Shown here piece after piece: positions 1 to 39,284 of a stretch of DNA of 39,284 nt. This DNA is from a virus. The translations under genes were made by a program, and so were the position numbers. Each line of letters opens with the position of its first letter. Positions within the stretch are counted from its first letter, which is position 1. Below the pieces are notes generated by a model, which saw nothing but the letters and a program-made list of their open reading frames with translations, was not told the origin of the DNA and searched no databases. Where the stretch lies: IMG/VR virus record IMGVR_UViG_3300045988_101290, positions 1-39,284 of that record. The stretch is one strand, 5' to 3'.

Positions 1-85
1 AATTCAGACATGGTTTATTGGACGTAAAGGAGTGATGAAAAAATGTTAGCAAATGGCGCAACACTGGCTTACAGAGAAAAAAAAG
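1..85. repeat. terminal overlap identical to 39200..39284 (circular assembly or terminal redundancy; unit 39199 bp)
   Basis: Direct reading: the same 85 bases occur at both ends. They join the end of ORF 38870..39226 to the start of ORF 43..471 without a break. Confidence 0.95.
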
Positions 86-471
86 ATGGTGCAGGATCGG
101 ATGCCACAGAATATACAGACCTTCCTGGACTGAAAGAAATTCCGAGTATTGGAATCAAAAAAGAAAAGGCAGATAACACATGCTTAACAGATCCGCACAA
201 AAAGTACGAAAGCGGAATCGGCGATCTGCCGGAAATGACATATAAGTTCAAATATGACAACACAAAAGCAGATAGTCCATATAGAGTGATGAGAAAAGCA
301 GCGGCAGCAAATACATTGCTGCAGTTTAAGGAAACTCTCAAAGACGGAAGCGTGACAAAATATGATGCAACCGTGGGTGTGACAAGAACAGGCGGCGGTA
401 TAAATGGTGTTATTGAATTCGAACTGGAAATGACAGTAGAGAGTGATCTGGATTACGAAGATCCATCATAA
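43..471 (+). CDS. major tail protein (siphovirus type)
   Basis: 142 aa with AAGGAG RBS. Lies between the neck/tail-completion genes and the G/GT chaperones plus tape measure. Beta-rich with an acidic C-terminus. Confidence 0.6.
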   Translation: MLANGATLAYREKKDGAGSDATEYTDLPGLKEIPSIGIKKEKADNTCLTDPHKKYESGIGDLPEMTYKFKYDNTKADSPYRVMRKAAAANTLLQFKETLKDGSVTKYDATVGVTRTGGGINGVIEFELEMTVESDLDYEDPS

Positions 472-489
472 GAAAAGGAGAATTGAAAT

Positions 490-939
490 ATGGGATTAGG
501 TGGAATTGACGAAGAAGTTGGAAAAGAAGAGATGGAACAGGATAATATTACAAATATTGCCGACAAAAAGCCAAAAAGAAGACCGTTCCATTACTGGGAA
601 GTAAGAGATACAACATATAAGCTGAAGCTCACTACAGCCGCAATTGAACGGCTGGAAAACAAATACCGTACCAATCTTGTAAACATGGTTGGAAACGACG
701 GAATACCGCCGTTATCAGTAATGCTTACGATCACACAGCAGGCAATGGTGACATGGCATCACGGTGTTACGTATCAGGGTGTCAAGAAATTATATGATGC
801 ATGGACAGAAGACGGCGGAAACCAGATGGACTTCTTCACAAAAATCATCATGCCGACCATGGCTGTGTCCGGTTTTTTTACAGAGAAACAGGCAGAGTCG
901 ATGATGGAAAGCCTGCAGGAGATGGACGAGATTGTATAA
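490..939 (+). CDS. tail assembly chaperone (gpG-like)
   Basis: 149 aa with AAGGAG RBS, directly upstream of the tape measure gene. Its 3' part overlaps an ORF in the -1 frame. Confidence 0.75.
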   Translation: MGLGGIDEEVGKEEMEQDNITNIADKKPKRRPFHYWEVRDTTYKLKLTTAAIERLENKYRTNLVNMVGNDGIPPLSVMLTITQQAMVTWHHGVTYQGVKKLYDAWTEDGGNQMDFFTKIIMPTMAVSGFFTEKQAESMMESLQEMDEIV

Positions 940-1292
940 GCTATATAGATGCATTATATGAATGCGCTGCAGAATGTGAGATTCCGGAAGATGTATTCTG
1001 GAATTCTTCTCCTGCGGAAATCACAGAGATGATCAGAAGGTATCAGAAAAAAGAACGAAGATTGTTTAAAGAAAAGGTACGGAGTATATTCCTGCTGGCT
1101 GAAGTAGTCACGAGATATATGACGAGGGATGAAAAAGCCGATGCTCCGCATCCGTGGGAATATTATCCCGATCTATTCAAAGAAGACCAAAAGATCTATG
1201 AAAAAGAAAAAGAAAGGGAAGAATTAGAAGAATACAAGGAAGCCAGAAGAGCATACGCAGCAGAATTCAACAGACGACGGCAGCAGGAGTAA
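490..1292 (+). CDS. tail assembly chaperone G-T fusion made by programmed -1 frameshift at 873..879
   Basis: ORF 801..1292 is in the -1 frame relative to 490..939 and has no RBS of its own. A T7 run provides the slip site. This is the conserved G/GT arrangement of long-tailed phages. Confidence 0.65.
873..879 (+). promoter_or_regulatory. slippery heptamer T TTT TTT for -1 ribosomal frameshift
   Basis: Zero frame reads GGT TTT TTT ACA (G F F T). The -1 frame reads TTT TTT TAC AGA... and continues as YRETGRVDDG... to the stop at 1292. Confidence 0.65.
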
Positions 1293-1335
1293 TCCTGCTG
1301 TTATTTGATTAAAAAAGGAAGGAGGTGGATACGGA

Positions 1336-4300
1336 ATGGATAATGGTGTATTAGAAAAATTAAAAGTAATCATTGAAGGTAATGCGAATCCATATAAGCA
1401 GACCATTGATGAAGCAAAAGCCAAGGCAAAGGAAATGACGGATTCCGTGAATAAAGATATTGCCAGGATTAAGAATCCGATCAAGAAAATGATGGAATCG
1501 AGCCCGGAGCTTCAGAATATGAAAAATCTGATATCCAACAGTCTTAAGGACGGATTGAATGGAAATATTGCCTCTGGAATTGGCAAAGGGATATACGGAA
1601 AAGTGAATGAAGCACAGACAAAGATCCGTGATGCATTGAAAGGATACCAGTTAAATTCGGGAATTAAGGAAAAAACTGATGATTACTTGCAGGTAGAAGA
1701 CGATCTGAAGCGTGCGGAAAAGGCGGTAGATAATCTAAAGGCAAAACAGAGAGATCTGGGAGCTGACGGAGTAAGTAAATTGAGCGATGCATGGCTCCAA
1801 AATGCTGAAGCAATTGAAAAAGCGGAGCGAAGAGTACAAGGCTATAAAAATAAAATGTCACGAATGGAATATGAAGGCCAAGATCTTCAATTCAAAGGTG
1901 GGAAAAGTGCGGCTGGAACAGTAGCATCAAAAGCTTTTTCTGGAATGAAATCCGTACTCGGAACTGTAACCGGCGGGATAAAGAAAACCGGTGGAGCTTA
2001 TGGCGCGTTAATCCAGAAGTTCGCCACAGGAATCCCTCATCTGAATAAGACGAAGAATTCCATGAAAGGCCTCGGGAACACCGGAAGAGGACTCGGGGGA
2101 ATATTCCGATCACTGGCAACTACGGCCAGATTCATGTTCGCAAGCTTCTTAATATCCGGAGCTTTTAATGGCGCAAAGGAAGGAATGCAGAACCTGGCGA
2201 AGTACAGCGGCACGACAAACAACAGTCTGTCGATGCTGATGTCGAGCTTAACACAGCTGAAGAACAGCCTGGCAACAGCATTTGCACCGATACTGAATGT
2301 TGCTGCGCCGATCCTGAATGCACTGATCCAGAAAGTATCACAGGCAGTTACAGCTGTAGGAATGTTGTTCGCATCATTGACGGGGCAGAAGAGCTTCACG
2401 AAGGCATCGAAGGTACAACAGAACTATGCGGCCAGTCTGGACAAAAATACAAGTAGCGCAAAGAAAGCAACTGCAGCGAATAAAACACTGCAGCGAACAT
2501 TACTTGGTTTTGACCAGATTAATCGAATGGACTCAAAGTCGGATAACTCAGACAACTCGCCAGACAGCGGAAGCGTCGGAGGATTATCGCCGAGTGACAT
2601 GTTCGAAGAGGCATCCATTCCAAACAAAATAAAAGAGTTTGCCGACAAGCTGAAAGAAGCCTGGAAATCAGGAGATTTTACAGAAATTGGAAGGATAGTA
2701 GGCGAAAAGCTCAATCAGGCACTGGAAAGTATTCCATGGGATAAGATTCGAAAAACCTCAAGTAAAATTGCAAAAGTGATTGCCACATTCCTAAACGGCT
2801 TCATCGCAGCGGTAGACTGGACTCTTGTAGGAAGTACGATCGGAAACGGCTTAAATACAGCGATAGATTTTGCCTATACATTCGTAACGACATTTGATTG
2901 GAAGAAATTCGGCAAAGCCATTGGAGATCTGATCAATGGTGCTGTAAAGACAATCGAGTGGGCGAAAGCTGGAAAAGCATTATCGGAAGGTATTAAAGGA
3001 CTTCTGGATCTTGCTTTGCAGGCAGTAGCCACAACAGATTGGAAACAGATAGGCGTTAAGATTGCCACATTTTTGAATAATATCGACTGGCGCGGAATCA
3101 TTACAAAGACACTCACGTTGCTGGTGGAAGTTCCGAAGGCCATCTTTGATCTTTTGGCCGGATTCATAGAAGAAACGGACTGGGGAAAGCTTGTTAAAGA
3201 TATTGCCGGAGGAATCAAAGACTTTTTGGTCGGATACGACTGGAAAGGATTATTCAAAAGCGCTGGAGAATTGATAGGTGCCGCTATAAAGGCATTATTT
3301 GATATCGGAGAAGAACTGGCTGAATGCGGGAAAAATATTGTAGCTGGATTTGAAAATGGAATTCTGGACGGACTGAAAAATATCGGAAAATGGATAGTTG
3401 ATAACATCTTCACACCTTTTATCGACGGATTCAAAGAGGCGTTCGGTATTCACAGCCCATCTACAGTCATGGCAGAGCAAGGCGGTTATATCATATTCGG
3501 ACTGCTGAAAGGATTGAAAGATAATCTCGACAGTGTTATTGAATGGTGCAAGAACTTGCCGGATAAAGTGAAAAATGCGCTCGGAAATGCAAAAGAATGG
3601 CTCGTAGAAAAAGGAAAGAATGCGATTGAAGGAATCAAGAACGGATATGAAGCTGTAAAAGATAGCGTATTCTTAAGTAATGTCCGGAAAATGAAAGATG
3701 AAGCGTTCTCTGCTATTGGAGACATATCAGGAAAAGTAAAATCAAGAGGATCAGAATTGATCGCCGGAGTAAAACAGGGCTATGAAAACAGCAAACAAAG
3801 CGGATTGCTTTCGAAAGTGGCCACACTGAAAGAAAATGTATATTCTTCAATCGGTGATGTAAAAACAAAAGTTCATAGTCGCGGAGTTGAAATTGTTTCA
3901 GGAATCAAACAGGGCTATGAAAATAATAAGAGTCAGATCAGAAGCGCGGTATCCGGAATACCAAGCCTGATATCATCTGGAATTGGTAATCTGTGGAATG
4001 TAGGAAAAAATGCAATATCATCATTTGCGAGAGGCTTCAGCTCCGTGCATATTCCAATGCCTCATATTGGATGGAACTGGAATAACTTCAATCTGGGATC
4101 ATTTAGATTTAGCGTTCCGAGCTTTAATCTGCGGTGGTATGCGAACGGTGGCTTCCCAGCAACGGGAGAAATGTTCGTTGCCCGCGAGTCGGGACCTGAG
4201 ATGGTAGGACGAATGGGAAAGAAGAGCGCCGTAGCAAACAACGACCAGATCGTCGATGGTATCAAGGCGGGTGTATTTGAAGCTGTTATGGATGCATTTG

Positions 4301-4452
4301 AGGCAAGCGGTATCCTGGAAAGCGATTCATCGTCGAAACAGGCACCGGTTATAGAACTCACGATTAAAACCGATTCAGAAACATTGTATAAAGTGGTACG
4401 AAGAGGAAAAGAAAAATATAACGGTCGATACATGATCGTAGAAACCATATAG
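1336..4452 (+). CDS. tail tape measure protein
   Basis: 1038 aa with GGAGG RBS. Alpha-helical and Gly/Ala-rich, with periodic DW/W repeats and tandem ~40-aa repeats ([10 protein letters not shown] / [10 protein letters not shown]). Follows the G/GT chaperones. Confidence 0.9.
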
Positions 4453-4464
4453 GAGGCGGAGCTA

Positions 4465-4824
4465 ATGGATGAAATCATAAGAGTAGGAGGAAAAGTATTC
4501 AAAGCTCCGTCTAAATTTAAATGGAAAAAAGGCGACGTAAGCGGATCCGATGCTGGAAGAGATGACGGCATAACGATGCATAAGAATAAAAAAGGCGAAA
4601 AAAGGACTCTTTCATTAGGGTGGACACAGCTGAAAAAGACGGAGATAACAGCAGTTTTACAGGCGTTCGCGCCAGAATATGTAGATGTAACATACTGGGA
4701 TCCACTGATTGGAACGGACGTAACAAAAACATTTTACACGGGTGACATGGAAGCTGAAGTAAAATGGTGGGCGAAAGGAAGAGAACGATACTCTTCAGTT
4801 AGTTTTGATGTCATAGAAAGGTGA
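4465..4824 (+). CDS. small distal tail component (Dit-like position)
   Basis: 119 aa with GGAGG RBS, located between the tape measure and the large tail/Tal gene. Assigned by position only. Confidence 0.4.
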   Translation: MDEIIRVGGKVFKAPSKFKWKKGDVSGSDAGRDDGITMHKNKKGEKRTLSLGWTQLKKTEITAVLQAFAPEYVDVTYWDPLIGTDVTKTFYTGDMEAEVKWWAKGRERYSSVSFDVIER

Positions 4825-4830
4825 TCATAC

Positions 4831-7800
4831 ATGAGAAAATTGTCAAATGCATTCAAAGAACAACAGAATAATGGAGTGGCAAAGTACCTGAAATACATAG
4901 ACATCACCTTGACAGATGGAACGGAGCTGCATCTTACTAATGATGATCTGTGGAATAACGGATTCAAACTGGAAGATGCAGTATCTTCCGGAACGGAATT
5001 CGAAATTGGTTCAGTAATAGTAAACCAGTGCACAATCAACATCAACAACATTGAAAACGAATTTTCAGGCTATGCATTCGAAGGGGCGGAAGTTACATGT
5101 TATGTAGGACTTCGGATATCGCCGTCAGGACTGGAAGAAACGAAGACTATTCCATGGAAAGACATAGATGGAACATCGATACTCGATGTAAATGGAACAG
5201 AAATATTGTTAGAATACGATGACGCTTACATAGAAAAGATCCGAATGTGCACGATGACAGTTGTAGATGCACCGTATCAAAATGACTCTATAATCAACCT
5301 GACGTGCCAGGATGATATGAGAAAATTTGACAAAAACTATAGCTGGAGCAGATTACAGTACCCAGCCACAAGAGCACAGATCATAAGAGATGCATGCGAT
5401 GTATGCGGAGTACAACTGCATACACAGATGTTCGACAACGATGACTATATCATATCTGAGCGGCCGGATGACGAGGGGCTTACATTCCGTCAAGTGTTGG
5501 CTTGGACGGCCCAAATCGGCTGTCAGTGGCTCAGATGCAATGAATACGGCGAGTTATGTGTTGGCTGGTACAACGAGAAAACTGAGGCGGAAGAAATATC
5601 ACAAACCAACGGATACACCATCAATCTTGAAAGCGTAGTGATAACCGGAATAAAGGTTACAGAGTACTTAGAAGCGTCTACGGAAGAAGATAAAGCCGGA
5701 ACCTATATGTATGGAAATGATGGATATGTCTTAGGAATAACCGGCAATAAATTAATACCAAAAGGCGCCGGCGATACAGTAGCTACTATGATTGGCCAAA
5801 AGTGCGTAGGCCTTACATTCCGTCCGTTCCAAGCAAACAGATACACGGATATTGCATATGAAGCGGGCGATCCTGTACTTGTGAGAGATAAAGACGGAAA
5901 ACTGCAAAGAAGTTACCTGACACAGGTGACAACCCAGCCTGGGCGTCTGCAGCAGATAGAATGCAATGCTAAAAGCGCAGAAAGAAACAGCAGCCAACGA
6001 TACAGCGCATCTACACAGGCCATAATAGCCGCAAGAAAAGCCGCAAAGAAGCAAGTTGAACATTATGATCAAAAAGTAGAACAAATTACAAAACTCATCG
6101 GCCAGGGATTCGGCATGTACATTACAGGGGTGAAACAGGACGATGGAAGCACCATCTACTACATGCATGACAAACCAAACCTGAAAGAATCGGGATATAC
6201 TTGCTACTGGACAACCAATGGAATTATCGCATCTCTGGACGGTGGGACTACATGGGCGATTGACCGGAACGGAAATGCTCTGTTCAATACCATTACAGCC
6301 AGAGGAATCAATGCGAACTGGATTAATACTGGAGAATTTAAGGTTACAGATAAAAACGGAAATGAAGTCTTCTACGTAAACTGCGACACGGGTATTGTAA
6401 GGATAAACGCACAAACAATTGCCATAACAGGACAATCGGTTGCGGACATAGCCAAAAAACAATTACAGAATTTTGTCGATGAGGTCTACAACATTGATAT
6501 TGAAAAGCTAAAAGAACAGATCAGCAATAAAATCGAAACGTGGACACAGGAAGACGATCCATCACTGGCATGGGGTAAAATCACGGAGATAGCATGGAGA
6601 GATGTAGACGGGCATCCAATCCTGGATGTGGACGGTAAAGAGATTATCGTAAAGTGTGAAGAAACCAAAGCGGAGCATGAAGGAGATCTTTGGTATAATC
6701 CGGTCACAAAAGAAAAATGGATATACCAATCGGGAAATTGGGTACCGGAGGACATTCCTGACAAAATTTTCAATGAAATAGACGGCAAATCTTCGATTTA
6801 TATCAATACACCGGTACCACCATATAACGAAGGGGACGTATATTTTACCGGATCCACGATACTTGTGTGCAAAACAGCGCGATCTGCAGGAGTATATAAT
6901 GCGGATGACTGGGGCAAAAAAGATGGATATACCGATGACAGTACGGTAAACGATTTCATAAAGAATACATACACTCCAAAGATTAACGATCTGCAAAGCC
7001 AGATAGATGGCAAACTTGAAAATTATTTTAAGGACTATGAACCAACGATGGACAATCTGCCAGCCAGTGAGTGGACAACGGAAGAGGATCGGCAAAAACA
7101 CAATGCAGACACGTTCTACTGGCTTTCTAAAAAAGCGACATACATATTCTGCAAAGTGGATGGAAAATGGCAATGGCTATTAGATAAAGATCCGGATATA
7201 CAGAAAGCGATGGAAGCAGCTGCAGCTGCACAAGATACTGCAGATGGGAAACGGACAACGTTTACCGAAACTCCAAAGCCACCATATGAGAAAGGAGATC
7301 TTTGGGCGCAGGGACCAGACGGAGATATGATGCGCTGTATTAAAGCGAGAGAGAGCGGAAATTATGCGGAATCAGATTGGGAAAAAGCCTCAAAATATAC
7401 AGATCTGACAGAAAAAGACTGCGAACTTATCGTTGACAAAAAGGCGAATGAGATAAGAATGAAGGCTGAAAAAATCATGTGGGAGTCTGACAACAGCAGC
7501 ATGTCTGAAGACGGAACATTGACTTGCATGAATGCCGTAATTAAGGGAGAAATAGAATCCCACAAAGAAATAGATGGCACAGAATTCTCATCTAAATTAG
7601 GCGAAGCGACATATTATTCATATGGATATGAAACAACAGCGGGCGCGTTTTTGGTGGAGAACAAATATAATGATAATGAAAAGGGAATTATCGTAATTTA
7701 TCCAGCTCCGAGAGAAAATATCTCTGCGGGAGCCGATGAATCGGTAAGCGAGATCTATACAAACAGAAATCTACAAATCGTAGCAAGAAAAGGGGAATCT

Positions 7801-8367
7801 GATTACTGGGGAGGCTTGGAAGTATTTGAGGGACACATATCTCTCATCGCTGGTTATAGAAATTCGTCTATGAATCCTATAGAAGTATGGAGTGATGGAA
7901 ACAACGAATATGGACAATTAAGAGGAACATGGAAACTGCCATCACATTTTACGGGGACATTAAGCGACACAACGACATCTGCCGCAAATGTATATATCGG
8001 ACCGACAGGAGATTCAAAACTTAGAAAAGTATCGTCGTCCAGCAAAAGATACAAACATGACATTACGGATATAGACAAAGAACTGAACCCAGATAGTTTA
8101 TACAACCTTCCGGTGAAATCTTATACATACAACACGGATTACATATCTGAAGAAGATACAAATTACAGAAAACGTATGATCGGCTTCATCGCTGAAGATG
8201 TAGATAAAATATATCCTAAAGCTTGCCAATACGATGCGGACGGGAAACCGGAAATGTGGAACAGCCAAATCATGATCCCGGCCATGATGAAACTAATCCA
8301 GGAACAAAACGAAAGAATACAGAAACTCGAAGAAAAAATGGCAGATCTCGAAGATGGAGGAAAATAA
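4831..8367 (+). CDS. tail-associated/tail fibre protein with C-terminal intramolecular chaperone (peptidase S74-like) domain
   Basis: 1178 aa. The N-terminus resembles the phage minor structural/tail endopeptidase N-region. It carries internal duplicated motifs (TPVPPYNEGDVYF.. / TPKPPYEKGDLWA..). The C-terminal ~111 aa (8032..8364), SSSSKRYKHDI...IGFIAEDV...MIPAMMKLIQEQNERIQKLE, is typical of auto-cleaving tail-spike chaperone domains. Confidence 0.8.
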   Translation: MRKLSNAFKEQQNNGVAKYLKYIDITLTDGTELHLTNDDLWNNGFKLEDAVSSGTEFEIGSVIVNQCTININNIENEFSGYAFEGAEVTCYVGLRISPSGLEETKTIPWKDIDGTSILDVNGTEILLEYDDAYIEKIRMCTMTVVDAPYQNDSIINLTCQDDMRKFDKNYSWSRLQYPATRAQIIRDACDVCGVQLHTQMFDNDDYIISERPDDEGLTFRQVLAWTAQIGCQWLRCNEYGELCVGWYNEKTEAEEISQTNGYTINLESVVITGIKVTEYLEASTEEDKAGTYMYGNDGYVLGITGNKLIPKGAGDTVATMIGQKCVGLTFRPFQANRYTDIAYEAGDPVLVRDKDGKLQRSYLTQVTTQPGRLQQIECNAKSAERNSSQRYSASTQAIIAARKAAKKQVEHYDQKVEQITKLIGQGFGMYITGVKQDDGSTIYYMHDKPNLKESGYTCYWTTNGIIASLDGGTTWAIDRNGNALFNTITARGINANWINTGEFKVTDKNGNEVFYVNCDTGIVRINAQTIAITGQSVADIAKKQLQNFVDEVYNIDIEKLKEQISNKIETWTQEDDPSLAWGKITEIAWRDVDGHPILDVDGKEIIVKCEETKAEHEGDLWYNPVTKEKWIYQSGNWVPEDIPDKIFNEIDGKSSIYINTPVPPYNEGDVYFTGSTILVCKTARSAGVYNADDWGKKDGYTDDSTVNDFIKNTYTPKINDLQSQIDGKLENYFKDYEPTMDNLPASEWTTEEDRQKHNADTFYWLSKKATYIFCKVDGKWQWLLDKDPDIQKAMEAAAAAQDTADGKRTTFTETPKPPYEKGDLWAQGPDGDMMRCIKARESGNYAESDWEKASKYTDLTEKDCELIVDKKANEIRMKAEKIMWESDNSSMSEDGTLTCMNAVIKGEIESHKEIDGTEFSSKLGEATYYSYGYETTAGAFLVENKYNDNEKGIIVIYPAPRENISAGADESVSEIYTNRNLQIVARKGESDYWGGLEVFEGHISLIAGYRNSSMNPIEVWSDGNNEYGQLRGTWKLPSHFTGTLSDTTTSAANVYIGPTGDSKLRKVSSSSKRYKHDITDIDKELNPDSLYNLPVKSYTYNTDYISEEDTNYRKRMIGFIAEDVDKIYPKACQYDADGKPEMWNSQIMIPAMMKLIQEQNERIQKLEEKMADLEDGGK

Positions 8368-8368
8368 T

Positions 8369-9118
8369 ATGAGTGATGAAAACATTATTGATGTTGATCA
8401 GAATGAAACAGATACCTGTGAAGAAATTACTGATACGGACACGATATCCGGAGAAGACAAAAGCGAAAACATATCTACAAACGAAGCAGCAGGTACAACG
8501 GAGGATATCGATGCTGATTACAGCATTGATGAAGAGCCGGGAGAATCCAGCGAAAATACCTCTTGTTCGGAAGCAAATGAGGCCACAACCGTAAGCGGAG
8601 CAACGGCAAGCCAAGTTGCAGAAACCGCCGGAAGTAAAAGATGGAATGAGTATACAAGCAGCACAGATCTTGACGATACTGACGAACTTATGATACTGGA
8701 TACGTCTGCGAAAGCCAACAAAAGGACATTACTTTCGAAGCTGGCAGATTATGTATTAGGTAAACTTGCAGACAAAGTGTTTGCGAAATTAGAGACGCAG
8801 AATAAGACAGTTATCGGTGCGCTTAATGAATTAAATAGCAAGCAGTCGAAGACCATCTCGGTATCAAATGTGACCGACATACAAACATTAGTAAACAGTG
8901 CTATGGGAGGCACGAACATTCTGTTTCACTTAGCTGGTGCTGGGTATACCGGGAATGATCTGCCTAAAGATACAAAATATGGATATGGATCCGGAATAAT
9001 TTTTTACCGAAATGCTGGATCGTGTAAAATAGTATTAATTCCGGAAGGATCAAAGCCAGTCTGGAAAATGTCTGATTGGACAAAATGGAGAGATTTCGCA
9101 AATAATATTGTGGATTAA
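8369..9118 (+). CDS. receptor-binding / tail fibre protein: constant N-part (to 8842) plus exchangeable 92-aa tip
   Basis: GGAGGA RBS 7 nt upstream of the ATG at 8369. Contains the fibre-like motif TVIGALNELNSK. The tip shares motifs with the minus-strand cassettes at 11034..12188. Confidence 0.6.
   Translation: MSDENIIDVDQNETDTCEEITDTDTISGEDKSENISTNEAAGTTEDIDADYSIDEEPGESSENTSCSEANEATTVSGATASQVAETAGSKRWNEYTSSTDLDDTDELMILDTSAKANKRTLLSKLADYVLGKLADKVFAKLETQNKTVIGALNELNSKQSKTISVSNVTDIQTLVNSAMGGTNILFHLAGAGYTGNDLPKDTKYGYGSGIIFYRNAGSCKIVLIPEGSKPVWKMSDWTKWRDFANNIVD
8833..8842 (+). repeat. core AAATAGCAAG (AAT AGC AAG = N S K) in the expressed tail-fibre gene; candidate crossover site
   Basis: The same 10-mer occurs four times on the opposite strand (11349, 11632, 11897, 12180). 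TTAAATAGCAAG (12 nt) is shared with two of them. Confidence 0.6.
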
Positions 9119-9130
9119 TTTGTAGACGAT

Positions 9131-9150
9131 TCTTGGTCTTCCCATTTAAT
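9131..9150. repeat. left arm of a perfect 20-bp inverted repeat (TCTTGGTCTTCCCATTTAAT)
   Basis: Exact reverse complement of 10985..11004. Starts 12 nt after the stop of 8369..9118. Confidence 0.9.
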
Positions 9151-9194
9151 ACAGGAAGAAACATGAAAAAGGAGAAAAATATGGAGATTAGAGC

Positions 9195-9219
9195 AAGACC
9201 TTAGCAGGTCTTATTTTTA
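9195..9219 (+). terminator. rho-independent terminator between tail fibre gene and lysis cassette
   Basis: AAGACCT tagc AGGTCTT stem (7 bp) followed by a TATTTTTAT tract. Confidence 0.6.
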
Positions 9220-9246
9220 TACGATGAAAATACGGAAAGGACACAT

Positions 9247-9546
9247 ATGATCAAATTTTTATCAGAAAATTGGGCATTGCTTTCGTTCACAGTATCAGCT
9301 ATCGCATACATATATTATCAGGTGATAGCTATGCGAAAAGGAATACGTGCACTACTAAGAGCGGATCTGATACGGCTCTACAACAAGTATCATGACGATC
9401 ACGGATATTGCCCGTTGTACGTCAAACAGTCATTAGAAGATGAGTATAAGCAGTACCACACACTGAAAGGGAATGGTGTAGGTACGCAAATGTATAATGC
9501 GCTCATGGCATTACCGACAGAACCACAACATGAAAGAGAGGAATAA
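9247..9546 (+). CDS. N-terminally membrane-anchored protein, first gene of lysis cassette
   Basis: 99 aa with one N-terminal TM segment (WALLSFTVSAIAYIYYQVIAM), immediately upstream of the holin. Confidence 0.5.
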   Translation: MIKFLSENWALLSFTVSAIAYIYYQVIAMRKGIRALLRADLIRLYNKYHDDHGYCPLYVKQSLEDEYKQYHTLKGNGVGTQMYNALMALPTEPQHEREE

Positions 9547-9548
9547 TT

Positions 9549-9782
9549 ATGTTTAAAAATTGTGTATTTAAGGTATCGGTAGATACTAAAAAATGGATGA
9601 AGAAAGCAGGAATCAGAGCAACCAAAACTGTAGCACAGACTGCAGTAGCAACGATTGGAACAGCAACGGCACTTGGACAGGTGGATGCAAAGCTTGTAAT
9701 TTCAGCATCAGTGCTGGCCGGAATCCTGTCCTTGCTGACAAGTGTGGCTGGATTACCGGAATGTAACACAGAGGACGAATAA
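9549..9782 (+). CDS. holin
   Basis: 77 aa with the motif IRATKTVAQTAVATIGTA... and two hydrophobic segments. Directly precedes the endolysin. Confidence 0.65.
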   Translation: MFKNCVFKVSVDTKKWMKKAGIRATKTVAQTAVATIGTATALGQVDAKLVISASVLAGILSLLTSVAGLPECNTEDE

Positions 9783-9800
9783 TCGTCATCGTATTATTTA

Positions 9801-9816
9801 TGTGCGACGTCGCACA
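9801..9816. repeat. 16-bp perfect palindrome TGTGCGACGTCGCACA (parS-like site S1)
   Basis: Intergenic, ending at the endolysin RBS. Member of a 5-copy family (20271, 22805, 28144, 31004). Confidence 0.7.
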
Positions 9817-9830
9817 GGAAGGAGATCAAA

Positions 9831-10934
9831 ATGGCATTAAACGGAATAGATATAAGTAATCATCAGAAAGGACTCAATCTGAAGGATATAACTTGCGACT
9901 TTGTAATCTGTAAGGCTACGGAGGGAACAACCTTCGTAGATAAATATTGTGACGGTTTCATGCAACAGGCTATGAAACTTGGCAAAAAAGTAGGCGTGTA
10001 TCATTTTGCGAGCGGCAAAACAACCGGAAAAGCTGAAGCGGATTTCTTTTTGAAGAATGTACAGGGATATATTGGAAGAGCAATCTTGATCTTGGATTGG
10101 GAAGGAGACGCAGTAAAGAAAGGCGTAGGATATGCAAAAGAATTCCTGGATCGCGTGCTGGAGAAGACGGGAATCAAACCTATGTTATACAGCTACAACA
10201 ATTGCATCAATGCTTATGACTGGTCAGCAGTCAAAAACGCAGACTATGGCCTTTGGAACGCTGGCTACTACAATGGATATACAGAAATGGGATACACTCC
10301 GAAAGCACCTCTGAAAGGAGGACTTGGAGCCTGGGGAAGCTGTGCGATGTATCAGTATACTTCAAGTGGGAAATTAGCAGGTTGGTCTGGCCATCTCGAT
10401 TTAGATGTATTCTATGGAGACGCAGCTGCATGGGACAAATACGCTGGCGGTTCGGCCGGAGCCGGAACATCTATTGCAAAACCAGCACCCGCACCAATTC
10501 CTGCAGTAAATCCAACGAATCAGAGCTTGAAAAATGCACAGATCCATATTAATAACTTTACGGGCGCTGGAATTCCTGAAGATGGAAAGAACGGTCCGAA
10601 GACACGCAAAGGATTAATTATGGCATTACAGACTGCTTGCAATATGGATTACAATTCTGGTTTGACCGTAGACGGAAAAATCGGAGCGAAGACTAATGCT
10701 GCGCGTGACCTCCATTATGTAAAACGTGGAGAGAAGCAGTATCTTGTTACATTCGTTGAAATCGGACTTACAGCACTTGGATATTATAGCGGAGCAGTAG
10801 AAGCGCCAGGAATTTTCGGCGGTGGGTTGGAAACAGCAGTAGATAAATTCCAGAATGACACCAGTCTCAACAACGACAAAGTAGCCGGAAGGAATGTTAT
10901 GGATATGATCCTTAGAAAAATGGGATGTATTTAA
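9831..10934 (+). CDS. endolysin: GH25 muramidase domain plus C-terminal peptidoglycan-binding repeats
   Basis: N-terminus NGIDISNHQ...DFVICKATEG...VGVYHFA is typical of GH25. The C-terminus carries PG_binding_1-like repeats (DGKNGPKTRKGL, VDGKIGAKTNAA). Confidence 0.9.
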   Translation: MALNGIDISNHQKGLNLKDITCDFVICKATEGTTFVDKYCDGFMQQAMKLGKKVGVYHFASGKTTGKAEADFFLKNVQGYIGRAILILDWEGDAVKKGVGYAKEFLDRVLEKTGIKPMLYSYNNCINAYDWSAVKNADYGLWNAGYYNGYTEMGYTPKAPLKGGLGAWGSCAMYQYTSSGKLAGWSGHLDLDVFYGDAAAWDKYAGGSAGAGTSIAKPAPAPIPAVNPTNQSLKNAQIHINNFTGAGIPEDGKNGPKTRKGLIMALQTACNMDYNSGLTVDGKIGAKTNAARDLHYVKRGEKQYLVTFVEIGLTALGYYSGAVEAPGIFGGGLETAVDKFQNDTSLNNDKVAGRNVMDMILRKMGCI

Positions 10935-10948
10935 ATTGAGATTAACGT

Positions 10949-10984
10949 GAAGTAACAGGGGGAAATTCTCCGCCCTGTTACTTC
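10949..10984. terminator. strong 12-bp-stem hairpin, bidirectional terminator candidate
   Basis: GAAGTAACAGGG...CCCTGTTACTTC lies between the convergent endolysin and the minus-strand block. It has no clear T-run. Confidence 0.55.
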
Positions 10985-11004
10985 ATTAAATGGGAAGACC
11001 AAGA
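10985..11004. repeat. right arm of the perfect 20-bp inverted repeat
   Basis: ATTAAATGGGAAGACCAAGA is the reverse complement of 9131..9150. It lies 29 nt beyond the stop of cassette B1 in that cassette's coding direction. Confidence 0.9.
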
Positions 11005-11033
11005 TTTATTCAATAGCTTCAAATTACTAAAGA

Positions 11034-11357
11034 TTAAACAATCGCTTTCACAGATAAACCTTTGTCTAAAAATACAATTCGGTAGGTGCCCCAACCGCCA
11101 GCGAATCTTGGAATAGTTATAGTGCCGTTTTTACCTCCAGTAGCACCTATTGCATTTGACGATACATACGCTTGTGCTGTCGAAACATCTGTGTCGCTAA
11201 ACGATATACAAATCGGTTGAGCAGCCTCCAATTGACTACTAATTAGAAGAAGTGCAACTACAGTTCTACTTCTTGTAATCCCAGAGAATTGCAGCTTTCG
11301 CTCAATGTTACTTTGATCAACATAAGCCGAATTTATTTCAAGTGCTTTCTTGCTATT
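11034..11357 (-). other. silent tail-fibre tip cassette B1 (NSK + 104 codons + stop)
   Basis: Part of track ORF 11034..11411, whose start is TTG with no RBS. It begins at the core AAT AGC AAG and is beta-rich. Confidence 0.45.
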
Positions 11358-11642
11358 TTGTTTAAGAAATTTTTGAAAGAATTCCACGTTCGATTGAATA
11401 TCGAATATCAAGTTTCATACCATATCTATATAATACTATCAGTCCGTATGTACCATTAATATATCTATATCCAACGGCAAGATATCTTGATTCGGCTATA
11501 AAATTTTTAAAGAACGTTCCTTCTTTCGGAAATCTGTTCTTAGTCACTGCATCCTTTACACATGCATCAAGTCCACCAAGCGCTTCATATTCCGGGTCTC
11601 GATAATGTATTTCCGAAGTATCAATCTGAGCCTTGCTATTTA
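11349..11642. repeat. direct repeat copy 1 (294 bp; core-A1-core)
   Basis: Manual alignment to 11897..12190 gives 20 substitutions and no indels, with a period of 548 bp. Confidence 0.9.
11362..11640 (-). other. silent tail-fibre tip cassette A1
   Basis: Part of track ORF 11362..11667 (GTG start, no RBS). Begins at TTA AAT AGC AAG. Contains EALGG and NRFPKEGTFF motifs that resemble the expressed tip. Confidence 0.45.
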
Positions 11643-11905
11643 ACCTCACAAGTAAAATCACTTGCACTGATTATTGACGCATAACTCCAATTGCTTAGTT
11701 TGACCTCAAATCTACCGTTTGCATATTTGATACTACCTTCTCCCACGCTTGAAATCTGAGTTGACAAAGAAGCGAACGCATAAAAATATGCTGTGTTATA
11801 ATCTCCAAAAGCCATGAAAGAAAAATGACTTGTGTCTTTTGGGATAACACATATAGTGTCTTTATCGTTTGTACTTACCTTTGCGGTAAAAAATGCCTTG
11901 CTATT
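11636..11905 (-). other. silent tail-fibre tip cassette B2
   Basis: Part of track ORF 11636..11959 (TTG start, no RBS). Contains VIPKDTSHFSFMAFG, compared with LPKDTKYGYGSG in the expressed tip. Its stop TAG lies inside the next core. Confidence 0.45.
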
Positions 11906-12190
11906 TTGTTTAAGAAATTTTTGAAAAAATTCCACTTTCGATTGAATATCGACTATCAAGTTTCAGACCATATCTATATAATACTATTAGTCCGTATGTA
12001 CCATTAACATATCTATATCCAACGGCAAGATATCTCGAACCGGCTATAAAACTTTTAAAGAACGTTCCTTCTTTCGGAAATCTGTTCTTAGTCACTGCAT
12101 CCTTTACACATTCATCAACTCCACCAAGAGCATGATATTCCGAGTCTTGATAATATATTACTGAAGTATCAATCTGAGCCTTGCTATTTA
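11897..12190. repeat. direct repeat copy 2 (294 bp; core-A2-core)
   Basis: See copy 1. The two copies share a ~58-nt block of complete identity (TGTGTAAAGGATGCAGTGACTAAGAACAG...). Confidence 0.9.
11910..12188 (-). other. silent tail-fibre tip cassette A2 (paralogue of A1)
   Basis: The conserved part of track ORF 11910..12350. The remaining 5' part of that ORF is antisense to the miaB fragment and its promoter. Confidence 0.45.
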
Positions 12191-12220
12191 AAACACAATA
12201 GCTGCTGATCAGAATAAATC

Positions 12221-12249
12221 TTGAAAAACTTGTAATACTAACGTATAAT
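12221..12249 (+). promoter_or_regulatory. sigma-A-type promoter TTGAAA-17-TATAAT driving the miaB fragment
   Basis: -35 at 12221..12226, a 17-nt spacer, and -10 at 12244..12249, which is 37 nt upstream of the ATG at 12287. Confidence 0.6.
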
Positions 12250-12286
12250 ATTGTAACGCCATTAATGAGAGAAAGGAATTGCAATA

Positions 12287-12496
12287 ATGTATACAAACAA
12301 CGAAGAATTCGAAAAGATGTTAGAAACAATTGATATAGATAAAGAACCACCAGCTGATGATACTGAAAGACAGTATTATTTTATCAAAAAAGCAAGGAAA
12401 TATGTAAAAGAGGAATCAGAGAAACTGGGCCGCCCATTATTCTTTGCTACCGTAACATTCGGTTGTCAGATGAACCCGGTATCCGTGAATTATTAA
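12287..12496 (+). pseudogene. miaB: 5' fragment of tRNA methylthiotransferase miaB (first ~63 codons), predicted to be completed by the host gene after integration
   Basis: ...ERQYYFIKKARKYV...GRPLFFATVTFGCQMN matches the N-terminal extension and first cluster cysteine (GCQMN) of clostridial-type MiaB. The frame then diverges (PVSVNY) and stops. Confidence 0.6.
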
Positions 12497-12516
12497 GCAT
12501 TCAATATGAAACATAC

Positions 12517-12552
12517 AAAAGCCCTGGAAACATTGGATTTCCGGGGCTTTTT
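12517..12552. terminator. bidirectional rho-independent terminator
   Basis: AAAA GCCCTGGAAA cattgga TTTCCGGGGC TTTTT lies between the miaB fragment and the 3' end of the integrase gene. Confidence 0.7.
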
Positions 12553-14244
12553 CTATCTGTACAATAATGTGTGCGTTAATCCGTTTTTAAAAACGATCTC
12601 TGCAATACGCTTATCCAGAACAACGATGTGATCAACGATAGAATTGACAAATGCTTTCATAGATTCTTCATCCAATGCAGCAAGTCTGGAATAGTCTATA
12701 TAGTCACCACTGTTGATCTTGTGCGAGATAAGGAATTGAGATGCGGATTTAAGGAAGGCTGCCTGATCAACATTCTCGGAAATAGAAGAGGACTCTAAAC
12801 CCTTGATGCTATTTTCCAGCTTTATTCGGTCAACCTCCAGCTTTGACTTCATCTCAAGAAATTCTTTTTCATCCATTCCATCGTCGTCAAAGAGATATGC
12901 TTTCTTTAGCCGCTCCAGAGCACGATCCGTCCGCTGGAGCTTCTCTTTCAATTCCGTCGTTTTACTCTCATCAGTAGCACCACTGGATATAGGCTTACCG
13001 GACAGCAGCTCTGATCCGGAACGTCCAAACAGTAGATCAAGAGTATCCTGAAGACTGGAAGCAGAGATACCGACCACATCGGAAAAAGAAACGTGGGAGA
13101 GAATGACCCGCTCCAGGGATTCACAGTCTTTGATAAACCTTCGGCTCTTTGATGCATCGACCATTGCGGCTATATAATTAAGCACAAATGGACCAATCCT
13201 GACGTCGCTGACATTCAGGTTATCACAGTTCTTTTTCTGATATTTCCCGGTGCAGGCGTAAGAGGACGGCCGGAAGCCATCACCTTTGCGGCTGTCTTTG
13301 CCTTTTACCTGATATCCGGAGCCACACTTTCCGCAGATCATTAACCCGGCAAACACATTACATCTTTTCCGGATTGGATGGAAGACAGAAGTGTTTCGGT
13401 TTTGACTGTTTGCATCCATCCGTCGGTTAACTTCGTCCCATATATTGGGATCAATGAGCGGCGGGAAGACACCTTTGATGTAGATGACCTCATCATCGGA
13501 TTTCTTCTTTCCTCTGGCGCTCTCGCGGTAATTATACCGGTAATCGCCTTTGTTGATCGGATTCCGTAAAAAGTCCGCGACTGTCTTCGAAGTCCATTCC
13601 CCACCTCGTTTGGTAGGAATATTATGAGAATTGTTATAATCGCAGATAGTAACGGATGATCCGCCGTCCAGATACATCTGATACATAGCTTTGGCATAAG
13701 GAGCTTCTTTCTTTGAATGGACAGGACACTTCTTCTCGGCATCCCAATCCCACCCGTAAGGAACTCTTGCACCATTCCATTGTTTGTTCTGTGCACGTCC
13801 GATCATTACGTCTTTAACACGCTCAGACGTCAATTTACGCTCCAATTCGGCGAACACTAGTATAATCTTAAGGATAGCCTCACCGATGGCGCTAGAGGTG
13901 TCAAATTGTTCATTCAGTGATATGAACGTAACATTGTTGTATTTGAAATCATCGTACATGAGAGAGAAGTCCACAAGGTTTCTTGTAATCCGGTCTATCT
14001 TATATACGATCACGTGAGAGACCTGGCCAGATTTTACTTTCTCCATCATTCGCTCGAATGCAGGACGTTTCGTATTCTTACCGGACCGGCCTGCATCCTC
14101 AAATACCTCAATTCGCTTTTTATTAATGTGCAGCACGTGTTCGCAGTAGGCTCGCAACTCTTTCTTTTGAAATGGGAGAGAGTCCTTGTCGACCTGATAA
14201 CCAGTACTTACGCGGACATACAATGCTACTATTTTCTCGTCCAT
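12553..14244 (-). CDS. large serine recombinase (integrase)
   Basis: N-terminal resolvase domain (VALYVRVSTGYQ...SL..Q), recombinase domain, Cys-rich zinc ribbon and C-terminal coiled coil. Start taken at MDEKIV (ATG 14244), 8 nt after AAAGGA. Confidence 0.92.
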   Translation of the reverse strand: MDEKIVALYVRVSTGYQVDKDSLPFQKKELRAYCEHVLHINKKRIEVFEDAGRSGKNTKRPAFERMMEKVKSGQVSHVIVYKIDRITRNLVDFSLMYDDFKYNNVTFISLNEQFDTSSAIGEAILKIILVFAELERKLTSERVKDVMIGRAQNKQWNGARVPYGWDWDAEKKCPVHSKKEAPYAKAMYQMYLDGGSSVTICDYNNSHNIPTKRGGEWTSKTVADFLRNPINKGDYRYNYRESARGKKKSDDEVIYIKGVFPPLIDPNIWDEVNRRMDANSQNRNTSVFHPIRKRCNVFAGLMICGKCGSGYQVKGKDSRKGDGFRPSSYACTGKYQKKNCDNLNVSDVRIGPFVLNYIAAMVDASKSRRFIKDCESLERVILSHVSFSDVVGISASSLQDTLDLLFGRSGSELLSGKPISSGATDESKTTELKEKLQRTDRALERLKKAYLFDDDGMDEKEFLEMKSKLEVDRIKLENSIKGLESSSISENVDQAAFLKSASQFLISHKINSGDYIDYSRLAALDEESMKAFVNSIVDHIVVLDKRIAEIVFKNGLTHTLLYR

Positions 14245-14406
14245 AAATATCATCCTTTCCGTAAAAATGAGTATAAAAAATACACCTATACGGTGCTGAA
14301 AATTTATGGTACAATATCATTGCCGATGAATTATTGTACGTGCTCAGCACTGTATAGTATTTATCAAAAGGTCTCGGTGTTGGTAGCACCGGGGCTTTTT
14401 ATATTA

Positions 14407-14571
14407 TTAACTTGTTTGCGTAGGCATTAGATCATCCAGACATTCCTGCATAAATTGTTCTGTTATACAGGTATAGAGCTCGTCGGTTTGAGGGCGGATC
14501 TTAACATCTAATTCATGGACTATCTTATAATATAATTCCAATGCAACTTCATTTTCAAAAATATATATCAT
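14407..14571 (-). CDS. hypothetical small protein (54 aa)
   Basis: ATG 5 nt after AAGAGG, and 13 nt downstream of the zinc-ribbon gene stop. Too short to appear in the ORF track. Confidence 0.3.
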   Translation of the reverse strand: MIYIFENEVALELYYKIVHELDVKIRPQTDELYTCITEQFMQECLDDLMPTQTS

Positions 14572-14584
14572 AGATACCTCTTAA

Positions 14585-14878
14585 TTATTTGACTTTCCAT
14601 GTATGACCACAATCCTGGCAAACAGCAATAGTTGCATTGAGTGTTTTGTTGGCATGAACATTTAAGCCGGAACGTTTCTTTCCGCCAAAAAGAGTCTTTA
14701 ACCATCCAAAACAAATAAAAGAGATTGGCTTCCACCACCATCCGATGAGCACCCAGTAAAAGCAACCCTTACTTTCCTTTGGTGCTTCGATAACAACCTT
14801 GTTTGTGCCAGCTCCGATGGATGCTGTCTGTTCTCTTTGTATTAAAACGTTTTCGCTTCCGCATTTTGGACAATTCAT
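14585..14878 (-). CDS. zinc-ribbon membrane protein
   Basis: MNCPKCGS...CQDCGH forms a split zinc ribbon around a Trp-rich hydrophobic segment (FYWVLIGWWWKPISFICFGW). AGGAGGG RBS lies 7 nt upstream of the ATG at 14878. Confidence 0.55.
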   Translation of the reverse strand: MNCPKCGSENVLIQREQTASIGAGTNKVVIEAPKESKGCFYWVLIGWWWKPISFICFGWLKTLFGGKKRSGLNVHANKTLNATIAVCQDCGHTWKVK

Positions 14879-14956
14879 AATTCTGTCCCTCCTAAATTTC
14901 TTTTGTTTCCAAAAATCACCAGTATAACAAAGATGAAGAATTCGCATACTCAAAGT

Positions 14957-15154
14957 ATGAAAATATTACTCAGCGAAATCATGAATCAAAAAAATCTAAC
15001 AATCCGCCAAGTATCTATTCCTACAAGCGTCCCCCGATCGACCGTGGCAGACATCATGTCTGAAAGGGCAAGTCCACGATTAGATACTTTGGAACAACTG
15101 GCAAAAGGGCTAAAAGTCCGAATTACCGACCTGTATGAATCAAAGTACAAATAA
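14957..15154 (+). CDS. XRE-family helix-turn-helix protein
   Basis: 65 aa; NLTIRQVSIPTSVPRSTVADIMS is a typical HTH_3 motif. The start is uncertain (14933 or 14957). Confidence 0.6.
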   Translation: MKILLSEIMNQKNLTIRQVSIPTSVPRSTVADIMSERASPRLDTLEQLAKGLKVRITDLYESKYK

Positions 15155-15248
15155 GTGTCCGAGAACTCGGACAAATTTCAAAAACGCACCGGTTTACGCA
15201 AAGTTAAGTGTTTTAATATATGAAAGGATAATTAAGATTCTCAAAACA

Positions 15249-15262
15249 CGAACGAACGTTCG
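15249..15262. promoter_or_regulatory. LexA (Cheo/SOS) box 1 CGAACGAACGTTCG
   Basis: Perfect match to the Firmicutes consensus CGAAC-N4-GTTCG. Lies 8 nt upstream of the -35. Confidence 0.55.
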
Positions 15263-15270
15263 AATAAATA

Positions 15271-15299
15271 TTGATTTTGAAATGCAATAGTTGTATGAT
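15271..15299 (+). promoter_or_regulatory. promoter TTGATT-17-TATGAT with TG extension
   Basis: -35 at 15271..15276 and -10 at 15294..15299, with TG at 15292..15293. Confidence 0.6.
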
Positions 15300-15314
15300 T
15301 AATTCAGAACAATT

Positions 15315-15328
15315 CGAACAAATGTTCA
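15315..15328. promoter_or_regulatory. LexA (Cheo/SOS) box 2 CGAACAAATGTTCA
   Basis: GAAC-N4-GTTC core intact. Lies just downstream of the -10, around +10 to +23. Confidence 0.5.
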
Positions 15329-15349
15329 CAGAGCGGAGGTGCGTTACAT

Positions 15350-15460
15350 ATGGAAGAATTAAAAATCTTATTATCAAAACTGGATGATTCTGATCACAAA
15401 ATAATCCAGCAACTCTACGCTATCCTATATAGGTACCTGGAAAAGAGGGGAAGGCTCTAA
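15350..15460 (+). CDS. 36-aa protein under the SOS-box promoter (candidate antirepressor/inducer)
   Basis: MEELKILLSKLDDSDHKIIQQLYAILYRYLEKRGRL. GGAGGTG lies 8 nt upstream of the ATG, and the ORF ends in a terminator hairpin. Confidence 0.4.
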   Translation: MEELKILLSKLDDSDHKIIQQLYAILYRYLEKRGRL

Positions 15461-15482
15461 GCCTTTTCCTCTTTATTTTTTT
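15443..15482. terminator. bidirectional terminator
   Basis: AAGAGGGGAAGGC tctaa GCCTTTTCCTCTT followed by a T-run. It overlaps the stop of the repressor gene. Confidence 0.6.
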
Positions 15483-15865
15483 ATACCATCTGCTACGTTC
15501 TTAAAATACTCACGTATCACAGTCTTAGATTTATCGTCAAGAGAATGATAGGTCTTCATCATTTCGATGATCGCATCATAGAATGCATTCCCATTTCCAT
15601 CATATTCCAACAGATCCTCAACATAATAACCGACTTCTTGCATTGGCGAAAGCTCAATAAACATCTTATCGCTATCTCCTCCGTTTCGGAGCCAGTCCTC
15701 ATTGACACGAAAAGTTTTACATATGAGAGAGATTACTGCATCACTAGGAGCATTTTTTCCTACTTCGTAGGCACCAATATTCCCGCGTGATATTTTCAAC
15801 TTATCGGCAAATTCTTGCTGCGTAAGTTTTAATTCTTTTCTTAACGCTTTGATACGCTCATTCAT
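15473..15865 (-). CDS. CI-like repressor (XRE HTH N-domain, no S24 peptidase domain)
   Basis: MNERIKALRKELKLTQQEFADKLKISRGNIGAYEVGKNAP. GGGAGG RBS. Divergent from a consensus early promoter. 130 aa in total. Confidence 0.8.
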   Translation of the reverse strand: MNERIKALRKELKLTQQEFADKLKISRGNIGAYEVGKNAPSDAVISLICKTFRVNEDWLRNGGDSDKMFIELSPMQEVGYYVEDLLEYDGNGNAFYDAIIEMMKTYHSLDDKSKTVIREYFKNVADGIKK

Positions 15866-15892
15866 TGGTACACCTCCCTTCGTTCTGGGTTC

Positions 15893-15921
15893 ATCATAGC
15901 ACAATAAAATTTATAATTCAA
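15893..15921 (-). promoter_or_regulatory. repressor promoter TTGAAT-17-TATGAT (minus strand)
   Basis: -35 is the complement of 15916..15921 and -10 is the complement of 15893..15898. Confidence 0.5.
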
Positions 15922-15928
15922 TACAAAA

Positions 15929-15994
15929 TGTTGGTAAATCACAAAAAGTATTGACAAAAAGAATTAACCAACATATAATTGAGACATACCAACA
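15929..15994. promoter_or_regulatory. three copies of operator-like motif (T/A)ACCAACA
   Basis: TGTTGGTA at 15929..15936 (inverted), AACCAACA at 15966..15973 (abutting the -10) and TACCAACA at 15987..15994 (just after the start site). Confidence 0.45.
15951..15979 (+). promoter_or_regulatory. early promoter TTGACA-17-TATAAT (perfect consensus)
   Basis: -35 at 15951..15956 and -10 at 15974..15979. Confidence 0.75.
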
Positions 15995-16021
15995 AATCAA
16001 TGCAATGTGAGGTGAGAAGAA

Positions 16022-16204
16022 ATGTGGAAAAAATTACAAAACTGGTGGAAATACGACCGCCCAGCGAGCTTCTGGGATTGGGTACTTGACATGGATGATG
16101 ATCACTGGTGGTTTAGTCCATTAGTATCAGTAATAAGCTCGCTGGCTGGTTGGGCAATAGGACTCTGGCTATTCTCTTTAATACTACGCATGCTCCAAAG
16201 GTAG
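16022..16204 (+). CDS. Trp-rich small membrane protein, first early gene
   Basis: 60 aa with 9 Trp and a C-terminal TM segment. GAGGTGAG RBS, downstream of the consensus promoter. Confidence 0.5.
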   Translation: MWKKLQNWWKYDRPASFWDWVLDMDDDHWWFSPLVSVISSLAGWAIGLWLFSLILRMLQR

Positions 16205-16524
16205 CCTACTGATGCAACAATTAAAGACGAAATGACTGATACAACTACGGGGACAAAGAGAGATTTTAACAAAAAGTCTTTTATATGCTCTAAGCACATT
16301 TCACGGCGAACAGTTCCCTCATAAGTAAGCTGAAAATCAAAATGACGACGATACTGAATGCAGAGATTTTTTATATAACCATGTTGCTCTAAACGCTCAG
16401 CACAACGTTGCAAAGAAATCAAAGGAACATCTATATATCTGAGCAGGTCGTCACTGCTAATAACAGAGCGTTCTAAATAATATTTAGCACAGCAGTCAAG
16501 AAATTGTTTTTCTAAATCAGTCAA
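16102..16524 (-). CDS. winged-helix (YjcQ/MarR-like) protein with C-terminal TM helix
   Basis: TTG start 7 nt after AAAGGAGGA. Own promoter TTGACT-17-TATCCT. The 3' end overlaps 16022..16204 by 103 nt. Confidence 0.5.
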   Translation of the reverse strand: MTDLEKQFLDCCAKYYLERSVISSDDLLRYIDVPLISLQRCAERLEQHGYIKNLCIQYRRHFDFQLTYEGTVRREMCLEHIKDFLLKSLFVPVVVSVISSLIVASVGYLWSMRSIKENSQSPIAQPASELITDTNGLNHQ

Positions 16525-16625
16525 AATAAATTCCTCCTTTTTGAATACTTGGCTTAAACAGAAGCCTGTATCAACAGGATAGGAGAGTAAATGCAAAAAG
16601 TCAATAAAGAGACGAGGTAAGAAGA

Positions 16626-16943
16626 ATGGAAAAATTAATAGAATCAAGAGGCCAATATCTCGAAATAAGAAGCAGGGTATTTAAAGACATGGAAACAATA
16701 GAGAACACATGCAATCTATTCGGTCGAAACTGTTTTAAAGAAGAATATATGAAATATATAAAAGCCTTGCACAGACTCAGAATGGCATTCATCTTCAGCG
16801 AGGATGAAAACGAAGAGAGCTTTGGTGAAGTCTTCGATGGACTTTTTGAGAAGAAAAAAGAACTGAAGGACCTGACTGTAAAGTATATTGAAGCCAGGAA
16901 AGAGGAACAGAGAAAAGAAGCGGAGAGTATAGCATTCAAATAG
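16626..16943 (+). CDS. hypothetical protein
   Basis: 105 aa with GAGGTAAG RBS. Confidence 0.5.
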   Translation: MEKLIESRGQYLEIRSRVFKDMETIENTCNLFGRNCFKEEYMKYIKALHRLRMAFIFSEDENEESFGEVFDGLFEKKKELKDLTVKYIEARKEEQRKEAESIAFK

Positions 16944-16948
16944 CCGAA

Positions 16949-16991
16949 ACGGTCAGCAATGACCGTCACACCGGGGATGACCGCCCGGTGT
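16949..16991 (+). other. two adjacent GC-rich hairpins (terminator-like, no U tract)
   Basis: ACGGTCA gcaa TGACCGT followed by ACACCGGG gatgaccg CCCGGTGT, immediately after the stop at 16943. Confidence 0.35.
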
Positions 16992-17026
16992 CTGATGATG
17001 GCAGGTCGGGAAGGAGTGAGAAGAAA

Positions 17027-17200
17027 GTGAAAATGATAAAACTTGGAATCAAAAGAGGGGACGGCGGGAGAACGAAAATCATATCTAATGAAAATATGAA
17101 AAATATAGAGCCGATTCTTCGCGAACTCAGAAAGACATCTCGAAAATTGAGACGCCTTTCTAAAAACGGATTTGAAATTAAACTCACTATTAATAATTAG
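17027..17200 (+). CDS. small basic protein
   Basis: GTG 10 nt after AAGGAG, or alternatively ATG at 17033. Lys/Arg-rich. Confidence 0.3.
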   Translation: MKMIKLGIKRGDGGRTKIISNENMKNIEPILRELRKTSRKLRRLSKNGFEIKLTINN

Positions 17201-17396
17201 AATATCCATCAGGAAGCGGAACAGAATCGATCATGTCCTCTTCAGTGCTGGAAGCGTCACAAACATAGTTTAAACATACAGTTTCACAATCAATATCATC
17301 GTCGGGATCAAGAATTGAGAGTGTAACATACTCAAATCCATCTTTTTGAGAAGCCTTTAAGCTTTCAAGAAGTTCTGAAATTTTATAAACGTTCAT
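17190..17396 (-). CDS. small highly acidic protein
   Basis: 68 aa with GAAAGGAG RBS and a Asp/Glu-rich C-half. Convergent with 17027..17200, overlapping it by 11 nt. Confidence 0.55.
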   Translation of the reverse strand: MNVYKISELLESLKASQKDGFEYVTLSILDPDDDIDCETVCLNYVCDASSTEEDMIDSVPLPDGYSNY

Positions 17397-17496
17397 GGGT
17401 ATCTCCTTTCATAAAATACTAGGCATTGCCGTGCCGGTATCTAAAGTATAGAAGAATGCCGAAAAGAAATCAATACAGAAAGAGGTGAGAACAGCA

Positions 17497-17652
17497 ATGA
17501 GTGAAAAAGAAAAGAAAGAAATCGCTGAAATGGTAGAGACAGCCAAACATCTGGCCGCACATGATCCGCAGGCATTCATGATCGCGAAAAGCAACATGGA
17601 CATTCTGAAGATCAGAGCAGATATGGACAAACAGGAAAAAGAACCAGCATAA
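17497..17652 (+). CDS. hypothetical small protein (51 aa)
   Basis: AGAGGTGAG RBS. Too short to appear in the ORF track. Confidence 0.45.
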   Translation: MSEKEKKEIAEMVETAKHLAAHDPQAFMIAKSNMDILKIRADMDKQEKEPA

Positions 17653-17664
17653 TGAGGTGAGGCT

Positions 17665-17814
17665 ATGAATGAAAAACAGAAAATGATGGAAGAAGAACTT
17701 GCTTCCATCGGGATCAATAACTTGGATGAGCTAAACGAAGCAATCAAAAAAGAAAAGCTGGATGTGACTCTGATGGTCGCTCCGATTGCAAAGAAACATA
17801 CAGCTACAGGATAG
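17665..17814 (+). CDS. hypothetical small protein (49 aa)
   Basis: GAGGTGAGG RBS. Too short to appear in the ORF track. Confidence 0.45.
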   Translation: MNEKQKMMEEELASIGINNLDELNEAIKKEKLDVTLMVAPIAKKHTATG

Positions 17815-17824
17815 GAGGACAAGC

Positions 17825-17992
17825 ATGCAGTTAAAACCAGAGACGCCATTGATTAAGAAGCTTGAGATCAAGCGTCTGGAAGACGAATGTGAGAAATTAA
17901 GGACGTGGATCTGGAGATTGACGATTATTGGAGAATTAATACTGATTGCAGTGTTACTTGCATGTGTAATTAATTTTTACGTCATAACTTAA
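17825..17992 (+). CDS. small protein with C-terminal TM helix
   Basis: GGAGGA RBS lies 6 nt upstream of the ATG at 17825. Confidence 0.5.
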   Translation: MQLKPETPLIKKLEIKRLEDECEKLRTWIWRLTIIGELILIAVLLACVINFYVIT

Positions 17993-18007
17993 CGGGAGGT
18001 GGAGAAG

Positions 18008-18253
18008 ATGCATGAAATTCCAAAGATTTTAACAGAAGAAGAATTTGCCAAGCGACTGCAGCTGGCCAAAGAAACTCTGAACGAATACAACTGTAAAAAT
18101 GACATCGAAAAAGGACTGATCGTAATGTCCGGCTGGGTAAGTGTAGATGGACAACCAGTATACACACCAGCACAACTCAAGAGACTTTTTGACTTGGCAT
18201 ATACAGGAGGTGATACCAATAGGACAGAGAATGTGGCAGACACAATCTGCTAA
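18008..18253 (+). CDS. hypothetical protein
   Basis: GGGAGG RBS lies 8 nt upstream of the ATG at 18008. Confidence 0.5.
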   Translation: MHEIPKILTEEEFAKRLQLAKETLNEYNCKNDIEKGLIVMSGWVSVDGQPVYTPAQLKRLFDLAYTGGDTNRTENVADTIC

Positions 18254-18401
18254 GCAGGAGTGCAGGAACTGCGCCTACATGAGAGATCTGGGTGACGGAG
18301 AGTGCATATGTGGGAAAGACCCATCCATAACGGTCATGGAAGAGTACCAGGAATCAGAAGACTACAGATCCTGTGGATGCCCGGAATGGAGATGGGGATA
18401 G
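18231..18401 (+). CDS. small Cys-rich (zinc-binding-like) protein
   Basis: CRNC...CICG...CGCPEW. The start is uncertain. Confidence 0.4.
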   Translation: MWQTQSAKQECRNCAYMRDLGDGECICGKDPSITVMEEYQESEDYRSCGCPEWRWG

Positions 18402-18587
18402 TGATACAAGTGAATAAAAAAATAAGGCACATCATTATGCGGATGATGTACCTCAAGACTTCTTCGCCTACCGAAAATATAAGTCAAAATTATAATACCA
18501 TCGGCGGGCGGAAAAGTCAAGAAATACGGGCATTTTCGTCCGTTTTCATCACTTGTTAAGAATATTAAAGATAGGACATACAGGTGG

Positions 18588-19322
18588 ATGAAAAAGAGAT
18601 ATAAAAGACTGATATATACGTTTGAACATTCGGTAGAGATATATGAATACCTGGATGGGAAGTATGGAGCACCGGGAACGAAAAGAGGGAAGAAGAGAAA
18701 AGCCACATTGGAAGAGATCCGATTCCGGAATCAGTGGAATAGAGAAAGAAAAGCAAGGCATAAGCTGAAGACGTGGTTCCATGAGAATGATTACCTGGTA
18801 TTGTTCACATACAAAAAGGATAAGCGTCCACCTGATATGGAGACTGCAAAAAAGCATCTGGCGCAAGCCATGAGGAAGGTGAGAGAAAAATATAAAAAAG
18901 CCGGGAAGAAAATGAGGTGGATGGCAAATATCGAAGTAGGTACAAAAGGAGCCTGGCACGTACACATAGTTATAAATCGGATACCGGATGCAGACATCAT
19001 CATTAAGGATGCCTGGGAGCATGGAGCAGTAACCTTCAAGCACCTGTATGAAGCGGGAGATTTCAGAGATCTGGCCGGATACATCACGAAAACACCAGAA
19101 ACATGCGAACGCTATGGAGAGCACTTAAGAGAGACAAGCTATCATGCGTCCCGCAATATGCCTCTAAAGGAGCCGAAAGAAGAACGCTTTGTGCAGTGGA
19201 GAGAGATCAAGGACAGGAAAGGCTACTACTTAGATAAAGATACATACTACGAAGGAACAAATAAATTCACCGGGTACAAATACCGGTATTACACCATGAT
19301 TAAGTTGGATAGGAGAATTTAG
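18588..19322 (+). CDS. HUH-superfamily rolling-circle replication initiator-like protein
   Basis: Carries three Rep motifs in order: LVLFTYKK (motif 1), AWHVHIVIN (HUH) and LAGYITKT (YxxK). Confidence 0.65.
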   Translation: MKKRYKRLIYTFEHSVEIYEYLDGKYGAPGTKRGKKRKATLEEIRFRNQWNRERKARHKLKTWFHENDYLVLFTYKKDKRPPDMETAKKHLAQAMRKVREKYKKAGKKMRWMANIEVGTKGAWHVHIVINRIPDADIIIKDAWEHGAVTFKHLYEAGDFRDLAGYITKTPETCERYGEHLRETSYHASRNMPLKEPKEERFVQWREIKDRKGYYLDKDTYYEGTNKFTGYKYRYYTMIKLDRRI

Positions 19323-19323
19323 A

Positions 19324-19575
19324 ATGCTGATTTTAAACGGAGCAAGCGAGCAGAAACTAAAAGAATTAGTTGCGGTATCAGTCGAGCTGAACAAAGTACT
19401 GCATGAGCACCACATAGACACACCTAAACTTGCAGTGGATAATGCAAATGTGTTAAAAGATGCGCTCGATGAAGTGATGGCCAGGAGACGGGAACAGATC
19501 GACGAAATTCTCAAAACAGAGAATAGTACCAAACAGGAACACCAAAGGGGCACAGAAAAATCATGTTTAGAGTAG
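19324..19575 (+). CDS. hypothetical protein
   Basis: 83 aa with GGAGAA RBS. Confidence 0.5.
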   Translation: MLILNGASEQKLKELVAVSVELNKVLHEHHIDTPKLAVDNANVLKDALDEVMARRREQIDEILKTENSTKQEHQRGTEKSCLE

Positions 19576-19979
19576 ATATCTACACGACTGTAAAATCCAG
19601 TTCCAACAGTAAAACACTGGGAAAATACGGATTCATATGCACGTGCGTAAAGAAGTCCGGAGAGATTGGAAAAATCCAAGATACCGGTCAGATAAAAGGC
19701 ACACGACACGAAACAGAAGTAAAGGCAATCACAGAAGCATTGAGCCGCCTGAACCAGTCCTGCGAGGTCCATATCCACTGTGAGGATACCTATGTAGTGA
19801 ACATTATCGATATTTTCTTACCGGGATGGGCCGGGAATGGATTCAAGACCGCAAAAGAGAAACCCGTAGCAGAGGGCTGGCAGATACTCTGGAAAAAGAT
19901 GCAAGGGCATCTGATCAAAACAGAGAGAGGGCGGCACACATACAGTGATGAAATTAGAAAAATGATGGAGGAAACATAG
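19563..19979 (+). CDS. RNase H-like protein
   Basis: VDIYT (Asp), HETEVKAITEAL (Glu), VHIHCEDTYVVN (Asp) and PGWAGNGFKT follow the RNase HI layout. Confidence 0.55.
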   Translation: MFRVDIYTTVKSSSNSKTLGKYGFICTCVKKSGEIGKIQDTGQIKGTRHETEVKAITEALSRLNQSCEVHIHCEDTYVVNIIDIFLPGWAGNGFKTAKEKPVAEGWQILWKKMQGHLIKTERGRHTYSDEIRKMMEET

Positions 19980-20414
19980 ATGTATAAAGTATTTGGACAG
20001 ATGGACACGGAAGAATTAAATGCGTGTGCAAAGGGATTGAGAGAAGAAGGCGATAACGATCGTATCAGATTATTAGCAAAGGAAAATGGGATTCCGGAGT
20101 TTTTTGCTGATATGTACATAGAAACCGGAGAAGAGTTTACAGATCCAATGACTGCAGCTATGGGAAAACTGGATATAGAAGCAGCAGAGTACAAAAACAA
20201 CCAGATCCCAGTCGAGCCGATCATTGACTTCCTGAAAGCGGAATGCGCGAATGAAGATTTTGCGGTGCGCGTGCGACATCGCACAAAATCTGTACAGGAA
20301 TGCATGAAGAAAATTGAAGACAACTGCAAGAAAATCCAGAAAGATACCGGGAAACATTATGCAGCAGACATGGTGGTATTCAACTGGGCGAAGGATTACT
20401 TCAAGGAGGCGTAA
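19980..20414 (+). CDS. PcfK-like protein
   Basis: 144 aa, directly upstream of a PcfJ-like gene. Assigned from size and synteny. Confidence 0.5.
   Translation: MYKVFGQMDTEELNACAKGLREEGDNDRIRLLAKENGIPEFFADMYIETGEEFTDPMTAAMGKLDIEAAEYKNNQIPVEPIIDFLKAECANEDFAVRVRHRTKSVQECMKKIEDNCKKIQKDTGKHYAADMVVFNWAKDYFKEA
20271..20285. repeat. parS-like palindrome S2 (c)GTGCGACATCGCACA
   Basis: 15 of 16 positions identical to S3 and S4. Lies inside the PcfK-like CDS. Confidence 0.6.
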
Positions 20415-20418
20415 AGAG

Positions 20419-22377
20419 ATGCGAAAGAAAGAACTTTTGGCGCTTCCACTTATGAAAGTAACAGAAGAAATGCGCCAGGCAGCAGGAGAAACCCGAAAAT
20501 ATGAAAGATGGAGAATGCCAGATATCCTAGGACCAAAGTATCAGAAATATTTTCGGGCGAGGAAGACGGGGAATGTCTTGGAAATAGCAGTGTTTGAGTG
20601 GGGAAGGATACAGGCTGGTGACGATGAACCGATATTCCGGATATTCTTACATGATGGAAAATACAATACATGGGATGCGTATAAGCAAAAATGGAGAACG
20701 GCATCAATAGAACATTTATATGATTCGGAATATCAAACGAGGGCAGAACGCGCTGCGCATGGGACGTATTGGTATAAAGAACGGGACAGGCAACTGATAG
20801 TGAAATTCACGAAAAGCAAACATCAGGACATACCTTCAGCAGTACTGGAGTGGCAGCAGTACGAAAAGAATAGAGGAGAAACAGAAATCATAGACGCAGC
20901 GATGTCGCTGGTTCCGGAAATCCCGAAAAGTTTTGCTAAATGGGTAGAGACAGATGCGCTACCACAATATATGTATTACGAATCCGGAAGAAAAATAGGA
21001 TTATGCACCAGCTGTGGGAAATACCATGAATTAAAAGAACCACCCAAATATGGAGAAACAGGGATTTGTCCGGGATGTAAGCGGAAAGTGCAATATAAAA
21101 CATATAAAAAATGCCCGAGATTCCAGGAACGCGCATATGCATCACTTATACAGAAAACACCAGATGGGTATGTACTACGTCATTTCTGCCTGTGGCAGGA
21201 CATAAAAAAAGGCAAGAGAAAGGACGTTAGCATATGGGAACAGATCCGCATCACATATGATAAACACTGGCAGAAAAAATTAGTCTATTCATACCATCGA
21301 TATAAACAGACAAATACAATCCGATGGTGCAACAGTTATCAGGGTAGTTATTGGAGCGGATATAAAGAAGAGAAAAGATCAGCATTGTATCCGAGAAATC
21401 TGAAAAGGATATTAAAAGGAACCGAGTTGGAGTATTCAGGCCTGCGAGAATTCGCTTGTACAGGCATAGAGTTCTATCAACAGAACTTTATCGATATTGC
21501 AAGGAGATTTGTCGGATTAGAAAAATTAATCAAGGTGGGATTCTTAAGACTAGCACAAGACTGCATAGAATACAGGGAACTTGCGCCGATCAATTTGAAA
21601 GAGAAAAGAGTCAAGAAGGTGCTCCGATTAAACGGAGAATACTATAACCAGATCAAAGATAAAGATCCATCATGGAATGAATATAGAACGATCTATTGGT
21701 GCCAGGAAGCTGGAGTAAGAATGACATGGGAACAGATACAGGAAATGTCAAGAATTCAAAGAAATTTTGTTGCATACATGAAATATACGACTCCATACAA
21801 GATGATCAAATACATAAGAACAATACAGGCAGATAAAGAAGACATCTTAAAAGAATATCAATGCCATGACTATCACGATTATCTGCAGATGGCAGCAGGC
21901 CTCGGTTACAACATGAAAGATGAATGGGTATTATATCCGAAAAATCTGAAAGAACGGCATGACCAATTGATAAAAGAGCAGAAAGAGAAAGAAGAACAGC
22001 TGGAAAAGCAAAAAGATGATGAAAAAGATGAAAGCCTTAGAACCACCATAAAAGAACATGATTGGAACCGGTACGAAATGGAGACAGAAGATCTGTTGAT
22101 CAGGCTTCCTGAGTATGTGCACGAAATAAGAGAAGAAGGAAATGCACAGCACCACTGTGTAGCAACCTACATGGATCGGATGGTAGCCGGAGAAACTTGT
22201 ATCCTGTTCATCAGAAAAAAAGAAGAACAAGACAAAAGCTACTACACCGTAGAAGTAAGGGACAATGAAGTAATACAGGTCCGTGGAAAGTATAACGTAG
22301 CTCCATCAGAAGACGTAGAAGAATTCATGAAGGTATTCAAGAAAAACATAAGAAAAGCAGAAAGGAAGGCGAGCTAA
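20419..22377 (+). CDS. PcfJ-like protein
   Basis: C-terminal motif AQHHCVATYMDRMVAGETCILFIRKK...YYTVEV...IQVRGKYN. GGAGG RBS lies 9 nt upstream of the ATG at 20419. Confidence 0.7.
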   Translation: MRKKELLALPLMKVTEEMRQAAGETRKYERWRMPDILGPKYQKYFRARKTGNVLEIAVFEWGRIQAGDDEPIFRIFLHDGKYNTWDAYKQKWRTASIEHLYDSEYQTRAERAAHGTYWYKERDRQLIVKFTKSKHQDIPSAVLEWQQYEKNRGETEIIDAAMSLVPEIPKSFAKWVETDALPQYMYYESGRKIGLCTSCGKYHELKEPPKYGETGICPGCKRKVQYKTYKKCPRFQERAYASLIQKTPDGYVLRHFCLWQDIKKGKRKDVSIWEQIRITYDKHWQKKLVYSYHRYKQTNTIRWCNSYQGSYWSGYKEEKRSALYPRNLKRILKGTELEYSGLREFACTGIEFYQQNFIDIARRFVGLEKLIKVGFLRLAQDCIEYRELAPINLKEKRVKKVLRLNGEYYNQIKDKDPSWNEYRTIYWCQEAGVRMTWEQIQEMSRIQRNFVAYMKYTTPYKMIKYIRTIQADKEDILKEYQCHDYHDYLQMAAGLGYNMKDEWVLYPKNLKERHDQLIKEQKEKEEQLEKQKDDEKDESLRTTIKEHDWNRYEMETEDLLIRLPEYVHEIREEGNAQHHCVATYMDRMVAGETCILFIRKKEEQDKSYYTVEVRDNEVIQVRGKYNVAPSEDVEEFMKVFKKNIRKAERKAS

Positions 22378-23850
22378 ATGGATTTTGAAGTAAAGACAGT
22401 GATCGACAATATTGATGACATGACAGACATCATCAAAAACCAACTGAATGATATAGCAGAAGGGTTCGTAAGCGTCGGCTATTACCTGAGAAAAACGGAT
22501 GAGACCATGCTCTACAAGCAGAAAGGGTACAAAACAATCTACGAATACGCCAAAGATACATTCGGAATCGGCAGATCAACAGCCAGTAGATTCATGGAGA
22601 TCAATCAAAAATACAGCAAGGATGGGTATTCTCCAGAGATCGATCTGAAATGGTCTGGATACGGCAGCAGTAAACTCACAGAAATGCTGGGACTTCCGGA
22701 AGATGTACAGGAAGCAATCCCGGTGGATGCAACGGTCAGAGATATTCGAGATGCAAAAGGAATCATCCGGGAAACTGAACACAACTATTCGGATCAGATG
22801 GAGCTGTGCGACATCGCACAGCCGGATCCGGCCGAAACAAACTGGCTGACGGAATTGATAAAACAGTATTTTTCCAAAGAAAACAGAGAAGCATTCCAGA
22901 AAATGACGGATTGGCTCAGAAAAGATGAACCGGAAAAGGACATAACAGTCAGCATCCTGCTGATCATCAACCCGACAAAGTTCAAAATGATCCGGCTGGA
23001 GCGCGCCAACGTCATGCTGACAGTAGACAAAATCAAGGTAATGCCATACCGGAACCAGGGAGAACAGCAGGAATACACCTATATAGATTTTGGCCGAGCT
23101 TTTGAAACGATGTTCTATCCAGCCGGGATAAATACACCAATCAATGAAGCGTATAAAAATGTATACGGAGAGTCGTATTACAAAGAAAAACATTATCCAG
23201 AAGGGAAAAATGATGCAAACGATACAGGAAATCGAGAAAGTGCTCCGAAAGATGAAGCCGGAACTGATAGATCGGTGCCAGGAGAAACCAGAGTTGAAGG
23301 AGCATCTGAGACAACAAAAGAAGAAACAGAACTATCAGACACAGAAAGCGACGTTTGTGATGGAGAAAAAAGCAGAGAAGCCGAACACACTGAAAATGAA
23401 CCGACAGCAGAGGAGAGCTCGGGAAACGGAACTACGCAGACGCAAAAAGAGGCAAAAGAAACAACTGAAGCACCTAACTCCGCTGCAGTATCTGCAGAAG
23501 AAGAAACTGCGGAAGTAAAAACGGAGATTTGCCATGGAGATACTGATGAAACTCAGATTCCGGGACAGACAGAATTAGTCAAAGATTTCCCTGAATACTG
23601 TCCGCCGGATATGAATACTCCGGAACAACAGGATCAATCAGAAGTCAAGCCGGCATACGCCACCAGAAGATTATATATATCCTCTGTCGATGCCGATGCG
23701 GCAGCAGAATACATGGGAAAAGCCATGGAAAAGGCTATACGCAATATGCCGGGAGTAAGTTTCGGAGTCTTGACGAAGGAATCATTCTGGAAAGAATTCT
23801 TCGAAACCGAGGTTGATCGGAATGGAGCTGAGATTGAATGTGTGAATTAA
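22378..23850 (+). CDS. ParB/KorB-like HTH protein with long acidic disordered region
   Basis: YKTIYEYAKDTFGIGRSTASRFMEI...LTEMLGLPEDVQEAI resembles the ParB HTH and LxLPxxVQ region. No GERRxR CTPase box was seen, and no ParA gene is present in the genome. Confidence 0.5.
   Translation: MDFEVKTVIDNIDDMTDIIKNQLNDIAEGFVSVGYYLRKTDETMLYKQKGYKTIYEYAKDTFGIGRSTASRFMEINQKYSKDGYSPEIDLKWSGYGSSKLTEMLGLPEDVQEAIPVDATVRDIRDAKGIIRETEHNYSDQMELCDIAQPDPAETNWLTELIKQYFSKENREAFQKMTDWLRKDEPEKDITVSILLIINPTKFKMIRLERANVMLTVDKIKVMPYRNQGEQQEYTYIDFGRAFETMFYPAGINTPINEAYKNVYGESYYKEKHYPEGKNDANDTGNRESAPKDEAGTDRSVPGETRVEGASETTKEETELSDTESDVCDGEKSREAEHTENEPTAEESSGNGTTQTQKEAKETTEAPNSAAVSAEEETAEVKTEICHGDTDETQIPGQTELVKDFPEYCPPDMNTPEQQDQSEVKPAYATRRLYISSVDADAAAEYMGKAMEKAIRNMPGVSFGVLTKESFWKEFFETEVDRNGAEIECVN
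22805..22820. repeat. parS-like palindrome S3 TGTGCGACATCGCACA
   Basis: Identical to S4. Lies inside the ParB-like gene itself. Confidence 0.7.
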
Positions 23851-24239
23851 TGTTCCCGAAACCAACCAGGAAGAAAAAAAGGAAACACCACCCAGCTCCG
23901 ATCGTAGACACAGTAAAAGGTGAATGCTTCCTGTGCCGACTGGAAGGCATCCGCCGGCAGCAGTACACGGAAGAACATCATGTGTTTTATGGTGGCGGAC
24001 TGAGAAAAGTCAGTGAGGAGAACGGCTTTAAAGTCTATCTGTGTAGAGATCACCACAAAGACGGACCAAGAGCCGCACATAATTGCAGAGAGACGCGTGA
24101 ACTATTATGCCGGATATTTCAGAGAAAGTACGAAGAAACCCATACGAGAGAAGAATTCCGAGCATTAGGTATAAAGAATTATTTGGAGGATGAGCATGAT
24201 GACATTACAAGAGATATTTCGAGTGCAGGAAAGCTATAA
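23850..24239 (+). CDS. NinG/HNH-like zinc-binding nuclease candidate
   Basis: MFPKP...CFLC...EEHHVFYGG...LCRDHH pattern. The TAATG start overlaps the previous stop. Confidence 0.4.
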   Translation: MFPKPTRKKKRKHHPAPIVDTVKGECFLCRLEGIRRQQYTEEHHVFYGGGLRKVSEENGFKVYLCRDHHKDGPRAAHNCRETRELLCRIFQRKYEETHTREEFRALGIKNYLEDEHDDITRDISSAGKL

Positions 24240-25407
24240 ATTGCCGGACGCAATCATGGAAGTACTGATGTCTAAAGAAGCAGAAAAATATATAAGGGTG
24301 GTAAAAGATAATAAAATCGATATTCGTGACACGTTCCAGGAAGAACAGGGCGATCGGAACAGATTGAAACAAGATTTTACACCAGACTGCCTCTGCAGAC
24401 TGGTAGCGGATCTGATGAAGAAAGGTAGCTGCCTGGATATGTGTTCCGGAACAGGCGCACTCAGTAAAGAGGCAGCACGAACACATAATATCGAGATTGA
24501 AGAACAGGAATACAGTGAAAGAACAATCCCGTTTGCAATTCTGGACGCATGTGTGAACGGGCTGACTGGTTGGATAAGTCGGAACGACTGCTTGAGAGAT
24601 GAAACATATCAGGTGTACAGGTTGACGAAACATCAGGATATTAGTCTCCCAATCATAGAAGAGACAGATAGGGAAGTAGGTCAATACAATAATGTGATCA
24701 TGAATCCGCCATATTCCATGAAATTTCCGGATGCAGAGTGGTATCCGATAGTCGGATTTACGATACCGAAAAGTAAAGCGGATTACGGCTTCCTACTCCG
24801 AGGGCTACAGCACCTGAAAGAAGACGGAAGACAGATTGCAATCCTGCCACACGGAGTACTGTTCAGAGGTGCAGGAGAAGGAAAAATAAGGGAGTGGCTT
24901 ATAAAACAGCACTTGATTAATGCGGTAATAGGACTTCCGGACAAACTTTTCCTGAATACAAGCATTCCGGTATGTATCGTGATCATGGAGCGGGATTCGC
25001 CAGATATATTCTTCATTGACGCAAGTGAAGAATTCCAAAAGCAATCCGCACAAAACGACATGACGGATCAGCAACTGAAGAAAATAGTTGATTGTTTCCG
25101 CGAGAGAACAGACGTAGAGAGATATGCTCATAGAGCCTTATACGAGGAAATAGAGAAAAATGACTACAACCTAAACATTCCAAGATATGTTGATATCTTT
25201 GAGGAAGAAGAACTTCCAGACATAGGAGCAATACTAAACACTCTTGGCCAGATAGAGACAGAAGAACGAAAGACCAAAAGCCGGTTATACGATATTCTTG
25301 AAAACTTAACAGGAAGTCCGGAAGACATAAGGAATGTGAAAAAGCATCAGAGCTTAATGAAAGGGGAAAGACATGAATCTACAGTGCCGACAGATACACA
25401 TAACTGA
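24196..25407 (+). CDS. hsdM: N6-adenine DNA methyltransferase (type I HsdM-like, gamma class)
   Basis: Motif I DMCSGTGAL and motif IV NVIMNPPYS. Confidence 0.85.
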   Translation: MMTLQEIFRVQESYKLPDAIMEVLMSKEAEKYIRVVKDNKIDIRDTFQEEQGDRNRLKQDFTPDCLCRLVADLMKKGSCLDMCSGTGALSKEAARTHNIEIEEQEYSERTIPFAILDACVNGLTGWISRNDCLRDETYQVYRLTKHQDISLPIIEETDREVGQYNNVIMNPPYSMKFPDAEWYPIVGFTIPKSKADYGFLLRGLQHLKEDGRQIAILPHGVLFRGAGEGKIREWLIKQHLINAVIGLPDKLFLNTSIPVCIVIMERDSPDIFFIDASEEFQKQSAQNDMTDQQLKKIVDCFRERTDVERYAHRALYEEIEKNDYNLNIPRYVDIFEEEELPDIGAILNTLGQIETEERKTKSRLYDILENLTGSPEDIRNVKKHQSLMKGERHESTVPTDTHN

Positions 25408-25810
25408 AATATGCAATATAGAACGGGCAGTAACTGAGAAAACATATAAGGCAGGGAGCTGCTACATAAAACTGAGCGCAGTAGATGATTATGTCGGGCA
25501 ACTGCAGAAACCTGGGGCAATAGATCCGAGATATGCAGTATTAGAACCAAAAGAAGAAATCAACGCAGATTACATGTATATAGCTATTTGCAGGAGTTTT
25601 CCGGAATTCTTAAGAAAATACAGAACAACTATAAATCTACAATTCAACACATTGAAGCGCTTCGAAATACGTTGGCACGACGATAGGGAAATACAAAAAT
25701 ATATTGTAAATGCACTCAAGACAGTAGAGAAAGAAATAAATCTGGTTGAAGACCAGATAGAACATGAGAAAGAAGTAAAAAGATGGTATCTGGAAAAAAT
25801 GATGATGTAG
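25373..25810 (+). CDS. hsdS: half-size specificity subunit (single target-recognition domain, HsdS-like)
   Basis: 145 aa with one TRD-like region plus a C-terminal helical conserved region (EIQKYIVNALKTVEKEINLVEDQIEHEKEVKRWYLEKMM). Overlaps the hsdM end by 35 nt. Confidence 0.55.
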   Translation: MNLQCRQIHITEICNIERAVTEKTYKAGSCYIKLSAVDDYVGQLQKPGAIDPRYAVLEPKEEINADYMYIAICRSFPEFLRKYRTTINLQFNTLKRFEIRWHDDREIQKYIVNALKTVEKEINLVEDQIEHEKEVKRWYLEKMMM

Positions 25811-25823
25811 GAGGTGCTGAGAG

Positions 25824-25946
25824 ATGAAATGGTGCAATGTAATGAATATGTGGTGCTCTGACATGGATAAAGATGATTGCGACAACGTAATGTGCGATGG
25901 AGACTGTGATGATTGTGAAGAATGCGAGGAAATCAATCGATGCTGA
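25824..25946 (+). CDS. 40-aa acidic Cys-rich peptide
   Basis: MKWCNVMNMWCSDMDKDDCDNVMCDGDCDDCEECEEINRC (8 Cys). GGAGGTG RBS. Its stop overlaps the next start (ATGCTGA). Confidence 0.4.
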   Translation: MKWCNVMNMWCSDMDKDDCDNVMCDGDCDDCEECEEINRC

Positions 25947-26296
25947 CACTAACAATAAAAAGAAAGTGGTTCAACATGATTCTTTCTGGAGAAAAGAAAG
26001 AAGAATATAGAGATATTAAAGATTATTACAAAAGCAGATTTTCTAAAGTGCTTGGAATGGATCCGAACTGGCTCACTGATTTTGCACTTCAAAAGAGTTC
26101 ACAATTTGAAGTAAAGTTTAATAATGGATATTCCAAAGACTGCCCATCTTTCATAGCTGACTGCTCATTGTCGGTGGGTGAAGGAAAAGAAGAGTGGGGA
26201 GCGGAAAAAGGAAAATGTTATTACATACTCCACATAAAGAAGATTCGATGGAAAAGTACGGATAATTCAGGAGGATATTTAGATGAGATTGATTGA
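25940..26296 (+). CDS. ASCH-domain protein
   Basis: MLTLTIKRKWFNMILSGEKKEEYR matches the typical ASCH N-terminus. Confidence 0.55.
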   Translation: MLTLTIKRKWFNMILSGEKKEEYRDIKDYYKSRFSKVLGMDPNWLTDFALQKSSQFEVKFNNGYSKDCPSFIADCSLSVGEGKEEWGAEKGKCYYILHIKKIRWKSTDNSGGYLDEID

Positions 26297-26627
26297 TGCG
26301 GATGCAGAAATCAAGAAGATTGAAGAAGAAATAAAACGATCATACAAAGCCATTGACCGATGGAGATCAAGAAGAATGCCTGGCAGCAGTCTATATGACA
26401 TAGACGAAAAGGTACGAAGAATTAAGAGAAACATAGAAGATTGCAGAATAGAAATCAAAATGCTGAAAAGCTACACTACAGCATACAATCCGGAAAAGGT
26501 GGCAGAAGAAATGAGAGATCATGCCGTTGAATTCGAACTGTTTGGAACGTGTTCGGATTATGTAGAAATAAATCATGCAATCGAAGCTATAAAGCGAGGT
26601 GGAATTGTTGAACAGCCAAGAATATGA
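26283..26627 (+). CDS. hypothetical protein
   Basis: 114 aa with AGGAGGA RBS. Confidence 0.5.
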   Translation: MRLIDADAEIKKIEEEIKRSYKAIDRWRSRRMPGSSLYDIDEKVRRIKRNIEDCRIEIKMLKSYTTAYNPEKVAEEMRDHAVEFELFGTCSDYVEINHAIEAIKRGGIVEQPRI

Positions 26628-26769
26628 CCAGATAGAAGAAGCAGCCAACAGACTGCAGCATGAAGCGAGCGTCAAATGCAGCAGAGAGCTTGAAAAAGCT
26701 CAGAAGTATAAAGAAGGTTACACACAGGGAGTAGAAGATCTGCTGAGATGCATAAGAAGAGGTGAATAA
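26608..26769 (+). CDS. hypothetical small protein (53 aa, TTG start)
   Basis: TTG 5 nt after GAGGTGG. Too short to appear in the ORF track. Confidence 0.25.
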   Translation: MNSQEYDQIEEAANRLQHEASVKCSRELEKAQKYKEGYTQGVEDLLRCIRRGE

Positions 26770-26770
26770 C

Positions 26771-26902
26771 ATGGAGATAAAAGAAAAATTAAAACACTGG
26801 ATCATAATGGTACTGACAAACCGGTGCCTGGGATGTTGCTTATTCTGTGAGTGGTGGAATATGTGTAAATGGGAAACAGAGGACAGGAGGAAGAAATCAT
26901 GA
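26771..26902 (+). CDS. hypothetical small Cys/Trp-rich protein (43 aa)
   Basis: The ATG lies 1 nt after the previous stop. Contains CLGCCLFCEWWNMC. Confidence 0.3.
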   Translation: MEIKEKLKHWIIMVLTNRCLGCCLFCEWWNMCKWETEDRRKKS

Positions 26903-26961
26903 TACAGAAACACCCAAAAGATTGGCATGAAGTACTTACAAAAGAAACGGAGAGATAAAGA

Positions 26962-27657
26962 ATGAGTTTACAAGAATGGGCAAAAAATGAAGTTGAAATC
27001 GCATGCAAAAGAGAAAATCCGGATAGAAAAGAAGGCGAATTTGATTATGGATGCGCTTGCTACGAAAGTGCATTAAAGGCATTTGAGAGCTTATGCGAAG
27101 ATGGTCACAGTGGTATGAGTATCGGATTCACAAAACAGATTTTGAATAGACTGATCGATGGAAAGCCACTGACTCCGATAGAAGATACAGAGGAAATGTG
27201 GAAAAGACCATGGACAGATAAGAAAGGAAAACAATATCAGTGTTCGAGAATGAGTAGCTTGTTTAAAACAGTAACTCCGAATGGAGAAATAAAGTATTCA
27301 GACATTAATAGGTGTTACTGTGTTAATCGCAATCATCCTAATTATGGATACCACAATGGGTTTATCAGAAGTATATATGATGCGATGTATCCGATCGCGA
27401 TGCCATACGCACCGGCGGATAAACCGGACAAAATAGTTTGTGATGAGTTACTCACAGATCCTAAAAATGGAGATTATGATACAAAAGCAATAATTTACAT
27501 AGAAAAACCGGATGGGAAGAAAGTGAAAATAAACAGATATTTTAAAGAATCCGAAGAATCATTTAAGGAAATATCATGGTTAGAATATCAAATCCGCAGA
27601 TACAAAGACTGGAGAAGGAGGAAGTGGTTAGGAAATGACGAGGAAAGACATTCTTAA
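26962..27657 (+). CDS. hypothetical protein
   Basis: 231 aa with GGAGAG RBS. Confidence 0.6.
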   Translation: MSLQEWAKNEVEIACKRENPDRKEGEFDYGCACYESALKAFESLCEDGHSGMSIGFTKQILNRLIDGKPLTPIEDTEEMWKRPWTDKKGKQYQCSRMSSLFKTVTPNGEIKYSDINRCYCVNRNHPNYGYHNGFIRSIYDAMYPIAMPYAPADKPDKIVCDELLTDPKNGDYDTKAIIYIEKPDGKKVKINRYFKESEESFKEISWLEYQIRRYKDWRRRKWLGNDEERHS

Positions 27658-27838
27658 AAAATACGGATTCAGCTGGATGAGCAACGTCAACCTGAAGGAA
27701 GAGCTTTCGGAACAGGCGGCAGCAGAATTCGAAGATCTGATAAGAACCCTGGCCGAACATAACCGTGGACCGGAACCACCAGAAACAGGCTGGAAGAAAC
27801 AGATGTACAGCCAATTCATGAAAGGAGCAGGCAGATGA
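27635..27838 (+). CDS. hypothetical protein
   Basis: 67 aa. Confidence 0.5.
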   Translation: MTRKDILKKYGFSWMSNVNLKEELSEQAAAEFEDLIRTLAEHNRGPEPPETGWKKQMYSQFMKGAGR

Positions 27839-28002
27839 CGCGAAACATGATCATCGTGATATGGACAACAGTATTCCTGCATCCTGTGATTTTTCCGTGT
27901 GTTTTACACACAGCAAAGGAGATAGAAAAATGGTGGGACAAGAAGAGAGTGCTGTGGCACGTAGAGCAGCTCCGGAAGATAGAAGAAAAATATAAAGAAT
28001 AG
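27835..28002 (+). CDS. small membrane protein (55 aa)
   Basis: ATGA start/stop overlap with the previous gene, and a hydrophobic N-terminus. Confidence 0.35.
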   Translation: MTRNMIIVIWTTVFLHPVIFPCVLHTAKEIEKWWDKKRVLWHVEQLRKIEEKYKE

Positions 28003-28143
28003 CACCAACCGGGTATTGTATCACACGCAACCGGACGATATAGAATTCCAGCCGGCAGCAGAATGCACCGTGCATAAAGAAGGAGGAAAAAGGAAACAGA
28101 CATTATGGTAGAAAAGGTGAATAAATAACCGAAGAAATAAACA

Positions 28144-28159
28144 TGTGCGACATCGCACA
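28144..28159. repeat. parS-like palindrome S4 TGTGCGACATCGCACA
   Basis: Lies in the 298-bp non-coding region, 141 bp upstream of the tyrosine recombinase gene. Confidence 0.7.
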
Positions 28160-28300
28160 GACGAATAAAGAAAAAGGGTGAGTGAAAGTAACATAAAAAC
28201 AAGCAGTAGATCCGTCCTGCCAGACACATATCTACTGCTCATCACTTATACCTAAGGACATTATAACATAGATGCCTCTTAGGTTTCAAGGAGGGTTACT

Positions 28301-29338
28301 ATGTATAATACCAATATTAAAGCGGAAGTTATTAATAATGTCATTTTCCGGATGTCTCAGTATGTAGACAGAACAACTCTGGACATCCTGCAGAAGATAC
28401 TGGAAGAACAACTGGTTGCGGTAAACATGGAAGAGATTACCACACTCCCAGCAGAGTTAAAAGTATCTTACGAAGAGCAGAACCGGTACTACATCGGTCT
28501 TATGATGATCAAAAAGAAAAATCTCCGGCAGGTCACAAAGAACCAGTACAGAGATGCTGCTACGAGATTAGCAACAGCGCTGAATAAACCATTGAATAAA
28601 ATTGATGAGATTGACATCGATTATTATTTGCACTGGTATTCGGAACGATCTGGAAAGAAAGGCAATAAGAATACAGCAGCAACCGTAAATAATGAGAGAC
28701 GGTACCTGTCTGCCTTCTTCACATGGATGCGGAAAGAACACTTTATAACTTTCAACCCAGTGGAGAATACGGAAGCACTGAAAGAAGTGAGAAAGCCGAT
28801 TGACTACTTCCGGCCAGCAGAGATGGAAGAGTTAAGGGAAGGCTGTGAATCCAAACGCGACCGTGCCATTATTGAAGTGTTCCGCAGTACCGGAGCAAGA
28901 ATCGGAGAGATTGCGCCACTGAACCGGGAAGACATTGACTGGAGTACAGGAGATATCATGATCCTGAGTGAAAAGAGCGAACGCTATAGAGTAATCTATC
29001 TGGATGAGGTGGCAAGGTTCCATCTAAAGAGATACCTCGACACCCGTACAGATGATAATCCGGCACTGTTCGTTGCTCAGAGGAAACCTTTTGCGAGACT
29101 TTCCGTCAATGGATTAAGGGACGTTATCAAGCGGATCGGAAAGAGAGAAGGTATGTCATGCAGGGTATATCCGCACAAGATGCGTAAAACGCTCGGCATG
29201 AATCTCAAGAACCGTGGAGCAGATATTGGTATTATACAAGAAATCATGGGACATGCAAGTCCGGAAGTAACAGCAAGATACTATGCAGAATCCACACCAG
29301 AAACCTTACGAAGCGTCAGAATCAGGACGTCGGCGTAA
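28301..29338 (+). CDS. tyrosine recombinase (second recombinase; candidate invertase/resolvase)
   Basis: Catalytic signature is present: STGARIGE (Arg), YPHKMRKT (His-x-x-Arg) and MGHASPEVTARYY (His...Tyr). AAGGAGGG RBS. Confidence 0.85.
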   Translation: MYNTNIKAEVINNVIFRMSQYVDRTTLDILQKILEEQLVAVNMEEITTLPAELKVSYEEQNRYYIGLMMIKKKNLRQVTKNQYRDAATRLATALNKPLNKIDEIDIDYYLHWYSERSGKKGNKNTAATVNNERRYLSAFFTWMRKEHFITFNPVENTEALKEVRKPIDYFRPAEMEELREGCESKRDRAIIEVFRSTGARIGEIAPLNREDIDWSTGDIMILSEKSERYRVIYLDEVARFHLKRYLDTRTDDNPALFVAQRKPFARLSVNGLRDVIKRIGKREGMSCRVYPHKMRKTLGMNLKNRGADIGIIQEIMGHASPEVTARYYAESTPETLRSVRIRTSA

Positions 29339-29348
29339 AGGAGATAAT

Positions 29349-29537
29349 ATGAATCACGAAGGGTATAAGGACACAACAGCAGAAAAGGCAATAGCAAGGT
29401 ATAACAGGATGCCGTATCATATGCGGAGAGCGTTAAAAGATCTGCAGGATATAGCCAGTCTGTTCGGATTCGAAATCCTGATCGTTCGCGACAGACGAAC
29501 AGGAAGGAGATATATAGTTGAAGATCAGACCGATTAA
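29349..29537 (+). CDS. hypothetical small protein
   Basis: 62 aa with AAGGAG RBS. Confidence 0.5.
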   Translation: MNHEGYKDTTAEKAIARYNRMPYHMRRALKDLQDIASLFGFEILIVRDRRTGRRYIVEDQTD

Positions 29538-29949
29538 CGAAGATAAATATGGCATTAACAAATATCAGTTTCTTGAAGTAAAATATCACTGTTTACAATA
29601 TCCAGAATGGAGAAGGGAACTCGCAGAACTTACAAATACTATAAAAGCCATGCAATATGGCCAGGAAGGAAAAGGCAGTCCGAGCCAGGCGTCCGCTACA
29701 GAGCGCCTGGCTATCAGGCGTGTAGAACTGGAAGAAAAGTGCAAGCGAATCGAACAGACAGCAATTGAAGCAGATCCGGAGATCTATCAGTGGTTGCTGG
29801 AAGGGGTAACTACAGAATATGCTACATACAGATACTTGAGGGATGCAAAAGGGATGCCGTGCGGAAAGAAAATGTACTACGACAGAAGACGGAAGTTCTA
29901 TTACCTCCTGTCAACAAAATTTAAAAAGAGGGGGACTCAGGATACATAA
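29518..29949 (+). CDS. ArpU/RinA-like late transcription regulator candidate
   Basis: 143 aa. TTG start 8 nt after GGAAGGAG. Assigned from its position just upstream of terS and its size. Confidence 0.45.
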   Translation: MKIRPINEDKYGINKYQFLEVKYHCLQYPEWRRELAELTNTIKAMQYGQEGKGSPSQASATERLAIRRVELEEKCKRIEQTAIEADPEIYQWLLEGVTTEYATYRYLRDAKGMPCGKKMYYDRRRKFYYLLSTKFKKRGTQDT

Positions 29950-30001
29950 AAGTGTGTTATTATGATATTGTCCGAAAATTGAAAAGGACATACTCACCCT
30001 G

Positions 30002-30034
30002 AAGGTGGCAGCAGATGATGTTGCCACCTTTTTA
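30002..30034 (+). terminator. rho-independent terminator
   Basis: AAGGTGGCA...TGCCACCTT (9-bp stem) followed by TTTTT. Confidence 0.75.
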
Positions 30035-30108
30035 CGTGAAAATAAAAGATAAAACGAGATTGTTGAAAGATAAAAATCAAAAACGAAATGAATGAGGGGT
30101 GGTGAGGC

Positions 30109-30879
30109 GTGGCAAGAGCACCCGATCAGAGGGCTATTGAAGCGAAAGAATTATATGACAAAGGGCTGAAATTAATTGAGATTGCTAAGGAACTGGATGT
30201 TCCGGTTGGGACAGTCCGGAGCTGGAAGAACAGACAGTGCTGGGATAATGCAACGTTGCAAAAGAAAAAACGCAACGTTGCGAAAAAAAGAGGCGGTCAG
30301 CCGGGAAACAAAAATGCCAAAGGGCATGGCGGGACAGGGCCGCCGGGAAACAAGAATGCAGTTAAGACAGGAGAGTTCGAAACTCTCTTTTTTGATACCC
30401 TGAATCCGGAAGAACTGCAGCTGGCCGAGACGATTGGACTCGACAAAGAGCAGCTGCTCCTACAGGAAATACAGCTACTTACGGTTCGTGAATACCGCAT
30501 GTTGCACCGAATAGAAGCATTGAAAAATGCTGAAACACAGCAAAACGAGGATGAGAAGTCGCCGCCGGGAATGACGGTAGTAAAATACACCGATGGACTG
30601 GAAAAAGGAGACTGTACAGAACTAAAAGAATATGCCGGAATACTTGGCCAGATCCAGCAGATAGAAGATGCACTCACAAGAGTGCAGGCCAAGAAACAGA
30701 AGGCAATCGAAGCCATACATAAGTTCGGCTACGATGATGCAAAGTTAGAACTTGCTACGATGCAGTTAGAACTCCAGATCATGAAACAGGATGGAGGATC
30801 GCATGAAACAGCAGACGACGGATTCATGGATGCCATGAACGCTACAGCTTCAGAAGTTTGGGGTGATCAGGATGTATGA
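30109..30879 (+). CDS. terS: terminase small subunit
   Basis: N-terminal HTH (IEIAKELDVPVGTVRSWK), duplicated GNKNA motifs, and a position upstream of terL. GTG start. Confidence 0.75.
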   Translation: MARAPDQRAIEAKELYDKGLKLIEIAKELDVPVGTVRSWKNRQCWDNATLQKKKRNVAKKRGGQPGNKNAKGHGGTGPPGNKNAVKTGEFETLFFDTLNPEELQLAETIGLDKEQLLLQEIQLLTVREYRMLHRIEALKNAETQQNEDEKSPPGMTVVKYTDGLEKGDCTELKEYAGILGQIQQIEDALTRVQAKKQKAIEAIHKFGYDDAKLELATMQLELQIMKQDGGSHETADDGFMDAMNATASEVWGDQDV

Positions 30880-32281
30880 AAAGATCACAAATCTGAAGAA
30901 AAAGCTCCAGGCTATGAAGAAAAGCCGTCTACAGACAGTATATAATCAGATATTCAAGTTCAAACCGTTCTCAAAAAAGCAGAAACAGGTACTGACATGG
31001 TGGTGTGCGACGTCGCCTGTAAAAGATTACGATGGGATTATAGCAGATGGAGCTATCCGATCGGGAAAGACAGTGTGCATGTCGCTATCCTACGTGATGT
31101 GGGCGATGGAAACGTTCAATGGACAGAATTTCGCCATGTGTGGGAAAACCATCGGATCATTTCGAAGGAACGTACTGTTTTGGCTAAAACTCATGCTAAA
31201 GGCAAGAGGCTACGGTGTGGTAGACCACAGAGCCGACAACTTGATAGTGATCACAAGAGGAAAAACGACTAATAACTTCTACATATTCGGTGGAAGGGAC
31301 GAAAGCTCCCAGGACCTGATACAGGGAATCACACTGGCAGGAGTCTTCTTTGATGAAGTGGCGCTTATGCCGGAAAGTTTCGTGAATCAGGCTACCGGCC
31401 GATGTTCGGTAGATGGATCGAAGTTCTGGTTTAACTGCAACCCTTCCGGACCTTACCATTGGTTTAAAGTCAATTGGATAGACCGAGCTGTTGGATACAT
31501 TGGAAAAGAAAGGGCAGCAGAGTTAAGGGCGAAAGATGAATCGGTCAAGAATATCCTATACGTACATTTTGTTATGGATGATAACCTGAGCCTCAGCGAT
31601 GAGATCAAAGAAAGATACCGGAATACATACAGAGGGGTATTCTACAAACGTTACATTCTAGGCTTGTGGGCGATGGCGGAAGGTATTATCTATGACATGT
31701 TCGATGAAGAACGGCATGTAAAAAAGATAACAGAGTTTTTCCAGCTGCTGATAAACGGAAATAGATATGTAAGTTGTGACTACGGTACACAGAACGCTAC
31801 GGTCTTCCTGTTATGGAACAAGGGCGTAGACGGAACATGGTACTGTACCAGAGAATACTATTACTCCGGAAGAGAAAGGAAACAGCAGAAAACAGATTCA
31901 GAGTATGCTGCAGATCTGAAGAAGTGGTTGGAAGGAACGAAGATAAAAGCGATCATCGTGGATCCGGCAGCAGCTTCATTCATAACGGAATTACAGAAGA
32001 GAGGATACAACGTCATTAAAGCCAAGAATGACGTAGAAGACGGTATCCGTGTAGTAGGCACATGCCTGAACAGAGAAAAAATCAAATTCAGCGACGAATG
32101 CGTAAATACAAGAAAAGAGTTTGCTACTTACGTATGGGATGAAAAGGCAGCAGAAAGAGGAGAAGACAAACCGGTAAAACAGTTTGACCATGCAATGGAT
32201 GCAGTAAGATATTTCTGCTACACCATCTTAAATGCACAGAGAGCAAGAATTAAGAATAAAGCGAAAATGGGATTCCACTAA
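30872..32281 (+). CDS. terL: terminase large subunit (PBSX-type)
   Basis: Walker A motif GAIRSGKT, Walker B-like region GVFFDEV, and a C-terminal nuclease region. Confidence 0.92.
   Translation: MYEKITNLKKKLQAMKKSRLQTVYNQIFKFKPFSKKQKQVLTWWCATSPVKDYDGIIADGAIRSGKTVCMSLSYVMWAMETFNGQNFAMCGKTIGSFRRNVLFWLKLMLKARGYGVVDHRADNLIVITRGKTTNNFYIFGGRDESSQDLIQGITLAGVFFDEVALMPESFVNQATGRCSVDGSKFWFNCNPSGPYHWFKVNWIDRAVGYIGKERAAELRAKDESVKNILYVHFVMDDNLSLSDEIKERYRNTYRGVFYKRYILGLWAMAEGIIYDMFDEERHVKKITEFFQLLINGNRYVSCDYGTQNATVFLLWNKGVDGTWYCTREYYYSGRERKQQKTDSEYAADLKKWLEGTKIKAIIVDPAAASFITELQKRGYNVIKAKNDVEDGIRVVGTCLNREKIKFSDECVNTRKEFATYVWDEKAAERGEDKPVKQFDHAMDAVRYFCYTILNAQRARIKNKAKMGFH
31004..31016. repeat. partial parS-like site S5 TGTGCGACGTCGC
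   Basis: 13 of 16 positions identical to S1. Lies inside the terL CDS. Confidence 0.4.
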
Positions 32282-32296
32282 GGAGGTGAGAAAGAT

Positions 32297-33763
32297 ATGT
32301 ATAATTTTGTTATGCCTGCAGAGGAATGGGATGAAATGAATCCGAATAAGCAGGCAATCCGGCATTTGATTCTCAAACATCGATCAGGATATGAAAGACT
32401 GAATAAGTTAAAAAGATATTATGAAGGCAAACATGACATTCTCGAAGAAACGGACAGAGAGAATAAATTGGTATGCAATCACGCCAAAGATATTTCGGAT
32501 ACCGCATCTTCTTACTTTATCGGGAATCCGGTCAGTTATAAAAGCAATAATGACATTACTGAGCTGACGGACGAACTGGAGAATGCAGGGGCGGATGAGG
32601 TAGATGGAGATAATGGGCTTGACCTGTCGATCTATGGCAGAGCGTACGAATACATCTACACCAAAAAAGATGAAACGTCGTTAGTTGTCAAGAACCTTCC
32701 TCCGGAAAACACGTTCATGGTTATTGACAACACCATTGAGGAAAACGAATTATTCGCTGTATATTATTACGAGCAGAAAGATGACACAGACCGGGATGTA
32801 ACGAAATACATAGCCACCATATTGACACAGAATTACAAATACGTGCTGAATATCATCAATAATGACGATCCACAGAACTTGTACGAGACACCAGAACCAC
32901 ACAATAAAGGCGAGGTACCTGTGATTGAATACCTGAATAATAAGCTCGCCATTGGAGATTTTGAACTACAGATACCGCTGATTGATGCCTACAATGTGCT
33001 GATGAGTGACCGTGTAACGGATAAAGAACAGTTCATCGATGCGATACTGGCCATCTACGGAGCAATGCTGGCAGATGATGACGATGATGACGATGATACG
33101 GATGAAGAATCTGAAGATAATGGAAGAAAAGCCATGAAAAGACTGGCAAAAGATAAGTATGTAGAATTACCGAAAGATGCAAAAGCAGAATATCTGGTCC
33201 GAACATATGATGAAAACGGTGTGGAGATACTAAAAAAAGCAATTGAACAGGATATCCATAAATTCAGCCACATTCCATGCATGTCAGATGAAAGCTTCGG
33301 CGGGAATGTCTCTGGTGTGGCCATGGAGTTCAAGCTCCTGGGAATGGAGAATATTACCAAGATCAAGACGAGGTACTACAAAAAGGGACTCAGAAAGAGA
33401 ATGCGGATATTCACCAGCTATATGTTCACGAGGTCCACAATTCAAATTGATCCGCGAGGCATCACACCGGTATTTACCAGATCGATGCCAAAAAACCTCT
33501 TGGAGATCAGTCAGTATGTGGCTAACTTATGGGGCAAGGTCAGCAAAAAAACCTTATTGGCACAGATTCCTTTTGTCGATGATGTAGACGAAGAACTTAA
33601 AGCCGTGGAAAAAGAAACAGCGGAGAATATCAAGCAGCAACAGCAACTGTTTGGGAATCATCCGAACAATCCGCCGGAAGATTCACCGGATGAACCAGAA
33701 GATCCGGATCAGAAAAAGGATAAGACCAAGGATAAAAGCGACGAGGATTTAATGGATGAGTAA
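32297..33763 (+). CDS. portal protein (SPP1 gp6-like)
   Basis: 488 aa following terL, with an acidic poly-Asp insert. Confidence 0.9.
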   Translation: MYNFVMPAEEWDEMNPNKQAIRHLILKHRSGYERLNKLKRYYEGKHDILEETDRENKLVCNHAKDISDTASSYFIGNPVSYKSNNDITELTDELENAGADEVDGDNGLDLSIYGRAYEYIYTKKDETSLVVKNLPPENTFMVIDNTIEENELFAVYYYEQKDDTDRDVTKYIATILTQNYKYVLNIINNDDPQNLYETPEPHNKGEVPVIEYLNNKLAIGDFELQIPLIDAYNVLMSDRVTDKEQFIDAILAIYGAMLADDDDDDDDTDEESEDNGRKAMKRLAKDKYVELPKDAKAEYLVRTYDENGVEILKKAIEQDIHKFSHIPCMSDESFGGNVSGVAMEFKLLGMENITKIKTRYYKKGLRKRMRIFTSYMFTRSTIQIDPRGITPVFTRSMPKNLLEISQYVANLWGKVSKKTLLAQIPFVDDVDEELKAVEKETAENIKQQQQLFGNHPNNPPEDSPDEPEDPDQKKDKTKDKSDEDLMDE

Positions 33764-35372
33764 CGGCTACTGGGAAAAACGACAGGTACAGAGCGCTTAT
33801 GAAATATTTGAGAATGCAGAAAAAAAGGCGGATGAAATAGCAAAGGCGTATCAGAAGGCATCCAGATATCTGCAGCTGGCAGCAGATCAGGTGTTTGAAA
33901 AGTACCAGGAAAAACATGGATTGACAGAAACAGACGCAATGTATCTGTTAAACCTTATGCAGGACCGGACATCCTTGGATGAGCTCCTACAGAAGTTGAA
34001 AGCAGACGATAAGGATGAATCTAAGAAAGATCTCCTGGCAAAGCTGGAAGCTCCGGCATATGCGGCACGTCTGGACAAGTTCAGACAGTTGCAGATTCAG
34101 ATAAATACGATCATGACAAATGTGTACAAGCAGGAGCTGATAGAAAACCAAAGATTTTATACAAACTTGGCGCAGGAATCATATTATAAAAGCATATTCG
34201 ATATTCAGCAGAAAGCAGATGCAGCATTTGAGTTTGCGCACGTATCTGCAGAAAAGATAAATATGCTGCTAAACAGCAGGTGGTCCGGGAAGAACTACTC
34301 GGAAAGAATATGGAATAACACACAGGAACTGGCCGAATCTCTGAAAGAGGAAATGCTTGTCAGCATGATGACCGGACGACCGGACAGGGAAACCGCTGAG
34401 GCTATATCCTACAAATTTGCACAGGGCTCCAGCAAGGCGAGACGCCTTGTAAGAACAGAGAGTAATTATATTTTTACGGAAATGAATTTTGAAAGCTATA
34501 AGGCTTGCGGGATTAAAAAGTATAGATACCTTGCCACTCTCGATTTAAGGACTTGTGAAACGCATTGCGTACCGCTGGACGGTAAGATATTCCTGATATC
34601 CGAAAGAAAGATTGCAGAAAACTGTCCACCGATGCACCCATGGTGCAGATGCACCGTCACAGCAGTGACAGATGAAGCGGATATCCAGAGACTGCAGCGC
34701 AGCGCACTAGATCCTGAAACCGGGAAGAGGATAAAGCTACCGGCATCTATGACTTATGCTAAGTGGTACAAAGAATACGTACAAGGAAAACCGAATGCGG
34801 AGCTGGAACAAAAGAAAATCAAACATGTTGCAGAGGACAGGAAACAATATAAGCAATATAGAAAAGTAGTTGGTAAGGATGCTGGTAAAACACTGGATGC
34901 ATTCCAGGAAATGAAGTATAATAAACCTGAGGAATGGAAAGATCTGAAAGGTTATAAGAAATATCTGACAGATCATCCAGGAAACACAAAGAAAGACTAC
35001 AAAGCACAGAAAGCACTAGACAAAGCTGGAATAAAAGGTATTGCAAAGATTAAACCGGAAAAAATCGATACATCGGAATACACATACGATGAAAGTCATA
35101 TAAATACGGAGCGATCACATCAGGTAAGCAGAGCTGAGGCAGAACGCTTTATAAAAGAAGCCGATATATCGCTTACCAGATGGAACGGCAGATTTGTGAA
35201 TTACTACAGCAAGGATGGTGCTACGTATGTTGATGTGGAAAACAAAAACATCCGGACAACATTTACAAGTCAGGAGTTCGATGAGAACACATTGAAAATA
35301 AGGGAGGTGGCAGAAAAGTATGCAGCAAAGAGTAAAAAGAATAAAGTGTCCGCTGTTAAAGAAGGAAATTGA
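33756..35372 (+). CDS. MuF / SPP1 gp7-like minor head protein with ~200-aa C-terminal extension
   Basis: Signature CETHCVPLDGKIF...PPMHPWCRCTV, followed by an extra domain ending ...SHINTERSHQVSRAEAERFIKEA... Confidence 0.85.
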   Translation: MSNGYWEKRQVQSAYEIFENAEKKADEIAKAYQKASRYLQLAADQVFEKYQEKHGLTETDAMYLLNLMQDRTSLDELLQKLKADDKDESKKDLLAKLEAPAYAARLDKFRQLQIQINTIMTNVYKQELIENQRFYTNLAQESYYKSIFDIQQKADAAFEFAHVSAEKINMLLNSRWSGKNYSERIWNNTQELAESLKEEMLVSMMTGRPDRETAEAISYKFAQGSSKARRLVRTESNYIFTEMNFESYKACGIKKYRYLATLDLRTCETHCVPLDGKIFLISERKIAENCPPMHPWCRCTVTAVTDEADIQRLQRSALDPETGKRIKLPASMTYAKWYKEYVQGKPNAELEQKKIKHVAEDRKQYKQYRKVVGKDAGKTLDAFQEMKYNKPEEWKDLKGYKKYLTDHPGNTKKDYKAQKALDKAGIKGIAKIKPEKIDTSEYTYDESHINTERSHQVSRAEAERFIKEADISLTRWNGRFVNYYSKDGATYVDVENKNIRTTFTSQEFDENTLKIREVAEKYAAKSKKNKVSAVKEGN

Positions 35373-35502
35373 CGATGCTGTGTGCTATGACATCCATATG
35401 AATGTGGAAGGGCTGGCACCGAACTGGACAATACCGAAAGAGGTATTGGATACAGCGGATTATAAAGACATATGCATGAGATGTAAAAACCATAAGGAAT
35501 AA
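35320..35502 (+). CDS. small Cys-containing protein
   Basis: 60 aa (CPLL...CYD...CMRCKNH). Overlaps the end of the MuF gene. Confidence 0.45.
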   Translation: MQQRVKRIKCPLLKKEIDDAVCYDIHMNVEGLAPNWTIPKEVLDTADYKDICMRCKNHKE

Positions 35503-35503
35503 A

Positions 35504-35535
35504 TGCCATCAGTTTGATAACTGGTGGTATTTTTA
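35504..35535 (+). terminator. rho-independent terminator
   Basis: 9-bp stem including 2 G-U pairs, followed by TTTTT. Confidence 0.65.
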
Positions 35536-35545
35536 TATCAAGAAT

Positions 35546-35761
35546 ATGAAACGCAAATGGAAATACACAGTTAAATCAGATGCGGACAGAATGGCACCAA
35601 AATGGCTGGCGATCCGGATTGATAATGACATGATCAAATTTATCTATGTAATTGACGATGGGACAGCAAAACTGAAAGGAGTGAGAATAAACCATGAATT
35701 TGCAAAAATCGGTGACACGGTATGTTTCAATGGTAAGCGGCTATCAGTAGAAAGGCGGTGA
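35546..35761 (+). CDS. hypothetical protein insulated by terminators on both sides
   Basis: 71 aa with no obvious RBS. A possible promoter TTGATA-16-TATCAA lies directly upstream. Confidence 0.4.
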   Translation: MKRKWKYTVKSDADRMAPKWLAIRIDNDMIKFIYVIDDGTAKLKGVRINHEFAKIGDTVCFNGKRLSVERR

Positions 35762-35779
35762 TCCAATTATCTCCCTTTG

Positions 35780-35807
35780 AGACGCAGGGTTATGCGTCTT
35801 ATTTTTA
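35780..35807 (+). terminator. rho-independent terminator
   Basis: AGACGCA gggtta TGCGTCT followed by TATTTTTA. Confidence 0.7.
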
Positions 35808-35878
35808 TGCCTTTTTCTGCAGGCGGTAAAGAACAGAAATAACTAAGCCCGGAAGATCATCCGGCAGAAAGGAAAAAG

Positions 35879-36490
35879 ATGAAAAAAAGAAACATGAAGA
35901 TGCGGCTTAGACTACAGTTTTTTGCGGCTGAACCCGGAGGTGATGATCCGGGATCGGGAGGAGAACCTGGAGGAGGGGACCCAAAGCCAGGAACAAAGAA
36001 TGATCCTGAGCCGTTATCGTTTGATGATTTCCTGAAAGAGAAAGGGAATAAAGAAGAATTTGACAAACGTATTCAGGCGGCACTCGAGACAGAGCGGCAG
36101 AAATGGGAAGATATTTCAAACGAAAAACTGTCCGAAGCTGAAAGGCTGGCAAAAATGACATCGGCTGAGAAAGAAAAATATCTCAGCGATAAAAGGAAAA
36201 AAGAACTTGATGACAGAGAAGCAGAGATTACACGCAAAGAGCTGATGGCAGAGGCAAAGAATACACTGACAGAGAAGAAGCTCCCGGTCGAACTTGCGGA
36301 AGTGTTAAATTACGCAGATGCAGAGAGCTGCAATAAGTCTATTGCTGCTGTAGAGAAAGCGTTCGGGGCAGCAGTTGAAGCAGCTGTAAATGAACGATTG
36401 AAGGGTGGAGAACCATTAAAGAAGCCGGCAGCCGGCAATGACATGTCGGAAGAAGAGAAGATTCTTAAATATATGCGTGGAGAAATGTAA
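35879..36490 (+). CDS. scaffolding protein
   Basis: N-terminal LQFFA motif, a helical charged body, and a position upstream of the major capsid gene. Confidence 0.7.
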   Translation: MKKRNMKMRLRLQFFAAEPGGDDPGSGGEPGGGDPKPGTKNDPEPLSFDDFLKEKGNKEEFDKRIQAALETERQKWEDISNEKLSEAERLAKMTSAEKEKYLSDKRKKELDDREAEITRKELMAEAKNTLTEKKLPVELAEVLNYADAESCNKSIAAVEKAFGAAVEAAVNERLKGGEPLKKPAAGNDMSEEEKILKYMRGEM

Positions 36491-36504
36491 GGAGGAAATA
36501 AAAC

Positions 36505-37437
36505 ATGGCGATTAACACATTAGAAAAAGCTGCCCTGTTCCAGAAATCGCTGGATCTTCTGGCGGTACAGGAACTGACTACAGGCTGGATGGACAAGAAT
36601 GCCGGCCAGGTGAAATACAGTGGTGGAAAAGAGGTCAAGATCCCTAAGATGGAGCTGGACGGACTCGGAAACTACGACATGGACAACGGATTCGAAAGAG
36701 GATCTGTAAAACTCGAATATGAAACAAGAGAAATGACTCAGGACAGAGGAAGATCGTTCCAGTTAGATCCAAGAGAAGTGGATGAATCAAACTTTGTCCC
36801 AGAAGCTTCAAGGGTTATGGGTGAATTCCAGAGAACCCGCGTAATCACGGAAATTGACGCTTACCGTATCTCTAAGGTTGCTACGGATGTAATTACGGCA
36901 GATAAAGCCGGGATGATCGAATACGGCTATACCCCGGGAGCAACAGGCACATCTGCGTTGAGAAAGCTGAAAGAAGCGATCAAGGCATCAAGAGACTCCT
37001 ACTTAGGCCCGCTGGTATGCCAGGCGACAAGCGATTTCATCCTTGAACTGGAAATGGAGCTCTCTGACAGGATCAGAGTTGTAGATTTCACAAAAGGCGG
37101 AATCGTAACGAAAGTACCGATGGTGGATGGGGTTCCGATCATTGAAACATCATCTGATAGAATGGTTACGTCAATCAAGATCAACGACGGAAAAACAGAA
37201 GGGCAGAAGCAGGGAGGTTTTGAAAAAGGCACATCTGCAAAAGACATCAACTTCTTTGTGTCACCGAGCACAGCACCGATTGCTGTAACAAAGCTGGACA
37301 ACATGAGAATCTTTGATCCAAACACGAACCAGAAGGCAAATGCATGGTTACTGGACTACAGACGGTTCCACGACCTGTGGACACTGGACAATCAGATCAA
37401 ACATGTATTCTTAAGCATTAAGGAGGCAAAATTATGA
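36505..37437 (+). CDS. major capsid protein
   Basis: 310 aa with a strong AAGGAGGA RBS. Follows the scaffold gene. Confidence 0.8.
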   Translation: MAINTLEKAALFQKSLDLLAVQELTTGWMDKNAGQVKYSGGKEVKIPKMELDGLGNYDMDNGFERGSVKLEYETREMTQDRGRSFQLDPREVDESNFVPEASRVMGEFQRTRVITEIDAYRISKVATDVITADKAGMIEYGYTPGATGTSALRKLKEAIKASRDSYLGPLVCQATSDFILELEMELSDRIRVVDFTKGGIVTKVPMVDGVPIIETSSDRMVTSIKINDGKTEGQKQGGFEKGTSAKDINFFVSPSTAPIAVTKLDNMRIFDPNTNQKANAWLLDYRRFHDLWTLDNQIKHVFLSIKEAKL

Positions 37438-37700
37438 TCTTAGTGAAAGGAAACGTGGAAAGAGAAACAGAATCGATAGCAACGATCGCCCTTCTTAAGA
37501 AAGAAGGGTTTAAAGAATTACCCAGTGCGCCGGAAGAAGATAAAACGGCAGAAGGTACTCCGGTAGAATATGAGTCTAAACCGGATCTGGAATCCATGAG
37601 CCTTGAAGAACTGAAGGCACTTGCGAAAGAAAAAGGGATGTCAGGAGTATCGTCTCTTAATAAAAATCAGTTAAAAGAAGTGTTAAAGGATATGGTGTAA
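37434..37700 (+). CDS. small head-associated protein with Rho_N/SAP-like C-terminal motif
   Basis: SLEELKALAKEKGMSGVSSLNKNQLKEVLK. Confidence 0.5.
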   Translation: MILVKGNVERETESIATIALLKKEGFKELPSAPEEDKTAEGTPVEYESKPDLESMSLEELKALAKEKGMSGVSSLNKNQLKEVLKDMV

Positions 37701-38012
37701 ATGGCAAACTCGGTTGAAAGAATCATGAAAAAGACCGGACTGGATGAAGATTCTGCAAAAGAACTGTTAGAAGACGCAGAAGCGTGGATCTTGGGATATA
37801 CGAACAGAAAACGCTTGCCGGCCGCACTGGAACCGGTACAGAGAGAGATTGCGATCATCGCATTCAACAGGGATGGAACCGAAGGAGAAAGCGCAAGGAG
37901 TGAAGCTGGAGAGTCATATACATTCAATGACATTCCGGATCATACCTATGCGGTACTGAATAGATTCCGCCTGGTAAGAGTGGGAGGCAGAACCTATGAG
38001 AATGAGAACTAA
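37701..38012 (+). CDS. head-tail connector (gp6-like)
   Basis: 103 aa. Assigned from position and the typical N-terminal helical pattern. Confidence 0.65.
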   Translation: MANSVERIMKKTGLDEDSAKELLEDAEAWILGYTNRKRLPAALEPVQREIAIIAFNRDGTEGESARSEAGESYTFNDIPDHTYAVLNRFRLVRVGGRTYENEN

Positions 38013-38364
38013 AAATGTAAAAGAGTACCATCTGAAGAAAAAAGTGGTAAGAAAAGATGGTGAAGGCGGGACGTACACAGAGTATGGCTCGCTTTTTGAG
38101 TTCTCCGGAGAAGCATGGCCGGCAGGAGGAAAGATCCAGGCGGAGATATACGGGGAGAGACTCTCGTACATCTACAATCTTCGCATGAATGAAAAATACC
38201 ATGTCCAGACCGATGAAGACGGAATCACACACTATGTATTCGACTCGGGGCTGGATGTGGTAGAAGGTGATGGAATATGCCTGTTCACGGAAGATGAACC
38301 AGACTATAAGATCATTTCAATTAAACCGTTAAGATTCCTGAGAATGGAGATTGAGAAGTTATGA
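37996..38364 (+). CDS. head closure / head-tail adaptor
   Basis: 122 aa. Assigned from position. Confidence 0.55.
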   Translation: MRMRTKNVKEYHLKKKVVRKDGEGGTYTEYGSLFEFSGEAWPAGGKIQAEIYGERLSYIYNLRMNEKYHVQTDEDGITHYVFDSGLDVVEGDGICLFTEDEPDYKIISIKPLRFLRMEIEKL

Positions 38365-38873
38365 TCGAAGGTGCAGATAAGCTCCAGAAGAAACTGGAAG
38401 AAATGGCGAAGGTAAATCTAAAAAATGGAATCGCAAGAGGAATTGCACTGGTGCAAGAGAATGCAAAGCATATTGCACCGGTGCATGACGGCGAACTCCG
38501 CCAGAAGATCATGACGGATGTGTCCGAATTGGGAGATGGCACAGTAAGGGGTACCTGCTGGGCGAATGTAGCATATGACAGGTATGTGGAATTAGGAACT
38601 GGTCCAAAAGGACAAGCCTCTCATAATGGCATATCTCCGAACATATCTCCGGCTTACACACAGTCCCCGTGGTGGATACACGAAGGTCCTGGAGCGGATG
38701 AAATCGACAGAGCTACTGCGGAGCACTACCATTTTCCGTATATAGACACGAAGGACGGAAGGTTCTATCAGTGCACCGGACAGCCGGCACAGCCGTTCCT
38801 GTATCCGGCTCTGAAGAACAACGAAGATAGGATTACAGAGATCATCGGTGAGGAGTTAAAGAAACAGTTATGA
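38361..38873 (+). CDS. HK97 gp10-like neck/tail protein
   Basis: Motifs AKHIAPVHDGELRQ and NVAYDRYVELGTG. Confidence 0.65.
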   Translation: MIEGADKLQKKLEEMAKVNLKNGIARGIALVQENAKHIAPVHDGELRQKIMTDVSELGDGTVRGTCWANVAYDRYVELGTGPKGQASHNGISPNISPAYTQSPWWIHEGPGADEIDRATAEHYHFPYIDTKDGRFYQCTGQPAQPFLYPALKNNEDRITEIIGEELKKQL

Positions 38874-39226
38874 AAAATATCAAAGACAAGGTTTTTTCTG
38901 CGCTGGAAGAAAAGTTTGAGAATGTAACAAGGTCTTATCCGAGCGACTGGAAGAAGTTGCCGGTAATCCAGCTTACGGAAGAAGAGAACAAAGTGTATGA
39001 AAGAACGGACAAAGAAGAAAAGGCGTATGTCCGGTATAAAATTGATGTCTGGCACAACCGTTCTACGTCGCCTGCGGCATTAAAGGTAGATGAAACAATT
39101 TGTAAAAAGATCGGATTGATTCGAACAGGATGTACAGATACACCGGATCCATCTGGTATGGAACATAAGGTGATGAGATATGAAGGCATTATAGACATGA
39201 ATTCAGACATGGTTTATTGGACGTAA
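38870..39226 (+). CDS. tail completion/terminator-like protein
   Basis: 118 aa, the last gene before the major tail protein across the circular junction. Confidence 0.45.
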   Translation: MKNIKDKVFSALEEKFENVTRSYPSDWKKLPVIQLTEEENKVYERTDKEEKAYVRYKIDVWHNRSTSPAALKVDETICKKIGLIRTGCTDTPDPSGMEHKVMRYEGIIDMNSDMVYWT

Positions 39227-39284
39227 AGGAGTGATGAAAAAATGTTAGCAAATGGCGCAACACTGGCTTACAGAGAAAAAAAAG
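39200..39284. repeat. terminal overlap identical to 1..85
   Basis: Direct reading. Confidence 0.95.

Follow-up and report, generated by a model that had tools for sequence, protein, structure and literature searches.

A probable multiple-inversion shufflon switching small tail-fibre tips in a temperate gut phage

Introduction

The Rin shufflon of Bifidobacterium breve/longum and Eggerthella lenta prophages is driven by a tyrosine invertase that uses an 11-bp asymmetric site (Mavrich et al. 2018, PMC6109161; PMC8778435), and it joins a constant part of 168 aa to tips of 95-100 aa (PMC6109161, PMC8778435). The crossover site lies directly upstream of each cassette of the receptor-binding protein (RBP), the enzyme is an armless, Xer-like tyrosine recombinase, the tips are mutually dissimilar in sequence, and isomers occur between prophage and virion or between strains.

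Here we describe a locus in the window, by which we mean the whole stretch of 39,284 nucleotides analysed. The source is a temperate gut phage whose receptor-binding fibre gene is expressed with one tip while four further tips lie silent and inverted, and we consider it highly probable that multiple inversions of the shufflon type switch the tip by which this small tail fibre binds its receptor, using a second site class (s2) besides the core site (s1) and a Xer-like enzyme. The closest known system is Rin, which is analogous, without demonstrated homology; the initial annotation had seen no precedent for the architecture, a view that the close analogy with Rin overturns (PMC6109161, PMC8778435). 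As in Rin, an expressed RBP gene with a constant 5′ part (158 aa in the window) is accompanied by promoterless 3′ cassettes (86-104 aa) whose sequences are dissimilar, and a short asymmetric site (10-12 bp) is repeated in the gene and directly upstream of every cassette, in both orientations. In many relatives an armless Xer-like recombinase is embedded in the locus, the window having a candidate homologue elsewhere, and relatives also form isomers. However, the Rin site TTCCCTAACCC is unrelated to TTAAATAGCAAG of the window and is absent from it. The hosts of Rin phages are Actinobacteria, whereas that of the window phage, judged from its lysis genes and closest cultured phage relative, is probably a member of the Firmicutes. 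The homology to lactococcal 1358/TP901-1 RBPs seen in Rin has no counterpart in the window, whose fibre has no detectable similarity to them and no PDB match. Unlike Rin, the window has an s2 class bracketing a central segment with lysis genes and/or a recombinase, and its recombinase is not adjacent to the locus; in the window family, moreover, N-parts of many unrelated families share the junction, and the largest arrays have at least 13 cassettes.

Other inversion systems are more distant. The single-segment switches Gin, Cin and Pin and the multiple-inversion Min system of p15B also alter the C-terminal part of a fibre gene and so change host range, and Min, like the window, has several crossover sites and several segments. 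However, they rely on a small serine invertase (about 190 aa) whose gene lies beside the segment, on roughly 26-bp quasi-palindromic crossover sites and on a Fis-dependent enhancer. The window has no small Hin/Gin-family enzyme beside the invertible DNA and no such enhancer, and its sites conserve 10-13 asymmetric bases instead of a dyad of about 26 bp. The R64/IncI1 shufflon shares with the window multiple inversion, a tyrosine recombinase (Rci), an asymmetric site (sfx) of which only part is conserved, and a constant N-terminus with alternative C-termini, the pilV adhesin selecting the partner cell. Its target is a conjugative pilus adhesin and not a phage fibre, however, sfx bears no relation in sequence to the window sites, the Rci gene adjoins the shufflon, and neither a second site class nor an embedded module other than cassettes has been reported for it. 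The window holds neither sfx nor pilV, and the recombinases are Xer-like with no Rci-specific match. Finally, FLEx, or recombinase-mediated cassette exchange with heterospecific lox or FRT sites, would resemble the window if one enzyme uses both s1 and s2: two independent inversions would then amount to cassette exchange around a segment whose orientation is preserved. FLEx is artificial, whereas the orthogonality of s1 and s2 is one that we infer from their different crossover sequences (AGC vs GGG) and the absence of hybrid junctions. Neither the s1 12-mer nor the s2 15-mer was found in the literature searched.

Results

The expressed fibre gene and its silent cassettes

The fibre gene and the cassettes comprise the following features.

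8369..9118, + strand: expressed tail-fibre / receptor-binding gene, 249 aa (ORF plus 438 homologues)
8369-8842, + strand: constant N-part of the fibre gene, 158 aa
8831..8842, + strand: s1 site inside the expressed gene, TTAAATAGCAAG, encoding L N S K
8843-9115, + strand: tip0, the expressed tip, 91 aa
9195..9212, + strand: terminator-like hairpin 3′ of the fibre gene
11034..11358, - strand: silent cassette D, 104 aa (KALEINS...), s1 core at 11349-11358
11362..11643, - strand: silent cassette A2, 89 aa (AQIDTSEIHY...), s1 at 11632-11643
11636..11906, - strand: silent cassette B2, 86 aa (AFFTAKV...), s1 at 11897-11906
11910..12191, - strand: silent cassette A1, 89 aa (AQIDTSVIYY...), s1 at 12180-12191

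Most gene calls among the homologues agree with the start at 8369 (MSDENII..., 249 aa); an alternative ATG is found at 8354. Searches of Pfam, PHROG and NCBIfam with the fibre gave no match. In an AF2 model residues 1-90 are disordered, residues 100-158 form beta strands and helices, and the tip (160-249) is folded at a pLDDT of about 80-87. A fold search with this model found no match in the PDB (best E 0.36) and only uncharacterised homologues in BFVD. A model of the A-tip fusion reached a pLDDT of 49, a quality insufficient for use.

The s1 core, AAATAGCAAG, occurs in five exact copies in the window, where 0.26 are expected and none of 100 shuffles gave five. One copy is on the plus strand (8833) and four are on the minus strand (11349, 11632, 11897 and 12180), and at all five the open frame reads AAT AGC AAG, or N S K. 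Recomputed matches and reading frames therefore bear out the one expressed and four inverted in-frame cores of the initial annotation. Its description of the cassettes as startless tips of 86-104 aa also holds: their stops lie 0-3 nt ahead of the next core or the terminal s2 motif, A1 and D have no Met whatsoever, A2 and B2 have internal Met only, and the DNA upstream of every silent core is non-coding or has an in-frame stop.

That the four minus-strand ORFs are independent small genes is, in our judgement, extremely improbable. ORF finders do list TTG or GTG starts for them, but they have no ATG and no Shine-Dalgarno sequence, their upstream extensions look non-coding and vary between loci, and the same sequences are found elsewhere as in-frame fibre C-termini joined exactly at the core.

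The initial annotation had also noted motifs shared among the tips, but profile-profile comparison of the four tip families detected no homology (probabilities <1%). It had counted unrelatedness to the expressed tip as a refutation, which is too strict, because the cassettes demonstrably serve as tips.

The same tips and N-parts in other contigs

The fibre family is encoded in at least 428 IMG/VR contigs, of which only some carry the DNA core. Each of the three silent cassette types (A, B2 and D) is an expressed tip elsewhere, joined precisely at ...LNSK to no fewer than six unrelated N-part families, with identities of up to 100%. P0121 expresses a tip that matches cassette D at 100% identity, B2 is expressed in P0143, P0146, P0147 and P0154, and A-type tips are expressed in P0159, P0160 and P0032, the last on a window-type N-part. 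The A1 protein is 100% identical to the tips of P0125-P0135, and its DNA is 99.7% identical to the expressed tip of the contigs L111 and L112. Some cassettes are silent in one locus and expressed in another. Conversely, the window N-part (95-99% identity) is fused elsewhere to >25 different tips. Relatives with the same N-part and swapped tips, which the initial annotation had proposed to seek, therefore exist, P0032 being one. Database isomers with the exact cassette set of the window on its N-part were not found, which counts against a shufflon, and a scan of GTDB genomes with the N-part gave a single, spurious acidic-repeat match.

The NELNSK junction is common to many unrelated N-parts and phages, and cassette repertoires vary between near-identical phages. 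Because one s1 junction serves so many unrelated N-parts, the cassettes also form a pool that is exchanged between phages. The shared junction and the varying repertoires could also be expected had there been no dedicated recombination, with the NELNSK linker a module boundary for general or phage-encoded homologous recombination and the inverted cassettes debris, an explanation that we regard as very improbable. Conservation among 48 unique silent sites (19 loci) is limited to (T)(T/A)AAATAGCAAG(G), that is 10-13 asymmetric bases without flanking homology, and these are conserved although untranslated there. One left flank joins up to five different tips, and one tip is found behind up to four different left flanks. 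Arrays in relatives hold up to 13 ordered cassettes, each starting exactly at the core, and a lineage with a variant core, AAATAGTAAG, has this private variant at every site of its array. The reciprocal, conservative rearrangements described below, with zero substitutions in about 12 kb, and the recombinase gene physically embedded in some loci likewise argue against homologous recombination.

A second site class brackets the lysis module

Between the fibre gene and the cassettes lies a central segment with lysis genes.

9131..9150, + strand: s2 left arm, TCTTGGTCTTCCCATTTAAT, repeat match with 10985-11004
9247..10934, + strand: s2-bounded central segment
9247-9546, + strand: ORF of unknown function, phrog_4105, in the central segment
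9549-9782, + strand: r1t-type holin, in the central segment
9831-10934, + strand: GH25 + PG_binding_1 endolysin, in the central segment
10948..10985: 13-bp perfect hairpin 3′ of the endolysin gene
10985..11004, - strand: s2 right arm, inverted copy

The two s2 arms (GTCTTCCCATTTAAT) form a 20-nt perfect inverted repeat, which the initial annotation had not recorded; one arm comes immediately behind the stop of the expressed tip and the other immediately behind that of cassette D. The reverse complement of the left arm, TTAAATGGGAAG, is like s1 except that the central AGC is replaced by GGG. Every related locus carries exact copies of the s2 15-mer, and they flank the central module without exception; an IMG/VR scan with this 15-mer was swamped by chance matches. 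Wherever both arms and the fibre gene are visible (14/14 loci), the layout is fibre, (+) cassettes, s2, central module, s2′, (-) cassettes. The initial annotation was right that the lysis cassette lies within the invertible span; the difficulty that this poses is answered by the flanking, core-like s2. In each of the 14 s2-bearing loci the central segment points the same way as the fibre gene and no flipped segment was seen, which counts against a shufflon.

Isomers in related loci

L111 and L112 are metagenomic contigs of one related prophage from different samples. Their blocks are 98-100% identical, their cassettes differ in order and orientation, and the breakpoints fall at s1 and s2 only. 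Interconversion takes four inversions (three at s1, one at s2). Inversions at s1 alone cannot convert L111 into L112 (complete space, 1440 states), so an inversion at s2 is needed, and comparison of these relatives identifies s2 as a crossover site in them. A second isomer pair, L325 and L338, also has its breakpoints exactly at the sites. Swapped tips, expressed cassettes and the L111/L112 isomers together support the central proposal of the initial annotation, that a constant N-part is fused to alternative tips at the core. Tip switching at s1 is documented for 100%-identical relatives and, by extension from their sequences, probably occurs in the window phage.

The candidate enzyme and the integrase

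Two recombinase genes of the window, and a gene segment next to one of them, are relevant here.

12221..12496, + strand: phage-borne promoter and replacement 5′ end of a miaB-like radical-SAM gene
12553..14253, - strand: large serine recombinase, 566 aa, with Resolvase, Recombinase and Zn_ribbon_recom domains; phrog_95 integrase
28301..29338, + strand: Xer-like (armless) tyrosine recombinase with Phage_integrase and SAM-like domains, XerA/C/D-like; candidate shufflon enzyme in trans

The large serine recombinase adjoins the cassettes in the window, and the phrog_125 'DNA invertase' family is among the matches of its N-terminal resolvase domain, so it might be thought to catalyse the inversions; we regard this as very improbable. 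It is a 566-aa enzyme of the integrase type, attP is its immediate neighbour, and mapping of the attP/attR junction placed the crossover at about 12476-12479. The adjacent promoter (12221-12249) matches 11/12 positions, and identity with the attR side of prophage L001 is 100% up to ...GCQMN. The phage thereby supplies the promoter and 5′ end that restore the disrupted host gene, and the miaB-like gene is intact in L001, L009 and L013. In these integrated prophages the integrase cannot adjoin the array, because the array abuts the host gene at attR. The shuffled L111/L112 and many other lineages hold a tyrosine recombinase in the locus instead. Moreover, to our knowledge a 10-12 bp asymmetric site is of no serine-recombinase att or crossover type. 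The large serine recombinase is therefore the phage integrase for the miaB-like gene and not an invertase, a role that the initial annotation had not assigned to it; as the sole serine recombinase, with Recombinase and Zn-ribbon domains, it leaves the reported absence of a Hin/Gin-type invertase standing.

A tyrosine recombinase is embedded in the L111/L112, L019/L022, L319/L320, L336 and L388 lineages. In the window, the 28301-29338 gene, 16 kb from the fibre locus, encodes a homologue of the embedded enzyme (only 36% identity to that of L111/L112 over 318 aa, E 3e-65), and both are Xer-like without an arm-binding domain. The L388 enzyme is 41% identical to the L111 type and serves the same junction; 36% identity therefore does not exclude shared specificity. 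The 28301-29338 product is thus a candidate for the shufflon recombinase of the window phage. Two further ideas about this gene were rejected: a self-switch through a 16-nt perfect inverted repeat within it, which 68%-identical homologues lack and which could arise by chance in 39 kb, and a link to the nearby methylase and half-HsdS genes, for which no inverted hsdS fragments or repeats were found.

A genuine array could nevertheless be non-autonomous or frozen here, switching only with a co-resident L111-type enzyme or having ceased to switch, while 28301-29338 does something else. We consider this unlikely. The central segment of the window is 94% identical to that of L111 and lacks the recombinase gene embedded there, and the 36% identity noted above is low. 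A closer homologue (60%) is found in C. scindens phage phiCs5676-1, the source of the closest cultured relative of this enzyme, a phage in which there is no s1, no s2 and no convincing fibre inverted repeat. Each of these points also counts against a shufflon, as does the lack of a related recombinase within 10 kb in N72-type phages with the same core. No isomers were found among the recombinase-less N158 loci, and the expressed site of L001 carries a mutated core, TTAAACAGCAAG. Against a frozen array, all five s1 copies and both s2 arms of the window are perfect, and L013, L015 and L018, relatives without the recombinase, have cassettes on both sides of the lysis module and must therefore have undergone past inversions; the L388 enzyme at the same junction argues in the same direction.

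Discussion

We propose that a shufflon operates as follows. The constant 158-aa N-part ends in s1 (TTAAATAGCAAG), and on the far side of the lysis module are four promoterless, startless tips in inverted orientation. Whenever the expressed s1 recombines with an inverted one, in a conservative and site-specific manner, a new tip of 86-104 aa would be placed in frame. Each such inversion would also flip the s2-bounded holin-endolysin segment, and inversion between the two s2 arms would turn it back, so that tip choice would be uncoupled from the orientation of the lysis genes. The enzyme is most likely a Xer-like tyrosine recombinase, a gene of this kind lying in many relatives inside the s2-bounded segment or between cassette arrays; in the window phage it may be the 28301-29338 homologue, or the enzyme of a co-resident phage acting in trans.

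A broader reading is tentative, and we lean slightly against it: that one Xer-like recombinase acts on heterospecific s1 and s2 and restores the orientation of the module, and that the tips form a communal, integron-like pool which includes non-autonomous arrays driven in trans, that of the window among them. The two site classes share their flanking bases and differ in the crossover triplet; if the first part is true, tips are exchanged around a central module of lysis genes and/or recombinase, in what would be nature's counterpart to FLEx or recombinase-mediated cassette exchange. If the second is true, the universal s1 junction makes tips communal among unrelated gut Firmicutes phages.

The locus represents a widespread shufflon variant, of which we found no description in the literature searched. 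Tyrosine-recombinase RBP shufflons are extended from two actinobacterial cases to an apparently Firmicutes-infecting group, mostly from human gut metagenomes, and the second site class, which insulates an embedded essential module from the inversions, is a design feature for which we likewise found no description. Because of the switching, metagenome assembly of such regions is inconsistent. The N-part, 12-bp site and tip of about 90 aa offer a compact natural scaffold for studying or retargeting gut phage adsorption in laboratory strains, and s1 and s2 are candidate orthogonal recombination sites. Receptor-binding tips set phage host range; five are interchangeable here and at least 13 in relatives, and the standardised junction lets tips pass between otherwise unrelated human gut phages.

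Genome layout and integration

The 39.3 kb sequence is a temperate siphovirus-type phage genome in the excised (attP) configuration, with the following features:

43–8367, tail tube, tape measure and 1178-aa tail protein
4831–8367, the 1178-aa tail protein, with a C-terminal Peptidase_S74 chaperone domain (residues 1070–1131)
8369–9118, small fibre gene
9195–9212, terminator-like hairpin after the fibre gene
9247–10934, unknown ORF, r1t-type holin and GH25/PG_binding_1 endolysin
11034–12191, minus strand, four cassettes
12221–12496, promoter and 69-codon 5′ fragment of a miaB-like radical-SAM gene
12553–14253, minus strand, large serine recombinase (566 aa)
remainder, in order: lysogeny and replication genes, N6-methylase, Tad3, Xer-like tyrosine recombinase (28301–29338), terminase, portal and head genes

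Positions 12190–12475 are 100% identical to the right end of an integrated prophage, L001. The two diverge exactly past ...GCQMN, where L001 runs into an intact 487-aa UPF0004/Radical_SAM/TRAM gene. This junction identifies the serine recombinase as the integrase and places attP at about 12476–12479. The insertion target is a miaB-like radical-SAM gene, the neighbour of mutS in the host. As the phage supplies a near-consensus promoter (12221–12249) and 64 replacement codons, the host gene is left intact after integration.

Peptidase_S74 intramolecular chaperones are typical of self-cleaving tail spikes and fibres, and the 1178-aa protein is therefore probably a second, non-switchable host-binding protein. 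A 231-aa protein (26962–27657) matches Tad3, an inhibitor of type I Thoeris (Pfam PF25185, E 2.8e-32), and is a candidate anti-defence gene. After the N6 DNA methylase (405 aa) comes a 145-aa protein in which a single Methylase_S (HsdS target-recognition) domain is weakly matched (24190–25810); no inverted hsdS fragments were found near these genes.

One expressed and four silent fibre tips share a core

The initial annotation had proposed, from sequence alone, a shufflon-like switch in which one core joins an expressed fibre tip and four inverted, silent ones. The core (AAATAGCAAG) of this site class, s1, indeed occurs five times in the window, at 8833 (+) in the fibre gene, and on the minus strand at 11349, 11632, 11897, and 12180, ahead of cassettes D, A2, B2, and A1, respectively. 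By chance, 0.26 copies are expected, and five were never reached in 100 shuffles. At all five cores, as annotated, the open frame encodes N-S-K and continues for 91, 104, 89, 86, and 89 codons, respectively, each run stopping just ahead of the next core. Cassettes A1 and D lack methionine, and what precedes the silent cores is either non-coding DNA or interrupted by in-frame stops.

Cassettes A2 and A1 (11349–11643 and 11897–12191) are a 295-nt direct duplication with 93% identity, so the four cassettes represent only three tip types. The annotated motifs common to the tips did not hold up: hhalign between alignments of the four tip families detected no homology (probabilities <1%).

Tips are shared among relatives

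A protein search returned 438 relatives of the fibre protein. Among those whose first 158 residues (the constant N-part, 8369–8842) are 95–99% identical, over 25 unrelated C-termini occur, and the join invariably follows ...GALNELNSK; this is the swapping of tips on one N-part that the switch predicted. The expressed tip of the window (tip0, 8843–9115) is also present on several unrelated N-parts. That the silent cassettes are alternative tips was borne out by a search with the concatenated cassettes, in which at least six N-part families carry A-, B2-, and D-type tips as C-termini fused in frame at ...LNSK. Copies 100% identical to A1 (in P0125–P0135) and D (in P0121) occur elsewhere. Moreover, L009 and L014 express tip AKILQQ, which is silent in L001, and L015 expresses tip AKSGIIY, which is silent in L009.

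In a comparison of 48 unique silent sites, taken from 19 loci, conservation is limited to (T)(T/A)AAATAGCAAG(G); up to five different tips adjoin the same left flank, and up to four different left flanks precede the same tip start. Since the core is untranslated at silent sites, its conservation acts at the DNA level.

In P0080 (a 2.8-kb ENA contig), the A1 tip runs to ...YRYGLK and then straight into full tip0 (QSKTVS...); the junction, inside A1 at "ctgaaacttgatag" (about 11935–11960 of the window), could stem from an event at a secondary pseudo-site or from chimeric assembly. L013 has two copies of cassette AETPNIS... (7747–8061 and 11008–10694; 315 nt, 100% identity) in inverted orientation, one to each side of the lysis module. 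Such a duplicate cannot arise by conservative inversion, which suggests that two isomeric copies exchanged DNA or that a mixed population was assembled. The expressed s1 of L001 (6465) reads TTAAACAGCAAG, a synonymous T>C change within the core, and may be a locked variant; its sole silent site is canonical. Finally, four phages (L282, L295, L299, and L301; about 10150–11500) have a 72-aa N-part followed by 1–3 same-strand silent cassettes, a single s2 (the second site class, described below) and, about 220 nt on, one inverted s1 ahead of a short ORF. Their lysis genes are not part of the invertible span, and within 10 kb there is no related recombinase.

A second site class flanks the lysis module

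The initial annotation overlooked a second class of sites, s2. TCTTGGTCTTCCCATTTAAT (9131–9150) and its perfect inverse (10985–11004) flank the lysis module, directly past the stop of the expressed tip on the left and past that of cassette D on the right. Every related locus examined has an exact copy of the 15-mer GTCTTCCCATTTAAT, whereas the DNA on either side of it changes with the neighbouring cassette and lysis-module type.

Evidence that both classes recombine came from L111 (ENA ERZ28597515) and L112 (Logan SRR24155023), two contigs of the same prophage in which each common block is 98–100% identical. Their layouts, with primes marking inverted elements, are:

L111: A1(expressed)-t0-s2-[lysis + tyrosine recombinase]-s2′-GEIS′-AQTL′-RRTP′-GFLG′-LFFG′
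L112: A1-AQTL-RRTP-GFLG-GEIS-s2-[lysis + tyrosine recombinase]-s2′-t0′-LFFG′

The block borders overlap by 11–25 nt, exactly at s1 cores and s2. In an exhaustive signed-permutation search, four inversions sufficed to interconvert the two layouts, three of them using s1 and the fourth s2; s1 inversions alone could not reach L112 in the complete space of 1440 states. At s2, the t0 and GEIS flanks have swapped sides, whilst the central segment kept its orientation and its own s2-proximal bases (AT versus GC), which places the crossover within GTCTTCCCATTTA. L325 and L338 are a second isomer pair, and the cassettes that L336 and L363 have in common differ in both side and orientation. Because 10–13 bp repeats cannot mislead assemblers at k of at least 21, these layouts are genuine major isomers.

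What might s2 be for? An s1 inversion spanning the central segment would flip it, and an s2 × s2 inversion would put it back; restoration after s1 inversions may account for the existence of s2. In all 14 loci showing both s2 arms and a fibre gene, the central segment points the same way as that gene, and both orientations are found in an s2-less lineage. How the lysis genes are oriented relative to late transcription may matter, given the hairpin after the fibre gene (9195–9212) and our finding no strong promoter ahead of the lysis genes.

The reverse complement of s2, TTAAATGGGAAG, equals s1 (TTAAATAGCAAG) save for the central three bases. Heterology in the crossover region blocks exchange by tyrosine recombinases such as Cre, FLP, and lambda Int; the AGC/GGG difference, if within that region, would block s1 × s2 exchange. 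No s1/s2 hybrid sites were seen among the loci examined.

Candidate recombinases

The s2-bounded segment of L111/L112 contains a 333-aa Xer-like tyrosine recombinase, and its IMG/VR homologues with at least 90% identity all adjoin s1 arrays and s2. At about 76% identity, homologues lack s2 and have a (+) array on one side and a (−) array on the other, with as many as 13 cassettes (L319, L320); relative to the fibre gene, they can point either way (L319 versus L019, L022, and L323). At 70–74% identity (L336 and others), an 18-nt perfect s2 inverted repeat directly surrounds the recombinase gene, and every array site, expressed or silent, has the variant core AAATAGTAAG. The embedded recombinase of L388 is only 41% identical, yet uses the same junction 18-mer.

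The central segments of the window and L111 share 94% identity, but no recombinase is encoded in that of the window. The window's own tyrosine recombinase (28301–29338) matches the L111 enzyme with 36% identity across 318 residues (E 3e-65) and has the same armless Xer-like architecture; a comparison across 50,697 phage records placed its family among those nearest to the embedded enzyme. However, a 60% homologue resides in the C. scindens phage phiCs5676-1 (L110), which has neither s1 nor s2 sites, and we therefore give roughly even odds to this enzyme being the shufflon recombinase. The main alternative is the recombinase of a co-resident phage, acting in trans. Overall, we infer both the identity of the recombinase and the activity of the window's copy.

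Two further repeats were seen. The 28301–29338 gene contains a 16-nt perfect inverted repeat (28302–28317 and 29223–29238; codons 1–6 and the DIGIIQ region near the catalytic His), which 68%-identical homologues do not share and which is probably due to chance. In phiCs5676-1, the carrier of the closest cultured homologue, a 16-nt, 88% inverted repeat (12801–12816 and 13912–13927) connects a minor tail gene, at its 3′ end (..PIIEKN..), with a minus-strand 104-aa ORF (..SGIIETN..), and could be an unrelated tail-gene inversion switch.

Relation to described switches

The shufflon interpretation is supported mainly through relatives, by their swapped tips and isomers. Apart from one match of 27% coverage, the fibre family was not found in cultured phage records, and the s1 12-mer and s2 15-mer appear in no paper of the literature searched. 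Serine-invertase switches (Gin, Cin, Pin, and Min) and the R64 Rci shufflon follow the same strategy; tested for membership, the window belongs to neither group. Closest in logic and dimensions among described systems is the Rin shufflon (PMC6109161), known from E. lenta prophages as well (PMC8778435). It differs in site sequence, host phylum, and receptor-binding protein family, has no second site class, and has its invertase flanking the locus. What is new relative to known shufflons is the overlooked second site class, together with an unusually communal cassette junction.

Follow-up and report, generated by a model that had tools for sequence, protein, structure and literature searches.

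Why should a perfect 20-bp inverted repeat bracket the lysis genes of a phage, and do so exactly between the tail-fibre tip gene and a row of silent tip cassettes? The question is posed by a viral contig of 39,284 bp (the window, by which we mean this whole stretch), in which one copy of the repeat occupies 9131..9150 on the plus strand (TCTTGGTCTTCCCATTTAAT, read from the tip into the site) and the other occupies 10985..11004 on the minus strand. The two copies, here called L sites, are exact reverse complements, as the first-pass annotation had stated, and they make up the sole perfect inverted repeat of at least 18 bp in the window. Extended without gaps, the arms match over 27 nt at 89% identity, the 7 nt beyond the 20-mer not being convincingly homologous. 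A reading of the 20-mer as a promoter was rejected, since only 6 nt separate TTGGTC from TTTAAT and since, relative to the lysis genes, transcription from one copy would run opposite to that from the other. A megablast of 8300-12300 against GenBank phages returned no match.

The claim that the L pair encloses the lysis cassette alone is borne out by the gene content of the central module (9151..10984, plus strand). The module begins with a leader in which a mini-ORF (9181-9204, plus strand, MEIRARP*) overlaps a terminator-like hairpin with a T run (9195-9212), continues with plus-strand genes for a 99-aa protein (9247-9546), an r1t-type holin (9549-9782) and an endolysin with GH25 and PG_binding_1 domains (9831-10934), and ends in a hairpin with a 13-bp stem (10948-10960 / 10973-10985) that abuts the right L arm. 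No promoter-like site stood out when the cassette was scanned for promoters, so the lysis genes plausibly rely on read-through from the late operon, and their orientation would therefore matter.

On its outer sides the L pair adjoins tip sequences. The left L begins 12 nt past the stop of the expressed tip (receptor-binding) gene (8354..9118, plus strand), and the right L, taken in cassette orientation, lies 29 nt past the stop of silent cassette B1 (11034-11036), that is, 3′ of B1 in its coding direction; both distances agree with those first reported. The expressed gene is composed of a constant part (8354-8842), which ends in ELNSK, and a variable tip, E (8843-9118), with a short tip-switch site, S, at their junction (TTAAATAGCAAG, 8831..8842, plus strand). 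Beyond the module, four silent cassettes lie on the minus strand: B1 (11034..11360; 5′ S site CAAAATAGCAAG, 11349-11360), A1 (11362..11643; S site TTAAATAGCAAG, 11632-11643), B2 (11636..11908; S site CAAAATAGCAAG, 11897-11908) and A2 (11910..12191; S site TTAAATAGCAAG, 12180-12191). All four would join the constant part in frame at S, giving C-terminal fusions of 267, 252, 249 and 252 aa, respectively, as is expected of a shufflon. Likewise, where a shufflon has at least three short sites in both orientations, the stretch 8831-12191 holds five S sites (one forward, four inverted) and two L sites. When the sites are read from AAAT to AAG, S points rightward at 8831 and L leftward at 9131, followed by the lysis genes, by L pointing rightward at 10985, and by S pointing leftward at 11349, 11632, 11897 and 12180.

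Public data indicate that tip switching happens in the window's lineage. In 45 protein clusters the constant part is at least 91% identical to that of the window's tip gene, and the 25 tip-protein sequences that were read include at least 20 unrelated tips, joined directly after ELNSK (ELNSN in 2 cases); at least 20 different tips are found on constant parts at least 94% identical to the window's. In cultured-phage records, the search with the tip protein gave nothing above 50% identity.

The L sites resemble the S sites, and the central bases set the two apart. The likeness of the 20-mer to the 12-mer switch core, which the first-pass annotation had noticed, holds at 10 of 12 positions (CTTCCCATTTAA vs CTTGCTATTTAA), as it does when the L core AAATGGGAAG is compared with the S core AAATAGCAAG, and a match of this quality within a given 20-mer would arise by chance at about 1e-3, as estimated from the measured background rate. 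Both have a common outer shape around different central bases (AAAT-AGC-AAG in S vs AAAT-GGG-AAG in L). They form two discrete classes: 109 S and 68 L cores were counted in a first set of loci and 353 S and 69 L in a second, with each S/L hybrid core present 1-5 times against a control mean of 3.8, which is the background level, and with no hybrid found in context in the first set. On this test, which is population-genomic and not biochemical, the two classes do not appear to recombine with each other, and S × L recombination that would flip single tips was rejected, since hybrid cores occur at background only. By analogy with the spacer variants of lox and FRT and with the sfx core, the incompatibility would arise from the central bases acting as the strand-exchange overlap. 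The L sites have a conserved block of 13-20 nt beside which both flanks vary, as in asymmetric sites of the Rci/sfx type, and the S sites conserve 10-12 nt.

The reading that we favour, with a probability of roughly 0.7, is that we are dealing with a shufflon, a multiple-inversion system by which a temperate gut phage varies the C-terminal tip of its tail fibre or receptor-binding protein, and that the 20-mer pair forms a second site class, one that re-inverts the central module. Under this model, S in the expressed gene would recombine with any inverted S to bring a new tip into frame, and such an inversion would unavoidably flip all of the intervening DNA, the central module included. L would recombine with its inverted partner L′ and not with S, so that L × L′ inversion would turn the central module alone, and the two inversions together would exchange tips across the module with its orientation in the late operon kept. 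For this genome we infer L × L′ inversion at 9131/11004 by homology, the selected benefit here presumably being that the lysis genes are kept co-oriented. Lysis ON/OFF switching follows as a logical consequence of L inversion and is put forward as a deduction.

Evidence that L is a place of exchange comes from related contigs, of which about 150 were gathered from human-gut and other metagenomes. The 20-mer is invariant across about 45 related gut-phage contigs; over 30 distinct combinations of flanks, conservation is 100% at positions 1-4 and 6-18 of the 20-mer and 33-83% in the 40 nt to either side. These 30 combinations are built from 11 classes of tip-side flank and 10 of inner-side flank, and 31 quartets of L flanks pass the four-gamete test; E-lead1, E-end1, B1-end1 and B1-lead1 are all seen, and likewise X-lead1 and X-end1. 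The crossover is confined by linked variants to about positions 6-18 (GTCTTCCCATTTA): G5A always travels with the tip flank, an AT to GC change at positions 19-20 travels with the flank 3′ of the recombinase, and the left site of locus L061 reads TAACAG followed directly by TCTTCCCATTTAAT. The exchange is thus placed exactly at the L core. The first-pass annotation would have counted it against its own model if the 20-mer proved to be a common boundary sequence of lysis modules in unrelated phages, in direct as well as inverted orientation; this is not what is seen, since the 20-mer always runs from tip to site and pairs are always inverted.

Such reassortment would also be expected if the 20-mer were a conserved linker for homologous recombination between co-infecting phages or prophages, a passive mosaic joint at which no site-specific inversion within a genome takes place. 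The same 20-mer connects 11 tip flanks with at least five distinct lysis modules, which requires exchange between genomes, and L sites also exist in single copy: the lead3-type loci L018, L080 and L006 have one L site and only a vestigial inverted S beyond it, and L can therefore persist without a partner. Given that the lysis module found at the same L sites varies, inter-genome exchange must occur at L too, and not all reassortment is intramolecular inversion. As the whole explanation, however, a mosaic joint is improbable. It provides nothing to hold 13-20 bp invariant between unrelated flanks, and it leaves the L core's being a near-copy of the S site unaccounted for. The earlier suggestion that the repeat is a scar of module exchange fails on the same data, the invariant 20-mer and the reassorting flanks.

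More direct evidence for the shufflon model is given by a pair of loci in genomes that are 100% identical. Locus L159 has the order A|B-L-REC>-L′-C and locus L149 the order A|C′-L-REC>-L′-B′, so that the two terminal tips have traded places, each inverted, with the L-to-L unit between them unchanged in orientation, and the junctions fall inside the 10-bp S and L cores, AAATAGTAAG and CTTCCCATTT. A shared core of 10 bp is far below the usual length for homologous recombination, which again argues against a mosaic joint. In another pair, L155 and L158, cassettes D and F have moved from the right to the left of an unflipped recombinase unit. An automated search for swapped flanks among 38 loci with two L sites gave L149/L159 as the one clean pair, the others being partial. 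Within the lineage of the window, the lysis module keeps one orientation while the terminal tips E, X and B1 are found both to its left and to its right, an outcome that S × S inversions alone cannot give. Both orientation states are present in nature: recombinase-centred loci comprise 40 in the canonical and 12 in the flipped orientation, and lysis-containing modules comprise about 24 canonical and 1 flipped. The latter, L084, is a natural contig in the intermediate state, in which the lysis genes run opposite to the expressed fibre gene. The strong bias towards the canonical state need not mean that re-inversion is efficient, since selection, or assembly of the majority form, could also produce it. 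Taken with the placement of E, X and B1 and with L084, the L149/L159 pair lends comparative support to the first-pass proposal that an S inversion plus an L inversion amounts to a cassette exchange across a fixed module. The breaking of several contigs in or just after the shufflon was considered as a sign of within-sample heterogeneity near L and was set aside, since the pattern is too untidy.

In the relatives, the L bracket is linked to a recombinase gene. A 333-aa Xer-like tyrosine recombinase is encoded inside the bracket at L084, L086, L011, L002, L004 and L034, and the gene is found between two convergent cassette arrays. In 67 of 72 recombinase-centred viral loci it is flanked by an exact inverted L-type repeat, at −79..−112 on one side and +122..+134 on the other. 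At least six different L-type cores were found, always with matching arms (TTCCCATTT, ACTGCGGATTTAAT, ACTCCCTATTTCAT, CTCCGATTT, CTCCTGTTTA and CCTCCCATTTCAT), and at L099 a 1-nt insertion is common to both arms. The L-type core thus differs between recombinase clades, while the S core stays constant at AAATAG[CT]AA[GC]. This covariation of the arms, at fixed distances from the recombinase gene, also speaks against a mosaic joint. The L pair is thus not specific to lysis: what it encloses in most relatives is the gene for the recombinase, and the lysis cassette rides as a passenger in this central slot. In evolutionary terms, the central module of the wider family is the recombinase gene, which lysis genes would have joined in some lineages and replaced in the window.

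The fixed distances of L on both sides of the recombinase gene, together with its S-like core, would also suit an element that binds the recombinase or a regulator without any strand exchange, and that organises the synapse (for example by forcing inversion over deletion between S sites) or autoregulates the enclosed genes. How an invertase without an arm-binding domain avoids deletions has indeed been asked before (Mavrich et al., PMC6109161). We nevertheless regard binding alone as quite unlikely: recombinant L junctions, which combine the tip-side flank of one L site with the inner-side flank of the other, occur in identical genomes, flanks reassort widely and exactly at L, and an operator would keep a consensus and would not need identical arms that differ between clades. 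A protein-binding role of L could coexist with recombination.

An explanation at the level of RNA is a still poorer fit and is considered highly improbable. The arms could pair as a 20-bp duplex in the late transcript, by which the lysis mRNA would be cut out (at an RNase III site) or protected (by a stabiliser), or the 20-mer could be a 3′-UTR element of the tip mRNA; the complementarity is indeed perfect over 20 nt, and the 20-mer always lies directly 3′ of the terminal tip in coding orientation. However, the arms in relatives share only 9-14 nt, which is too short for RNase III and on which the first-pass alternative of a duplex excising the lysis mRNA founders. Moreover, the gene inside the bracket of recombinase-only loci has a promoter-like leader to itself, single-copy L sites exist, internal cassettes lack the 20-mer, neither the flank reassortment nor the isogenic rearrangements are explained, and an Rfam scan of 8300-12600 gave no match. 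Finally, a chance repeat or assembly artefact is already refuted, given an analytic expectation of (39284^2/2)/4^20 = 7e-4 (in agreement with the earlier estimate near 1e-3), the failure of all 100 dinucleotide shuffles to produce two copies, up to 3 mismatches being tolerated, and the recurrence of the same 20-mer in the same context in about 45 independent phage contigs.

Returning to the shufflon model, the enzyme is most likely an Xer-like tyrosine recombinase rather than the serine recombinase beside the cassettes. The in-bracket protein has Phage_integrase and SAM_4 domains in Pfam, with best matches below cut-offs to XerA/C/D-like families in NCBIfam, and the search of cultured-phage records with it found nothing above 42% identity. 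A single recombinase is encoded at the recombinase-centred loci examined, where the L and S cores share outer bases, and one tyrosine recombinase may act on both classes. The neighbouring large serine recombinase (12553..14253, minus strand, 566 aa, Recombinase and Zn_ribbon_recom domains) was considered as the invertase and rejected as the primary candidate, being accounted for as the integrase of the prophage, whose attP lies at about 12475 in a miaB-like 5′ fragment (12287-12496), and the relatives tying the sites to the tyrosine recombinase; it probably stands outside the shufflon. The window's L bracket contains no recombinase gene, and a paralogue, REC2, lies 17 kb away (28301..29338, plus strand). 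REC2 is an arm-less Xer-like tyrosine recombinase of 345 aa; aligned over its full length with the in-bracket enzyme of the relatives, it shows only 36% identity, and it is a candidate invertase with a putative role in trans. REC2, or another recombinase supplied in trans, would then drive the shufflon in this phage. No S or L sites were found near REC2 or its homologues; REC2 may fail to recognise S and L, and the window's shufflon may either be frozen or depend on an enzyme acting in trans.

Shufflons of phage tail fibres and shufflons run by tyrosine recombinases have already been described, namely Rci/sfx, Rin and BV01-like systems. As in the R64/IncI shufflon, there are multiple short asymmetric sites in both orientations, alternative C-terminal segments are joined by inversion to a constant gene (pilV in R64, the fibre tip here), and the recombinase belongs to the tyrosine family. 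In sfx only a 7-bp core and one 12-bp arm (19 bp) are conserved beside a variable arm (10.1101/2024.10.25.620183), and the 20-bp conserved block described here, between two varying flanks, looks alike. R64 differs in having one compatible sfx family without a second, mutually exclusive class, in that rci lies outside the shufflon and no unrelated genes are enclosed, and in being a plasmid. The Rin shufflon of Bifidobacterium prophages likewise has a phage-encoded Xer-like tyrosine invertase without an arm-binding domain, and 11-bp asymmetric rix crossover sites upstream of each variable receptor-binding-protein C-terminus, with a constant N-terminal gene (Mavrich et al. 2018, PMC6109161). In that system, however, the recombinase gene is placed beside the cassette array, which encloses neither lysis genes nor others, and one class of site is described (PMC6109161); rix itself is TTCCCTAACCC, as opposed to AAATAGCAAG and AAATGGGAAG here, the hosts belong to another phylum, and the present locus does not have the rix/rin array. 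Gin (Mu), Cin (P1) and Min (p15B) also swap tail-fibre C-termini by inversion and thereby change host range, Min with multiple segments; these are small serine invertases with 26-bp dyad sites and a Fis-bound enhancer, whose invertible DNA holds fibre genes only, whereas the only serine recombinase here is the 566-aa integrase. The BV01-like shufflon of a Phocaeicola phage is likewise an active, multi-cassette, recombinase-flanked system of a gut temperate phage with directional 10-bp motifs, but it spans 1.7 kb with three cassettes and the motif TGGGAGAACT, and no central module or second class of site is reported for it (PMC13596623).

In the literature and cultured-phage records searched, no shufflon was found with two discrete classes of site, with convergent arrays separated by a module that has private inverted sites, or with essential lysis genes within its invertible DNA. 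A similar design is known from synthetic systems. In the lox/lox2272 FLEx/DIO and RMCE systems, one recombinase acts on two classes of site that differ only centrally and that each recombine with themselves, and nested inverted pairs of sites set the orientation of the enclosed segment. The arrangement described here differs in being natural and in that both inversions would be reversible, its heterospecificity being deduced from the absence of hybrids. We give an even chance to the broader claim that this is a natural two-channel device, in which a single Xer-like tyrosine recombinase acts on two incompatible classes of site, differing only centrally, to shuffle tips and independently re-invert a central "safe slot" with orientation-sensitive cargo. 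If so, the cargo of the slot would be the recombinase gene, whole lysis cassettes or even an anti-defence gene, the alternative states would include lysis-off prophages, and the system would be nature's equivalent of the engineered FLEx/RMCE designs, from which orthogonal shufflon sites could readily be drawn.

Should the shufflon model be right, it would explain how a large tip shufflon can extend across a lysis cassette without leaving genomes lysis-defective half the time, would give a partial answer to how arm-less invertases organise their reactions, and would define a widespread, so far uncultured family. It would also supply naturally orthogonal pairs of sites for one shufflon invertase, which would be usable in synthetic biology; a recent toolkit study sought orthogonal pairs of shufflon sites and found no fully orthogonal pair (10.1101/2024.10.25.620183).

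The exact 20-mer was also seen in about 35 contigs of Veillonella, which was considered as the host or as the source of attB. This was rejected, since in none of these contigs is the 20-mer joined to phage DNA and both flanks are one conserved chromosomal sequence; the true attachment site is the one in the miaB-like gene. A few chance matches to a 20-mer are expected in a collection as large as the one that holds these contigs.

A 20-mer at 9131-9150, TCTTGGTCTTCCCATTTAAT, is matched exactly by its reverse complement at 10985-11004; this pair (the L sites) is the sole perfect inverted repeat of at least 18 bp in the window. Two copies of the 20-mer, with up to three mismatches, were seen in 0 of 100 shuffles of the sequence, and the analytic chance expectation for a 20-bp repeat is about 7e-4. 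Enclosed by the pair are only a leader (mini-ORF and terminator-like hairpin), the genes for a 99-aa protein, an r1t-type holin and a GH25/PG_binding_1 endolysin, and a hairpin with a 13-bp stem, which bears out the first-pass annotation of a perfect repeat bracketing the lysis cassette alone. Read in the respective coding directions, the expressed tip gene stops 12 nt before the left arm, and the silent cassette B1 stops 29 nt before the right arm. A convincing promoter of its own was not found in the lysis cassette of the window, so the cassette plausibly must share the orientation of the late operon. Directly inside the left L site, at 9181-9222, a mini-ORF with a good ribosome-binding site (MEIRARP followed by a stop codon) is overlapped by the terminator-like hairpin and T run; the peptide start (MEIRARP or MKIRARP) and the hairpin are kept across the otherwise differing leader types lead1, lead2 and lead4 (related contigs L004, L010, L002 and L086), and together they may act as an attenuator that regulates passage into the lysis genes. 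Nine of the ten L-core positions are matched by AAATGGGATG (10918-10927), which lies in the terminal codons of the endolysin (KMGCI and stop) and runs in the direction of the right L site; the 89%-identical endolysin of two other contigs (L097 and L100) shows the same.

The 1178-aa tail protein (4831-8367) is followed by the 254-aa tip protein (8354-9118), within which the S site TTAAATAGCAAG (8831-8842) forms the codons for ELNSK. Inverted copies of this site are found at 11632 and 12180, and a variant, CAAAATAGCAAG, is present in inverted orientation at 11349 and 11897; one S site stands at the head of each of the silent minus-strand cassettes B1, A1, B2 and A2, and all four can be fused in frame to the constant part, giving proteins of 249-267 aa. 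Within the 20-mer itself, CTTCCCATTTAA agrees with the reverse-complemented S core at 10 of 12 positions and runs in the opposite direction. When AAAT to AAG is taken as the direction of a site, the order is S rightward (8831), L leftward (9131), the lysis genes, L rightward (10985) and four S leftward, and since the S sites face each other across the lysis genes, every S x S inversion would flip these genes. In the mechanism proposed here, S x S inversion would bring in a new tip and flip the central module, and L x L' inversion would then turn that module back.

While no recombinase gene is present in the L bracket of the window, six related contigs (L084, L086, L011, L002, L004 and L034) carry a 333-aa tyrosine recombinase inside the bracket, 3' of the endolysin. 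This protein has Phage_integrase and SAM_4 domains, no arm-binding domain by domain assignment, and best matches to XerA/C/D-like proteins. With it as query, 80 viral loci were recovered, in which convergent arrays of S-type sites (AAATAG[CT]AA[GC], up to 12 per side) flank the recombinase gene left and right. Of these loci, 72 include both flanks, and in 67 of them an exact inverted repeat brackets the gene, at fixed distances of 79-112 nt 5' of the start and 122-134 nt 3' of the stop, so that a site pair first taken to be specific to lysis genes is instead a general feature of the family; the central module would ancestrally have been the recombinase gene, its place being taken by the lysis cassette in the window. 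The L-type core varies among recombinase clades (TTCCCATTT in about 33 loci, ACTGCGGATTTAAT in 11, ACTCCCTATTTCAT in 7, CTCCGATTT in 6, CTCCTGTTTA in 6 and CCTCCCATTTCAT in 4) and matches between the two arms within each locus, while the S core stays constant across the clades. One locus (L099) even has a one-base insertion common to both L arms. Such arm-to-arm covariation is what is predicted for a pair of recombining partners, and S/L hybrid cores are at background (1-5 each, with a control mean of 3.8, against 353 S and 69 L cores).

Rearrangement at both classes of site can be followed in two loci from different samples, L149 and L159, whose shared parts are 100% identical except for one 336-nt piece at 99.4%. 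The order in L159 is A, B, L, recombinase, L', C, and in L149 it is A, C', L, recombinase, L', B', with the recombinase in the same orientation in both; the 1211-bp L-to-L unit is thus unflipped relative to the outer flank A, and both tips have switched side and strand. The breakpoints fall within AAATAGTAAG and within CTTCCCATTT, the latter being the only 10 bp common to the two L sites, and the difference requires two inversions, S x S and L x L'. In a second pair (L155 and L158), whose outer flanks are collinear, two cassettes have moved from one side of the recombinase unit to the other, and the unit itself is unflipped. In a third (L086 and L084), the tips on each side are the same (B1 expressed; E and A2 silent) and the central module is oppositely oriented. 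The central gene is co-oriented with the tail gene in 40 recombinase-centred loci and opposed in 12; for modules containing lysis genes, about 24 distinct contigs are co-oriented and one is opposed. In this sole opposed contig (L084, 2976-3940), where the lysis module runs against the expressed fibre gene, the in-bracket recombinase is frameshifted; it is a frozen intermediate or else reflects a sequencing error. Of two otherwise matching prophages from two samples of one study (L214 and L215), one has an additional cassette of about 520 nt on the expressed side, between directly repeated S sites, which suggests that, besides inversion, DNA may be deleted or inserted between direct S sites. 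Several 36-42-kb contigs of the window's lineage, among them L206, L207 and L208, end in or just past the cassette region (L207 at the tip gene plus 86 nt), where assemblers would break if the region is heterogeneous in the sample.

Exact-pattern scans for the 20-mer returned 12 viral and 77 metagenome contigs, from which about 35 contigs and the genome-collection hits, representing an unrelated Veillonella chromosomal sequence, were set aside along with a few other chance matches. The Veillonella copies (L016, L019, L022 and about 30 other loci, and L090-L095, in metagenomes and MAGs) lie inside conserved chromosomal sequence with no phage DNA joined, and were judged a chance match. The remaining 45 or so contigs are related gut phages, in which the 20-mer is always placed 3' of a terminal tip cassette in coding orientation, abutting one end of a lysis module. 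Positions 1-4 and 6-18 are 100% conserved, with flanks at 33-83%; 11 tip-side and 10 inner-side flank classes occur in 30 distinct combinations, and all four gametes are present in 31 quartets of classes. In the window, tip E adjoins the 5' leader of the lysis module and B1 adjoins its 3' end; E is next to the 3' end in L053, L012 and L064, and B1 is next to the leader in L083. Tip X adjoins the leader in L005 and the 3' end in L061, the left site of which keeps only the part ending in GTCTTCCCATTTAAT. As S x S inversion cannot part a terminal tip from the adjoining end of the central module, exchange occurred inside the 20-mer, and linked variants confine it to positions 6-18, G5A travelling with the tip flank and AT to GC at positions 19-20 with the inner flank. 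In lead3-type phages (L018 2883-3131, L080 4180-4427, L006 and L069), there is just one L site, and within about 230 nt after it comes an S site, inverted and partly degenerate, at the head of a 19-codon ORF; the lysis genes lie outside, and the arrangement resembles a shufflon that has decayed.

On comparative sequence evidence, the 20-mer pair most likely forms a second class of recombination site, incompatible with S, in a tyrosine-recombinase shufflon. The logic of such a two-class arrangement resembles that of engineered heterospecific lox designs. The earlier proposal of tip exchange by S x S inversion with a restoring L x L' inversion is supported by the L149/L159 and L155/L158 comparisons, and by homology would extend to the window. 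Three other accounts of the repeat, as a passive recombination joint, as a binding site at which no strand exchange takes place, and as an RNA duplex formed between the arms, each leave unexplained the 10-bp breakpoints of the isogenic pair, the covariation of the arms, or both. Among known systems, the closest are the R64 Rci/sfx shufflon, the Rin shufflon of bifidophages (PMC6109161), the shufflon of BV01-like phages (PMC13596623) and the serine-invertase switches Gin, Cin and Min, in all of which a private site pair around a central module, two site classes and enclosed lysis genes are undescribed. A literature search likewise found no description of a private site pair round a central module, of two site classes or of invertible lysis genes.

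The enzyme is probably an Xer-like tyrosine recombinase and not the adjacent serine recombinase. A search with the constant part of the tip protein gave 45 protein clusters at 91% identity or more, and among 25 sequences read at least 20 unrelated tips were joined directly after ELNSK (ELNSN in two). The contigs of these relatives are prophages within a miaB-like radical-SAM gene, beside cmpB and mutS, and the full 487-aa gene is present in this setting in L209, L210, L214, L215 and L218. A 69-aa ORF of the window (12287-12496, plus strand), next to the silent cassettes, is the 5' end (63 aa) of this host methylthiotransferase gene, with identity ending at about 12475, which indicates that the phage integrates into the miaB-like gene, replacing its 5' end, with attP at about 12475. 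The prophages and the fragment together identify the adjacent 566-aa serine recombinase (12553-14253) as the integrase. All of the miaB-inserted prophages have an L pair around a lysis module, with lysis genes that run with the tail genes, and at least five different modules are found among them, one with a Tad2-like gene (L218, 7903-8397) between the holin and an amidase endolysin. In the window, a Tad3-like protein (Thoeris inhibitor; 26962-27657) is encoded just upstream of REC2 (28301-29338), a 345-aa paralogue that is 36% identical over its full length to the in-bracket recombinase, and 100% identical in the near-identical 39-kb viral contig holding L005. Neither REC2 nor its homologues had an S or L site nearby. 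A 16-bp perfect inverted repeat with the core TATAATACCAATAT, the second-longest in the window (about 0.2 expected by chance), has its arms at the very start (28302-28317) and near the 3' end (29223-29238) of the REC2 gene.

Follow-up and report, generated by a model that had tools for sequence, protein, structure and literature searches.

A dispersed 16-bp palindrome in a phage genome and its candidate binding protein p490: a putative operator network at late and lysis genes

Results

The window analysed here is the whole 39,284-nt stretch of DNA from a gut-bacterial phage, and its relevant features are collected in Table 1. The gene for the early-region product p490 is surrounded by Rep, RNase H and PcfJ genes. 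The small protein that overlaps its end has weak, sub-threshold similarity to RecA-dependent nucleases, is 89-100% identical in all relatives and always accompanies the conserved C-terminus of p490. No conserved late-region gene lies between S4 and the late-activator candidate, which also matches TIGR01637 (ArpU), below the cut-off (E 0.011). The phage carries a large serine recombinase and a cI-like repressor and therefore should integrate; the cI-like gene (15473-15904) varies independently of the motif. No ParA is encoded in the window, as the original prediction had noted, and its labels for the GH25 endolysin, the PcfK-like gene, the tyrosine recombinase and terL were correct, whereas "ParB-like" for p490 has no database support.

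Table 1. Palindrome sites and associated genes, with coordinates in the window
Feature	Position	Strand	Basis or description
S1	9801..9816	.	TGTGCGACGTCGCACA, perfect palindrome, exact match
GH25 endolysin with PG_binding_1 domain, directly downstream of S1	9831..10934	+	gene label confirmed
PcfK-like gene	19980-20414	+	Pfam PcfK
S2	20270..20285	.	CGTGCGACATCGCACA, 1 mismatch (position 1)
PcfJ-like gene	20428-22377	+	Pfam PcfJ
p490, candidate binding protein	22378..23850	+	structure models, family searches
Predicted recognition-helix segment F-G-I-G-R-S-T-A-S-R-F-M (aa 63-74)	22564..22599	+	structure model, palindrome tracking
S3	22805..22820	.	TGTGCGACATCGCACA, exact, within p490 gene
Small Cys/His-rich protein overlapping p490 end	23838..24239	+	PF16786 E 0.0023, PHROG 7566
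S4	28144..28159	.	TGTGCGACATCGCACA, exact, non-coding stretch at early/late boundary
RinA/ArpU-like late activator candidate	29518..29949	+	PHROG 248 transcriptional activator E 2.3e-5; PHROG 11237
Doubtful degenerate copy	31004..31019	.	TGTGCGACGTCGCCTG, 3 mismatches, in terL (W-C-A-T-S-P)

Both strands of the window were searched for TGTGCGAYRTCGCACA with up to three mismatches, against a background of 100 shuffles. The search returned 10 strand-matches at five loci where 0.29 were expected, and no shuffle gave more than two, so the proposed 16-mer family is real and non-random. Exact copies start at 9801, 22805 and 28144, the last two identical to each other as claimed, and a one-mismatch copy starts at 20270. 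The latter had been placed at 20271..20285; the match at 15 of 16 positions holds, but the full site begins one nucleotide earlier, with the mismatch there, and relatives L120-L126 have the exact 16-mer at this position. The architecture is TGTGCGA-YR-TCGCACA, two 7-bp arms flanking a flexible pyrimidine-purine step. S1 lies at the late operon's end, after the holin stop and before the endolysin SD, GGAAGGAG (9817-9824), with 0 nt between site and SD (ATG at 9831). S2 is read within the PcfK-like gene as V-R-H-R-T and S3 within p490 as L143-C-D-I-A-Q148, and S4 stands 141 nt upstream of the tyrosine-recombinase start.

Two parts of the original prediction did not survive. The terL copy at 31004 consists of the left arm and centre only, its right arm being incomplete in every relative; it is constant only in 13 closely related terL alleles and absent from 3 more distant ones. 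This copy, separable neither from chance nor from coding constraint, is doubtful and unproven as a site. Weaker half-sites had also been proposed, but 8 of the 11 occurrences of the arm TGTGCGA fall within the five loci, the three isolated arms (10341, 12720, 25891) are no more than chance provides (3.7 expected), and there is no intact arm at 20899, 31074 or 37850.

Across 39 related IMG/VR loci, the sites are found again at corresponding places. The S4 equivalent precedes the RinA-like gene by about 197 bp, with an SD and small ORF following directly, or, in relatives carrying the tyrosine-recombinase cassette, precedes that recombinase by about 156 bp; each of the alternative cassettes at the late-region entry has the motif. 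On the holin side, homology stops at about 9824 and differing lysis genes follow, always behind the motif and an SD. Of 107 unique contexts, 58 have an SD and a start codon no more than 4 nt away, compared with 2% of random positions. Non-genic palindromes stand immediately 5' of gene starts (endolysin, late-activator region, integrases, relaxase, tRNA), often downstream of a terminator-like hairpin; they are found 4 nt upstream of phage tRNA-Arg genes, abut a TATAAT box ahead of integrase genes and, in one integrative conjugative element (ICE), adjoin a TTGACA -35 box. Relative to the downstream gene the centre reads CA 29 times and TG 4 times, a bias not predicted by a purely symmetric DNA site.

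In the p490 model (pLDDT 87), the predicted N-terminal domain (aa 1-150) is an all-alpha HTH fold. A further folded domain (aa 150-270) and a disordered, acidic linker come next, and the protein ends in a conserved domain (aa 425-490) that overlaps the next gene; helices 54-62 and 66-79 exceed pLDDT 95. Pfam and NCBIfam gave no family match for p490, nor any ParBc/CTPase domain or HTH_ParB match, PDB sequence and profile searches returned nothing, and Foldseek with this confident model returned zero matches; for the N-terminal domain, neither structure nor sequence searches found a relative of known function. A few homologues bear a weak precomputed PF01672 (Plasmid_parti_N) label, which hmmscan did not reproduce. 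The supposed ParB/Spo0J homology is thus unsupported, and p490 is no detectable ParB. The likeness of the 16-mer to the Spo0J parS consensus (11 of 16 positions) stands as a resemblance in form and, because p490 lacks ParB homology, extends no further. p490 instead matches PHROG 15077, which has no annotated function; its unannotated family is common to Lachnospiraceae phages and ICEs, and the structure model, together with co-variation with the palindrome, suggests an HTH DNA binder.

The original prediction also tied the motif to this protein, and here it was borne out. A palindrome within the gene's own coding sequence is near-universal in the p490 family, so the copy inside p490 reflects a family-wide rule; in distant homologues it lies anywhere from residue 142 to 461, once in a different reading frame. 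In 17-18 of 21 unique homologues the S3 codons TGC, ATC and GCA are unchanged, and variation is confined to positions where the motif tolerates it, while neighbouring conserved residues use 2-5 codons. Since the third positions are fixed just where the motif requires them to be, selection must act on the DNA and not on the protein alone.

At least three palindrome classes track the predicted recognition helix, and conjugative elements add a fourth variant. In different lineages TGTGCGAYRTCGCACA (type A, that of the window) pairs with nine helix variants fitting xxxxR-[S/T/P]-[T/W]-A-x-R-[F/W]-M, TTGCACCGGTGCAA (type B) with five fitting ..[D/E]x[S/T][Q/K]VSR.. and TTGCGCCGGCGCAA with three further variants, counts that are not unbiased since loci were partly retrieved with the patterns themselves. 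The last group includes a near-isogenic pair (YGIKRSTASRWM versus YGIKKSAASRWM), and ICE members of the family carry TATGCGACGTCGCATA intragenically. All p490-like genes in the loci that the B pattern retrieved are of B or C type, and five A sites occur in an ICE whose protein has an A-type helix. In an unrelated phage lineage the protein is B-type and so are the sites, one of them intragenic and two adjoining gene starts. Of these two, one immediately precedes a RinA-like gene with HNH, terS and terL behind it, the position of 28144 in the window, which supports the suggested role at the late-region entry. The co-variation stems partly from physical linkage, given the intragenic position of the palindrome. 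Arm spacing is always 2 and the centre always YR in 29 of 29 unique contexts that were not centre-selected, the flanking positions 7 and 10 are invariant, and near-variants are rare and never compensatory; judged from these sequences, the symmetry is of the protein-dimer type.

The PcfK-like and PcfJ-like genes and p490 aa 1-374 form a block exchanged between relatives (window about 19998-23498), and exchange changes the palindromes in pcfK and p490 together: relatives with the type-B pcfK-pcfJ-p490(N) allele have one copy of TTGCACCGGTGCAA in each. The block's boundaries do not coincide with motifs. About 27 relatives of this phage have a type-B or type-C p490, yet they retain intact A sites in front of the lysin and where the late region begins, and no second A-type protein was found in about 20 kb per locus. 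Here a conflict remains between the p490 type and the sites kept; these A sites are either served in trans, or leftovers of recent module exchange, or have a p490-independent role at gene starts.

In four of four ICEs sampled, the p490 relative follows a ParA (AAA_31/CbiA) gene after 4-6 nt and so takes the place usual for ParB; the pair adjoins RepA_N, and the 16-bp palindrome is intragenic. Gene context, not homology, thus partly rescues the "ParB-like" idea.

Discussion

The directly observed site positions, conservation, helix co-variation and gene contexts point to the 16-mer as an operator network, KorB- or stoperator-like, that would be bound by a dimer of the p490 N-terminal HTH and would gate late and lysis genes; I put the probability of this at roughly 0.55. 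The regulatory fallback that the original prediction offered for the endolysin start and late-region entry thus fits the data best, with gene-start placement far above chance.

What other roles might such a palindrome have? The original prediction favoured true partition, in which dispersed parS-like centromeres would let p490 segregate an extrachromosomal phage genome with ParA from elsewhere. The ICE homologues beside ParA and RepA_N, their intragenic palindromes (as in spo0J) and the PF01672 label speak for it, but hmmscan did not recover the label, p490 has no ParB/CTPase domain, and partition would not call for the observed link of the sites to gene starts, terminators and promoters. Since this phage should integrate and lacks ParA, partition is unlikely to be p490's job here. 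An RNA-level element is similarly improbable: a transcript hairpin of 6 bp and a tetraloop at the ribosome-binding site, acting as 5' stabiliser, RNase site or translational operator, would account for the nearby SD and start codon, the CA bias in the sense direction, the predicted hairpins (-9 to -15 kcal/mol, z-scores -1.8 to -3.0) and the AU-rich linkers that separate the upstream hairpin from the motif. However, rare variants break the stem without any compensatory change, and the invariant would-be loop bases (7 and 10), YR-restricted centre and fixed spacing suggest dyad-symmetric protein contacts. Moreover, the same motif occurs upstream of tRNA genes, within coding regions and in or beside promoter hexamers, and its type tracks a predicted DNA-binding helix.

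I likewise hold it doubtful that p490 brings the nuclease-like protein, PcfJ or Rep to the palindromes, where a nick or break would start replication or module exchange. S1 is an exact mosaic joint and every late-region-entry cassette has the motif, yet this look is expected of conserved regulatory sites anyway, and the exchanged block does not end at motifs. The constant overlap of the p490 C-terminus with the Cys/His-rich protein is suggestive, but the nuclease assignment is sub-threshold. The Rep, RNase H and PcfJ neighbours would suit a replication signal, as would initiator genes that harbour their own origin, such as lambda O and SPP1 G38P; here, however, there is a single palindrome per gene and neither an iteron array nor an AT-rich unwinding region. 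Finally, a conserved Lachnospiraceae regulator might bind a palindrome that many mobile elements have adopted, since many otherwise unrelated phages and ICEs of Lachnospiraceae, among them Dorea, Bariatricus and Sporofaciens, share the identical 16-mer, A sites persist beside other p490 types, and CRP and LacI sites have a similar form. This seems very unlikely: among the low-GC genome matches listed, the recognised contexts are phage- or ICE-like (p490-like genes, holin-lysin junctions, recombinases, relaxase), the high-GC matches fit the approximately 550 chance matches estimated for 596 Gb, and the second and third palindrome types that track the p490 helix are left unexplained.

The operator reading has its closest parallels in three systems. 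In plasmid-prophage N15 the SopB centromere sites are dispersed. This phage shares with ParB-parS (Spo0J) and N15 SopB (PMC7205306) a 16-bp palindrome, a copy within the binding protein's gene, copies dispersed in the genome and, in ICE relatives, ParA adjacency; it differs in the missing ParB homology and ParA, the integrative lifestyle and the ties of its sites to gene starts. KorB, of the ParB family, regulates the IncP-1 plasmid RK2 globally through 12 palindromic OB operators (PMC11790492, PMC5577506). Here too a single element-encoded protein would act on a short perfect palindrome dispersed over the element and variously placed relative to promoters and operon starts, relatives partner a ParA-type ATPase, and the role would combine or alternate gene silencing and partition. 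Unlike KorB, p490 lacks a ParB/Srx CTPase domain and a detectable ParB HTH, so that no CTP-dependent sliding clamp would be anticipated; KorA, TrbA and IncC partners are missing from the window, the sites lie mostly directly 5' of an SD or gene start and after terminators, one lies inside p490's own gene, and the family's hosts are Firmicutes phages and ICEs. Stoperators, the sites for L5 gp71-type repressors in Cluster A mycobacteriophages, are proposed to halt elongation into downstream genes when the protein is bound (PMC9283540, PMC6550527). They resemble the present sites as many copies of one short site in short intergenic gaps of transcribed regions, with specificity classes that co-evolve with the protein, but they are asymmetric, 13-14 bp long, oriented with transcription and bound by a monomeric immunity repressor, whereas the phage's sites are palindromic and only four per genome, and p490 comes from the early lytic region, not an immunity locus.

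Under the operator reading, in which binding by p490, the sign of regulation and the mechanism of release are inferred, the 16-mer would be a double-stranded DNA site for a dimer of the N-terminal HTH domain. Produced from the early operon, p490 would occupy four sites: two in its own operon (pcfK and the p490 gene), where it would exert feedback, one at the early/late boundary, in front of the genes for the recombinase and the late activator, and one directly before the endolysin ribosome-binding site. Each bound dimer may form a barrier against read-through transcription, insulating the late-activator and lysis genes until replicated copies outnumber p490 or it is otherwise removed. p490 and its relatives are thus best read, from models and sequence, as a putative new HTH protein family. 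Its member in this phage very probably has the 16-mer as its target, and its job is probably to gate late and lysis genes, not to segregate DNA.

The palindromes and the p490 protein

When both strands of the window were searched for TGTGCGACRTCGCACA with up to three mismatches allowed, 10 strand-matches turned up, spread over five loci. Shuffled sequence gives an expectation of 0.29, so the palindrome family noticed earlier in the sequence is real. The 16-mer is exact at three loci (S1, S3 and S4; see the table), departs at a single, outermost base in S2, and carries three mismatches, all in the right arm, in the copy within terL. This last copy had been listed as a site in the original prediction, but it is constant among close alleles only and its right arm is complete in no case, and I have therefore left it out of the site count. 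The weaker half-sites that had also been proposed carry no signal, because isolated arms are at chance expectation: TGTGCGA occurs 11 times in the window, eight of them within the five loci, and the three isolated arms (10341, 12720 and 25891) compare with 3.7 expected by chance.

Features of the window and of the palindromic sites
Feature	Position	Strand	Remarks
Tail genes	1-9118		
Holin	9549		
S1	9801-9816		exact; before the endolysin SD
GH25 endolysin	9831		
Direct repeat	11349-12191		
Large serine recombinase	12553-14253	(-)	
cI-like repressor	15473-15904	(-)	
Early rightward region	18588 onward		Rep (REP_ORF2-G2P), RNase H, PcfK-like, PcfJ-like, p490, small nuclease-like protein, N6-methylase and half S subunit, Tad3-like
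pcfK-pcfJ-p490(N) block	19998-23498		exchanged between relatives
S2	20270-20285		in pcfK
p490	22378-23850		early rightward region
S3	22805-22820		exact; in the p490 gene
Conserved p490 motif and C-terminus	23499-23850		
Methylase cassette	24190-25810		
Tad3-like protein	26962-27657		end of the early region
Tyrosine recombinase with leader	28062-29336		cassette
S4	28144-28159		exact; early/late boundary
Leftward promoter	28289-28260	(-)	sigma-70-like
Tyrosine recombinase	28301		
RinA/ArpU-like protein	29518		
terS, terL, portal, MuF, capsid	30109 onward		
Doubtful terL copy	31004-31019		

Motif and p490 co-vary in related phages: the type of the intragenic palindrome follows the allele of the exchanged block and the recognition helix of p490, the predicted HTH protein originally called ParB-like. 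Among 39 IMG/VR loci with p490 relatives, those sharing the pcfK-pcfJ-p490(N) allele of the window have the 16-mer both in pcfK and in p490. Another allele of the block (36-39% identity) has the perfect palindrome TTGCACCGGTGCAA instead, exactly one in pcfK and one in p490, and a third has TTGCGCCGGCGCAA. In all loci compared, the recognition-helix segment predicts the intragenic palindrome. Helices of the form xxxxR-[S/T/P]-[T/W]-A-x-R-[F/W]-M (nine variants) go with TGTGCGAYRTCGCACA, those of the form ..[D/E]x[S/T][Q/K]VSR.. (five variants) with TTGCACCGGTGCAA, and the helices YGLGKSITSRFM, YGMNPSGVSRF[I/M] and YGIKKSAASRWM with TTGCGCCGGCGCAA; YGIKKSAASRWM differs at two positions from the A-type helix YGIKRSTASRWM. 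(A-, B- and C-type denote classes of palindrome and recognition helix, the window being A-type.) The p490-like genes in loci fetched by the B pattern are of B or C type without exception, and no B sites were found in A-type lineages.

Within p490 genes the motif is held constant as DNA. Its codons are frozen at synonymous positions in the p490 subfamily of the window (TGC 18/18, ATC 17/17, GCA 18/18), variation occurs where the motif permits it (leucine CTG/TTG, aspartate GAC/GAT), and conserved residues neighbouring the motif use 2-5 codons each. In distant subfamilies the motif falls at residues 142, 176, 185, 208-222, 284, 292 or 461, in one case in a different reading frame, which argues that DNA is what is conserved; a site inside the p490 gene itself is found in the window and across subfamilies. 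In contexts not selected on the centre, the spacing is always 2 and the centre always pyrimidine-purine (CA 18, CG 8, TA 2, TG 1), while near-variants of the palindrome are few and show no compensatory changes. I infer that p490 binds the motif, with a probability of roughly 0.75.

Genome context

The window is a complete, circularly permuted genome of a temperate siphovirus type (~39 kb), and one relative, L009, connects position 39284 back to 1. Related prophages have Lachnospiraceae hosts, e.g. Dorea, Bariatricus and Sporofaciens. A megablast of 18000-39284 against GenBank phages gave no match and no close relative, and the comparative work therefore drew on IMG/VR and assemblies. No ParA gene is present in the 39-kb window.

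The genome has several further features. The Tad3-like protein matches Tad3 (Pfam, type I Thoeris inhibitor; E 2.8e-32), is 97-99% identical across many relatives, and is probably an anti-defence protein. The methylase cassette comprises an N6-adenine methylase (N6_Mtase, E 7e-54) and, after it, a half-size specificity subunit of 145 aa (Methylase_S, E 6e-4), has no restriction subunit, and is missing from all 39 related loci. A pair of small (-) ORFs (ORFs 11034-12350) lying between the endolysin and the serine recombinase is duplicated by a 295-nt direct repeat, whose copies share 93% identity and stand 548 nt apart.

Family and fold of p490

As a statement of homology, the ParB-like label fails. 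Neither p490 nor its N-terminal 151 aa matches any Pfam or NCBIfam family, even at E up to 10, its sole PHROG match is of unknown function, and phmmer and profile searches of the PDB found no relevant relative. No ParB domain label is attached to any of about 240 homologues, and the homologues, more than 200 clusters per search, are without Pfam family or names. Residues 1-151 were modelled with AlphaFold from 72 diverse sequences; the model is confident (pLDDT 87, pTM 0.75) and all-alpha, with a predicted HTH of helices 54-62 and 66-79, and Foldseek found no relative of it in the PDB (best E-value 3.6). The full-length model (pLDDT 61) gave only noise against the PDB and only unnamed or mislabelled phage proteins in BFVD. 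PF01672 (Plasmid_parti_N), a weak precomputed label on a few homologues, did not come up again in hmmscan at E up to 10 and serves as a lead only.

Proteins of different DNA specificity have in common the motif IPGQTEL-KDFPEYCP and the last ~65 aa of p490, at 89-98% identity in the lineage of the window. This part overlaps in every case with the start of the next, Cys/His-rich gene, and may be a docking module for a partner protein.

Membership of the ParB/Spo0J/KorB family was tested feature by feature. These proteins have an N-terminal ParB/Srx-like CTPase domain (ParBc, GxxRxxA box), which p490 lacks, and a ParB-type HTH, which neither the sequence and profile searches nor Foldseek detected in it. 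A cognate palindrome within or near the gene is shared, but this feature is not specific to ParB; an adjacent ParA-type ATPase is found in ICE homologues only. p490 is thus not a member of the family. What survives of the ParB-like idea is position. In the Lachnospiraceae MAG SIG339, an ICE-like region combines ParA (AAA_31), a p490-like protein of 254 aa that is 41% identical in the N-terminal domain (E 5e-27), RepA_N, DUF3801 and a relaxase, together with five exact TGTGCGACGTCGCACA copies, each directly 5' of a gene start or adjoining a -35 box. In all of three further sampled homologues, on long chromosomal contigs, the gene follows a ParA gene at a distance of 4-6 nt, with ArdC-N and RepA_N genes in the vicinity. 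Each has within the gene TATGCGACGTCGCATA, which departs symmetrically from the window motif at two positions and in one locus is repeated at the RepA_N start. Because its homologues lie directly downstream of ParA, the p490 family occupies the ParB position in ICEs without being ParB.

A different arrangement is seen in the IMG/VR contig L068 (9741-12571), where the motif and an SD stand before an amidase gene and ParA, a canonical ParB (GHRR motif) and RepA_N are also present. The part of the contig covered has no p490-like gene, and the contig may be a phage-plasmid.

Placement of sites outside genes

Among the matches listed, more than 118 stretches of IMG/VR have the exact motif. In 58 of the 107 unique contexts, one flank has an SD and start codon at most 4 nt away, as against 2% of random positions, and a terminator-like hairpin often lies 4-20 nt before the site. 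Recurrent genes 3' of it are post-holin lysis genes, the first late-region gene, tail-region genes and large serine recombinases, in front of which the motif directly adjoins a TATAAT box. Since the motif also precedes phage tRNA-Arg(CCU) genes, by 4 nt, what the contexts share is a position immediately ahead of a gene unit and not a ribosome-binding site in itself. The tRNA-Arg(CCU) cases include L028 7352-7445, L049 8189-8282 and L002 8878-8971, with a tRNA-Ile(UAU) or tRNA-Trp gene nearby. A second palindrome family has the same layout in at least 120 further stretches. In an unrelated lineage with a B-type protein, the three B sites are intragenic, at the early-region start, and immediately ahead of a RinA-like gene, with HNH, terS and terL after it, which is the position of S4 in the window.

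Around S4, the tyrosine recombinase, a second recombinase in a phage that already has a serine integrase, forms with its 140-nt leader a cassette present in some relatives only (L009, L129, L143, L150). In others a small ORF (MNHEGYQDPTAEKAV...) replaces it, and the 16-mer lies near the 5' end in both versions. The leader has a strong leftward promoter (TTGAAA, 18 nt, TG-n-TATAAT; 11/12 matches), the motif reads on the (-) strand (28159-28144) as a hairpin with a T-rich tail, and a 9-bp inverted repeat, GCAGTAGAT...ATCTACTGC, lies between the two at ~28203-28240; window 28134-28289 (-) could encode an antisense or small RNA of ~110 nt. Elsewhere, TGTGCGATATCGCACA forms closely spaced intergenic pairs (L198 5258-5303, L213 992-1030, L243 7953-7990) in the unrelated taxa Gemmatimonadales, Candidatus Fimivivens and Bacteroides. 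These are probably operators of another regulator family, unrelated to the phage system.

Alternative explanations

At odds with the p490 explanation, some 27 relatives of the window phage have a type-B or type-C p490, yet their A-type sites, both ahead of the lysin and at the entry to the late region, are intact; neither tblastn nor a regular expression for the helix found a second A-type HTH protein within their stretches. The lineage is highly mosaic, and possible reasons are recent module exchange, action in trans from co-resident elements, or a function of the sites next to gene starts that does not involve p490. Both the predicted hairpins at the motif and the bias in centre orientation (CA over TG, 29 to 4) speak for a role at the RNA level. 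I consider it improbable, however, as there is no covariation, the would-be loop bases are invariant, and the motif also occurs in tRNA and promoter contexts. I give equally long odds to a role of the sites in recombination or replication; in its favour, S1 coincides exactly with a mosaic joint, and the conserved C-terminus of p490 is always joined to a nuclease-like gene. Partition is unlikely to be the job in this phage, since an integrase and a repressor are present and ParA is absent.

Other candidates were rejected. The cI-like repressor is a poor binder candidate, as the switch region has no site and cI alleles range from 32 to 93% identity among relatives with unchanged motif. A tyrosine recombinase site does not fit the 7-2-7 geometry, and relatives have the site without the recombinase. 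All 39 motif-keeping relatives lack the cassette of the N6-methylase and half-S subunit, whose target the motif might have been. A serine integrase attP was suggested by the motif just 5' of many integrase genes, but copies are dispersed and none lies at the integrase of the window.

Comparison with known systems leaves partial likenesses. Type Ib/II centromere binders (ParG, omega, ParR) are ribbon-helix-helix proteins acting on arrays of short repeats, whereas p490 is modelled as all-alpha with an HTH and its sites are single palindromes. Stoperators are asymmetric, oriented with transcription, present in tens of copies and bound by the prophage immunity repressor; the window has 4-5 palindromic sites and none in its cI/cro region, but the placement in short intergenic gaps immediately before genes is shared. 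Initiators of the lambda O / SPP1 G38P type hold an iteron array and an AT-rich region within their gene, while p490 genes hold a single palindrome and the window has a separate Rep gene. The known systems that come nearest in their mode of working are KorB of RK2 (PMC11790492, PMC5577506) and the Cluster A mycobacteriophage stoperators (PMC9283540, PMC6550527). Exact matches to the 16-mers and 14-mers were absent from the literature searched, which also gave nothing useful on PcfJ/PcfK and nothing relevant on ICE, centromere-binding protein and palindromes.

Proposed mechanism and significance

The original observation is confirmed and its interpretation partly supported. I take the system to be of a dispersed-operator or centromere-like kind, based on a protein family that lacks annotation and has more than one recognition code. 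In the mechanism I propose, p490 dimers would bind the palindromes, the two intragenic sites would provide feedback on the early operon, and S4 and S1 would act as barriers that, with upstream terminators where present, restrict transcription running on into the recombinase, late-activator and endolysin genes. Release might come, at a guess, from titration through replication. I lean slightly towards this full operator-network explanation.

More tentative is a broader proposal, which I think rather doubtful as a whole. Here p490 would represent a hitherto undescribed and structurally new family, binding DNA in a sequence-specific way and common to Lachnospiraceae phages and ICEs, with at least four palindrome codes set by a few recognition-helix residues and one site always intragenic. 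In ICEs it would substitute for ParB as the partner of ParA; in phages it would form a barrier just 5' of late-activator, lysin and integrase genes that gives way once there are more copies of the genome than of the protein, so that replication would time late expression and lysis. Shared codes would permit cross-regulation among co-resident phages and ICEs.

If binding is confirmed, a large unannotated protein family of human-gut Lachnospiraceae phages and ICEs would gain a function, and the ParA systems of these ICEs would be seen to use a non-ParB adaptor. Helix-palindrome pairs (RSTAS with TGTGCGA..., KSAAS with TTGCGCC...) would constitute a natural, testable recognition code and might be used as orthogonal operator-binder pairs in the engineering of gut Firmicutes. 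A barrier right before late-activator and endolysin genes would be a new form of late-gene and lysis timing in temperate Firmicutes phages. Finally, identical sites in unrelated elements point to possible cross-talk between co-resident mobile elements.
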